A stretch of 39,553 nucleotides of DNA from a virus (lineage: Duplodnaviria > Caudoviricetes). Below the pieces are notes generated by a model. That model saw nothing but the letters and a program-made list of their open reading frames with translations. It was not told where the DNA came from and ran no database searches. Location: IMG/VR virus record IMGVR_UViG_3300029448_000115, positions 1-39,553 of that record; one strand, written 5' to 3'. Shown here piece after piece: positions 1-39,553 of this stretch; the stretch's first letter is position 1, and each line of letters opens with the position of its first letter. The position numbers were made by a program, and so were the translations under genes.

Positions 1-76
1 GCATTATAGTGATACTACTGGAAAGATAAAAGTGGGAGTGCATACGCTTGTAAATGCTGTTGCAACTAAATTATAA
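1..76 (+). CDS. 3' end of hypothetical protein (homolog of 36304-36588), truncated by window edge
   Basis: Translates HYSDTTGKIKVGVHTLVNAVATKL*, matching the C-terminus of ORF 36304-36588. Confidence 0.8.
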   Translation, partial: HYSDTTGKIKVGVHTLVNAVATKL

Positions 77-480
77 TGTTTATTGCTGTTGATCCTAAAA
101 ATTATATTTCAATATTGCATCAAAATAGGCATTCAATATTTCCTATTGATGAGCATACTATTGTAACGATATTAAACGAATATAGGCACATAGATGCTGA
201 ATGTGTGATCTTAAACAACGACAATAGATTTGATGTTGGATTTTGGTATGGCCTAGCGTTATCTTATAATTGGCAAATTGATATAATAGAGTCTGAGACT
301 TGGATGGATTATTTTGGATTATATCCTGAGGATGAAGTAGAGAGGATCAAGCATTGGATGTCTATTGCAAGGCTAAGATATCCCATGATGAAAGTAGATG
401 AAAATAATTTTGAAGTAATTTTGAGTGCATGTTACTTACATGATAAGTTTAAAGCAGAAATTAACGCGAGTTTTGCATAA
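76..480 (+). CDS. RuvC-fold protein, degenerate paralog of the resolvase at 13643-14098
   Basis: Collinear matches: FIAVDP~SIGIDVG, CVIL~CVIE, GFWYG~GQWLG, WMDYFG.P....ER..H~WMKYYG.P....ER..H, YP...V~YP...V, FEVILSACY~ADAILMAHY. Confidence 0.75.
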   Translation: MFIAVDPKNYISILHQNRHSIFPIDEHTIVTILNEYRHIDAECVILNNDNRFDVGFWYGLALSYNWQIDIIESETWMDYFGLYPEDEVERIKHWMSIARLRYPMMKVDENNFEVILSACYLHDKFKAEINASFA

Positions 481-968
481 TGAATAAATTTGATGATTTT
501 ATAGAACCATTAATTGAGCGCGAAGGCGGAGAAAAGATTATTGTAGATACTGGTGGCACTACAAAGTATGGCATTAGCGAAAAAGGTACAGGCCTTTCAG
601 CTGATGAGATAAAGAGCCTTACCAAGAGGCAAGCCATTGAGATATACCGCAAACATTATTATATACCATCAAAGTCAGATCGACTTCCTGAGCATTTACA
701 AGAAGCGTTTTTTGATAGCGTAGTAAATCAGGGCATTTCAAGAGCTACAAAGATTTTACAAACAGCTGCAAACCATAAAAATAGCAAAGGCTCAAAAATA
801 GCCGTAGATGGTAGGATTGGTAATCAAACGCTAAAAGCTGTGCAAAATTTAGAAAGTGAGCGATTTAGGGCGTTTAGGGTGCTTCATTACGCATCAATAA
901 CCTTAAAGCGACCTGATAAATACGAAAAGTATTATTATGGCTGGTTTAGGAGAGCTTTATCGCTGTAA
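480..968 (+). CDS. Endolysin, glycoside hydrolase family 108 (N-acetylmuramidase) with C-terminal PG-binding region
   Basis: EGG motif (EREGG), DxGGxTKYGIS, FD..VNQG, VDGRIG..TL, C-terminal YGWF.R. Confidence 0.9.
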   Translation: MNKFDDFIEPLIEREGGEKIIVDTGGTTKYGISEKGTGLSADEIKSLTKRQAIEIYRKHYYIPSKSDRLPEHLQEAFFDSVVNQGISRATKILQTAANHKNSKGSKIAVDGRIGNQTLKAVQNLESERFRAFRVLHYASITLKRPDKYEKYYYGWFRRALSL

Positions 969-1192
969 TGGATCAGGACTTTAAAAGCGTAGTTAAAGAA
1001 TCTTTAGCCACGCATACGACAAAATTAGAGAATATTGAGATGCAACTTAAAAGCATTGATAGTAGTTTAAAGTACAATATGACACGATTAAACAAACTTG
1101 AAACAGACCAAGCATTTATGAAGGGCATGGGAATCTTTATTGGTTCGGTGCTTAGTATTTTTATTGGATTAATAGCTTACATAGGAGGATAA
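968..1192 (+). CDS. Coiled-coil protein with C-terminal TM helix, holin/XhlA-like candidate
   Basis: Heptad N-terminus, hydrophobic C-terminus GMGIFIGSVLSIFIGLIAYIGG, coupled to the endolysin. Confidence 0.55.
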   Translation: MDQDFKSVVKESLATHTTKLENIEMQLKSIDSSLKYNMTRLNKLETDQAFMKGMGIFIGSVLSIFIGLIAYIGG

Positions 1193-1194
1193 AT

Positions 1195-1470
1195 ATGTTA
1201 GAAATTTTTGGAGACTATTTTAATTGGAGCAACTTCTTTTATTTAGTAGGAATTATATTAGCAGGATATGCAGCTGCAATTACGAGTGCAAATAGAAATA
1301 TTTTCATTCAAATTCAGGAGTTAATTGCCTGCTTGGAGCGAGTAAATAAAGATAAAAAAGTAACTTCTGCTGAGAAAAAAGAAGTAATGAAGGAAGCACT
1401 TGATATTGCAAAGGCTGTTATTCAGTCTAAATTAAGCTTGTCAGCATTAGCATTTTGGAGGAAAAAATAA
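1195..1470 (+). CDS. Small membrane protein, lysis-cassette (holin-like) candidate
   Basis: N-terminal TM FFYLVGIILAGYAAAI, basic C-terminus, GGAGG RBS, conserved in repeat copy 2. Confidence 0.5.
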   Translation: MLEIFGDYFNWSNFFYLVGIILAGYAAAITSANRNIFIQIQELIACLERVNKDKKVTSAEKKEVMKEALDIAKAVIQSKLSLSALAFWRKK

Positions 1471-2493
1471 ATGGCTGTAACCTCTAGCATAGCATATTGT
1501 TCAGAGAGGGATTTATTCGATGTTTATCCACAAATAAAATCCGCAGATACAAAAACTCGGATTTTTGGCTGGGTAGTTCATAGCAGTAATTTATATAGAG
1601 CAGATAATACTGGTTTAGTAACGCAATTATTTGCAGATGGGCAAGATTTAGGCTCTGCTCAGGCAAATAGCGGAGCAGTTACTTCTAATGGTCAATGGTT
1701 TTATGAATCATCATTAGATGCTGTTTATTATTATAATAGTTCTGCTAGCCCCAATGATATGATTATGGAAGCTGGCGAAGATTTTGCTACATTAACGCAG
1801 AGATATAGAGAGAATGCTAGTAGGCACTTAGAATCACTATTAGATAGCAGGCTTGCAGCAGAAATCGCAAAAGATCGCGAAGGTAACTATCCATATATAA
1901 TTAAAAGAACTACGGCTTTAATAGCCATTTCTCAGCTTTTAAAGGGAGATGATCCTGCTAGTGATGTGGCTGATGCCTTTATGGAAGAAGCTACTGAGTA
2001 TATTACAGGGCTTAGAACTGGAGATATTCAGCTTCCTCATCAGGTAACAGGAGACTCGCCTTATGGTTTTATTAGAGATGTAACCTATACATCAGGAAAG
2101 GTTAGGCCTGTTCAGACAAGGGGCGTATATCAAGGAACTTATGATCTAATAAAAGTGGTAATTACTACTGCTGGAGCTATTGGATCAGGTAAATATTCTA
2201 TATATGAGAAGTCAAGTTCTGATCTTAAAGCTGTTTTAATTGTAGATGGCGAGACTATAAATGGAGATTTTCAGCAATGCGCTGGAGGTCTTGAAATACG
2301 TTTTGCTGGAGGAACAGACTCATCTACAGCTGCTATTAACGATGAATGGGAAATTGAGGTTCATGGCATTGGGGAGGATGTCAGGGCTAGTAAAACTGGC
2401 AATATAAATATGTCAAGGGGTGCGTACCATTTGCCGTTTAAACGCTATAAGGGCGGGTTTTTAAGAGCAGGGCATAGGAAAATTAGGTTCTAA
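1471..2493 (+). CDS. Head-tail adaptor/connector-like virion protein with inserted beta domains
   Basis: N-terminal AYCS..DL and a helical core (AS..LES.L...YPY.IK..TA.IA) typical of Mu gp36/gp6-type adaptors; lies before the tail genes. Confidence 0.55.
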   Translation: MAVTSSIAYCSERDLFDVYPQIKSADTKTRIFGWVVHSSNLYRADNTGLVTQLFADGQDLGSAQANSGAVTSNGQWFYESSLDAVYYYNSSASPNDMIMEAGEDFATLTQRYRENASRHLESLLDSRLAAEIAKDREGNYPYIIKRTTALIAISQLLKGDDPASDVADAFMEEATEYITGLRTGDIQLPHQVTGDSPYGFIRDVTYTSGKVRPVQTRGVYQGTYDLIKVVITTAGAIGSGKYSIYEKSSSDLKAVLIVDGETINGDFQQCAGGLEIRFAGGTDSSTAAINDEWEIEVHGIGEDVRASKTGNINMSRGAYHLPFKRYKGGFLRAGHRKIRF

Positions 2494-2942
2494 TGGCCTT
2501 AGTAAAAGATACTACTTACAATAATATTTTTTATGATAATGTTTTATCAAAACTTAGGTCTATTATTACTACTGATAGAGCCTGTAGCGTATATGTTGCG
2601 CCAGCATATCAGGATCAAGGCTCTTTTTCTATTCGTTTATGGGGAACAAGTTTTGAAACAGATCAATTATATCCTGATGCATTTAGGAAGCTATATAATA
2701 CTGAGATATCTATTTATGCACTTGGAGAAGATGGAGATGAAAGATTTTATGAGCAGTTATATAGTGATTCTGAAAGGCTTTATCAGCTTTTATTTAACAA
2801 TTCTAATTTATCGAGTGGCGATTATGCGTGGAAAGATGCTCAAGTTAGCGAGGTAATTTTTGATGATTTTGTAGGAGCAGAAGAAGATGTCGATAGCTTG
2901 CATGTGGCTCGATTTGCTTTTTCTTGTCGCATCACAAGGTAA
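2493..2942 (+). CDS. Putative tail terminator / head-tail completion protein
   Basis: 149 aa, immediately before the tail tube gene, terminal beta strand (ARFAFSCRI). Confidence 0.5.
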   Translation: MALVKDTTYNNIFYDNVLSKLRSIITTDRACSVYVAPAYQDQGSFSIRLWGTSFETDQLYPDAFRKLYNTEISIYALGEDGDERFYEQLYSDSERLYQLLFNNSNLSSGDYAWKDAQVSEVIFDDFVGAEEDVDSLHVARFAFSCRITR

Positions 2943-2969
2943 ATTAAATATAAATTAAGGAAACTTATT

Positions 2970-3170
2970 ATGGCAAATAATAAAAAAGTAGAAAAACAAG
3001 TAAAATATAAGGCAAATAAAACTTTTAAGGTTTTTGTGTCTGATAAAGGCTTATTAAGTGAGTCTCAGTATAAAAATTTATTAAAAGGTGAAGCAGTTTC
3101 TTTAAAAGATGTGCCTAAAAAACAAATGAATTATCTACTAACAAATAATTTAATTATTAAGGAGCAATAA
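2970..3170 (+). CDS. Hypothetical small basic protein
   Basis: AAGGA RBS, ORF fills the gap, start is repeated at 39479. Confidence 0.65.
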   Translation: MANNKKVEKQVKYKANKTFKVFVSDKGLLSESQYKNLLKGEAVSLKDVPKKQMNYLLTNNLIIKEQ

Positions 3171-3171
3171 A

Positions 3172-4191
3172 ATGGCTACAAACGCATCAGGTCGCGAGTA
3201 TAATTTAATCATAGGTAAGCAAGATTCTTCTGCATTAGTAATTGGTGGCGATGGTAGTATCGATGATGCTGATTTTGTAAGCGGAACTCGTCTTTTTATG
3301 AGAGTTGATCAGGTAAATGGCATTAATTACGATGCAGGGTTTACTACATCGGAAGTTTTAAGATCAGGAAGAAGAAGTTATGAAGATGGCGATATGATTC
3401 GTCATTATGGATCAGGCACTTGGAGCTATGATTTTGATTATTTAGTTGAAAACGAAGTAATGCTTCAAACATTAATGAGCCTTGCGCTTGATATTGCTGA
3501 TACTACTGGAACTATTACAGTTACGCCTGCTATTGCGAATGCTACAAATGATTATTCTCATGGTTTAAATAGTGGCGATAATTGTGGAATAGTATTATTA
3601 GAGGCAAGCACATCAGGATTATCTGCTGATGATCAAGTTATGCACAGCGCAGTATTAAATAATTTAACGCTGTCAATGTCAATGGGAACTGATGGCGGTC
3701 GTGTTAGGGCAAGCGGATCATTTTACAGTGGTTATAAGCCTGTCGTAAAAGATTCAGGTGTTACTGGTGCTACAACAGCTTCTAATTATGAAAAAGGTTT
3801 ATTTGATTTTACTACATTAACTATTGGTGGCCATGCTGTTACATGCTCTGATTTTTCGATTACAATTACAAATGAAGCTCAAAGAGTAGGTTGGCAAGGA
3901 GCAAGCGCAGAAGCAGATGGATATGTTCGCGGTGGTTTATATGATATAAGCGGATCAATTACTGTTAAATATGATGCTGATACAGCTGATGCATTAGCAG
4001 ACTGGAAAGCCAACACGGCATACGCAATAGCCTTAAACGATGGATCAACATGGGATTTTAGTATTCCTAACGCAAGGATGACAGGCCACAATATTGATTT
4101 TGCTGATGAAGGCGTTTTTGTTGAAATTCCATTTACTGCTACAACAGGAGCTGCTGGCACAGGTAATCTCGCCGTTTTTAAAACATCATAA
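3172..4191 (+). CDS. Major tail tube protein
   Basis: G/T/S/D-rich 339-aa beta protein with FSITITN..., ISGSITVKYD and terminal IPFTA motifs of phage tail tubes; upstream of chaperones and tape measure. Confidence 0.8.
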   Translation: MATNASGREYNLIIGKQDSSALVIGGDGSIDDADFVSGTRLFMRVDQVNGINYDAGFTTSEVLRSGRRSYEDGDMIRHYGSGTWSYDFDYLVENEVMLQTLMSLALDIADTTGTITVTPAIANATNDYSHGLNSGDNCGIVLLEASTSGLSADDQVMHSAVLNNLTLSMSMGTDGGRVRASGSFYSGYKPVVKDSGVTGATTASNYEKGLFDFTTLTIGGHAVTCSDFSITITNEAQRVGWQGASAEADGYVRGGLYDISGSITVKYDADTADALADWKANTAYAIALNDGSTWDFSIPNARMTGHNIDFADEGVFVEIPFTATTGAAGTGNLAVFKTS

Positions 4192-4218
4192 TAAATAATT
4201 AATCATAGGAGGGAAATT

Positions 4219-4518
4219 ATGATTGAAAAAAAGCTCAATACAGGGCGTAAAGTTCTTATAAAAGAGATGTCTGTTGATCAAATAGATCAATGCACAGATA
4301 TTCCTGAAGTTATTTTTGCTGAGGGATCAGTAAAAACTATTAAAAACTCTTCAAAAGCTCGCACTCAATGGATCAGATATGGTTTAGGTGGTGGCGATTT
4401 TAAAGATTATAAAGAGCAGAATGGAATCGCTGCTGATAATACTATTAAAGAAATGACACTTGAAGAAAAAGATGATTTAATGCTTGCTATTCAAGATGCT
4501 CAAGTATTGGGAAAATAG
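4219..4518 (+). CDS. Tail assembly chaperone (gpG-like)
   Basis: Between tube and tape measure, AGGAGG RBS, ends on slippery G GGA AAA TAG. Confidence 0.75.
   Translation: MIEKKLNTGRKVLIKEMSVDQIDQCTDIPEVIFAEGSVKTIKNSSKARTQWIRYGLGGGDFKDYKEQNGIAADNTIKEMTLEEKDDLMLAIQDAQVLGK
4509..4515 (+). other. Programmed -1 ribosomal frameshift site GGGAAAA (G/GT)
   Basis: XXXYYYZ heptamer in the correct phase at the end of G. The -1 frame is open into ORF 4524-4973, analogous to lambda GGGAAAG. Confidence 0.8.
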
Positions 4519-4523
4519 ATGGC

Positions 4524-4973
4524 TTGCTGTTAGGGATCAATGTTAGCATATCCCTGTTTGGAATACCCGACAATAAGCCGAGATTTAACAACTATCCATA
4601 TACAATCCAATCAGTTTTAAAAGATCAGAAAAAAGCTACCTTTACAGCTAAAACTGATGTAGAGCCTTATCTTTTAAAAGTTTACGAAGAAGCTTTAAGC
4701 TTTAAAAACAATACCGAAGCAGGCGCAATTTTAGACACTTTTGCGCAAATTCCATTTTTTTGCAACATTGAAATGTTCCTTAATACTAAATTTCAACGTG
4801 ATTTGCAACGATATTCATATTCTCAAGATACTAAAACACCGCCATATCAGGGCGATTATGGATCAACACCGAAGCTATGGCTGCAAAAATATTTTATTAT
4901 TAAGGGCGTTATAAATACACATCAAAATCGTGAGGTAAAAAAACGTGGCAGAAAAACTAAAACAAACAATTGA
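4524..4973 (+). CDS. Tail assembly chaperone gpT-like frameshift extension
   Basis: In the -1 frame relative to G, weak TTG start without RBS, overlaps the tape measure start. Confidence 0.7.
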   Translation: MLLGINVSISLFGIPDNKPRFNNYPYTIQSVLKDQKKATFTAKTDVEPYLLKVYEEALSFKNNTEAGAILDTFAQIPFFCNIEMFLNTKFQRDLQRYSYSQDTKTPPYQGDYGSTPKLWLQKYFIIKGVINTHQNREVKKRGRKTKTNN

Positions 4974-7344
4974 ATTTCAGGCCAAAGGCATACAAAAGCT
5001 TAAAGGTCAATACAAAGATTTAGAGCGTAGAACAAAAGGCTTAGAGGGTAGCACAAAAGGGGCTGGCGGAGCAATGGGCGGAATGGTTGCTAAGCTTGGC
5101 CTTACTACTGTTGCTTTATATGCAGCATCGCGAGCTATCTCAGCTGTCGTTCGCGTTGGAAAAGAATTTGAAAAAAACATGTCAAATGTTGCAGCTATTA
5201 GTGGTGCGGCTGGGCAAGAATTAGCTGCTTTAGAGCAAAATGCTAAAAAGTTAGGATCAACAACTGTTTTTACAGCATCTCAAGTTGCTGGCTTACAAGT
5301 TGAATTTGCAAAATTAGGTTTTTCAAGTAAAGAAATTAGAGGTGTTACAAAAGGCACGCTCGCTTTAGCTTCAGCAACTGGATCAGAATTATCTATAGCG
5401 GCTGCTGTTGCAGGGCAAACACTTAGGGCTTTTGGATTAGATGTAAGCGAAACTGGAACAGTTACTGATGCAATGGCAGCATCTTTTTCTTCATCAGCTT
5501 TAGATATGGACAAGTTTGCAAATTCTATGCAATATGTAGCGCCTATTGCTAAGCAAGTTGGCTTTAGTGTTCAAGATACAACGGCAATTCTTGGAACGCT
5601 TGCAAATGCTGGTATAAGCGGATCAATGGCTGGAACAAGTCTTAGAAAGATTTTATTAGAGCTTGGAAATGAAAATTCTAAGCTTACAAAAAAGATCGGA
5701 TTTAGCGTAAAAAGTAGTGACGATCTGCAAAGAGCCTTATCTAAATTATCCGCTGAGGGTATTGGCACAGCGGAAATGAAAGAAATGGTAGGTCAAAGAG
5801 CAATATCTGCTTTTAACATTTTAATGGAAGGCACTGAGACTACAAAAGAGCTTACAACCGCTTTAAATGATAGCGGTGGAGCTGCTCAAAAAATGGCTGA
5901 TACCCAACTTGATAATTTAGAAGGAAAGACTACATTGCTTAACAGCGCTATGGAGGGGTTAGGCATTGTTATTTCAGAGCGTTTAAACGCTGGTTTAGTC
6001 GAGGTAACCGAATCATTTACAAGCTTTGCAACAAGCTTAACGAAAATTATAGAAATTCCATTAAGCAGTAAAATAAGAGAAGAGCAAATTGAGTTTAATG
6101 CGTTAATCGGGGCATTAAAAGATGTCAATATTAATCAAGAGTCTCGCCAAACTCATTTAAATACTTTAATGAGTAAATATCCGAATTACATTAAAAATTT
6201 AGATATTGAAAGCCTGTCTATAGATCAACTTTCTAAAATTCAAAAAACAGCTAATGATGAATTTCTAAGAAAGATAGAGCTAACTGCAAAAGAAGAAATT
6301 TTAGCAGAGAGAAAAGCGAAGATGTTAAAAGCTCAAATTGCTATCCAAGAACAAGAATTAATTGTTAATAAAGAAGTTGATGAATTTATGCAAGGCTTAG
6401 TTTTTGGGATGGTAGGAGAAATAGATACTAAAAAAGCTTCAAACGAAGTAGATGATTTAAAAATAAAAAGATTACAGCAATTAAGAGAAGATTCAGAAAG
6501 ATTGACAAAAGAATATCAAGCTGCGGTTGATGTTCTTGGGAAATATAAACAAGCCACAGATGAAGCAAGTGGATCAGTTGAAACCTTTGCTGGATCGGTT
6601 GAAGGCGCAGAAGGTGGTTCAGGTGGAGGCACGGAGGATAAAAAAAGTTTTCAAGATGAATTTACAAAACAAGAGCTGGCTATTTATCAGCAGTATTTAA
6701 GCCAAAGGAAGAGCATAACTACATTATCTCGCGAAGAAGAAGAAATAGCATTAGACACACAACATACAAAATTAAAAGAAATGCTTGAAGGTCAAGGCAA
6801 AGAATTAATAGCATTAGAAAAATTTGTTGCTGACTCAAAAGAGGCTATTGCATTAAAACATTTTAATAATATGATGGGCGTTTATTCTCAATTTGCTTCA
6901 GGATTTAGCGCGTTTTTGGGCGAATTTGCAGGAAGTCAAAAAGCATCCGCAAGGATGGCTCAAGTTGCGGCTACTATTGACACCTACGCAGCTGCAAACA
7001 CAGCATTAAAAACTGTACAACCTTATCCATTAAACGTAGCAGCCGCCGCAGGTATCGTTGCTTCAGGGTTAGCAAATGTTATGCAAATATCAAAAGGCAT
7101 TGGAGAGTTTAAAAGCGCAGAAACTGGTTATAGTGGTGTAGTAGATAGACCTACTATGTTTATGACTGGAGAAAATAACAAGGCAGAGCAAGTAAGTATA
7201 ACGCCACTTGAAAGCCCTAATATAGCAGGTGCAGAAGGCGGCGGAGGTATTACGATCAATGTTTCAGCTCCGCTAGTTGATGAAAGCATTATAGATTCAA
7301 TTTTACCAGCCATAGCACGCGCTCAACAGATGGAACTTGCATGA
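4945..7344 (+). CDS. Tail tape measure protein (TP901-family core)
   Basis: FEKNMSNVAAISGA, LGSTTVFTASQ, GISGSMAGTSLR, MADTQLDNLEG motifs followed by long helical Ala/Glu/Lys-rich sequence. Confidence 0.93.
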   Translation: MAEKLKQTIEFQAKGIQKLKGQYKDLERRTKGLEGSTKGAGGAMGGMVAKLGLTTVALYAASRAISAVVRVGKEFEKNMSNVAAISGAAGQELAALEQNAKKLGSTTVFTASQVAGLQVEFAKLGFSSKEIRGVTKGTLALASATGSELSIAAAVAGQTLRAFGLDVSETGTVTDAMAASFSSSALDMDKFANSMQYVAPIAKQVGFSVQDTTAILGTLANAGISGSMAGTSLRKILLELGNENSKLTKKIGFSVKSSDDLQRALSKLSAEGIGTAEMKEMVGQRAISAFNILMEGTETTKELTTALNDSGGAAQKMADTQLDNLEGKTTLLNSAMEGLGIVISERLNAGLVEVTESFTSFATSLTKIIEIPLSSKIREEQIEFNALIGALKDVNINQESRQTHLNTLMSKYPNYIKNLDIESLSIDQLSKIQKTANDEFLRKIELTAKEEILAERKAKMLKAQIAIQEQELIVNKEVDEFMQGLVFGMVGEIDTKKASNEVDDLKIKRLQQLREDSERLTKEYQAAVDVLGKYKQATDEASGSVETFAGSVEGAEGGSGGGTEDKKSFQDEFTKQELAIYQQYLSQRKSITTLSREEEEIALDTQHTKLKEMLEGQGKELIALEKFVADSKEAIALKHFNNMMGVYSQFASGFSAFLGEFAGSQKASARMAQVAATIDTYAAANTALKTVQPYPLNVAAAAGIVASGLANVMQISKGIGEFKSAETGYSGVVDRPTMFMTGENNKAEQVSITPLESPNIAGAEGGGGITINVSAPLVDESIIDSILPAIARAQQMELA

Positions 7345-9704
7345 GCTTAGCCTTACCAACTAATTACGCTTCTGCTTCCAAATCAGGCAATATTCAAGAG
7401 AATTGGATAGTTAGGCTTTATTATGATAATGAAGGCGCAAATGATTATACAGCTATTTCTTTAAATGATACTGTTGTTGAAGATGTTTTTTATCATGGAG
7501 TTATATCAAATGAACCTAAGATCAGAACAAATGTTAATGTTTTTGAGTCTAAGGCAAGCACATCTCAAATATCATTGACTATTATTAATTTTAATTATAA
7601 AGGTGTAAACTTTTCTGAAGAGCTTTTATATGGATCAAAAGCATACATAAATAGATCAGTAAAAATTTATTCTCAATTAAATGGATCAGCAGCAATTGCG
7701 GATTGCTTGCAATTATTTGAAGGTCGTTTTGTTGATATTTCACATGATAACGATAAAATTACATTGTCAATTGTAGAGCAGCGGCCGTGGGATTTCATCG
7801 AAATACCTAATCAAAGAACTGTTTTATCTAATAATCAGTTAGGCATTCCATCTTATTTTCCTGTAGCCTATGGCGATTTTAATGCAAATGTTAGTTATCA
7901 AGGTGCAGAAGCATTGTGCCATGCGAATATAAGCGGTCAAGATACTAATTTATACCCGATTCCTGTGCATACTTATGATGCTAATGAGTTTTTTTGCTTA
8001 GCGGCTGAGAGTGATGGCAGCAACACAGAAAACACCGCTGATAGTGTTACCCCTCATTTTTATGAGCCAAACATTGATTCTTTTATACCTCTTTTAAATA
8101 GCAGTGGGAATACATATATGAACAACACTGCTAGTTATCAAGGCGGCAACGCTATTAAAGCTCCTTTAACACTGTTTAGAGCTTTTAGATTTAAGCCAAC
8201 AGAGCTTGGAGGTAGTAACGCTTTTACTGAGGGGGATAGTGGCTATAATGCCTTTGATACACTTTTTGGATCATCAAGCACAGGTTCAAATATAACAACA
8301 GTATCAAATCATCCAGCAAAAGTACCCGATCAGCCTTTTAATCCTGATCAAGATTATACTGAGTCAGCTAATGGGTTTTATAATATGCCTAGTATTGATG
8401 GAAAAATTTTATATTTAAAAATTCTAATTACTGGCTATGCAACAATAAGAGCGGAGGCAAGCAACGTATCAATGTTTTTAAGCGTAACTGGTAATAATAT
8501 GCAAGGTAATTTAGCAGGCTTAACAATTGCAAACATTACTAGCGGAGCAACAAGCTCTGCGACTCTTTATCATCAGTCTTTTGGAGACACTGGAGCAGCT
8601 CAAACAGGTTCAGTAAGCGCTGGTACATTTACATCAGCAGACTTAGTAAGTACTAATTTTTCAACACAAGATTTTAAAATTAATGCATCCTATACATGGC
8701 AAGTAGGTACTGAGACAGATAGTAAAACAGGATCAACCGCAGGTAATGCTTATGTAAGCGATATTCATTATTTAGCAAGGACTAAACTTGAATTTGATAG
8801 CACAAATATGTCAGCAAACATAGAGCGTTTAAACAAGGTTAAAATGCTTTATACAGGTGCAAATGGATTAAATAAATCTTATACTGGAGGTAGCGGAACA
8901 GCTGGCAAGGGAATTGAAGCTCATCGCGATATGCTATTCAGGTACGCTGGTTTTGATGCTGCTGATGCTGCTATATATAACTGGGGAGCATCGACACCAA
9001 GCAGTGGATCATTAAATATTGCATCAGCAAGATCAGGTTGGAATATTACCTTTTGGCAATTAGAGCCAAGACCTTTAAAAAATATCTTGCAGCAATTACA
9101 GAAAGAATTTTGCTTTTGGTTTAAGTGGCGTGCGGATGGATCAGCTTCGTATTGGTATGTAAAAGATTCTTATTCTTCAAGCGATGTGAGCAATACTTTT
9201 ACATTAAGAGACATGGAGAACATTAAAATAAAAAATACAAGCTGGAAAGATTTAATTACTTTTTATGACGTTGAATATAAACGTCATCCAGCAAAAAACT
9301 CTAGGTATATAAAGTCTCTATCCAGTCAAGACTCTACAGCTAATGTAAGATCAGCATACAACATACAAACAAAAGAAAATAAAAAAAGCGTAAAACTTGA
9401 TATGAATATTAATAAAGCTGGCGCTGCTAATGTTGGCGCAGGCTCGCCGAATGATGGTTTCAGCAATTACTATTTAAATTTATCAGGTAAGGTGAGAAAA
9501 GTAATTTCTTTTAAAGCTGTTAATCCAGCTGCTGCTTATAATTTAGAAACTGGAGATATTATAAATTTTTCACCAACAGCAGGTGATATGCCTGTTAAGC
9601 CTTTTGGTCACGAATGGAATGAAAGCGGATCACAGTTCTACATGATTACCGATTTACAAAGATCAAGAGGCTCAATTAATATAACATGTTTGGAGGTTGG
9701 CTAA
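7341..9704 (+). CDS. Tail tip / baseplate hub-like protein
   Basis: 787 aa directly after the tape measure; FPVAYGDF motif; C-terminal LETGDII...YMITDLQRS hub-like end. Confidence 0.6.
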   Translation: MSLALPTNYASASKSGNIQENWIVRLYYDNEGANDYTAISLNDTVVEDVFYHGVISNEPKIRTNVNVFESKASTSQISLTIINFNYKGVNFSEELLYGSKAYINRSVKIYSQLNGSAAIADCLQLFEGRFVDISHDNDKITLSIVEQRPWDFIEIPNQRTVLSNNQLGIPSYFPVAYGDFNANVSYQGAEALCHANISGQDTNLYPIPVHTYDANEFFCLAAESDGSNTENTADSVTPHFYEPNIDSFIPLLNSSGNTYMNNTASYQGGNAIKAPLTLFRAFRFKPTELGGSNAFTEGDSGYNAFDTLFGSSSTGSNITTVSNHPAKVPDQPFNPDQDYTESANGFYNMPSIDGKILYLKILITGYATIRAEASNVSMFLSVTGNNMQGNLAGLTIANITSGATSSATLYHQSFGDTGAAQTGSVSAGTFTSADLVSTNFSTQDFKINASYTWQVGTETDSKTGSTAGNAYVSDIHYLARTKLEFDSTNMSANIERLNKVKMLYTGANGLNKSYTGGSGTAGKGIEAHRDMLFRYAGFDAADAAIYNWGASTPSSGSLNIASARSGWNITFWQLEPRPLKNILQQLQKEFCFWFKWRADGSASYWYVKDSYSSSDVSNTFTLRDMENIKIKNTSWKDLITFYDVEYKRHPAKNSRYIKSLSSQDSTANVRSAYNIQTKENKKSVKLDMNINKAGAANVGAGSPNDGFSNYYLNLSGKVRKVISFKAVNPAAAYNLETGDIINFSPTAGDMPVKPFGHEWNESGSQFYMITDLQRSRGSINITCLEVG

Positions 9705-10802
9705 ATGGCTAATGTAGAAATAAAAAATCCTAGATTTTATTGCGATGTTATCAGTTCACATATTGCAAAAGGCGTTGCTCAAAATAGTGAATTTGACGTA
9801 ACTGCTACAGGCAGCGGCTTTATTGGCTTACAAAACGGAACTGAGGCAGAATTGTTTGATAACAGACCTTTAAATCAGGTTGATTTTGATACATCAAATG
9901 ATACTGATGGACATGTTTTAATTACAATTGATCTTCAAACAGCTCATAGAATTAATTTTATAAGCATTTTAAATCACAATATGAAATCAGCTGATTGCAA
10001 AGTAAGAATATTTGCAGGGAATGAATCGTCAGATATTACTACTGTAGATGGAGGCGCTGCTGATACCTCAGATATAGACTGGAGCGCTGTTACATTGACA
10101 CAAGTTGTAAATGCAGATTATCTTGCTAATGATGGTGATTTAAAATCAGCAGTCGTACTTCCTAACGCCGATGGATCAACTGTTTTTACTTTTACAAACA
10201 CTAATCTTAGGTATTGGGGTATTCAATTTGAAGGTAGTACTACAGAAGGATCAGATACGTCTAAAGCCGCCCTTTTTGATGGCACGACAGATTTAAAAAT
10301 TGGATGTATTCAAATGGGGGCTTTTTATGATATGCCTCATTCGCCTGATATGACATTAGCAAGATCAATTAACTTTGATCAAAATAAAATATTTAAATCG
10401 TTAGGTGGTCAAAAATATGGACTTAGTACAAATCTTGGTAAGCATGCCAGCAGCACATCTAAATCACCATTTTTGACTACTGCTACAGCTTCTGATTCTT
10501 TTATGGGTAGAACGTCTTATGATTTAGCATTTAGCTACATTCAAGATACCGATTTACTTCCAGCAGAATACATAAATTTATCCTCCTTGCATACATCTAC
10601 AGATAGAAGCTTTATTATGGATGTTTGGAATGTAACGATGGGCAATTTATTGCCGTTTACTTTTTCTGTAGATAATAGCTCTGCTGGAACAAATGCTGAG
10701 TCTGAATTGATATTTGCAAGGTTTGATTCAAGCTCTATAGATATGAAGCAAATAGCTCACAAACTTTATAATATTAGATTAAAAATTACTGAGGAACTAT
10801 AA
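9705..10802 (+). CDS. Tail protein with carbohydrate-binding-like insert and Dit-like C-terminus
   Basis: ILNHN, LRYWGI, LKIG motifs; C-terminal SLGG..., YDLAFSY, LPF.F, YNIRLKITEE pattern; last gene of the tail operon. Confidence 0.55.
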   Translation: MANVEIKNPRFYCDVISSHIAKGVAQNSEFDVTATGSGFIGLQNGTEAELFDNRPLNQVDFDTSNDTDGHVLITIDLQTAHRINFISILNHNMKSADCKVRIFAGNESSDITTVDGGAADTSDIDWSAVTLTQVVNADYLANDGDLKSAVVLPNADGSTVFTFTNTNLRYWGIQFEGSTTEGSDTSKAALFDGTTDLKIGCIQMGAFYDMPHSPDMTLARSINFDQNKIFKSLGGQKYGLSTNLGKHASSTSKSPFLTTATASDSFMGRTSYDLAFSYIQDTDLLPAEYINLSSLHTSTDRSFIMDVWNVTMGNLLPFTFSVDNSSAGTNAESELIFARFDSSSIDMKQIAHKLYNIRLKITEEL

Positions 10803-10842
10803 GCCCAGCGGCGCGTTTAAACGGATTATCCCTCCGCCATTT

Positions 10843-10968
10843 TTACGTGCCAAAGGGCTTTACTATTATTTTTAAAAGCTCCATAAGTACTAGGCTAACA
10901 CATAAAGCGATCAAATACATAGCGCAAAACGCTCCTAACGTATCAAATAGTTTATCTACGCAGTTCAT
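10843..10968 (-). CDS. 41-aa single-TM peptide (not in ORF track)
   Basis: MNCVDKLFDTLGAFCAMYLIALCVSLVLMELLKIIVKPFGT*; start overlaps the stop of 10968-11195 (TAATG). Confidence 0.55.
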   Translation of the reverse strand: MNCVDKLFDTLGAFCAMYLIALCVSLVLMELLKIIVKPFGT

Positions 10969-11195
10969 TATTTATTTCTCCAATGATCTTTATGTACTTT
11001 TTCATAATATCTACCTAAATAATACAAATCATTTTTCATATCAAAACCAGCATGGGCATCTTTCCATAATTTAATTAGATTATAAAAATTCCTATCTGCT
11101 TCTGTAGTCTCAGGATGATTATAATCAATATCATTATATATTTCCCATATAGTGCAGTTATTAATATTCTTTCTATCTTTATTTAGTAACTTCAT
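10968..11195 (-). CDS. Hypothetical protein
   Basis: AAAGGG RBS, part of the leftward operon from the promoter at 11540-11569. Confidence 0.65.
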   Translation of the reverse strand: MKLLNKDRKNINNCTIWEIYNDIDYNHPETTEADRNFYNLIKLWKDAHAGFDMKNDLYYLGRYYEKVHKDHWRNK

Positions 11196-11209
11196 TATTT
11201 TCCCTTTTT

Positions 11210-11494
11210 CTAAAATCCAAATTCTGCTTTTGTTTCATCCATCATTCGCTTCCGCGCGTGGTGAATTTCATCAGGACTATACCATTCATCATAATAATCA
11301 CTAATTATGCAGCACTCAGCATATATTTTTGGCAACTTATAAAGGTTCGCTTTTACATACTTGCCATTATGCTCAATGTGACAAACCTCTCCCCAATGAA
11401 CAAGATCACCATTATCTTTAACATAGACACACCCATAATCAACAAAAGGGATTTCATAGCCTTTCAACATATCTATTATTTCTGATTTTTTCAT
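11210..11494 (-). CDS. Hypothetical protein
   Basis: AAGGAG RBS, first gene after the leftward promoter. Confidence 0.7.
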   Translation of the reverse strand: MKKSEIIDMLKGYEIPFVDYGCVYVKDNGDLVHWGEVCHIEHNGKYVKANLYKLPKIYAECCIISDYYDEWYSPDEIHHARKRMMDETKAEFGF

Positions 11495-11539
11495 TTTATT
11501 TCTCCTTATTTTCTTTAACTAACATCATAACCTATAACA

Positions 11540-11569
11540 ATTCTAACATATATTATATATACATGTCAA
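11540..11569 (-). promoter_or_regulatory. sigma70-type promoter TTGACA-N18-TAGAAT (extended -10 TGn)
   Basis: Minus strand reads TTGACA TGTATATATAATATATGT TAGAAT TGTTAT; same architecture as 17064, 18424 and 20006. Confidence 0.8.
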
Positions 11570-11638
11570 GAAATATTAAAAAATAATATAACAATTATTT
11601 TACTTGTTTTATTTGTTATATGTTTTATAGGTTGCAAT

Positions 11639-11764
11639 ATGATTATATACGAAATAATAGCAAATATCTTTATACTGGCAATATCAATAGTGCTGCTGGG
11701 CGTGGGATCATTTGTCTTTTATATTTTAATAAACGAAATACTAAGGGGAATCTATGGAAAATAA
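11639..11764 (+). CDS. 41-aa single-TM peptide (not in ORF track)
   Basis: MIIYEIIANIFILAISIVLLGVGSFVFYILINEILRGIYGK*; overlaps the start of the RHH gene. Confidence 0.45.
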   Translation: MIIYEIIANIFILAISIVLLGVGSFVFYILINEILRGIYGK

Positions 11765-11909
11765 ACCAGTTACAGGGTATAGGCTGCAAATTATCGGCCT
11801 TGATCCTGATTTAAGGGCTAACTTTCTTTCTTTGTGTAAAAAGAATGGAATTAGTGGATCAGGATTATTGAAACAGTTTATGGCTGATTATGTAAAACAG
11901 AATGCTTGA
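11754..11909 (+). CDS. Ribbon-helix-helix (Arc/CopG-like) DNA-binding protein, 51 aa (not in ORF track)
   Basis: MENKPVTGYRLQIIGLDPDLRANFLSLCKKNGISGSGLLKQFMADYVKQNA: beta strand, helix, G-x-S turn, helix. AAGGGG RBS; overlaps the next ATG. Confidence 0.75.
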   Translation: MENKPVTGYRLQIIGLDPDLRANFLSLCKKNGISGSGLLKQFMADYVKQNA

Positions 11910-12258
11910 GCCAAGTAAAAAACGAACAACAAAAGTAAAGCAATATATGGATCGCGTATGTGGCTTATTGCAAAGAAACTCATCGAGAGACTTGCCAATA
12001 AAATCATATATTATACAGCGGACTTTTGATATTTCTGATATTGTAGTTCGTCAAATAATTGGTAAATTAAGAGATAAGGGGCATCCAGTAGCAAGTGGAA
12101 AATCAGGCTTTTGGTATGCTCGGAATGCAAATGATTTACAATCAACAATAGACGAATTGACTGATCGTATGAGTGTCATGAGTAGGCGAAAGCAGATGCT
12201 GTTAAAAGCTCAGAACAACCTACTTGTAGAGGCTGATGGTCAATTAAAATTATTATAG
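11902..12258 (+). CDS. Winged helix-turn-helix DNA-binding protein
   Basis: FDISDIVVRQIIGKLRDKGHPVASGKSGFWYA HTH-plus-wing pattern, then a coiled helix. Confidence 0.75.
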   Translation: MLEPSKKRTTKVKQYMDRVCGLLQRNSSRDLPIKSYIIQRTFDISDIVVRQIIGKLRDKGHPVASGKSGFWYARNANDLQSTIDELTDRMSVMSRRKQMLLKAQNNLLVEADGQLKLL

Positions 12259-12266
12259 GAGGGAAT

Positions 12267-13229
12267 ATGTCCACAAATAAAGAAGTTAAGGATCAGCTGA
12301 GGGCGGCAACGCCTAGTGATCGCGTTAAGTTTAGAATAGGTAGAAAATATGCTCAGAATAAAAGAGCGCACATGCTGGCTTATGTAGATGCTAGGTACGT
12401 TCAAGATAGGCTTGATGATACTGTTGGTACAGAGAATTGGAGCAATAGTTTTGCTGTCATAGATAATACATTATTTTGCTCTATTACAGTTAATTTTCCT
12501 GATGGAGAATCTGTTACTAAGTCTGATTGCGGTACTGAATCAAATGTTGAAAAAGAAAAAGGTGAAGCATCTGATGCGTTTAAGCGCGCAGCTGTAATGC
12601 TTGGTATTGGAAGAGATTTATACGAAATTGCAAATAAATTTAATATGCATGCTGATTTAAATGATGCTGGCTATCCGCCAAATAATTGGTCTCCGCAAGG
12701 CTGGGGCGATCATAACCACAAAGAACAACGTCATGTTCAGGCTGAAAAAGAGCCTACTTCTCATAAGCCCCAGCCGACCATCAAAAAAGAAGAGCCTGTA
12801 GAACAAGAGAAACAAAGCGATTTACAAAGCTTTGCCGATAGTATAGTTGAGAAACATGAGCCAAACGCTCCTGATGACACCGCTGTAAAGCCTACTTTTG
12901 TTAATGAAAAACCTATGCCAAAGCAAGAATCTAATACTGAATATGTTACGATTAAGAATTTGAGGTTAGATCATGAAACTGAGAAATCAAGGTTGTTAGT
13001 TCCAAGTACTATTGCAAAAGGTTCTGAAGAGGCAAAAGGAAATACTTATTGGCTTACAAAGCAGCACACAAAAGAGCTTATAAGAATGAATAGCGGATTA
13101 TATACAGCTATAGTAAAAGAATGGATTATAAAAGAAAAGCCTTATGAGTTTGAGCCTTTTGATCAAGAAGTTGTTCATAAAATGATTGAGGAAGAGTCGC
13201 AAAAAGATCAAAATGATCCGCCGTTTTAA
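12267..13229 (+). CDS. sak: Rad52/Rad22-family single-strand annealing protein (Sak-like) with C-terminal extension
   Basis: LAYVDARYVQDRLD..VG.ENW and KGEASDAFKRAAVMLGIGRDLY signatures; AGGAGG RBS. Confidence 0.9.
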   Translation: MSTNKEVKDQLRAATPSDRVKFRIGRKYAQNKRAHMLAYVDARYVQDRLDDTVGTENWSNSFAVIDNTLFCSITVNFPDGESVTKSDCGTESNVEKEKGEASDAFKRAAVMLGIGRDLYEIANKFNMHADLNDAGYPPNNWSPQGWGDHNHKEQRHVQAEKEPTSHKPQPTIKKEEPVEQEKQSDLQSFADSIVEKHEPNAPDDTAVKPTFVNEKPMPKQESNTEYVTIKNLRLDHETEKSRLLVPSTIAKGSEEAKGNTYWLTKQHTKELIRMNSGLYTAIVKEWIIKEKPYEFEPFDQEVVHKMIEEESQKDQNDPPF

Positions 13230-13234
13230 TATAA

Positions 13235-13504
13235 GTGGCAAGAGGGAAATACATCATCGTGCCTGCTGAGGTTAGGTACAACAAGCAACTGGCCGCTGGT
13301 GCGAAGCTGCTCTTTGGTGATTTGGCTGTGTTAGCTAAAAACAAAGGGTATGTATTTGCTACCAACGGCTATATTGCTAAAACAATTGGCTGCACAGAGA
13401 TCACTGTAAGCAATTGGATCAGTCAATTAAAGAAGTCAGGTCATGTTTCTATAAAATACAATCCACATAGGCAGATATATGTCAAAAGTTATAGCAAAAG
13501 TTGA
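13235..13504 (+). CDS. HTH_36-type phage replication-initiator N-terminal winged-helix domain, stand-alone 89 aa
   Basis: IVPAEVRY...L..GAKLLFG.L..L..KGY.FATN.YIA......TVS.WIS.L...G is the N-terminus of lambda O/DnaD-like phage initiators. Confidence 0.8.
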   Translation: MARGKYIIVPAEVRYNKQLAAGAKLLFGDLAVLAKNKGYVFATNGYIAKTIGCTEITVSNWISQLKKSGHVSIKYNPHRQIYVKSYSKS

Positions 13505-13640
13505 TTTAGACTGGGATCATACAAATTCTAAAAACTGTTCGATCAGCAGCACGTATTTGCCTGATGAATGGAGAAAGTCTTATTACATAACTGGTATGCC
13601 TATCGGTTATTATTTACAATTCACATACACGGAGGAATAA
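13479..13640 (+). CDS. 53-aa hypothetical protein (not in ORF track)
   Basis: MSKVIAKVDLDWDHTNSKNCSISSTYLPDEWRKSYYITGMPIGYYLQFTYTEE* fills the gap between HTH_36 and the resolvase. Confidence 0.5.
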   Translation: MSKVIAKVDLDWDHTNSKNCSISSTYLPDEWRKSYYITGMPIGYYLQFTYTEE

Positions 13641-13642
13641 AT

Positions 13643-14098
13643 ATGATATCAATCGGAATAGATGTTGGTAAGAGCGGCGGAGTAGCAATTATCGACTCAA
13701 TCAAAAGTGAAAATGCACCTATTACAGCGGTTAAATGTCCTGAAACAGTTGCTGATATGAGCAAATTGATCACATGGCACAAATGGGATTGTCGCGATCT
13801 ATTATGCGTTATCGAAAAAGTACACAGCATGCCGAAACAAGGCGTAAAATCAATGTTTACATTTGGCAAGAACTTTGGCCAGTGGTTAGGTATCTTAGCA
13901 GCGTTTGAGATACCCTATATTGAGGTCACACCGCAGAAATGGATGAAGTACTATGGAGCTATGCCTAAAGATAAAAAGGAGCGTAAAACGCATTTAAAGC
14001 ATTTGGCACAATCTTTATATCCAAGTATTAATGTAACTTTATATACAGCTGATGCAATATTAATGGCACATTATTGTAAACAAGAGCTGAATATATGA
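13643..14098 (+). CDS. RuvC-like Holliday junction resolvase (start corrected from 13568)
   Basis: IGIDVG, CVIEKV, GVKSMFTFG, VTPQKW, ADAILMA with the acidic residues intact; GGAGG RBS at 13631. Confidence 0.88.
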   Translation: MISIGIDVGKSGGVAIIDSIKSENAPITAVKCPETVADMSKLITWHKWDCRDLLCVIEKVHSMPKQGVKSMFTFGKNFGQWLGILAAFEIPYIEVTPQKWMKYYGAMPKDKKERKTHLKHLAQSLYPSINVTLYTADAILMAHYCKQELNI

Positions 14099-14310
14099 AA
14101 GAAAGATACTTTAAAAATTGGAAGTACGGAATGGATGCAGATATTAATTGTTTGCTGGCAAATGAATTATACATAAAACACAGGAGAGATTTATTCAGAA
14201 AGCATAAAAATGGTTGGTGGTATTATTATGGTAATAAGCAAGGCCGTAGTAGGAAACAAGATGGCCATGTTGAGTATATGAGATCTATAGTAATTGATTA
14301 TGAAGGATAA
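14095..14310 (+). CDS. Hypothetical protein
   Basis: ATGA overlap with the resolvase stop. Confidence 0.6.
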   Translation: MKERYFKNWKYGMDADINCLLANELYIKHRRDLFRKHKNGWWYYYGNKQGRSRKQDGHVEYMRSIVIDYEG

Positions 14311-14548
14311 TATAAAAGAACTGATCCAGCTGCATGCTGATGATCCTATTAAATTAGATGATGAATATGATAATTGTATTGTTGGCGTTCATACAGATGG
14401 GATGCTTGTATATGATGCTTTAAAGATCATTGATGCATTACAGGTTATTGAGCAGATGACAGAAGATGAGGCAGTGGAACATTTCTATTATAACATTGAA
14501 TGCACCCAGCATAGCGGTGGCAGGCCTATCTACATATTTACAGAGTAA
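14294..14548 (+). CDS. Conserved phage hypothetical protein
   Basis: YD.CIVG, LVYD..KII, MT.DEA.E.F.YNI...P pattern familiar from aquatic phages; true start probably ATG at 14300. Confidence 0.65.
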   Translation: MIMKDNIKELIQLHADDPIKLDDEYDNCIVGVHTDGMLVYDALKIIDALQVIEQMTEDEAVEHFYYNIECTQHSGGRPIYIFTE

Positions 14549-14557
14549 GGTATACCT

Positions 14558-14656
14558 ATGGAATTAAGCGAGTGTTGTGATGCTAAGATCATATATAGCG
14601 ATATATGTAGTGAATGTATGCTGCATTGTGGTATCTATGAAGAGGAAGAAGATTAA
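14558..14656 (+). CDS. 32-aa Cys-rich zinc-binding peptide (not in ORF track)
   Basis: MELSECCDAKIIYSDICSECMLHCGIYEEEED*, TAAGG RBS. Confidence 0.6.
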   Translation: MELSECCDAKIIYSDICSECMLHCGIYEEEED

Positions 14657-14742
14657 AGGGTTAAGCTGCTGAGATAATAACTCAGGGTATTGATGTAAGC
14701 CATGCTTGAAGATCAGAACAAATGTTAATCAGTTTAGCCCTT
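14656..14742 (+). ncRNA. Candidate structured RNA (13-bp closing stem with inner hairpin)
   Basis: AAGGGUUAAGCUG pairs fully with CAGUUUAGCCCUU using two G-U pairs; inner CUGAG-7nt-CUCAG hairpin. Confidence 0.4.
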
Positions 14743-14747
14743 AAAAG

Positions 14748-14900
14748 TTATCCACATAGTTATACACATAGTTTAAAGAAAAGTATAAATAGGTTTAAAA
14801 GAATTTATAAGGCAGCCTTAAAGAAAACTTTAAACATATATATATAATATATAAATATAATAAATAAATATATATTTAAGCAGATCAGAATTGTGGATAA
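14748..14900. other. Putative replication origin: 3 DnaA boxes, 3 iterons, AT-rich unwinding element
   Basis: TTATCCACA 14748-14756, TTATACACA 14760-14768, inverted TGTGGATAA 14892-14900; 20-bp repeats at 14771, 14793 and 14816 (inverted); pure A/T tract about 14836-14879. Confidence 0.8.
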
Positions 14901-15104
14901 CTACTTAGTTAATAGCTTTTGTCTATTATTATATATCTTTCTAAAGTGTTCTATTAACTTCTCTAATCTGTTAATAGGTACGTCTTGCAGACTCTTATCT
15001 CCAAACCATGTATGCTTTATTAACCATGTATCTTGTATTCCTAAATGATATTGTGCTAATGCGTATTTCTTTATTAATTGATCTCTATATGTATCTATTT
15101 CCAT
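14901..15104 (-). CDS. Hypothetical protein
   Basis: 67-aa ORF ending exactly at the third DnaA box; no clear RBS. Confidence 0.5.
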   Translation of the reverse strand: MEIDTYRDQLIKKYALAQYHLGIQDTWLIKHTWFGDKSLQDVPINRLEKLIEHFRKIYNNRQKLLTK

Positions 15105-15406
15105 ATATTAAGTTAGGTTGTTTAAACGTTTTAAATGTCTTGATTTATCGGTCATTAACACGTACGGAGTGCTTTTTTTAAAGCTATTATTCTATGTCAT
15201 TATAACATATTATAACTATTCTAATTATTTTAAAATACTATGTCTTTATATTGTTATACTTACAAGATATGTACATGGCATATAACATGCATTATGTATA
15301 ATAGAGGGTGTATGGGGGTGATTGTACTATTGCCTGTGTGGGTAACCCAAATGCACAATATTAAAATATAACGTCAATTGAAAATGAACTTTTTTATAAT
15401 TAAGTT

Positions 15407-15592
15407 ATGCAACGTCAATATATGAGTAATAAAGAGAATCTAAGAATAAAGAAGATATCTGAGATCAATGTTTTGATTGAGGTTTTGACGTTTTATAAGT
15501 ACAATAATAAAAGAAAGATCATACTGGAAGAGAATATTGATGCCTTATTATCTAAATGCGCTGAATTACAGCACAGGATGTTAAATGAGTAG
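15407..15592 (+). CDS. Hypothetical protein
   Basis: Overlaps the start of the TerS-like gene; start may be 15422. Confidence 0.5.
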   Translation: MQRQYMSNKENLRIKKISEINVLIEVLTFYKYNNKRKIILEENIDALLSKCAELQHRMLNE

Positions 15593-16271
15593 TTTACCAG
15601 CCTATATAAAAAAATTAACGCCTATGCAGCAGCTAACGTGCGAAGTAATGGCTTCTAATCCTAATATTGGTACGAATGAAGTTGCTAAGATGGTTAATAT
15701 TAATCCTGAGACAGTAAGAAAGTATAAAAGAAATCCTCAGTTTAATGATGCTGTCTATAATCGTTTTATGGAAATATCAGGTGGCCGTTTGGTGCATGTC
15801 GTTGATTCTATGATCCGCGAAGCTTCGGAGGGAAACGTACAGGCGGCTACTTTGATTTTAAAGCACTACGGAAAATTAGAAGATAAGATCACATTAAGAA
15901 TTGAAAGCCCATTTGAGAAGTTTTTAAAAGTGGGTGATTTAACTGAGGCGGTTGTTGAAAATGAAGAAGCAGCAAAAGATGTTGCTAGTGAGTTTATTGG
16001 CGTAGATGTTGATCAGCTGCCGCCTCGTAATCCAGTTAATGATCAGCCGATCAAGCGCACGCGCAGCGAGAATAAAAAATTAAAAGAAATTAAACAAGAG
16101 AGCTACCAAGAAGATCACAGAAAAAAACGTAGAAACGAAGCTTATCTGTTGCGAAAACGCGCAGAGGCTGTTGGACTCAAACCACTAGGCGGCGGTAGAC
16201 AACGCGAAAACGTCAGGAAGGAATGGATCAAGGAACTACGCAAAAGAGAGAAGCTCGAAAAAAGTAAATAA
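15585..16271 (+). CDS. Putative terminase small subunit (N-terminal HTH)
   Basis: LT..QQ...EVAKMVNINPETVRKYKRNPQF HTH, A.EGNVQAA.L.L oligomerisation motif, basic C-terminus; last rightward gene before terL. Confidence 0.65.
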   Translation: MSSLPAYIKKLTPMQQLTCEVMASNPNIGTNEVAKMVNINPETVRKYKRNPQFNDAVYNRFMEISGGRLVHVVDSMIREASEGNVQAATLILKHYGKLEDKITLRIESPFEKFLKVGDLTEAVVENEEAAKDVASEFIGVDVDQLPPRNPVNDQPIKRTRSENKKLKEIKQESYQEDHRKKRRNEAYLLRKRAEAVGLKPLGGGRQRENVRKEWIKELRKREKLEKSK

Positions 16272-16296
16272 AAAAAAGGGGCTTGCGCCCCTCTTT
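16270..16296 (-). terminator. Rho-independent terminator (probably bidirectional)
   Basis: Minus strand AGGGGC-GCAA-GCCCC followed by T8, between convergent genes. Confidence 0.85.
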
Positions 16297-16316
16297 CTTA
16301 AAGCGTTTAAACAGCC

Positions 16317-16511
16317 TTATAAACCATGTAACGCTTCAGCGATCATCGCCTGACCAATTTCTTCAGCTATCTGATCTGCGCTTGGGCTTTTATCTAATAA
16401 GCCTTGCTCTATAGCTTCTGAAAGTGGGATCATATCAGAAGAGTTCCAAAACTCATCATCTGAAATTTTTCCCTGCTCCCATAATTGTGTCGGACTTTTT
16501 TTAATGCTCAT
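16317..16511 (-). CDS. Hypothetical acidic protein
   Basis: TAATG coupling to the upstream gene, AAAGGA RBS. Confidence 0.65.
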   Translation of the reverse strand: MSIKKSPTQLWEQGKISDDEFWNSSDMIPLSEAIEQGLLDKSPSADQIAEEIGQAMIAEALHGL

Positions 16512-16753
16512 TATAATTCCTTTCCGTTCATTTTAATGTAAGTACATCCAGCATTAGGCATTCCAAAATCATCAAGCGGCTCAAAACCATTATAATCGCC
16601 GTAGATCATGCCTTGATAATAACAGTTGTTATCGTCATCATACATTGTGAATATTTTAGAATTGCTTTTTAAGCTTTTATCACCGCAGCTGATCCCAACC
16701 TCATTACTCAAGCTGTCAATAAAAACTTTTGTTATTTTCCAGTAGTATTTCAT
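16511..16753 (-). CDS. Conserved phage hypothetical protein
   Basis: F.MYDDD...YY.G...FEPLDDFGMPNAGCT.I motif; GGAGG RBS favours the MKYYW start over 16765. Confidence 0.7.
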   Translation of the reverse strand: MKYYWKITKVFIDSLSNEVGISCGDKSLKSNSKIFTMYDDDNNCYYQGMIYGDYNGFEPLDDFGMPNAGCTYIKMNGKEL

Positions 16754-16754
16754 T

Positions 16755-17021
16755 TTAACCTCCATAAGCCTTTAAGTATAATTCAGCTAAACATTTTTTA
16801 TCATAATCTTCAACTGCTTTTTTAAGATCATCTCCATAATATTTCTTAGCTAATTTTTCAATAATTTTAATATCATCGCCAGCACTTTTGAACTTTGGCT
16901 GATAACTGATATACAAACTATGTAAATACTCAAGCAATGTCATTGGAGCAAAACCATATTCCTTGTCAATAATTATTTTATCGCCAACTATGCTTGCTGG
17001 AATACCTTGTAATCTTATCAT
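16755..17021 (-). CDS. Hypothetical protein (start corrected from 17057)
   Basis: GAGG RBS before ATG 17021, downstream of promoter 17064-17092. Confidence 0.65.
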   Translation of the reverse strand: MIRLQGIPASIVGDKIIIDKEYGFAPMTLLEYLHSLYISYQPKFKSAGDDIKIIEKLAKKYYGDDLKKAVEDYDKKCLAELYLKAYGG

Positions 17022-17063
17022 TTTTTCCTCACTTTTTTTATTAATAACCATAATCACATAACA

Positions 17064-17092
17064 AGTATAACAGTTATAACAACACTAAACAA
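17064..17092 (-). promoter_or_regulatory. sigma70-type promoter TTGTTT-N17-TATACT
   Basis: 17049-17093 is 38/45 identical to 18409-18453. Confidence 0.75.
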
Positions 17093-17100
17093 GAAAAACT

Positions 17101-17304
17101 TTATTTATTTTTAAAATATTTCATATCAAGTATTTGAACCACTCTAGGATCGCGCCGATCTTTTAAATATTTATTTAAAACAGCCTGTAGATCGCTAAAA
17201 AATTCTTTTAAGGTGTTACCTTTAGCATTAGTGAAATCAAAGCCGTGTTCAGTCTCATATTTGATCTCAGCATGGTATCTGAAATCATGGCCAACGCTAT
17301 CCAT
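17101..17304 (-). CDS. Hypothetical protein
   Basis: Overlaps the upstream gene; stops at the edge of the promoter cassette. Confidence 0.55.
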   Translation of the reverse strand: MDSVGHDFRYHAEIKYETEHGFDFTNAKGNTLKEFFSDLQAVLNKYLKDRRDPRVVQILDMKYFKNK

Positions 17305-17614
17305 TAGCCTGCTCCGCAGCTCTGATCAGAAAATTTAATCTTCTTTTGCTGATAATTTCACATCCAGCCTGACCGCTTTCAGAAAGCTCGTACTCAATCA
17401 AGCATTCAAGATTATCAGCCAGCGATCTAAAATTAGCATCCCTCAAAGCAGCTACGGCGGCCTCGGCAATGCAGATTCCGCTCCACTTAAAAAACTTGGA
17501 CATCATCAAACCAAATGCTTGCCTAGCAGTAGGGTTAGCATTTGGCATAAAGCAATTAGATTTGACCTTATTTAATAAATCTCCAACTTCGTTTTTTATT
17601 GTATTTTCAAGCAT
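17297..17614 (-). CDS. Hypothetical protein (start corrected from 17674)
   Basis: GGAGG RBS before ATG 17614, overlapping the stop of the upstream gene. Confidence 0.65.
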   Translation of the reverse strand: MLENTIKNEVGDLLNKVKSNCFMPNANPTARQAFGLMMSKFFKWSGICIAEAAVAALRDANFRSLADNLECLIEYELSESGQAGCEIISKRRLNFLIRAAEQANG

Positions 17615-18035
17615 AGATTTTACCTCCCCACGGCGAATTTCCTGTTTCAATAAAATTATTATCAGTTTCAACAAAATTATTTTCTTGATCTGCGATCAGA
17701 TCATAAGGTTTGTCATAGCTGCCGATCTTAACAGAAATATAATAGCCGACATGAAAATAGTCAGTCATAATATCTGATTTATCAAAATTCTCAGCGTTCA
17801 TTGCTGGAATAATTTCAGATAAAAAAGCCAGCGCAGCAGGATTATCAGCAAAATGATCTTTGTACCAATATTCATTTATTGAGTCAGTCTTAAAATCTAT
17901 TGATCCTGATTTTAGAGTCAATGTTAATTGACTATGATCCTGAACCGATAAAGTTCCTTTCATATTATGCTTATCCAAGACTTGCTTAATCTTGGGAGCT
18001 AATCTTTTCTTTTTTTCTTGGTTTATAAAAGCCAT
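17607..18035 (-). CDS. Conserved phage protein with N.D.SDIMTDYF motif (LPD29-like)
   Basis: NFDKSDIMTDYFHVGYY and LSV..HS.L.LT.KSG motifs, AGGAG RBS; family name recalled from motif only. Confidence 0.55.
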   Translation of the reverse strand: MAFINQEKKKRLAPKIKQVLDKHNMKGTLSVQDHSQLTLTLKSGSIDFKTDSINEYWYKDHFADNPAALAFLSEIIPAMNAENFDKSDIMTDYFHVGYYISVKIGSYDKPYDLIADQENNFVETDNNFIETGNSPWGGKIYA

Positions 18036-18045
18036 ATTATTTCTC

Positions 18046-18384
18046 CTATCCTATTTCTAAATTTGTAATTTTATATCCAGTAGATTTTATTATTCTCTGC
18101 ATATCTTCTGAATAATCAGAAATGTTTTCTGATGAGCTAACTTCTTTTTGATATTCGCTAGCAATACTACCCCATGTTTGCGGATCAGAACTTTCAAAAT
18201 CAGTATCAAAAAAAGCGACACCTTTTTTAACAAGCGATGCCATTGCGCCCCTTGCAGCTTTCATGCCGCCAAAATCCTCAAACGCATAATGACTAATATA
18301 GCCACCAAGCCCAAGCCCATCAGAAGCATGATCAGACCACGCTATCTGATAAACAATTTTATATTCAAGTTGTGTTATTTTCAT
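18046..18384 (-). CDS. Hypothetical protein, possible winged helix (start corrected from 18417)
   Basis: MKITQLE...ARGAMASLVKKGV resembles a wHTH; AAAGGA RBS. Confidence 0.55.
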   Translation of the reverse strand: MKITQLEYKIVYQIAWSDHASDGLGLGGYISHYAFEDFGGMKAARGAMASLVKKGVAFFDTDFESSDPQTWGSIASEYQKEVSSSENISDYSEDMQRIIKSTGYKITNLEIG

Positions 18385-18423
18385 TTTTTTAATTCCTTTA
18401 TTTTTTATCATAATCACATAACA

Positions 18424-18452
18424 ATTCTAACAATTATAACAATACCATGCAA
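18424..18452 (-). promoter_or_regulatory. sigma70-type promoter TTGCAT-N17-TAGAAT
   Basis: Minus strand TTGCAT GGTATTGTTATAATTGT TAGAAT TGTTAT with an A/T-rich UP region. Confidence 0.8.
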
Positions 18453-18472
18453 GTAAATAATTAATTTTTTTT

Positions 18473-18495
18473 TGGGGAGGAAAAAATCCTCCCCA
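18473..18495. terminator. 9-bp GC-rich hairpin (terminator or RNA stability element)
   Basis: TGGGGAGGA-AAAAA-TCCTCCCCA just after the SprT-like stop; no U-tract on the minus strand. Confidence 0.5.
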
Positions 18496-18507
18496 TTTAC
18501 AGAGCGT

Positions 18508-19149
18508 TTAAACACTGGCAGCCGCTTTTATTATTGTTTTAATAGTAGCACCTACAACATCATGAGTCATTTCAGAGCCACATTGACCGCAGCTCGGCGC
18601 GCCTTTCAAGTACATTGTTTTGCTCATCCGAACAAAATAAGGCTCAAGGACACATTCAGGACATTCGATTTTTAAATTCCGAGTGCCTTGCTTTTTTCTG
18701 TTTATCTCATAATCCAGCTTTTTATGTGGGTACTTACCGATCTTAGACTCAATGCCTTTTATAATCTCTTTTAAGGCATCAGATTCGCCTGTGGCGGTCA
18801 TTTTACCAGTTAATCCACATGCAGTAGCCATTTTCTTAAAAGCGCCTTTGTGGCCACTTTTACAATCGTCAATGGCGTGGATCAATTCATGAACTAAAAC
18901 GCCAGCAACTTTTGTTACCTGAGATTTATCCAAACATGGATTAATAAAAATCTCATTTACTTTAGCCGCGCTGCACCTCCTAGCAAAACATTGTCCAATA
19001 GTTTTATTCTTGGACTTAGCTCCGCCTGAAGATGGAAAGCCGACACTTACTTTTACTTTTTTAAGATCAAGGTTGATTCCATTAGGCTTAAAAACCTGAG
19101 TTTTTAATTCCTTTGTCATCTCCCATAACCATGATTCTCTATTTTTCAC
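18508..19149 (-). CDS. SprT-like zinc metalloprotease with C-terminal zinc ribbon
   Basis: VLVHELIH...GHKGAF (HExxH plus third His), CPEC and CGQC; AGGAGG RBS. Confidence 0.85.
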   Translation of the reverse strand: MKNRESWLWEMTKELKTQVFKPNGINLDLKKVKVSVGFPSSGGAKSKNKTIGQCFARRCSAAKVNEIFINPCLDKSQVTKVAGVLVHELIHAIDDCKSGHKGAFKKMATACGLTGKMTATGESDALKEIIKGIESKIGKYPHKKLDYEINRKKQGTRNLKIECPECVLEPYFVRMSKTMYLKGAPSCGQCGSEMTHDVVGATIKTIIKAAASV

Positions 19150-19358
19150 AAGACCTCCTTTGTTAAAGTTGATTCAATAACATCTAATATTTGACCATGA
19201 TCAATATATCCAACAGCGGAAAATTTATTTCCAGCATCATCTGTACCATGTACATGAGCTGTTCCGACTGCTTGATTAATTAAATACATACTATGTGTAT
19301 CGCAATCAATGCCATCTCCGATTTCACTCCAAGAAATTTTATTTACAAAATCAATCAT
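19146..19358 (-). CDS. Hypothetical protein
   Basis: Translationally coupled on both sides, AAGGAG RBS. Confidence 0.65.
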   Translation of the reverse strand: MIDFVNKISWSEIGDGIDCDTHSMYLINQAVGTAHVHGTDDAGNKFSAVGYIDHGQILDVIESTLTKEVL

Positions 19359-19651
19359 TATAACTCCTTAAATGGTTTAGGTTGAAAATACATATCTCGT
19401 TCAATTTTTAATCCGCTGCTGTGAGTGATCTCAGCTAATTCATCCAAGCTAAAATATCCCCACTCGCCAGCAAACCCATCAACAAACCCAAAAAATTTAT
19501 TTGTCTCAGGATCAAACTCGACTCCATACCATGTCCAACTGTTCCACGGACAAAAATATTTTACCTGAACAACTTTATCAGCAGCAGAAATATTTTCAGT
19601 ACCATATATAGCTGGTAATTTTTTTTCAATTTCTCTAGTTATAAGTTTCAT
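19358..19651 (-). CDS. DUF2958-family protein
   Basis: VKYFCP...WTWY..EFD.....FFG.V.G...EWGYFSL.EL...IERD.YF signature. Confidence 0.85.
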   Translation of the reverse strand: MKLITREIEKKLPAIYGTENISAADKVVQVKYFCPWNSWTWYGVEFDPETNKFFGFVDGFAGEWGYFSLDELAEITHSSGLKIERDMYFQPKPFKEL

Positions 19652-19672
19652 ATAAATGCATTACCTCCTTTT

Positions 19673-19867
19673 TTACCAAAACATACTTAATAAATCTTTT
19701 TCAACCTGCGGATCACAACTAACAGAATCACTATCTAACTTATGATCAGGAAAGTTTTTAGTAACCCACTTAGTAGCCTTTTTAATTGCTGATTTTTGAC
19801 CACGCGCCCAAACTGAGTTCGATCCCCAGTCATCGCCATTGTGGAAAGTAAATGTCCAATTTTTCAT
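19673..19867 (-). CDS. Hypothetical protein
   Basis: GGAGG RBS, in the leftward operon. Confidence 0.7.
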   Translation of the reverse strand: MKNWTFTFHNGDDWGSNSVWARGQKSAIKKATKWVTKNFPDHKLDSDSVSCDPQVEKDLLSMFW

Positions 19868-20005
19868 ATTGATGCCTCCATTTTATTTTTAGAAGTTAAT
19901 TGATGATAATCTTTGGAGCTTTTTACCGCAGAAGAAGAAGCCTCGCCTGAGAGCAAAAGCAACAAATAAACCAAATATTTAAAAACAATCATCATATCTG
20001 TAACA

Positions 20006-20035
20006 ATTATAACATGTGTTATATATATAGTGCAA
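20006..20035 (-). promoter_or_regulatory. sigma70-type promoter TTGCAC-N18-TATAAT overlapped by palindrome TATAACA-TG-TGTTATA
   Basis: Consensus -10 with TGn extension; perfect 7-bp inverted repeat at 20008-20023. Confidence 0.8.
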
Positions 20036-20051
20036 GTAATATTTTTAAATA

Positions 20052-20071
20052 CTTTAAAAAAAATTTTAAGG
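20052..20071 (+). promoter_or_regulatory. Iteron-like box CTTTAAA-N6-TTTAAGG upstream of terL
   Basis: Same motif at 28021-28040 and in the origin; followed directly by -10-like TAAATT. Confidence 0.55.
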
Positions 20072-20089
20072 TAAATTAAAACTATAAAT

Positions 20090-21412
20090 ATGGATAGCCT
20101 TACATCATATAAATCTAAATGGTTTAAATTTTTAGACTATGAACCGCACAAAGGGCAACAGCGTATTCATAACTTACCTGATAGCAAAAGATTTATTGTT
20201 GCCTCATGTGGCAGGCGCTGGGGAAAATCAGTTTCAGCAGCTAGAGAAGCCGAAACGCTTGTAACTCAAGCAGATAAAAATATTTGGATTGTTGCACCTA
20301 CATATTCAACATCAGAACGAATTTTTAGAATTGTTTATGATGATTTAATTATTAAGCACCAGCTGCCAACACGCCGCAAATCTTTAAATGAGCAATATAT
20401 AGAATTTGAATGGGGATCGGTAATTGAAGGTAAATCAGCTGAACATCCTGAAAGTCTTATTGGCGCTGGAAATGATCTTGTAATTATAGATGAGGCCAGC
20501 AAGATGAATTTAAAAAAGATTTTTGAAATGTATTTAAGGCCTACTTTATCAGATCGCAAAGGTAGGTGCATTATGATATCTACGCCTGAGGGCTATGATG
20601 GATTTTATGAGTATTATATTCATGCTCAAAAAGCAGACATGTGGGCGGCGTTTAATTCTCCAAGCTGGGAAAATCATTTTGCATTTCCAAAAGGATTAGA
20701 TGATCCTGATCTTGTAGAAATGAAATCATCTATGACTAGAGAAGTTTTTGATCAGGAAATGGGCGCAGAGTTTACTTCGCTTAGTGGTCGCGTTTATAAT
20801 GATTTTACAAGACGTACTCACGTAGGGAACCATCCTTACAACTCAATGCTGCCAGTTTTTTTAACTTTAGATTTTGGCTATCGTATGCCAGCAGCTTTAT
20901 TTTTTCAAGTAGCTAAATTTGGAGATAAAGGCGAGGATCATATTTTTATAATTGATGAAATAATACATGAGAAAAATTTAAAAATTTCTGATTTAGCTGA
21001 TGCCGTAAAAAAGAAAAATTACAGAATAGCTCGCGTATATGGCGATCCAGCTGGCTATCAAATGCAGAGTTCAGTAGGTATGGGTGAAGCAGATATTTTT
21101 AGGCAATTAACAGGTTTGCCTGTAATTACGCGCAGAGATAAATTATCAAGGAGTATTCAGTCAGGTATTAGTCATGTTAGGCAGTTTATGATGTCTGCTG
21201 ATGGGAATATTAGGCTTCATATAGATAAGGGTTGCATGGGGATAGTTGAAGATATTGAATCTTACAGATATCCTGAGCATAAAGAAGGTAGTCATTTAAA
21301 AAATGAACCTTTAAAAGATGGTTACCACGATCACGGCGCGGACTGTTTGCGATATGGCATTATTGGAAAATTTCCAATAAGAAATCAAAAATATAAGGTA
21401 AGTAACAGATGA
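20090..21412 (+). CDS. terL: Terminase large subunit
   Basis: Walker A GRRWGKS, Walker B VIIDEA, motif III ISTP, nuclease LDFG, YGDPA, DHGADCLRY. Confidence 0.95.
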   Translation: MDSLTSYKSKWFKFLDYEPHKGQQRIHNLPDSKRFIVASCGRRWGKSVSAAREAETLVTQADKNIWIVAPTYSTSERIFRIVYDDLIIKHQLPTRRKSLNEQYIEFEWGSVIEGKSAEHPESLIGAGNDLVIIDEASKMNLKKIFEMYLRPTLSDRKGRCIMISTPEGYDGFYEYYIHAQKADMWAAFNSPSWENHFAFPKGLDDPDLVEMKSSMTREVFDQEMGAEFTSLSGRVYNDFTRRTHVGNHPYNSMLPVFLTLDFGYRMPAALFFQVAKFGDKGEDHIFIIDEIIHEKNLKISDLADAVKKKNYRIARVYGDPAGYQMQSSVGMGEADIFRQLTGLPVITRRDKLSRSIQSGISHVRQFMMSADGNIRLHIDKGCMGIVEDIESYRYPEHKEGSHLKNEPLKDGYHDHGADCLRYGIIGKFPIRNQKYKVSNR

Positions 21413-22740
21413 ATGATTTAGCGTTAGATTTAATTCAAGACTCTTTAAAAGAGCAGAAACAAATGTATGCCAAAGGGCGTAGAGATTCAATTTATAAATT
21501 ATTAGATTATTATGCTGGAGACAATACATCTCAATACATCGAAGATCGTTTTAGTACTGATGCATTTAGAGAAATTCCTGTTGGCGAATTTAATGTTACT
21601 CGCAGAATGATTGATCGCATGAGCCGCATATATACATTAGGCGCGCAGAGGAATGTTAATGATCGTTATGATTCAATGATATTAACAAAGCCTTATAAAA
21701 TGAAACACATGGAAAAAATGACTAGGCTTATTGGTACAATAGCAACGCAGGTGGTGTTTAAACAGGGTGCGAATCCGCATTTTAATTATAATCCTGTATA
21801 TTATTTTGATGCTTATTTTGAAGATGATCCTTTTACGCCCTCAGCAATTACTTATCCAATGGTGCAGAATGTTGTTGATGTTAGCGATGTAAATGCGTTG
21901 CAATATTGTTATTGGGATAAAGAATGTTTTATCAAGTATGATCAGGAAGGAAATATCCTTGATGAGCAAATGCATAACTATGGTATTTTACCTTTTGTGT
22001 TTACTCATAAAGAGCATCATTTAAATGAGTTTTTTGTAACTGGTGCTTACGATATCGTTGCAGCTAATGAGCAAGTAAATATTTTACTTACAGAAGCTGC
22101 GCTAGGAATGAGATTTCAAATGTTTGGTCAATATGTAATTGAGGGTATGTATGAAGAGGAAAATCTTATGCGTGCTGGATCATCTGAAATAATGATAGTT
22201 CCTGAAGGCGCAAAATTAGATATTAAAAGCCCTCAGGCAAATGTTCGAGAAGCAATCGATCTTATCAAAGCAATTCTTGATCTTACTGCTCAAAATAATC
22301 ATTTATGGATTACGTTTGCAGAGGATGGGAAAAGCGATAGGCCAAGTAGCGGTGTTGCGTTAAAAATTAAAGACTTAGAACGTTTTGAAGATTTTCAAGA
22401 TGACATAGAATTATGGGAATTATACGAAAAAGATTTATATGAAGTCGAAAAAATAATAGCAAGAGCAAATAATATTGCATTACCTGATGAGATTGGTTTA
22501 AAATTTAATGAGCCTGAATATCCTATGAGCGTTCAAGATCAGATTGCTATGGATAGTTTTTTATTGCAAAACAATATAATATCTCAAAAAGATTTAATGT
22601 TAAAGCATAACAAGCATTTAACTGATGCTGAAGCAAATCAAATTATAGAGAAAAATAAGGAAGAAAATGGTGAAGGAAGAGAAGTTGAGCAAGAACAGTC
22701 AGTATTTAATAGATTACTTAACCAAACTCCGCCAGCTTAA
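21409..22740 (+). CDS. Portal protein (SPP1-like)
   Basis: 443 aa directly after terL; YY.G, HNYGILPFV and SSGVALK motifs. Confidence 0.88.
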   Translation: MNDLALDLIQDSLKEQKQMYAKGRRDSIYKLLDYYAGDNTSQYIEDRFSTDAFREIPVGEFNVTRRMIDRMSRIYTLGAQRNVNDRYDSMILTKPYKMKHMEKMTRLIGTIATQVVFKQGANPHFNYNPVYYFDAYFEDDPFTPSAITYPMVQNVVDVSDVNALQYCYWDKECFIKYDQEGNILDEQMHNYGILPFVFTHKEHHLNEFFVTGAYDIVAANEQVNILLTEAALGMRFQMFGQYVIEGMYEEENLMRAGSSEIMIVPEGAKLDIKSPQANVREAIDLIKAILDLTAQNNHLWITFAEDGKSDRPSSGVALKIKDLERFEDFQDDIELWELYEKDLYEVEKIIARANNIALPDEIGLKFNEPEYPMSVQDQIAMDSFLLQNNIISQKDLMLKHNKHLTDAEANQIIEKNKEENGEGREVEQEQSVFNRLLNQTPPA

Positions 22741-22900
22741 TAAATTAGATGTAGAAATTCCAAATCAAGATATTAATGAAATTATAAGTGATCCAAGAAA
22801 ATACGCTTTGGGTTTTATTGAATTAGAGTTTGCTAGGACAGTTCCTAAATTTATTGAGTCTTATAAAAACGGCTTAGAATTTGGTAAAAAAAATAAATGA
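22667..22900 (+). CDS. Hypothetical protein
   Basis: Overlaps the portal end; ATGA coupling to the next gene. Confidence 0.45.
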   Translation: MVKEEKLSKNSQYLIDYLTKLRQLNKLDVEIPNQDINEIISDPRKYALGFIELEFARTVPKFIESYKNGLEFGKKNK

Positions 22901-23184
22901 AAGCTGATGCGCGGTCAGTTAAAATGGATAGAGTGGATGATAACTATATTGTCCGTATCAACATTAGGGCTCTTATTTACCTGCTTACTCTTGTCGCTTC
23001 GGCTTCTTATTACTGGCTTAATACTCAAAGCAAAATTGAGCAACTTCACGTGGGCGTAACAGAACTACATGAAAGGGTTTTAAAGCTTGAAACAAAACAT
23101 GAAGCTGAGATAGCAAAAGTAATGAAATGGTATGAGGATATTTCAATTAATCCGCTTACAGGTTTTAAGAAAAAACGCAAATAA
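22897..23184 (+). CDS. Single-TM plus coiled-coil protein
   Basis: ALIYLLTLVASASYYWL followed by heptads and a basic tail. Confidence 0.6.
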   Translation: MKADARSVKMDRVDDNYIVRINIRALIYLLTLVASASYYWLNTQSKIEQLHVGVTELHERVLKLETKHEAEIAKVMKWYEDISINPLTGFKKKRK

Positions 23185-24221
23185 TGGCAAGGCATGACAT
23201 TGATGGAAACGCAATAACTTGCCCTAAGTGCGGCAGCAAAAATATAATAAAAGATGGTTTCCAATACTGGAAAACTTTTAAACGCCAAAGATGGAATTGT
23301 AAAGATTGTTTTAAAAAAACAATTGCCCCAAAAGAAATAGCCCACAATCCTTTTAGTGTACCTGAAGCGCCTATTGAAGAAATGTCAATTGAAGATATTA
23401 TAGCGTATAGAAATAAAAAATATAAAATAAAAATAAAAAACGCAAATTATAAAAGATTAATACCTATAAAAGTAAATGTAAAAGGTGTAATAGGTATTGC
23501 TCATTTTGGTGATCCTCATGTTGATGATGATGGAACAAATTTATCTGAAATTTATAGTATTGTAAACAAAATAAATAAAACCGAAGGAATGTTTGCTGGA
23601 AATCTTGGAGATGTTCAGAATAATTGGATAGGTAGATTGACAGCTTTATATGGTCAGCAATCAACGACAGCCAAAGAATCGTGGCTTATAACTGAGCATT
23701 TTTTAAAAAGCGTTCCGTGGATTTATTTGGTGGCTGGGAATCATGATGTTTGGTCAGGAGATGGCGATCCTATTGAATTTATAATGAGAGAGCAGCCAGC
23801 TTTATATCAAAAACATGGCGCAAGAATGAATTTATGCTTTCCAAATGGAAGGCAAATTAGAATACATTGCCGACACCAATTTAAGGGCAATAGTATGTGG
23901 AATACTGCTCACTCTATCAGTAAAGCTGTTCAGATGGGTTGGCGAGATCATATTTTAACCGCTGGGCATACTCATGTTTCAGGTTATCAGGTTTTAAAAG
24001 ATCCGTCATCAGGTTTGATAAGTCATGCGCTGCAAGTAGCCTCATTTAAAAATATGGATGAATACGCTGAGAAGCTTGGCTTAGATGATAAAAATATTTT
24101 TAATTGCCCTGTCACAATTATTGATCCAAGTTACGGAGATGATGACAGAAGGCAAATAACTACTATATTCGATCCGTACGAAGGCGCAGATTTTCTTACA
24201 TGGAAACGCAAAAAGAAGTAA
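23184..24221 (+). CDS. Calcineurin-like metallophosphoesterase with N-terminal zinc ribbon
   Basis: GDPH, LGD, GNHD, H and GHTH motifs in order; CPKC...CKDC N-terminus. Confidence 0.85.
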   Translation: MARHDIDGNAITCPKCGSKNIIKDGFQYWKTFKRQRWNCKDCFKKTIAPKEIAHNPFSVPEAPIEEMSIEDIIAYRNKKYKIKIKNANYKRLIPIKVNVKGVIGIAHFGDPHVDDDGTNLSEIYSIVNKINKTEGMFAGNLGDVQNNWIGRLTALYGQQSTTAKESWLITEHFLKSVPWIYLVAGNHDVWSGDGDPIEFIMREQPALYQKHGARMNLCFPNGRQIRIHCRHQFKGNSMWNTAHSISKAVQMGWRDHILTAGHTHVSGYQVLKDPSSGLISHALQVASFKNMDEYAEKLGLDDKNIFNCPVTIIDPSYGDDDRRQITTIFDPYEGADFLTWKRKKK

Positions 24222-24269
24222 TTTAATATAAGGTGAGGAATAATTTTATTAAAAATTAGGAGTCTCAAT

Positions 24270-24374
24270 ATGCCAAAAGTTGGTAAAAAGAAATTTTCTT
24301 ATACGAAAAAAGGTAAGCAAGCAGCAAAGAAGTACGCTAAAAAAACTGGGAAGAGGGTAAAGCGTGGCTACTAA
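24270..24374 (+). CDS. 34-aa very basic peptide (not in ORF track)
   Basis: MPKVGKKKFSYTKKGKQAAKKYAKKTGKRVKRGY*, AGGAG RBS. Confidence 0.7.
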   Translation: MPKVGKKKFSYTKKGKQAAKKYAKKTGKRVKRGY

Positions 24375-24540
24375 AAAAAAGAAGCGAGGTTTATACGCTA
24401 ATATTCACGCAAAAAGAAAAAGAATAAAAGCAGGCAGCGGCGAAAGAATGCGTAAAGTAGGATTAAAGGGTTCGCCCTCATCTAAGGCGTTTAAACGTGC
24501 AGCGAAAACAACGAAAAAAAGAAGAAGGAAAAGAAGATAG
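24364..24540 (+). CDS. 58-aa very basic peptide (not in ORF track)
   Basis: GTG start; MATKKKKRGLYANIHAKRKRIKAGSGERMRKVGLKGSPSSKAFKRAAKTTKKRRRKRR*. Confidence 0.7.
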   Translation: MATKKKKRGLYANIHAKRKRIKAGSGERMRKVGLKGSPSSKAFKRAAKTTKKRRRKRR

Positions 24541-24635
24541 TGCCATTTCCTTTTCATTGTATTGAGTGCGACAAACCTGTAAAAGAAGCTTTTAATGGGA
24601 TTTGCGATGAATGTAAAAAAGAAGAAGAAGAGTAG
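24540..24635 (+). CDS. 31-aa CxxC-CxxC zinc-finger peptide (not in ORF track)
   Basis: TAGTG overlap; MPFPFHCIECDKPVKEAFNGICDECKKEEEE*. Confidence 0.6.
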   Translation: MPFPFHCIECDKPVKEAFNGICDECKKEEEE

Positions 24636-24637
24636 TT

Positions 24638-24955
24638 ATGAACTTTATGGAGATTTACGCAGAAGGGGGTATGATCGCTGTCGCAGGGGCTTTGCTAGTG
24701 TATATGGTATTCTCTATGAACAAAAGAGGGTTGGCGCAGGCAGAGAGTTTGCAAGACCTAAAGACAGAAAACAGAGGTCAGAGCGAGACATTGGAAAACA
24801 TGGAAGGGATGACTATTAAGCTTATTAATAGGTGGAATAAAAGCGATGATAAACTTGATAGAAAATTTGATCTTTTAACAAAAGAAGTAAATGATCTTGA
24901 TAATCAAGTATCTGAAATTAAAGGAATTATAAGCAGACTCAATGGAAAACACTAA
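24638..24955 (+). CDS. N-terminal TM plus coiled-coil protein (holin-like)
   Basis: GGMIAVAGALLVYMVF followed by a coiled coil. Confidence 0.6.
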   Translation: MNFMEIYAEGGMIAVAGALLVYMVFSMNKRGLAQAESLQDLKTENRGQSETLENMEGMTIKLINRWNKSDDKLDRKFDLLTKEVNDLDNQVSEIKGIISRLNGKH

Positions 24956-25223
24956 GCCAATTTCTGATAATAGCAGTTTAAACATATCACTACCTATGAT
25001 TATTCAAGCTGTAACATTTATCGTAATGCTTGTTTATGGATATTCACAGTTAAATGCTCGTATTAGTTTTCTTGAGTATCAAGTGGCAATGAATGAAGAG
25101 CATATTATAGATTTAGAAGAGGATGCTGAAAATAATCAAGATGCTGAAATACCAGCTGATATAAAACAAAATCAAAGAATTGAATATCTTGAAAGAGAAG
25201 TTGAGAGGCTTAGAGATCAATGA
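24942..25223 (+). CDS. Single-TM plus coiled-coil protein
   Basis: MIIQAVTFIVMLVYGY followed by an acidic coiled coil. Confidence 0.6.
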   Translation: MENTKPISDNSSLNISLPMIIQAVTFIVMLVYGYSQLNARISFLEYQVAMNEEHIIDLEEDAENNQDAEIPADIKQNQRIEYLEREVERLRDQ

Positions 25224-25489
25224 TAAAATATAGAGGCGTTAAATTCTCAGGATATAATAAGCCAAAAAGAACTAAAGGCCATAAAAAAAAATCGCATGCG
25301 GTGCTTGCAAAAGTTGGCAAAAAAGTAAAATTAATTAGGTTTGGTCAGCAGGGAGTTAGCGGTGCTGGTAAGAATCCCAAAACCAAAGCTGGTAAAGCTA
25401 GGCGCAGATCATTTAAGGCTAGGCATGCTAAGAATATTCGCAAAGGAAAGATGTCTGCTGCTTACTGGGCTAACAAAGTAAAATGGTAA
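25220..25489 (+). CDS. Conserved basic viral protein (IRFGQ / RRRSFKARH / SAAYW family)
   Basis: KKSHAVLAK, LIRFGQQG, SFKARH, SAAYWA.K.KW pattern familiar from aquatic viruses. Confidence 0.7.
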   Translation: MIKYRGVKFSGYNKPKRTKGHKKKSHAVLAKVGKKVKLIRFGQQGVSGAGKNPKTKAGKARRRSFKARHAKNIRKGKMSAAYWANKVKW

Positions 25490-26014
25490 TTGATGAAAGC
25501 AAAAAGAAACTATTCATATAAAAAAGCATCTCGATTAATTAATGGAATTATTTCAGAAACATTAACCGATATGGCTCGGTATCAAAATCAATCTATACAG
25601 CAAGGTATTGACACAAGTACAGATATTAACGGCAAAAAATTTAAAAAATTAAGTGAGGCCTCAACGCTGCCGATCAGGCAAAGGCGAATGCAAGGATTTA
25701 CTCCGCTTCAAACAATGAAAATTGGCAATATTGGAGCATCAGGAGCTGATCTTCAATCATCAAAATCATTAAGAGCGACAAAAATAATTAAAGCAAAACA
25801 AAGCAGTTTAATATCAAAAGTAATTATGGTTAATAAGCATGGTGTTTACCATAATCAAAAAGGGGGATTTACAACTGGTGGTATGATAAAAGGTGCAAAG
25901 GTAGAACAGCGTGAATGGTTTGGAATGACTAAAGATATGAAAGCAGGAGGCAGTCAGTATAAAAAATTTGTGAAAATGACAATGACCAAAATTAAAAATT
26001 CCTTAAAAAAATAA
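25490..26014 (+). CDS. Virion morphogenesis (Mu gpG / tail-completion S-like) protein
   Basis: G..FKKLS..T...R, GVYHN..G, V.QREWFG motifs; precedes MuF. Confidence 0.65.
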   Translation: MMKAKRNYSYKKASRLINGIISETLTDMARYQNQSIQQGIDTSTDINGKKFKKLSEASTLPIRQRRMQGFTPLQTMKIGNIGASGADLQSSKSLRATKIIKAKQSSLISKVIMVNKHGVYHNQKGGFTTGGMIKGAKVEQREWFGMTKDMKAGGSQYKKFVKMTMTKIKNSLKK

Positions 26015-27447
26015 TGGCTACATCTGAAGAATTAATTGCGTTATTTGGAGATGATTTTAACAATGTTTTAAAAGGTTTAAACGCTTTACCTATAGAGGTT
26101 CGTGAACTTTTAGATGGAACTATGAATAAAATGATTAGTGATGCTGATATTTTTTCACAAAGAATAAATAAAGCTGTAACAACGCAAAGAGCATCAGGTA
26201 TTAGTTCAGCGGTTACTACAGGAGTTCTAGCAACTGATATGGTTTCTGAAGGTGCAATTTTTGGAGAAATTCGAAACGCTATAAAAGAATCATTAGTAGA
26301 GGGAATAAATCAAACTGGCAGAGCTGCACAATATCAAGCTTATGATGCTGATGATAAAACGCTGTTTACATGGGTAACAGTTGCTGGCCATAAAATTTGT
26401 CAAGAATGCCAATGGAGATCAGGCCACCAAGCCACATTAAAAGAATGGGAATCTGCTGGTATGCCCGGAACTGGGTGGAGTGTGTGCGGTGGGCATTGTT
26501 ATTGTATTCTTGATCCTAGCGGTAAAATATCGCCAGTTGTGCAGGCTGAACAAGAACGCGCTAAATTAGTTCAACAAGGAAAACCACTTGAATCAAACTA
26601 TATAAAAGCGTATAAAGTCAAATCAGATCATAAATCTGCTTACAATAGATTTATGAAATTAGATTCATCAACAGCAATGGAAATGATGAAGCCTAAATTT
26701 AAAAAAGGGAAATTAGTTAGAGGGCAATTATCAAGAGCGCAAATACTTAGAGAAACTAATAGCGCAAGAAAGAAATTAAGTGTTAGTAAGCAATCTATGA
26801 ATAAACATCTTGTAAATGGTACATTAACAAAATCAAGAAAAAAGCTACATGATGACATAATAAATGAAATTGTAAATGGTGGGAAAGTTGCTAAAAAAGG
26901 CAAGCAGGAATTATTAACAACAGGAGGTTATCCCGGATCAGGTAAATCTACAATGTTAAATCAAGCTTTTCCGGGCTGGAAAGAAAAATTTGTGCATTTA
27001 GATGCAGATAGAGTAAAAGAATTATTGGCTAAAGCTGATGGCGTTGATTTAAAATGGCGTGCAGCGTTGTATCATGTAGAGTCAAAGCATGTAGTTAAAA
27101 TGATAACTAAGAGAGCAATCCAAGAGAATAGGCATATTTTATATGATGCAACAATGAAAAGTACGGATAAATTTATAAAGGCTATCGAGGGATATAAAAA
27201 TGCAGGCTATAAAGTAACAGGCGCATTTGCAGATTTACCAATAGAACAAGCAATGGAAAGAGCTATAGCAAGATTTTTTGGATCATCAGGAAGGTTTGTT
27301 GATCCTCTTTATATTTCAACGCATGGAAATCAAAACATTGCAACATTCAATGCTTTAATTGATAATGCATTGCTTGATATATGGACACAATACAGCACTA
27401 ACGTCCCAATTAATACACCAGCTTTATTTATAGATGGCTATCCTTAA
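26014..27447 (+). CDS. MuF-like minor head protein fused to a C-terminal Zeta-toxin-like P-loop kinase
   Basis: WVTV..HKICQEC...G...W...GMPG...CGGHCYC (MuF). Then R..LH..I, GGYPGSGKST Walker A, HLDADRVK, ILYDATM, ERAIAR...GRFV (Zeta/PezT). Confidence 0.85.
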   Translation: MATSEELIALFGDDFNNVLKGLNALPIEVRELLDGTMNKMISDADIFSQRINKAVTTQRASGISSAVTTGVLATDMVSEGAIFGEIRNAIKESLVEGINQTGRAAQYQAYDADDKTLFTWVTVAGHKICQECQWRSGHQATLKEWESAGMPGTGWSVCGGHCYCILDPSGKISPVVQAEQERAKLVQQGKPLESNYIKAYKVKSDHKSAYNRFMKLDSSTAMEMMKPKFKKGKLVRGQLSRAQILRETNSARKKLSVSKQSMNKHLVNGTLTKSRKKLHDDIINEIVNGGKVAKKGKQELLTTGGYPGSGKSTMLNQAFPGWKEKFVHLDADRVKELLAKADGVDLKWRAALYHVESKHVVKMITKRAIQENRHILYDATMKSTDKFIKAIEGYKNAGYKVTGAFADLPIEQAMERAIARFFGSSGRFVDPLYISTHGNQNIATFNALIDNALLDIWTQYSTNVPINTPALFIDGYP

Positions 27448-27695
27448 TCCTCAGCTTTAATAGGCTCAAAAATTACCCCATTATCTCCGGGAAACGGATT
27501 GCGATGATCTATTACGCTAGTGTGTATGTCGTTTGGAATACCCTCAGGAAATGCTTTGCAAGTTATATTATCATCATTTAAGTGCTTGCATAGGTCACAA
27601 TCAAAGCCTGTGCCTAAATTCCTAAGCTGTATAAGCAGATCATCAATTAACTGCTCTTCGATATCCCAAGTCTCGACAATATCTTTTACAGACAT
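27444..27695 (-). CDS. Cys-rich protein (CxxCxH, CKAFPxGIP, DH..P..GDNG), candidate immunity
   Basis: Stop codon overlaps the MuF-Zeta stop; AAGGAG RBS. Confidence 0.7.
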   Translation of the reverse strand: MSVKDIVETWDIEEQLIDDLLIQLRNLGTGFDCDLCKHLNDDNITCKAFPEGIPNDIHTSVIDHRNPFPGDNGVIFEPIKAED

Positions 27696-27758
27696 TGTTA
27701 TCTCCTTAGGTTTGTTAGAATTTACTAAATTTTATTTAATGGTACTAATTAAGATTAT

Positions 27759-27944
27759 TTAACCAGCTGTATTTTGAATGTCTAACTGCCATTTAACAAA
27801 ATCACTATAACTCATTATTTTTTCTTTACTTTTACCAAACCAGTAATGATTTTCAACTTTAACAGAATCTCCATTCCTTGTATAAATATTAAGGCAGTTG
27901 CCATCCCAACTGCTTACTTGCTTTTTTTGACCATCTTTTAACAT
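27759..27944 (-). CDS. Hypothetical protein
   Basis: AAAGGA RBS, downstream of the leftward promoter-like element. Confidence 0.6.
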   Translation of the reverse strand: MLKDGQKKQVSSWDGNCLNIYTRNGDSVKVENHYWFGKSKEKIMSYSDFVKWQLDIQNTAG

Positions 27945-27978
27945 TGTTGTTTTTTCCTTTATTATAACAGTTGAATGT

Positions 27979-28009
27979 AATATAACAAATGTTATAGGTG
28001 CAACAACAA
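27979..28009 (-). promoter_or_regulatory. Leftward promoter (TGn-TATATT) overlapped by palindrome TATAACA-AA-TGTTATA
   Basis: Perfect inverted repeat at 27981-27996 in the same register to the -10 as at 20008; -35 TTGTTG spacing imperfect (16 or 19). Confidence 0.6.
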
Positions 28010-28020
28010 AATAAAACTAC

Positions 28021-28040
28021 CTTTAAAAATATCTTTAAGG
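28021..28040 (+). promoter_or_regulatory. Iteron-like box CTTTAAA-N6-TTTAAGG upstream of scaffold/capsid
   Basis: Matches 20052-20071 and origin repeats; followed by TATATT. Confidence 0.55.
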
Positions 28041-28076
28041 GTATATTTGAATAATTAAAATAAAGGAATTACTCAG

Positions 28077-28613
28077 ATGAGTGAAGATACAAGTACAAAT
28101 GTAGAGCAGAGCGCTCAAACTACAGAAGCAGATAGCAATGTAGATTACAAGACATTATATCATCAGGAAGTTAAGAATAGTAAATCTCAGCGTGGGAAAA
28201 AACAAGAGCTTGAGTCAAAAATGGAGCAACTGGAATTAAAATCTGAGGAAGATCGACAAGCTAAAATGATCGCCGAAGGTAAAAAAGATGAGTTGCTGCA
28301 AGAACAATCAAGCAGATTAAAAGCCCTTGAAAAAGAGCTTGGATCGTTTAAACAGGCTGAGGATAGTCAGAAGGCTAAGTTGCTTGAGCAAATTCCTGAG
28401 GATGATAGAATGTATTATGAAAATATGAACATTGAACAACTCCAGCATTTTTTAAGTAAAAGCGCAGCGCAGCCTGTAAATCCTCCTGAGGCCGTACAAG
28501 GTAGATCAGTGGTCGATTCAAATATGAATGACTATATGAAAAAAGATACTAAGTACCAAAGGGATAATTACGCAGCTGTATTGCAAAAGTACGCGAAAAA
28601 TTCTCGGAGGTAA
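28077..28613 (+). CDS. Capsid scaffolding protein
   Basis: Acidic N-terminus and long coiled coil, directly before the capsid gene. Confidence 0.75.
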   Translation: MSEDTSTNVEQSAQTTEADSNVDYKTLYHQEVKNSKSQRGKKQELESKMEQLELKSEEDRQAKMIAEGKKDELLQEQSSRLKALEKELGSFKQAEDSQKAKLLEQIPEDDRMYYENMNIEQLQHFLSKSAAQPVNPPEAVQGRSVVDSNMNDYMKKDTKYQRDNYAAVLQKYAKNSRR

Positions 28614-28631
28614 AAACAAGGAATTTAAAAA

Positions 28632-29519
28632 ATGGCTACACCATCAGGAACTATTTTTGACACAGGCGTAACACAGGATTTTATTCCTGAACTTTGGTCG
28701 GATATAATCTATAAATATTTTGAAGAAAGATTAGTATTCAAAAATCTTATTGAGGATTATTCTTCACTGGTTCAGGGGCAAGGTAAAATCATTCACGTGC
28801 CTGAAATCGCTAAAATGACTGCCGCATCTTTAACAGATGGCGCGCAGGTTAGTTATGTCGCACCAGCAGAAACCAATACTCAGCTAACAGTAGATCAGCA
28901 TTACTACGCTGCAAAGCTCTTTACAGATGTTTTGCAAGTTCAAAGTAATTATGATCTTATCAACTCTTATAGTAAGGCTATGGCTTATGCACTAGCTAAA
29001 CAGGTTGATGCATCTATTGCTGCTGAGTTAATTACTGTAAATCAAGGTGCAACCTTAACAACAGATGATCAGATCACAGCTGCTGAATTTGAAGCTGCTC
29101 TTGCTAACATGGGTGAGAATGACATTGATTATACTTCAGGGGAAGTTTATTTTGTTGTTAATCCAACTCTTTATGCTGATATGCTTAATCCAGCTGGCAC
29201 ATTTGGCGCAAATTTTATGCGCGCTGATATTGCTGGTTTTAATGCTGATAACAGCCCTCTATTGAGCGGCCAAGTTGGCGTTTTAATGGGTATGCCAGTA
29301 TTTATGAGCAACAGTTTAGCTTCAGCTGGAACTGCTGTAAGTGGTGTAATTTTCCACAAATCAGCTTGCGCTATAGCAGTTCAGCAATCCATAGATATTA
29401 AAGAGCAGTACGATATTGACGTTTTAGGATCAAAGGTCGTAGCTCACACGCTATGGGGCGTAAAGAAGCTTGATGATTCTGATAATATCAGAGGTTACAA
29501 GTTCACTAACGCTAGTTAA
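28632..29519 (+). CDS. Major capsid protein (P22 coat-like, HK97 fold)
   Basis: FIPELWS, G..IHVP, LTVDQ, YALAKQVD, G.VG.LMG.PV..SN, LWGVK motifs. Confidence 0.92.
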   Translation: MATPSGTIFDTGVTQDFIPELWSDIIYKYFEERLVFKNLIEDYSSLVQGQGKIIHVPEIAKMTAASLTDGAQVSYVAPAETNTQLTVDQHYYAAKLFTDVLQVQSNYDLINSYSKAMAYALAKQVDASIAAELITVNQGATLTTDDQITAAEFEAALANMGENDIDYTSGEVYFVVNPTLYADMLNPAGTFGANFMRADIAGFNADNSPLLSGQVGVLMGMPVFMSNSLASAGTAVSGVIFHKSACAIAVQQSIDIKEQYDIDVLGSKVVAHTLWGVKKLDDSDNIRGYKFTNAS

Positions 29520-29536
29520 TAATAACTCTATCCAAA

Positions 29537-29571
29537 AAGGGCTGGCTTTTAAAAAAGTCAGCCCTTAATTT
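29537..29571 (+). terminator. Hairpin terminator after the capsid gene
   Basis: AAGGGCTGGCTTTT-AA-AAAAGTCAGCCCTT followed by AATTT. Confidence 0.65.
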
Positions 29572-29577
29572 ATTCTT

Positions 29578-29736
29578 ATGAAAAAATTAACATTCCCAAA
29601 TAAAGACGGCGTTATTGAACTTGATGAAAAAAGCCCATGCGGATCATACGCAATGAGCGTTTTATTAAACAATGGTGCAGTAGAATCAAAAGCAAAAAGT
29701 AAACCTAAGAAAGCCAGTAAAGCTAAAAAGAAGTAA
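29578..29736 (+). CDS. 52-aa protein with Lys-rich tail (not in ORF track)
   Basis: MKKLTFPNKDGVIELDEKSPCGSYAMSVLLNNGAVESKAKSKPKKASKAKKK*; typical small post-capsid gene. Confidence 0.6.
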   Translation: MKKLTFPNKDGVIELDEKSPCGSYAMSVLLNNGAVESKAKSKPKKASKAKKK

Positions 29737-29824
29737 TGCCTTATAGTAAGTAGCATATTTCAATAAAAGGCCTGTTCATGCACAGCCAAGTGCTTTAATG
29801 GCAACCATAAAATAAGGTGATAAA

Positions 29825-30136
29825 ATGGCAATCAATCAATTTGGTACAAATGAAGCTCTAAATGTTCAACTAGGGCAAGCTGGAAGCGTTTATGAAAGCG
29901 GAACAACAGCAGTATCAGCTCCCACAGGAAAAAAAATTATAGCAATTATGGCCGTAGCAGATGCAGTTTTTGCTACCTTAACGCCTGAAAGTAATATCTA
30001 CTTTGGTAGAACTGGAACAGCATCAGAATATAATGGAGATGCTTTTTCTGATACGTTTAAACAAGGCGACTGGATATACGGCAGGTGGTCTAATTTCACA
30101 CTAAGCAGCGGTAAAATCGTTGCGTATTTCGGTTAG
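29825..30136 (+). CDS. Small beta-rich virion protein
   Basis: C-terminal G..IYGRW..F.L.SG..VAY pattern; AAGGTG RBS. Confidence 0.65.
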   Translation: MAINQFGTNEALNVQLGQAGSVYESGTTAVSAPTGKKIIAIMAVADAVFATLTPESNIYFGRTGTASEYNGDAFSDTFKQGDWIYGRWSNFTLSSGKIVAYFG

Positions 30137-30144
30137 GAGAGAGT

Positions 30145-30483
30145 ATGGCAGACCTACATAAAAGATCGGTACAGGAAGCAGCTAATTTAAGCGTTGGAGG
30201 CGGTTGGTCAGTAGCCACTGTTGCTACGCATGGAGGAACTTCAAATACTGATACAATACATTTTAGTTTAGATGAAAACGCGGCTCAAATAGGAGTTTAT
30301 AGCGCTGTTGAATTATATTTTAATTTTGCTACTGCTGCAACAGATGTAACAGTTGGCAATGATATGATCTTGCCAGCCAGTACGTTGGTTTTTATTGCAG
30401 TTCCTCGCGGATTAGGATCAACAGTTGTATTTAATCATTTAGGAAAAGGAGCAGCTGGCGCTGTTCGCATAGTGGAGATATAA
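30145..30483 (+). CDS. Small beta-rich virion protein
   Basis: AGGAG RBS; between capsid and fibre genes. Confidence 0.6.
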   Translation: MADLHKRSVQEAANLSVGGGWSVATVATHGGTSNTDTIHFSLDENAAQIGVYSAVELYFNFATAATDVTVGNDMILPASTLVFIAVPRGLGSTVVFNHLGKGAAGAVRIVEI

Positions 30484-30484
30484 T

Positions 30485-33400
30485 ATGCTTATAGGCGTAC
30501 AAGGGCAACAATTAGCGGCAAATTTAAGCGCAGGCGGCACTGTAAAAGGTGATCTTGTAGTTGAGGGCGATTTTAAAGTTGAGGGTGCTGGTAGTTTTGC
30601 TTATGATGAGATAATTGAAGGTTCGTTTAATGCTACTAGTGGTACTATTAAAGCCTCTAGCGGTGATACAAGTTTTATTATAGATAGTCTCTCAGGTCAA
30701 GATGCAAGTCTTATACTTAAATCTGATGCTGGTGGAGCTAATGAAGATTGGTGGACATTTAGAGCAGACAATGACCAAAAACTTTATATTAGAAATGGCA
30801 ATACCGATTTACACGCTTTTACTTCAGCAGGGCTGATTGGCATAGGCACAACCTCGCCTAGTAAAACATTAGATGTTGAAGGCGATATAAGGATAAGAAA
30901 TGCAATACATTCTTTCGCTACAAGTAATAGAGGATTTACAAGAGAATGGTTAGCATTTAATGAAGGTTCTCCAACTTATAAAACAAGTGTAGATTATAAA
31001 TTTCATAAATTTCAAAATAATAGTGGTACAACTATCATGGCTGTTGGTGGTAGTGACAGTAGGATTGGTATTGGCACAGAATCGCCTAGTCAATTATTGC
31101 ACATTGAGGGAAGTAGCTTTCCAACTGCTTTAATTAAAGGCGGTTCTAGTGGTTCTGTTTTAAGATTACAAGGTGCAAATAATGATTCAGTAGTTTTTAA
31201 CGATAATACCGCTGATAAATGGTTTTTAAGATATCAACCTGGAGTAGATAAAATTGATTTCTATAATGCTGGAACTTCTACATCTGCATTAACAATATTA
31301 GATAGTAATAATAATGTCGGTATAGGCACAACCTCGCCTTACTATATTACTGATATTAGATTTGAAAATACAAATACATCATTTAGCGGTGGTAGTTATG
31401 GAAATTGGGGTAGTAACGGATTAAGAATAGAAAACTCTAGCTCTACTGTTAATACAATGTCTACAATTCATTTTAGAAATTATTCTGCTGACATACATAT
31501 AGCCTCAATTTACAATGATATTGCTGATTCTGATTTAGGATTCTTTTTTGAAGGTTCTGAAAAAATGCGGTTTACTAACGATGGCAGATTTGGCATAGGC
31601 ACAACCTCGCCTAGCTCAAATCTCCACATTAAAGATGCATCTTCTTATACTCAACTTAAAATAGAATCGGGTAGCGTTAATCAGCAAACTTATTTAACAA
31701 TGGAAGCAGATAGACCAGCTGAAAATGATATAATAGCAAATATTCAGTTTACATCTGCTGGTAGCCTTGCTGGTGATATTAAATATAAAAGAGGTTCAGG
31801 AGACAATATAGGGCATTTTCTATTTGGTACTGGAGCTGGTGGAGGAACAAGGTTTGTACTTGATAACAACTCTCGCATTAGTCTTGGTAATAATGATAGT
31901 GGTGGAGATACAACAAATACTGTATTTGGATATACATCAGGAAATAGTATCGCTAGTGGAGGTATTAAAAATACTTTGTTTGGTAAATCAAGTGGGTATT
32001 CAATAAGTACAGGAGATAGCAACACCAACTTAGGTTGGGAAGCTGGATACTATAACGCAACTGGTAGCTATAATACTGCTGTTGGTAGTGGCTCTATGAT
32101 GGGTGCAAGTGGTCAATCAAATTCTTCAAATACTGCTGTAGGCTATTTTAGTTTAAAAGCAATCACAACTGGCTATAATAATACGGCAATTGGAACTAAT
32201 GCTGGTGATGCTTTAACGACTGGATATTCAAATGTACTTATTGGAAAAGATGTATTAGGGGTTGCTGATGGAGGAGAACAAAACAATGTTGTTATTGGAT
32301 TTAATGCTGGTTCAGCTATAAACCACAATTCAACTTCTGCAAATGTAATTATTGGAAGTCATGCTGGAGTTGGTGGCACTGGCTATATATCACGCAATGT
32401 AATAATTGGAGATGATGCACTTGTTGATTTAAATAGTAGGAACTCAATTTATAATACTATCGTAGGCTCAGAAGCTGGTGGCGGAACTTGGGCTGGTGAT
32501 GGTACAGAAAACACAGTATTAGGTTACCAAGCATTTAAAGGTGCGGTAAACGGAGCAAATTACAATACTATTCTAGGCTCTCAAGCTGGAAAATCAATCA
32601 CAACTGGTAGTGCAAATACTGGAGTAGGTCAAGAAGTATTAAAAGCCATTACAATAGGGCAATATAATGTTGCGATTGGGGAAAACACTTTAGGGGCTGA
32701 AGATGTTGGTAATTTTACAACAGCTATTGGATATAGAGCTGGTTATAGTCAAAATTCAGACTCTAACAATGAAGATACTGGCAACACTTTATTAGGTGCT
32801 GGTGCTGGTTTTTATAATGTAACTGGTACAAAAAATACTCTTGTAGGAAGGCAAGCTGGAAACGGAGCTAGTGGACAATCAAATAGTAACAATACCGCTG
32901 TAGGTTATAATAGTTTATATGCAGTCACTACTGGTAGCGAAAATACTGCGATTGGAAGAACAACATTAAATTCTCTCACAACAGGCACTAGAAATGTTAC
33001 TGTTGGAATGGATTCAGGGGGTGGAACAACTACTGGTAATGACAATATTTTTATTGGAAAAAATGCTGGTGCTCAAAATGTAAGTGGCGATGAAATGGTA
33101 ATTATTGGTTCTCACGCTGGTTTTTCCATAAATCACGCTACTGATGCAGACGGAACAGTAGCAATAGGTTTTGAAGCATTAAAAGTATTAACGAGCGGTG
33201 CTTCAAATACTTCTATTGGTTATGGGGCATTAAAAGCTGATACAACTGGATATAGGAACACAGCACTGGGTTATCAAGCTGGAAACGCAGTTGTTACTGG
33301 AGCATTAAATACTTATATAGGTAATGCATCGGGGAAATTGCATACTGGAGATAATTCTACTTATATAGGAGATAATGCTGGAGCATTAACAACAAGTGGA

Positions 33401-35698
33401 AGCACGAATGTGGCAATAGGGCAAGCTAGTGATTATAATAATAAAACTGGTAGTTCTAATACTGCTATCGGGTATCAGTCTATGCTTGGTGCTACTGATC
33501 AGTCACATTCAAATAATACTTCTGTAGGGTATAAAAGTTTATACGCAATTACAACTGGAAGTAATAATACGGCATTGGGGTATAACGCTGGTCTTAGTAT
33601 TACTACACCTCAAAACGCTGTTGCAATAGGTTCATACTCTAACGAACAGAATACAACTGGTTGGAGTAATGTAGCAATAGGCGGTGAAGCTATAAGATAT
33701 AATCAAACTGGGGAAAACAATGTTGCAATAGGTAGACAAGCAATGTTAGGTGTTTCAGGAAACTCACATTCTAATAATACTGCGGTGGGTACATTTGCTT
33801 TAAAAGCAATCACAACTGGCTCTTCAAATGTTGCTTTAGGATATGGGGCATTGCAAGATTTAGCGGATGGTGGAAGCAATATTGGAATTGGATATAGAGC
33901 TGGTTATGAGTCAACATCTGCATCTAATAATGTTTATGTTGGTTTAGATTCGGGTAGAGAAACCACAACTGGCGGTAAAAATATAGGTATTGGAAGTTAT
34001 GCGTTAGTTAATGTGACAGATACAAATAATATGGTTGCGATTGGTTACAATGCTGGTTCATCAGTTAATCATGCTGGAGCAGAAGGCGGAACTTTTTTAG
34101 GTTACGAAGCTGGAAAAGCTGTTACAAGCGGTGGTCACAATACAGCTTTAGGTTATCAAGCCTTGTTAACTAATAGTACATCAAGTTTTAATACCGCTAT
34201 TGGTTCTCAAGCATTAACTGTTGCAACTGGTGCTGGTGGTACGGCAGTTGGGTATAGGGCACTTAAAGCCATTACAAGTGGTGCTTCAAATACGGCAGTT
34301 GGATATGAAGCTGGAAAAACTATTACAACTGGGCAAAAAAATATTGCAATCGGTTACGAAGCTATGCACGATACCGATGCTGGTTCAACCTCATCTGATT
34401 CAGATAATAATATTTTTATAGGATACACTGCTGGTGGTGGAGCTTGGGCAGATGCTAAATCAGAAAATAATGTTGCTATTGGTAGTAATGTTATGCAAGG
34501 TGTTTTAAACGGAGCTAATAACAACACTGCATTAGGTTATTTTGCTCTCGCATCTATAACATCAGGTGATACCAATGTTGGAATAGGCTCAGAGGCTGGT
34601 GGTGTACTTACCACAAGTATAAAAAATACAATTTTAGGATATCAAGCTGGGGGTTTAATAAGCCATGTCAGTGCAAGTGACAATGTGCTAATAGGAAATG
34701 TTGCTGGTAAGGGTGGAACTGGAGAGCTAAAACGATGTATTGTAATTGGTTCTCAGGCAATGGATTCAACTACAGATCAAGCTCAAACTGGTACAATAGC
34801 AATAGGTTATAATGCCCTTACTGCCCTTACGACTGGTGCAGGAAATACAGCTGTTGGATATGAAACTATGTCTACTGCTGATGGTGGTGAAGAGGGCAAT
34901 GCTGTTTTTGGATACCAAGCTGGTAAGTCAATAAATGGAAGCTCTAATTACAATACTATAATGGGATATCTTGCTGGAACAGGCGGTTCTGCGAATATGT
35001 CAAGTTGTGTTGCTATCGGTGCAAATGCTTTAAACAGCACAGCTGGTAATAATCATAATGGTTCAGTTGCTGTCGGTAAAGATGCTTTAACAGCGTGTAC
35101 CTCAGGAGAAGATAATACTGCTTTGGGATATCGAGCGGGAAACACAATAACTACAGGTGCAGGTAATTTATATATTGGATATGATGCAGATGCATCTGCA
35201 AATGATGTAAATGATGAAATAGTAATAAAAGCTGGTGAAGGTGCTTTAGTTGGTGGCGGTACAGAAACAGTTAGGATAGGCGTTGATTCAGATTATATAA
35301 CTAATGACTTTGGTGAAAATGCTACTTGGACACATTCATCTGATAAAAGAATTAAAAAAGATATAGAAGATTCTGCATTAGGTCTTGATTTTATTAATGA
35401 TTTAAGACCAGTAATATTTAAGAAAAAAGCACCAAGTGAATACCCTCAAGAGTTTGAGCAATACGATGCCAATACTACAGAGCGTAAAAATCCCGATAGA
35501 AAACATTATGGATTTATCGCTCAAGAAGTTAAAGAAGCAATTGACAAGGCTGGTCATTCTGAGTTTCCAGTTTGGAAAGAAAATAGAGATGGTATGCAAG
35601 AACTTGGTGAGACAGAATTAATCACTCCATTAATTAAAGCAGTTCAAGAGTTATCTGCCGAAGTAAAACAACTCAAGAAACAATTAGAGGACAAGTAA
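30485..35698 (+). CDS. Tail fibre/spike with GIGTTSP modules, NTAVG (YadA-head-like) repeats and C-terminal peptidase S74 chaperone
   Basis: Four GIGT.SP units, dozens of N-T-A-[VIL]-G repeats, SDKRIKKDI, GFIAQEV and LIKAVQEL coiled coil. Confidence 0.92.
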   Translation: MLIGVQGQQLAANLSAGGTVKGDLVVEGDFKVEGAGSFAYDEIIEGSFNATSGTIKASSGDTSFIIDSLSGQDASLILKSDAGGANEDWWTFRADNDQKLYIRNGNTDLHAFTSAGLIGIGTTSPSKTLDVEGDIRIRNAIHSFATSNRGFTREWLAFNEGSPTYKTSVDYKFHKFQNNSGTTIMAVGGSDSRIGIGTESPSQLLHIEGSSFPTALIKGGSSGSVLRLQGANNDSVVFNDNTADKWFLRYQPGVDKIDFYNAGTSTSALTILDSNNNVGIGTTSPYYITDIRFENTNTSFSGGSYGNWGSNGLRIENSSSTVNTMSTIHFRNYSADIHIASIYNDIADSDLGFFFEGSEKMRFTNDGRFGIGTTSPSSNLHIKDASSYTQLKIESGSVNQQTYLTMEADRPAENDIIANIQFTSAGSLAGDIKYKRGSGDNIGHFLFGTGAGGGTRFVLDNNSRISLGNNDSGGDTTNTVFGYTSGNSIASGGIKNTLFGKSSGYSISTGDSNTNLGWEAGYYNATGSYNTAVGSGSMMGASGQSNSSNTAVGYFSLKAITTGYNNTAIGTNAGDALTTGYSNVLIGKDVLGVADGGEQNNVVIGFNAGSAINHNSTSANVIIGSHAGVGGTGYISRNVIIGDDALVDLNSRNSIYNTIVGSEAGGGTWAGDGTENTVLGYQAFKGAVNGANYNTILGSQAGKSITTGSANTGVGQEVLKAITIGQYNVAIGENTLGAEDVGNFTTAIGYRAGYSQNSDSNNEDTGNTLLGAGAGFYNVTGTKNTLVGRQAGNGASGQSNSNNTAVGYNSLYAVTTGSENTAIGRTTLNSLTTGTRNVTVGMDSGGGTTTGNDNIFIGKNAGAQNVSGDEMVIIGSHAGFSINHATDADGTVAIGFEALKVLTSGASNTSIGYGALKADTTGYRNTALGYQAGNAVVTGALNTYIGNASGKLHTGDNSTYIGDNAGALTTSGSTNVAIGQASDYNNKTGSSNTAIGYQSMLGATDQSHSNNTSVGYKSLYAITTGSNNTALGYNAGLSITTPQNAVAIGSYSNEQNTTGWSNVAIGGEAIRYNQTGENNVAIGRQAMLGVSGNSHSNNTAVGTFALKAITTGSSNVALGYGALQDLADGGSNIGIGYRAGYESTSASNNVYVGLDSGRETTTGGKNIGIGSYALVNVTDTNNMVAIGYNAGSSVNHAGAEGGTFLGYEAGKAVTSGGHNTALGYQALLTNSTSSFNTAIGSQALTVATGAGGTAVGYRALKAITSGASNTAVGYEAGKTITTGQKNIAIGYEAMHDTDAGSTSSDSDNNIFIGYTAGGGAWADAKSENNVAIGSNVMQGVLNGANNNTALGYFALASITSGDTNVGIGSEAGGVLTTSIKNTILGYQAGGLISHVSASDNVLIGNVAGKGGTGELKRCIVIGSQAMDSTTDQAQTGTIAIGYNALTALTTGAGNTAVGYETMSTADGGEEGNAVFGYQAGKSINGSSNYNTIMGYLAGTGGSANMSSCVAIGANALNSTAGNNHNGSVAVGKDALTACTSGEDNTALGYRAGNTITTGAGNLYIGYDADASANDVNDEIVIKAGEGALVGGGTETVRIGVDSDYITNDFGENATWTHSSDKRIKKDIEDSALGLDFINDLRPVIFKKKAPSEYPQEFEQYDANTTERKNPDRKHYGFIAQEVKEAIDKAGHSEFPVWKENRDGMQELGETELITPLIKAVQELSAEVKQLKKQLEDK

Positions 35699-36034
35699 AT
35701 GAAAAACTATAAAGCCCTTAAAAGCAAATCGAAAGTTGCTGTAAAAAAAGTAAAGGTAGTAGATCAGGAAGCTGTAAAAGAGATTACTGATGAAAAAGGA
35801 AATATTGTAAGAAGAGCTGCTGTTGAGCAAAGCCATGAAGAATTGCAAGTTGTATCAAAAGTATTTGATTCTGCAACTGGCGAAGCTATGGCTGATCGCG
35901 TTGAATCTATGCAAGTTTCTGATCTTGAATCGCAAGTTTCAAGTTTAAAAACTCAAAAAGCAAACGATGCTAAACGCATTGATGATGAAGTTGCTGATCT
36001 TGAAGAGCTAGTTGCTGATCTAAAAAAATTATAA
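35699..36034 (+). CDS. Coiled-coil protein, fibre-associated candidate
   Basis: Adjacent to the fibre gene; FD..TGE then coiled coil. Confidence 0.65.
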   Translation: MKNYKALKSKSKVAVKKVKVVDQEAVKEITDEKGNIVRRAAVEQSHEELQVVSKVFDSATGEAMADRVESMQVSDLESQVSSLKTQKANDAKRIDDEVADLEELVADLKKL

Positions 36035-36058
36035 TAATAACAATCCTATGGAGGGAAT

Positions 36059-36304
36059 ATGAGTCAAGATAAAAAAGTGCAAGAAGAAGAACAAAAGCGT
36101 TCATATACTTGGAGAAGCGAAAAAGGGGAAGAGATCACAAAATCTATTGATGATCTTAAACCTGATGAGGTTTCTGCATTAGAGCGTTTAAACAATTTAA
36201 ATATGAATATTGTAAGGTTGAATGCAGAATTGAGTGATCTTTCTATTCTTGCTGAGCATTATAGTAAAATTGCAGAAAAGGCTTTTTTAGAAGAAGAGGA
36301 ATAA
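36059..36304 (+). CDS. Hypothetical coiled-coil protein
   Basis: GGAGG RBS. Confidence 0.65.
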   Translation: MSQDKKVQEEEQKRSYTWRSEKGEEITKSIDDLKPDEVSALERLNNLNMNIVRLNAELSDLSILAEHYSKIAEKAFLEEEE

Positions 36305-36588
36305 TGCTAGTTAGGAGATCATCAAAAGGCAAAAAGATTTATATCTTTAAGCCAAGAACAAAAGAAAATATCACTTACAAGTTTAGTGATAGTGAAGTTG
36401 TTTCTTTTGATGCTCAGAACAAAGCTTTTGTTGTTACAAGTGAGGGAGCGGTAATTAAAAGAACTAATTCTTGGATTACCGCTCAAACTACTTATGACAG
36501 TGAATGTAAAAAGCATTATAGCGACACTACTGGAAAAATTAAAGTGGGAGTGCATACGCTTGTAAATGGCGTTGCAACTAAATTATAA
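36304..36588 (+). CDS. Hypothetical protein
   Basis: TAATG coupling on both sides; C-terminus conserved in copy 1. Confidence 0.7.
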   Translation: MLVRRSSKGKKIYIFKPRTKENITYKFSDSEVVSFDAQNKAFVVTSEGAVIKRTNSWITAQTTYDSECKKHYSDTTGKIKVGVHTLVNGVATKL

Positions 36589-36992
36589 TGTTTATTGCTG
36601 TTGATCCTAAGAATTACATTTCAATACTACATCAAAATAGGCATTCTATATTTCCAATAGAAGAAGGAACTATTTTAGCTATCTTAAATGATTATAAATA
36701 TGTAGATGCTGAATGCGTTATATTAGATAATACAAATAGATTTGATGTCGGGTTTTGGTATGGTCTTGCTTTAGCCTATGGGTGGCAGATTGATATTATT
36801 AATTCTAAAACTTGGATGGATTATTTTGGGCTATACCCTGAAAACAAAAAAGAAAGGATTAAACACTGGATGAGTATTGCAAGACTTAGATACCCTATGA
36901 TGAAAGTAGATGAAACTAATTTTGAAGTGATTTTAAGCGCATGCTATTTGCATGATAAATTTAAAGCAGAATTAAACGCGAGTTTCGCATGA
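36588..36992 (+). CDS. Degenerate RuvC-fold protein, allele 2
   Basis: Same length and motifs as 76-480. Confidence 0.75.
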   Translation: MFIAVDPKNYISILHQNRHSIFPIEEGTILAILNDYKYVDAECVILDNTNRFDVGFWYGLALAYGWQIDIINSKTWMDYFGLYPENKKERIKHWMSIARLRYPMMKVDETNFEVILSACYLHDKFKAELNASFA

Positions 36993-37477
36993 ATAAATTT
37001 GATGATTTTATAGAACCATTAATTGAGCGCGAAGGCGGAGAAAAGATCATTGTCGATACTGGCGGTACGACAAAGTATGGGATCAGTGAAAAAGGTACAG
37101 GCCTTTCAGCTGATGAGATCAAAAGCCTTACAAAGAGGCAAGCTATTGAAATCTACCGAAAACATTACTATGTGCCATCGAAGTCTGATCGGCTGCCTGA
37201 GCATTTACAGGAAGCGTTTTTTGATAGCGTAGTAAATCAGGGCATTTCAAGAGCTACAAAAATTTTACAAGCAGCAGCAAACCATAAAAATAGCAAAGGC
37301 TCTAAAATAGCTGTAGATGGGCGCATAGGTAATCAGACGTTAAAAGCTGTACAAAATTTAGAAAGTGAGCGTTTTAGGGCATTTAGAGTGCTTCATTACG
37401 CACAAATAACATTAAAGCGCCCTGATAAATACGAAAAGTACTATTATGGTTGGTTTAGAAGGGCTTTATCGCTGTAA
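36989..37477 (+). CDS. GH108 endolysin, allele 2
   Basis: Three amino-acid differences from 480-968 (I/V, T/A, S/Q). Confidence 0.9.
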   Translation: MNKFDDFIEPLIEREGGEKIIVDTGGTTKYGISEKGTGLSADEIKSLTKRQAIEIYRKHYYVPSKSDRLPEHLQEAFFDSVVNQGISRATKILQAAANHKNSKGSKIAVDGRIGNQTLKAVQNLESERFRAFRVLHYAQITLKRPDKYEKYYYGWFRRALSL

Positions 37478-37701
37478 TGGATCAGGAATTTAAAAGCGTA
37501 GTGAAAGAAGTATTGGCAACACATACAACAAAATTAGAAAATATTGAAATGCAACTTAAAAGCATTGATAGTAGTTTAAAGTATAATATGGAGCGTTTAA
37601 ACAGAGTAGAAACAGATCAAGCTTTTATGAAAGGCATGGGCGTTTTTATTGGCTCTATACTTAGTATTTTTATTGGATTAGTAGCATACATAGGAGCTTA
37701 A
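37477..37701 (+). CDS. Holin/XhlA-like candidate, allele 2
   Basis: Homolog of 968-1192. Confidence 0.55.
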   Translation: MDQEFKSVVKEVLATHTTKLENIEMQLKSIDSSLKYNMERLNRVETDQAFMKGMGVFIGSILSIFIGLVAYIGA

Positions 37702-37703
37702 AT

Positions 37704-37979
37704 ATGGTTGAGTATTTTGCAGATTATTTTAGTTGGAGTAACTTTTTTTATTTAGTTGGCATAATATTAGCTGGTTATGCAGCAGCAATTACCAGTGCAA
37801 ACAGAAATATTTTTATACAGATTCAGGAGCTTATTGCTTGTTTGGAGCGTGTCAATAAAGATAAAAAGGTCACAGCAGCAGAGAAAAAAGAAGTCATGAA
37901 AGAGGCGCTTGATATCGCAAAAGCTGTGATCCAGTCAAAGTTTAGTTTTAAAGCTTTATCTCTTTGGAGGAAAAAATAA
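37704..37979 (+). CDS. Small membrane protein, allele 2
   Basis: Homolog of 1195-1470. Confidence 0.5.
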   Translation: MVEYFADYFSWSNFFYLVGIILAGYAAAITSANRNIFIQIQELIACLERVNKDKKVTAAEKKEVMKEALDIAKAVIQSKFSFKALSLWRKK

Positions 37980-39002
37980 ATGGCGATTACCTCTAGCATA
38001 GCATATTGTTCAGAGAGGGATTTATTCGATGTTTATCCGCAGGTAAAATCCGCAGATACAAAGACTAGGATTTTTGGTTGGGTAGTACATAGCTCAAATT
38101 TATATAGGGCAGATAACACTGGTTTAATAACACAATTATTTGCGAATGGGCAAGATTTAAGCTCTGCTCAGGCAAATAGTGGAGCAGTCACTTCTAATGG
38201 TCAATGGTTTTATGAATCATCGTTAGATGCTGTCTATTATTATAATAGCGCTGCTAGCCCAAATGATATTATTATGGAGGCTGGCGAGGATTTCGCTACA
38301 TTAACGCAGAGATACAGAGAAAATGCCAGTCGGCATTTAGAATCGTTATTAGATAGCAGACTTGCAGCAGAAATCGCAAAAGATCGCGAAGGCAGCTATC
38401 CGTACATAATTAAAAGGATCACAGCTTTAATCGCTATTTCGCAGCTTTTAAAGGGAGATGATCCAGCAAGTGAGGTTGCTGATGCCTTTATGGAGGAGGC
38501 TACAGAATATATTACAGGTTTAAGAACTGGAGATATTAAGCTTCCTCATCAAGTCACTGGAGACAGTGCTTATGGTTTTATTCGAGATGTTGTTTATACA
38601 TCAGGTAAAGTTAGGCCTGTTCAGACTCGCGGTGTATATCAAGGTACTTACGATCTATTAAAAGTTGTAATTACGACAGCTGGAGCTATAGGCTCAGGAA
38701 AATATTCGGTGTATGAAAAATCAAGTTCTGATTTAAAAGCTGCTTTAGTTGTAGATGGTGAAACAATAAACGGAGACTTTCAACAATGTGCTGGAGGTCT
38801 TGAGATACGTTTTGCAGGCGGCACGGATTCATCCGCAGCAGCTATAAATGATGAGTGGGAAATAGAAGTGCATGGAATTGGCGAGGATATTAGATCAGGT
38901 AAAACTGGTAATATTATTATGTCAAGAGGCGCTTCTCATGTTCCGTATAATCGTTTTAAAGGCGGTTTTTTAAAAACAGGCAGTAGAAAGATCAGGTTTT
39001 AA
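37980..39002 (+). CDS. Head-tail adaptor-like protein, allele 2
   Basis: Homolog of 1471-2493. Confidence 0.55.
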   Translation: MAITSSIAYCSERDLFDVYPQVKSADTKTRIFGWVVHSSNLYRADNTGLITQLFANGQDLSSAQANSGAVTSNGQWFYESSLDAVYYYNSAASPNDIIMEAGEDFATLTQRYRENASRHLESLLDSRLAAEIAKDREGSYPYIIKRITALIAISQLLKGDDPASEVADAFMEEATEYITGLRTGDIKLPHQVTGDSAYGFIRDVVYTSGKVRPVQTRGVYQGTYDLLKVVITTAGAIGSGKYSVYEKSSSDLKAALVVDGETINGDFQQCAGGLEIRFAGGTDSSAAAINDEWEIEVHGIGEDIRSGKTGNIIMSRGASHVPYNRFKGGFLKTGSRKIRF

Positions 39003-39451
39003 TGGCCTTAGTAAAAGATACAAGCTATAACAATATATTTTATGATAATGTTTTATCAAAACTTAGGTCTATTATTACCACTGATAGAGCTTGCAGCGTA
39101 TATATTGCGCCAGCATATCAAGATCAAGGCTCTTTCTCTGTTCGTTTATGGGGATCAAGTTTTGCAACAGATCAATTATACCCTAATACATTTAGAAAAT
39201 TATATAATGTCGAAATATCTATTTATACACTTGGTGAAGATAGAGATGAAAGATTTTATGAGCAGCTGTATAGCGATTCTGAAAGACTTTATCAGCTTTT
39301 ATTTAACAATTCTAACTTATCAAGCGGCGATTATGCGTGGAAGGATGCTCAAGTTAGTGAAGTAATTTTTGATGATTTTATAGGCGCAGAAGAAGATGTT
39401 GATAATTTACATGTTGCTCGATTTTCTTTTTCTTGTCGCATCACAAGGTAA
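39002..39451 (+). CDS. Putative tail terminator, allele 2
   Basis: Homolog of 2493-2942. Confidence 0.5.
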   Translation: MALVKDTSYNNIFYDNVLSKLRSIITTDRACSVYIAPAYQDQGSFSVRLWGSSFATDQLYPNTFRKLYNVEISIYTLGEDRDERFYEQLYSDSERLYQLLFNNSNLSSGDYAWKDAQVSEVIFDDFIGAEEDVDNLHVARFSFSCRITR

Positions 39452-39478
39452 ATTACCTATAAATTAAGGAAACTTATT

Positions 39479-39553
39479 ATGGCAAATAATAAAAAAGTAG
39501 AAAAACAAGTAAAATATAAGGCAAATAAAACTTTTAAGGTTTTTGTGTCTGAT
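39479..39553 (+). CDS. 5' part of small basic protein (homolog of 2970-3170), truncated by window edge
   Basis: Identical to 2970-3044. Confidence 0.65.
   Translation, partial: MANNKKVEKQVKYKANKTFKVFVSD

What the first reader, a model, noticed from the sequence alone, without database searches (positions are those of the whole stretch)
76..480. Second, apparently catalytically degenerate RuvC paralog coupled to the endolysin
Seen: this 134-aa protein (allele 2 at 36588-36992) aligns end to end with the phage's own resolvase (13643-14098). It keeps the first Asp (AVDP), but the CVIE glutamate is Leu, the SMPKQGVKSMFTF segment is largely deleted, and ADAIL has become FEVIL. Both alleles are full length with many synonymous changes, so it is not simply decaying. 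It sits in the late operon overlapping the endolysin start, far from the replication genes. Established: RuvC needs an acidic cluster and works as a dimer. Inference: a repurposed pseudo-nuclease, for example a late dominant-negative or heterodimer partner that switches off or retargets the resolvase, a junction-binding packaging factor, or a decoy against host defence. I know of no described system like this.
Basis: partly seen in the sequence, partly recalled or inferred. Interest (0 to 1): 0.75.

Follow-up and report, generated by a model that had tools for sequence, protein, structure and literature searches.

The report
Dead junction-cutter copy kept by phages
A group of uncultured phages keeps, always right before its cell-lysis enzyme gene, a conserved second copy of its DNA-junction-cutting enzyme that lacks the conserved cutting residues and the positive DNA-gripping surface, so it likely no longer acts on DNA and likely works as a self-paired protein with a new, still unidentified partner late in infection.

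Summary
Real. The 134-aa gene is a MOC1/RuvC-fold homolog of the phage's own resolvase (profile match 99%, fold Z 14.7). It is under purifying selection (allele dN/dS 0.05) and precedes the endolysin in all 51 loci long enough to tell. It forms one family of 56 distinct proteins in one phage clade. No catalytic triad is conserved: the first Asp is acidic in 22 of 56, the central Glu position in 0 of 56. The base-recognition loop is deleted and the phosphate-binding lysines are mostly acidic, so junction binding is unlikely. The dimer-helix glycines are invariant. A heterodimer with the resolvase models well (0.61 vs 0.00), probably by likeness to MOC1 dimers. But the interface flanks vary, in one clade as a self-complementary Arg/Asp pair, while the resolvase side stays constant, which favours a homodimer. 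Best reading: an exapted pseudo-resolvase binding a protein partner late in infection (45%); resolvase off-switch 22%. Dead resolvases are known in mitochondria (Mrs1, TEFM); my searches found no phage case.

The parts
76..480 (+). Pseudo-resolvase, allele 1 (134 aa; MOC1/RuvC fold, no conserved catalytic triad, DNA face acidic; net charge -10)
36588..36992 (+). Pseudo-resolvase, allele 2 (134 aa; the modelled copy; net charge -3)
13643..14098 (+). Intact MOC1-like Holliday junction resolvase (D7, E58, D137) in the Sak / HTH_36 replication block
   Evidence: (PHROG 1770, E 3e-26)
480..968 (+). GH108 + PG_binding_3 endolysin, start overlaps the pseudo-resolvase stop (allele 1)
36989..37477 (+). 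Endolysin, allele 2 (4-nt overlap)
968..1192 (+). 74-aa holin/haemolysin-like membrane protein after the endolysin
   Evidence: phrog_1193, E 2e-6
36304..36588 (+). 94-aa unknown gene upstream, overlapping the start; widespread without the pseudo-resolvase (74 of 79 loci)
1..3044 (.). Terminal overlap with 36513-39553, 86% identical: source of the two alleles

Best explanation
The gene encodes a MOC1/RuvC-fold protein that lacks a conserved catalytic triad, the base-recognition loop and the basic DNA-binding face, and it likely acts late in infection as a predicted homodimer that likely binds a protein partner rather than DNA. Shown: fold, residue losses, purifying selection, fixed place between the tail-fibre cassette and the endolysin, invariant dimer-helix glycines. 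Inferred, step by step: (1) A resolvase gene of this family was copied or imported into the accessory slot after the 94-aa gene in the clade's ancestor. (2) A dead copy that still held junctions or paired with the active enzyme would block resolution, so the DNA face turned acidic and the helix flanks drifted to fit themselves. (3) The freed cleft, now lined by conserved Tyr/Trp/Phe83, Pro84, Asp/Glu85, Asp86, Asn111, Tyr/Phe112 and Glu113, binds a basic protein of the assembly or lysis stage. The co-translated endolysin (net +8) is my first candidate, on adjacency and charge alone. Late timing is inferred from gene position.
For: Fold: AlphaFold pLDDT 89; Foldseek top 11 ranks are MOC1 (best E 7e-6); VIA Z 14.7, rmsd 2.3, 118 aligned to NtMOC1. 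Catalysis: resolvases keep D7 116/118, E58 118/118, D137 117/118. The family has acids at 6+46+113 in 0 of 56 and at 6+47+113 in 13 of 56. DNA face: MOC1 phosphate contacts K218 and K225 (PMC7078210) map via to K102 and K109, which are D/E in 40 of 56 and 54 of 56. The RK pair R114-K115 (118/118) keeps Lys in 0 of 56. Charge at nine face positions: median +8 vs -1. Dimer: G55, W57, G59 in 56 of 56; 55, 59 and 63 match the MOC1 interface residues G196, G200, A204. Self-pairing: the model puts resolvase 86 against residue 56, so in a homodimer 62 would face 56'. Arg56 goes with Asp/Glu62 in 20 of 20 cases and the reverse, while Phe/Leu and Ile/Ile pairs occur elsewhere. The cognate resolvases keep Q/E80, L82, A/T86 across that split. 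Flank entropies at 56/58/62 are 1.9/2.7/2.6 bits (family median 1.5) versus 0.4/0.4/0.7 in 46 close resolvases (median 0.8). Selection. The resolvase does without it in 37 of 37 other records.
Against: No partner was identified or modelled, and the homodimer itself was not modelled. The Arg56/Asp62 pairing is one clade, so one evolutionary event; it ranked only 67th of 8515 pairs by MI-APC. The heterodimer model passes. The gene occurs only in phages with the resolvase (7 of 8 near-complete records; five sibling phages lack both), which shared ancestry or a functional link would both give. Glu113 is 54 of 56 and could be a relic metal ligand. Endolysins at about 45% identity and the upstream gene occur without it, so neither needs it in general. 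Nine of 56 members keep Lys/Arg at position 78.
Confidence: 0.45

Rival explanations
1. Late off-switch: the dead copy pairs with the active resolvase through the conserved helix; the mixed dimer has one active site and half a DNA face, so junction cutting is damped as packaging and lysis begin.
For: Complex model score 0.61, best of 3 controls 0.00 (the mark was reached by 116 of 157 solved complexes and 2 of 215 mismatched pairs; runs agree in at least 92% of contacts; partner pLDDT at least 86), using the MOC1-type helix-helix interface. Both genes in the window and in G002, G003, G006, G007, G008, G009. Sibling phages lack both (0 of 5). MOC1 needs its dimer to cut (PMC7078210 passages).
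Against: MOC1 dimers are solved, so the pass may show likeness only. The pseudo-resolvase's interface flanks are among its more variable sites while the resolvase's are constant. In G006/G007 Asp62 would face Glu80 (inferred by symmetry). 37 records with 39-55% identical resolvases, 16 of them at least 90% complete, have no such copy. Phages such as T4 need their resolvase during packaging (recalled).
Confidence: 0.22
2. Decoy or counter-defence factor: it soaks up a host protein that recognises or blocks the phage resolvase, or an acidic-surface-binding host DNA enzyme.
For: A host system acting on a phage RuvC is described: AbiD1 was proposed to deplete it, and overexpressing the RuvC gene raised resistance (PMC13064643 passages). 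The family evolves faster than the resolvase (41-44% vs 61-68% identity across the deep split). The slot after the 94-aa gene carries other accessory genes in sibling phages.
Against: A late-operon position fits poorly with early counter-defence. The surface a sensor would read (loop, basic face) is what has changed. Fixed synteny and length across the clade are unlike patchy counter-defence genes. No PADLOC match; host unknown.
Confidence: 0.12
3. Still a nuclease with a rebuilt or reduced site (Asp6, Asp47, Glu113), acting on another substrate.
For: hhalign places residue 47 on E58; allele 2 and 12 others have acids at 6, 47 and 113; Glu113 in 54 of 56.
Against: 43 of 56 lack that trio; allele 1 has Asn47 where allele 2 has Asp; position 6 is Val or Ser in whole clades; strand ends favour Leu46 on E58; DNA-contact lysines lost.
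Confidence: 0.1
4. Non-catalytic junction or RNA binder (Mrs1/TEFM-like), for example a packaging or late-transcription factor.
For: Precedents keep the dimer and nucleic-acid role (PMC2813881, PMC9950373 passages); Lys/Arg99 and Arg101 are conserved; two members have net charge +8.
Against: Loop deleted in 56 of 56; face charge -1 vs +8; median net charge -3 vs +6.
Confidence: 0.08
5. Neutral relic held in place by overlapping translation signals.
For: Stop overlaps the endolysin start in all 60 loci with an ORF hit.
Against: dN/dS 0.05 between alleles, median 0.20 over 170 pairs; 57 intact ORFs of 134-143 aa, the other 5 loci cut by contig ends; many invariant residues, some new (W66, W94, C119).
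Confidence: 0.03

Closest known systems
MOC1 chloroplast resolvase and its phage relatives (PHROG 1770; PDB 6KVN, 6KVO, 6IS9)
   Same: RNase H fold, best structural match; G-x-W-x-G dimer helix; Glu at the last carboxylate position.
   Different: MOC1 needs D116, D118, E175, E258, the BR loop and K218/K225 contacts (PMC7078210 passages). This family keeps only the last acid, deletes the loop and makes the lysine positions acidic.
Yeast Mrs1 (RuvC-family splicing cofactor)
   Same: Resolvase-derived dimer that no longer cuts DNA, narrow phylogenetic range (PMC2813881 passages).
   Different: Mrs1 binds RNA tetraloop-receptor motifs, presumably with the old cleft; here the cleft has lost its basic residues. 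Mitochondrial, not phage.
TEFM (mitochondrial transcription elongation factor)
   Same: Dimeric pseudonuclease core of the same fold (VIA Z 8.5, rmsd 3.5, 124 aligned; PMC9950373 passages).
   Different: TEFM has extra domains, clamps DNA and binds RNA polymerase; this protein is a bare 134-aa core.
Lactococcal phage RuvC (bIL66/bIL67) and AbiD1
   Same: Phage-encoded RuvC-fold protein (4KTW, Z 12.1, rmsd 2.6, 121 aligned); a host system acts on it (PMC13064643 passages).
   Different: That RuvC is active, single-copy as far as I recall, and middle-expressed; no dead paralog is described.
TTV1 nucleocapsid protein TP1 from Cas4 (PMC4625639, search listing only)
   Same: Viral exaptation of a nuclease fold.
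   Different: Different fold, archaeal virus, structural DNA-binding role.

Membership tests
RuvC/MOC1 Holliday junction resolvases | RNase H fold with RuvC helix arrangement | tested here: met
RuvC/MOC1 Holliday junction resolvases | Conserved catalytic carboxylates on strand 1, strand 4 and the last helix | tested here: not met
   acidic at 6: 22 of 56; at 46: 0 of 56 (at 47: 39 of 56); at 113: 54 of 56; all three: 0 or 13 of 56 by register
RuvC/MOC1 Holliday junction resolvases | Base-recognition loop before the dimer helix | tested here: not met
   12 residues shorter in 56 of 56
RuvC/MOC1 Holliday junction resolvases | Basic DNA-binding cleft (MOC1 K218, K225 equivalents) | tested here: not met
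   D/E in 40 of 56 and 54 of 56; face charge -1 vs +8
RuvC/MOC1 Holliday junction resolvases | Small-residue dimer helix (G196, G200, A204) | tested here: met
   G55, G59 56 of 56; position 63 A/S in 44 of 56; G192 equivalent not kept
RuvC/MOC1 Holliday junction resolvases | Four-way junction cleavage | not testable with these tools
   needs assay
Mrs1/TEFM-type pseudo-resolvases | Resolvase fold without catalytic site, dimer features kept | tested here: met
Mrs1/TEFM-type pseudo-resolvases | Retained nucleic-acid engagement | tested here: inconclusive
   sequence argues against; no binding data
Dominant-negative heterodimer partner | Co-occurs with the active paralog | tested here: met
   7 of 8 near-complete records; the exception G005 looks mosaic
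Dominant-negative heterodimer partner | Forms a mixed dimer with the active paralog | tested here: inconclusive
   model passes, 0.61 vs 0.00, but like solved MOC1 dimers; flank variation points to self-pairing
Dominant-negative heterodimer partner | Inhibits the active enzyme | not testable with these tools
   needs mixing assay

The most novel reading that the evidence does not exclude
A phage times its own DNA processing with a dead twin: a late-made, non-DNA-binding copy of its resolvase swaps into the enzyme's dimer and shuts junction cutting off as the lysis genes come on.
Probability: 0.22. Interest if true: 0.78.

Novelty: new variant of a known kind. Interest (0 to 1): 0.52.

Why it matters
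Dead RuvC-family proteins are known from mitochondria, where they keep a nucleic-acid role. This is an unannotated phage family (no Pfam, PHROG, NCBIfam or PADLOC match) that sits beside its active homolog in one small genome and appears to have dropped both cutting and DNA binding while keeping the dimer helix. The pair is a clean, small test case for how a dead copy of a homodimeric enzyme either escapes interference with its parent or is kept as its regulator. Its partner would define a new late or lysis function in abundant uncultured phages. The limit: one clade, host unknown, mechanism inferred.

Tried and rejected
Family libraries gave no real hit for either allele (Pfam, PHROGs, NCBIfam, PADLOC). 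No match in the GenBank phage set or in GTDB genomes (0 of 46 pattern stretches), so no host or prophage. The profile search of 1.84 billion representatives gave 13 hits: 2 full members, 2 fragments, 1 repetitive artefact (P0139), and 8 resolvases or resolvase fragments; no intermediate form. The last homolog search gave 26 members only; longer or fused forms were not searched. ESM Atlas: unnamed clusters at 0.90-0.91 and RuvC/Pox_A22 leads at 0.88; nothing for the 94-aa gene. The 94-aa gene as obligate partner: rejected, 74 of 79 loci lack the pseudo-resolvase. Promoter/terminator scan at chance level (46 vs 44.8 expected). A joint tree shows the family monophyletic on a very long stem (2.5), with the N-terminal half misaligned, so duplication in place versus import is unresolved. 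MI-APC covariation is too weak to use (Neff 17). RNA runs: five small shares (0.05-0.09), four laid, only short contigs, no evidence of expression or timing. G005 lacks the resolvase but appears to join two phages, so it is not counted as a true loss. Five long metagenome contigs could not be searched whole, so co-occurrence rests on 8 records. Earlier scan findings: three look-ups, nothing. Ten literature searches (open-access library only) showed no phage dead resolvase paralog; listings were read by title and abstract start.

Full report
Setting. The window is a 35% GC tailed-phage contig: terminase, capsid, tape measure, Rad52-family annealing protein and GH108 endolysin. Its ends overlap over 3,044 bases at 86% identity. 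I infer two strains joined in one contig and a unit genome near 36.5 kb; both allele types recur in other contigs (L001, L053, L055 identical in protein to allele 2; L057 next to allele 1). The resolvase at 13643-14098 matches PHROG 1770 (E 3e-26), and its nine best PDB hits are MOC1.

Homology and fold. BLASTP aligns the last 76 residues of each allele to the resolvase. Profiles align 129 columns at 99% probability. All 7 PDB sequences reached by the family profile are MOC1, though weakly (E 0.09-0.16). The AlphaFold model (pLDDT 89) matches MOC1 first in Foldseek and VIA (Z 14.7, rmsd 2.3, 118 aligned), then lactococcal phage RuvC, bacterial RuvC and poxvirus resolvase. The fold claim stands.

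Family and context. Homolog searches gave 13, then 26 proteins. Of 62 loci examined (11 viral, 51 metagenomic, some the same contig twice), 57 hold a full ORF of 134-143 aa and 5 are cut by contig ends. The endolysin follows directly in 51 of the 57; the other 6 have under 480 bases left. The 94-aa gene was detected upstream in 47 of 57 (5 lacked room, 5 not detected). All 11 viral loci with an endolysin at least 79% identical carry the gene; three loci with a 45% endolysin do not. Pooling gave 47, then 56 distinct proteins. Allele dN/dS is 0.05 (dS 1.8, near saturation), within the 0.03-0.09 of five neighbours; the median of 170 family pairs is 0.20, the maximum 0.67. It is conserved, not decaying, and restricted to one clade.

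Co-occurrence. Among records at least 90% complete that carry the gene, the window and G002, G003, G006, G007, G008, G009 also carry an intact resolvase; G005 does not. G005 has no terminase or portal of this phage and switches to another phage's structural block, with a PD-(D/E)XK nuclease near the switch, so I treat it as uninformative. Fragments G001, G004 and G010 cannot tell. Five sibling phages sharing the upstream cassette lack both genes. I searched 40 of 80 resolvase-bearing records, chosen for length: only the three already known carry the paralog; the nine partial hits in the other 37 fall on the resolvase itself. So the paralog goes with the resolvase, but the resolvase does not need it.

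Active site. NtMOC1 needs D116, D118, E175 and E258 (PMC7078210, passages). The phage resolvases keep D7, E58, D137 in 116, 118 and 117 of 118. In the paralog family position 6 is acidic in 22 of 56. Strand 4 ends at E58 in the resolvase model and at Leu46 in the paralog model, and position 46 is L/I/V/M in 56 of 56. hhalign instead puts residue 47 on E58; it is D/E in 39 of 56 and Asn in allele 1. Even then only 13 of 56 have three acids. Glu113 lies on D137 and is kept in 54 of 56, next to a new Tyr/Phe112 where resolvases have Ala/Ser. No triad is under constraint; I put loss of junction cutting at about 0.88.

DNA face. Using the alignment, MOC1's BR-loop residues Y180 and D183 fall in the 12-residue deletion, fixed in 56 of 56. 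Its phosphate contacts K218 and K225 map to K102 and K109, which are D/E in 40 and 54 of 56 (9 keep K/R at the first). The invariant resolvase K115 is never Lys. Nine face positions sum to +8 in resolvases and -1 here; whole-protein medians are +6 and -3. Junction binding is unlikely.

Dimer. G55, W57 and G59 are invariant; 55, 59 and 63 match MOC1's interface residues G196, G200 and A204, two of which disrupt the dimer when mutated together (PMC7078210, passages; its supplements were not seen). A resolvase-paralog complex scored 0.61 against a best control of 0.00 (mark reached by 116 of 157 solved complexes, 2 of 215 mismatched pairs; contacts agree at least 92%, partner pLDDT at least 86). 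It uses the solved MOC1-type interface, so it shows likeness, not binding. Its contact 86-56 implies 62-56' in a homodimer. Arg56 and Asp/Glu62 occur strictly together (20 of 20 each way), Phe/Leu and Ile/Ile pairs elsewhere, while seven cognate resolvases keep Q/E80, L82, A/T86. Flank entropy is above the family median here and at or below it in close resolvases. This favours self-pairing, but the Arg/Asp case is a single clade and the homodimer was not modelled.

Mechanism. Most likely (0.45) an exapted homodimer that escaped interference with its parent and binds a basic late protein through a re-lined acidic-aromatic cleft; the endolysin (net +8) is a guess from adjacency and charge. Rivals: resolvase off-switch 0.22, decoy 0.12, rebuilt nuclease 0.10, nucleic-acid binder 0.08, relic 0.03. 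That homomeric paralogs diverge more freely once released from interference is stated in PMC9548406 (passage).

Known versus new. It is not a member of the active RuvC/MOC1 resolvases (three defining features not met). It works like the pseudo-resolvases Mrs1 (PMC2813881, passages) and TEFM (PMC9950373, passages) in keeping fold and dimer helix, and differs in losing the basic cleft and in living beside its active homolog in a phage. Ten open-access searches showed no phage case; subscription papers were not covered. Verdict: new variant of a known kind, interest 0.52.

Noticed in passing
window 26014-27447 (+) and 27444-27695 (-): Head-region protein with a C-terminal zeta-toxin/kinase domain (PF06414, E 2e-16) and a convergent 83-aa gene. 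Relatives of 354-532 aa match mainly part of it. Looks like a polymorphic MuF-type toxin with a candidate immunity gene (MuF label recalled, not from a call).
   Followed up: no
L131:4263-4772, also L132-L134, L136: Sibling phages carry a type IV pilin-like gene in the slot after the 94-aa gene (weak NCBIfam pilin hits, E 0.014-0.046).
   Followed up: partly
G005 (L005, L019, L020): 41-kb record rated complete appears to join this phage's capsid-tail-replication half to another phage's structural block; a PD-(D/E)XK nuclease and two methylases lie before the switch.
   Followed up: partly
window 16317-19867 (-): Antisense block of about a dozen small genes (SprT-like, DUF2958) separates the small and large terminase genes by 3.8 kb.
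   Followed up: no
window 23184-24221: Zinc-ribbon plus calcineurin-like phosphoesterase gene between portal and head genes, 63-99% identical in relatives and siblings, absent from the G006/G007 stretches read.
   Followed up: no
pseudo-resolvase C-terminus (window 472-477): Terminal Phe-Ala/Val is kept in 55 of 56; it may be a binding or degradation signal, or be shaped by the overlapping endolysin start.
   Followed up: no
window 25220-25489; L006:4212-5546, L007:11113-12443: Lys/Arg-rich small genes move between the head region and the lysis cassette and expand to several in G006/G007.
   Followed up: no

Follow-up and report, generated by a model that had tools for sequence, protein, structure and literature searches.

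SPRTN (Spartan) and Wss1 are DNA-dependent metalloproteases for DNA-protein crosslinks; what they recognise is the structure of the DNA and not its sequence. Words read by their sequence are found in the repressor-stoperator systems of cluster A mycobacteriophages, with L5 gp71 and Bxb1 gp69 as examples. Stoperators are asymmetric 13-bp sites, mostly intergenic and oriented with transcription; in temperate phages an HTH repressor binds them, which blocks transcription and confers immunity. HIP1, Chi, matS and DNA uptake sequences are words of host chromosomes, read by host proteins. To our knowledge, no iterated site is known for ArdC, a protein of plasmid R388. ArdC is reported to consist of DNA-binding and zinc-metalloprotease domains and to protect incoming DNA from host restriction; it binds single-stranded DNA without sequence preference, and its protease activity is dispensable for anti-restriction (PMC7213743).

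In the 39,553-nt stretch of phage DNA analysed here (the window), the 8-letter palindrome GTTTAAAC is present in 15 exact copies, on which a dimeric zincin protease with sequence specificity very probably docks. The candidate reader, a SprT-like protein, shares with SPRTN and Wss1 the (here predicted) zincin fold, the HExxH motif with a third histidine and a small cysteine-rich domain behind them; unlike in those proteins, a fixed 8-bp word spread across the element covaries with its C-terminal segment. Like stoperators, sites of this kind are numerous, exact and dispersed, and in relatives some lie at the promoter of their phage-encoded (here predicted) reader. Unlike stoperators, they are palindromes of 8 bp and thus unorientable, lie mostly in genes, occur also in integrase-less elements and plasmids, and have a predicted protease without HTH as their reader. 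As with HIP1, Chi, matS and uptake sequences, an exact short word is iterated genome-wide and written into genes at coding cost, but GTTTAAAC is confined to the mobile element and goes along with a gene that this element encodes. ArdC (PMC7213743) is alike in being a mobile-element protein that pairs a DNA-binding domain (predicted in our case) with a zinc-metalloprotease domain, but has the reverse domain order, the protease domain of the SprT-like protein being N-terminal (residues 2-121 aligned). Our literature search, which left most subscription journals outside its reach, returned nothing linking the word to phages or SprT-like proteins, nor a description of any protease directed to its place by DNA sequence.

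Markov models of orders 0-4 predict 1.0-1.6 copies of GTTTAAAC in the window, so that the excess is about ten-fold, and under orders 3 and 4 the word is the top-ranked 8-mer. A preceding sequence-only reading had listed the same 15 positions, all of them exact and complete, and had expected 1-2 copies; its counts of sites extending on one strand to CGTTTAAAC (13 of 15) and GCGTTTAAAC (10 of 15) are likewise correct. As the 12 one-mismatch duplexes occur only 0-7 times each, GTTTAAAC is an exact word. Ten sites lie wholly within ORFs, in two reading frames; four are intergenic and one overlaps a stop codon. The sites are:

2436..2443, GTTTAAAC, in a 340-aa ORF; the other end copy is without the site (P-F-K-R vs P-Y-N-R)
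5981..5988, GTTTAAAC, in the tape-measure gene
8827..8834, GTTTAAAC, in a 787-aa ORF; retained in 3 of 3 aligned relative loci
10815..10822, GTTTAAAC, intergenic, 3' of 9705-10802
15120..15127, GTTTAAAC, intergenic
16305..16312, GTTTAAAC, intergenic, with convergent genes on either side; adjoins a terminator-like hairpin
18506..18513, GTTTAAAC, at the end of the SprT-like gene, overlapping its stop codon
21756..21763, GTTTAAAC, in a 443-aa ORF after the terminase; retained in 10 of 13 aligned relative loci
24489..24496, GTTTAAAC, intergenic
24976..24983, GTTTAAAC, in a 93-aa ORF; missing from 7 of 7 aligned relative loci, and may be a recent gain or a chance occurrence
26075..26082, GTTTAAAC, in a 477-aa ORF
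28346..28353, GTTTAAAC, in a 178-aa ORF upstream of the capsid gene
30055..30062, GTTTAAAC, in a 103-aa ORF
36186..36193, GTTTAAAC, in an 81-aa ORF
37595..37602, GTTTAAAC, in a 74-aa ORF (phrog_1193); the other end copy is without the site (E-R-L-N-R vs T-R-L-N-K)

Shuffling of synonymous codons with proteins preserved leaves a mean of 0.91 (genome-wide codon pool) or 1.14 (per gene) in-gene sites against the 10 observed, a number reached by 0 of 500 shuffles of either type. Codon or dipeptide bias is thereby ruled out as the cause of the excess, and a composition artefact is ruled out as well, also for genomes of 63-72% GC. The sites are spaced more evenly than random (CV 0.57, P=0.019 linear; CV 0.53, P=0.011 circular). 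The longest gap, 6131 bp, contains the fibre gene, as had been noted before, and the fibre gene of the relative G002 is likewise without sites. A consensus scan of the window for promoters and terminators showed no enrichment relative to shuffled sequence (64 vs 69.7 and 9 vs 8.9), and the look-alike early promoters bear a different repeat, which rejects the word as a promoter or terminator element there. Several 6-bp palindromes are missing from the window and GATC is enriched. No methyltransferase family was matched among its 65 ORFs, a profile search found no integrase in it, and no cultured relative exceeds 30% terminase identity to this phage.

The two end copies of the window hold one site each (2436 and 37595), at non-homologous places as stated by the sequence-only reading, and both sites arose together with amino-acid changes. 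That reading took the copies for an end repeat; they are just 78-92% identical per 250 bp and unequally close to one relative (84% vs 94%), and are therefore two strain alleles, probably joined in assembly, and not a true terminal repeat. With 1 of 15 sites per copy, at non-homologous positions, end duplication is ruled out as the source of the sites. Its label of adaptor for 1471-2493 found no family match. The GTTTAAAC excess recurs among relatives, with sites gained and lost between them. The idea of a selected cis-signal, turning over while its density is kept, is supported by the shuffles (10 vs about 1, 0/500), the relatives and the end copies.

That reading missed the likely partner of the word, a SprT-like gene that ends at site 18506, its stop codon overlapping the site:

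18508..19149, minus strand, SprT-like zincin gene (213 aa; PF10263, phrog_6361), candidate reader of GTTTAAAC
18850..18891, minus strand, zinc-protease motif H87-E88-x-x-H91 ... H100, invariant in 99 of 99 and 104 of 104 homologues
18670..18696, minus strand, basic segment KKQGTRNLK (152-160), which includes Arg157 and is predicted to read the DNA; whether the word is present, and how it is spelled, covaries with it
18580..18663, minus strand, C-terminal domain resembling a zinc ribbon, with four cysteines (163-190); contributes to the predicted dimer interface

In a profile search, the product scores 27 bits against PF10263 (cut-off 25.6), and 92 of 99 homologues match this family at E<=0.05. 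Cys163 is invariant and Cys187 and Cys190 are nearly so among the 99. The family numbers 4027 representatives at 50% identity (E<=0.001), and homologues are found in 164 cultured-phage and 73 plasmid records. Family searches with the window protein and its homologues matched neither an HTH nor ArdC, and 44 long homologues scanned against Pfam contain no informative fused domain. Zn_ribbon_SprT (PF17283) is not among the best 25/30 families listed for the 99 members; its Atlas score of 0.78 is a lead only.

The whole-protein model has pLDDT 94. SPRTN tops both fold searches (Foldseek E 3.3e-3 for 6mdw; VIA Z 8.1 for 6mdx, with rmsd 3.3 over 100 aligned residues), its VIA score being tied with abylysin (7.5) and selecase (7.3). 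We claim no fold for the reader part, since these searches hardly covered residues past 139; the C-terminal 73 residues folded alone from single sequence reach pLDDT 42. A homodimer is predicted with a score of 0.66, the best of three controls scoring 0.01; contacts agree between runs in at least 91%, with pLDDT of at least 81, and among solved pairs 20 of 30 attain this mark, against 1 of 23 among single chains. The protein is probably proteolytically active. That it docks on the word but uses its zincin site to nick or modify the DNA there, and not to cut proteins, is improbable. The nuclease YbeY has a zincin fold and is among the matches (Z 5.0-5.9), and an exact, evenly spaced word is reminiscent of the nick motifs of some phages. 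The best matches are, however, proteases (SPRTN, abylysin, selecase, Wss1), and sites overlapping promoters suit binding more than cutting.

Gene and word travel together. Complete genomes with the SprT-like gene carry GTTTAAAC or GTGTAAAC, whereas matched relatives without it carry few: the density is at least 0.9 sites per 10 kb in 20 complete genomes with gene and Arg157 and at most 0.67 in 10 complete relatives without the gene. Among 74 viral loci chosen by the word alone, the gene is present in 15 of 27 with extra sites and in 0 of 42 without them. The elements with both gene and word are siphoviruses, myoviruses and plasmids with differing gene sets, including a 31-kb plasmid with conjugation genes, a SprT-like gene and 18 evenly spaced sites. 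Taken singly, 10 of 17 genomes have spacing evener than random; in the larger genomes G011, G014, G027 and G028 the sites are not evenly spread but crowd in the gene-holding part. In G021 (94% complete), 6 sites occur but no SprT-like homologue was detected, while G012 (56% complete) has 2 sites (1.95 expected) and G010 (64% complete) has 3 (1.2 expected) despite an Arg157 homologue.

The sequence-only reading had offered host-side options (methyltransferase mark, nucleoid or uptake motif) and a packaging signal. A host chromosomal motif of this or a Chi-like kind, or a packaging signal, mimicked by the phage, is very improbable and largely refuted. The phage does look shaped by host enzymes, with its missing 6-bp palindromes and enriched GATC, and its own host chromosome is outside the three bacterial genomes examined. 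In these three, however, 18 of 44, 21 of 53 and 29 of 36 sites fall in 31-62 kb around the gene and the word is rare outside the gene-bearing element, which rules out a host motif for them. Moreover, the same word is found in phages of unrelated hosts with 32-72% GC (E. coli, Dinoroseobacter, Streptomyces and others), 0-3 sites occur in relatives that lack the gene, and the conjugation-gene plasmid makes packaging unlikely. The anti-defence tag, another of the earlier options, comes close to our best reading.

Enrichment also covaries with Arg157: 62 of 89 homologues keeping it are word-enriched and 0 of 14 lacking it, counts that are neither independent nor unbiased, as a single chromosomal clade of betaproteobacteria makes up 9 of the 14 rows without Arg and one search pattern included the Arg motif. 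The other 27 of the 89 show weak or no enrichment (11 none). Losses of Arg157 map to about five places on the protease-domain tree, a quick tree with 59 of 101 inner branches open. The 11 unenriched homologues and the six sites of G021 would suit a different gene as reader, with the SprT-like gene merely co-travelling. We regard this as quite improbable: the siphoviruses, myoviruses and plasmids differ in their gene sets, and the spelling of the word tracks residues inside the SprT-like protein. This protein itself is highly likely to bind the word directly.

A site lies within 150 nt upstream of the SprT-like gene in 22 of 67 loci (4.9 expected), often adjoining -35- or -10-like boxes. The protein could then be a stoperator-like repressor at dispersed operators, its zincin part serving self-cleavage or the cutting of a partner on induction, an explanation that we consider possible though rather unlikely. 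It would agree with the gene lying near an integrase in Lizalica, Zeta1847, Mica and Persinger, with the clustering of sites near the gene in larger genomes, and with a strand bias of the asymmetric variant in 3 to 4 of 5 genomes (Emotion 15/17, Zeta1847 16/22, Lizalica 17/24). According to a study of cluster AZ, which names no known repressor there and gives the homologue an SPRTN-type architecture, the frameshift mutant Liebe forms clear plaques and Maureen turbid ones (bioRxiv 2025.05.26.655371). On the other hand, the window phage has no integrase; the four leftward look-alike promoters examined in it are all free of sites (the nearest site begins its -35-like box at a distance, lying some 45 bp upstream), and 10 of 15 sites are in genes. 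The plasmid bears the full pattern as well, UNTPL shows no bias (23 vs 16), and the bias elsewhere may merely reflect a stop codon within GTGTAAAC.

We propose that the SprT-like homodimer reads GTTTAAAC via its two C-terminal zinc-ribbon segments. Docked in this way, the zinc protease, which is likely to be active, would stand at intervals of 2-3 kb along the phage DNA, where it could cut host proteins loading on or moving along this DNA; restriction translocases, SMC-type defences and silencers are candidate targets. Binding at promoter sites in many relatives would add negative autoregulation of the gene; the window phage has no site in that promoter. The whole explanation, a docked protease guarding phage DNA, has in our view an even chance of being right, and the same balance holds for its functional part, a guard against host DNA-tracking or DNA-coating proteins. 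Coverage of the DNA is favoured over promoter control by the even spacing, the 10 of 15 sites in genes, the plasmid with 18 sites, the integrase-less window and catalytic residues intact in 104 of 104 homologues. A protein made after entry would be unable to protect the DNA in the first minutes. The promoter-overlapping site and clear-plaque Liebe fit a regulator equally well (bioRxiv 2025.05.26.655371).

If true, the docked-protease reading would assign both a function and a target on DNA to a large family labelled just 'SprT-like protease'. It would overturn the common rule that palindromes are avoided in phages, and show that a DNA word can be selected so strongly that proteins are altered. 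A reader of 50 residues, re-tunable for 8 bp, may serve as a tool. A natural specificity switch and laboratory phages are at hand (E. coli phage Bas97, Arthrobacter cluster AZ, Dinoroseobacter R26L).

The switch is seen in G016, where Arg is replaced by Tyr (QATYLIK): this phage has 15 CTTTAAAG and no GTTTAAAC, whereas its sister G015 (QSTRMLK, 78% identity) has 18 GTTTAAAC and no CTTTAAAG. G016 also carries a gene in which the reader domain is fused to a GIY-YIG-like part (Atlas 0.89), presumably a nuclease by its motif; this fusion matched no Pfam or NCBIfam family, and a search for relatives returned itself and one 85% relative without context. With a likelihood somewhat short of even, phages and plasmids would possess a widespread and so far undescribed self-marking system with 8-bp addresses a few kilobases apart, in which the docked dimeric sequence-specific protease destroys tracking defence proteins and the address itself is a target of an arms race. 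G016 would have rewritten all its sites to CTTTAAAG and re-tuned its reader, and its fusion, bearing the old reader domain, would cut competitors still using GTTTAAAC. No residue separating users of GTTTAAAC from those of GTGTAAAC was evident by eye in the homologue comparison, and several Streptomyces loci use the two words about equally. Another spelling accompanies QPTR in L204, with 9 copies of ATTTAAAC (0.34 expected) and 5 of ATTTAAAT (0.16 expected).

The window comprises the genome of a tailed phage, about 36.5 kb long and with terminase, capsid, tape measure, fibre and endolysin among its genes, plus a diverged overlap of 3 kb; its record is rated 100% complete and classed as linear. 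The 15 copies of the palindrome GTTTAAAC reported in the sequence-only reading are all exact, against 1.0-1.6 expected under Markov models of orders 0-4, and the word ranks first among the 8-mers of the window in this comparison, its one-mismatch neighbours reaching 0-7 copies each. Ten of the 15 sites are ORF-internal, and the excess survives codon shuffling: two synonymous schemes, which preserve every protein of the window, gave means of 0.91 and 1.14 ORF sites, and 0 of 500 shuffles reached 10 in either. The sites are also spaced more evenly than random ones (P=0.019 linear, 0.011 circular). Genes of the window contain no CTTAAG, CATATG, CTGCAG or GAATTC, and CCGG is depleted; the genome thus avoids palindromes, and GTTTAAAC, the word cut by the enzyme PmeI, is the exception there. 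The word is real, selected and encoded by the element. GATC is in excess (197 vs 137-144 after shuffling) and RGATCY nearly missing (AGATCT 1, GGATCC 0, AGATCC 1), a pattern that, together with avoidance of CCGG and many 6-bp palindromes, points to a host with several restriction systems.

Enrichment in relatives, by which the initial proposal of a selected signal was to be judged, was found: 15 loci with terminases at least 90% identical hold 43 sites vs 3.7 expected, and 12 short loci with terminases 79-83% identical hold 4 vs 2.2. The turnover of individual sites deduced earlier is visible in alignments to relatives, with both kept and private sites. Site 21756 is kept in 10 of 13 aligned loci, and site 24976 is private to the window (missing in 7 of 7). 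At about nine further positions it is the relatives that carry a site and the window that does not, some of these sites having been created by amino-acid changes. The same was confirmed within the window:

1-3040 and 36513-39553, end copies, 78-92% identical to each other

Each copy has one site that the other lacks, and the differences entail amino-acid changes. A relative (L036/L047) is closer to the right copy (94% identity) than to the left one (84%); the end copies probably represent alleles of two strains, joined in one contig.

The probable reader of the word is a SprT-like protein of the phage itself, encoded at 18508-19149 on the minus strand; one site overlaps the stop codon of its gene. 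Complete IMG/VR records with this gene carry 13, 14, 8, 21, 15, 18 and 0 sites, and four complete relatives without it 2, 1, 1 and 1; the record with none is G016, where the word is respelled. Among gene-bearing cultured phages, Pan1 has 16 sites, R26L 20, MQ-4 6, Mica 7, Persinger 4 and ECO1230-10 5, and five use the one-base variant GTGTAAAC (Zeta1847 22, Emotion 17, Lizalica 24, UNTPL 39, 4A 13); Dismas, CN1 and Epa43 have neither word. Eight further cultured relatives were chosen without knowledge of gene or word counts: 8 and 6 GTTTAAAC occur in the two that carry the gene, and 0-3 copies of either word in the six that lack it. Taken together, the 20 complete genomes that carry the gene and also Arg157, a residue of the predicted DNA-reading element, reach at least 0.9 sites per 10 kb, and the 10 that lack the gene at most 0.67, in a comparison that omits incomplete records and four altered-reader genomes and whose rows are not independent. 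A word-first scan with a 14-bp extension, which covered 12 of the collection's 64 parts, returned 125 loci. Among the 74 with at least 4 kb of DNA, the gene is present in 15 of the 27 that carry extra sites (P<0.001) vs 0 of the 42 that do not; five are intermediate. Whole records of the 12 enriched gene-less loci comprise two with the gene, nine only 18-40% complete and one (G021) without it; the gene is in 0 of 15 non-enriched records, six of them complete. G021 (L422, L423), a virus record 94% complete, has 6 GTTTAAAC and no detected SprT-like gene. G003 (L134, L135) and L030, terminase relatives without the gene, are enriched for another word, AAAGTACGAGA, and G003 has 18 AAAGTACG vs 1.7 expected.

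The 213-aa window protein (predicted fold, pLDDT 94) consists of a protease part, a linker, the basic segment KKQGTRNLK and a four-Cys domain. Residues 2-121 best match SPRTN (Z 8.1, with an rmsd of 3.3 over 100 aligned residues), on a par with abylysin and selecase, and none of the 104 dereplicated homologues has lost HExxH or the third His. With G008 set aside (a contig end splits its gene), 62 of 89 homologues keeping Arg157 are enriched for the word, 16 weakly and 11 not, vs 0 of 14 without it, in a sample that favours Arg-bearing rows because one search pattern contained the Arg motif. The 14 are a betaproteobacterial clade of nine, L256, Dismas, CN1, Epa43 and G016, suggesting about five events on a tree still unfinished. 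Homologues of the Polynucleobacter/other betaproteobacterial clade (L259, L266, L270, L273, L279, L283, L289, L291, L293, L297, L298, L305) keep the protease motif, have the basic reader segment replaced and do not show the word. The window protein is predicted to form a homodimer (score 0.66 vs 0.01 for the best of three controls; contacts agree at least 91%, pLDDT at least 81). Of 30 solved pairs, 20 attained the benchmark mark; of 23 single chains, 1 did. The predicted interface names both zinc-ribbon domains, and 151-157 and 160 are not named. Such a dimer would fit a two-fold reader of a palindrome, and very probably a dimer of the protein binds GT(T/G)TAAAC. At L156:9620-9868 (plus strand), just upstream of the SprT-like gene, a reader domain of some 50 aa stands alone, lacking the protease part.

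The strongest evidence for the protein as reader is two specificity switches. Sister phages G015 and G016 share 78% identity across 30.9 kb; G015 combines QSTRMLK with 18 GTTTAAAC and 0 CTTTAAAG, G016 QATYLIK with 0 GTTTAAAC and 15 CTTTAAAG, the respelled word also standing upstream of its SprT-like gene. At locus L204, QPTR goes with 9 ATTTAAAC and 5 ATTTAAAT. That the product of another gene reads the word seems to us quite improbable. G016 also carries an insertion:

L128:16374-16811, minus strand, inserted 145-aa gene, absent from G015

A GIY-YIG-like N-terminal part (Atlas 0.89, a lead only) is joined here to a copy of the old reader, QTTRML. GIY-YIG is a nuclease motif, and a putative nuclease, if directed against the old word, would account in this single case for the purging of GTTTAAAC from G016, whose genome has zero GTTTAAAC and zero GTGTAAAC. 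A second iterated word, CTANCTA(C/T), has 73 and 75 matches in G015 (L140, L141) and G016 (L128, L129) and 9 in Bordetella phage CN1.

The sequence-only reading had also considered a host signal. Three actinobacterial genomes speak against it: the stretches of 31, 62 and 40 kb that surround the gene contain 18 of 44, 21 of 53 and 29 of 36 sites, respectively. A host or packaging motif is the explanation we consider least probable. Away from the known gene, one of these genomes, from Arthrobacter, shows a further cluster, of 7 GTTTACAC sites (G048:C4:1365980-1384732), possibly another element. SprT-like homologues occur in 73 plasmid records. A Magnetospira plasmid has 18 sites vs 0.4 expected, evenly spaced (P=0.02), three others 2-3 per unit vs 0.04-0.09, and all four have a site inside the SprT-like gene itself.

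Guarding of element DNA by a tethered protease, about as likely as not, is the role we propose for the pairing. A protease held at the sites would cover the whole element and cleave host proteins moving along its DNA or coating it. Coverage is suggested by the even spacing (singly significant, P<=0.05, in 10 of 17 genomes), the in-gene sites, the plasmid pattern, a catalytic site that is never lost, and gene annotation of the window, in which no integrase was found. A functional analogue is ArdC (PMC7213743). Possibly, the same reader and sites form a regulator, and the system would then belong to the stoperator kind, the dispersed repressor-bound operators of cluster A mycobacteriophages. Sites at the gene's own promoter favour this: 22 of 67 loci have one within 150 nt upstream vs 4.9 expected, often beside promoter-like boxes, unlike the window gene, which has none in that stretch. 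So do an integrase neighbourhood of the gene in four phages, a strand preference of the sites in three actinophages, their concentration close to the gene in four larger genomes, and the clear-plaque cluster AZ phage Liebe, a frameshift mutant of the SprT-like gene according to bioRxiv 2025.05.26.655371. Nicking of DNA by the protein at the word is unlikely and, like another reader or a host/packaging motif, less likely than guarding or regulation.

To the link between gene and word our analysis adds residue covariation, two switches, a nuclease-like fusion, a confinement test, matched controls and a dimer prediction. Our literature search found no description of the pairing. PMC7302621 covers repeats of other Microbacterium clusters, its main text being free of 'TAAAC', 'TTTAC' and 'SprT'; the passages of PMC7824862 and PMC12363180 on phage SprT-like proteins name no DNA sites.

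Further features of the window are:

11534-11580, 17015-17112, 18418-18464 and 20000-20046, leftward, look-alike promoter regions with TTG(A/C)CA-type and TATAAT-type boxes
13235-13504, 89-aa ORF whose similarity to replication initiators is confined to their N-terminal HTH
25220-27447, small ORF (weak minor-head-protein match), then a 477-aa ORF, among head genes

Family and profile searches of the window ORFs revealed no full replication initiator. The four promoter regions share a regulatory repeat of their own, made up of TAACAATT/TGTTA motifs, and the 477-aa ORF has a C-terminal Zeta_toxin/AAA_33 kinase-like domain.
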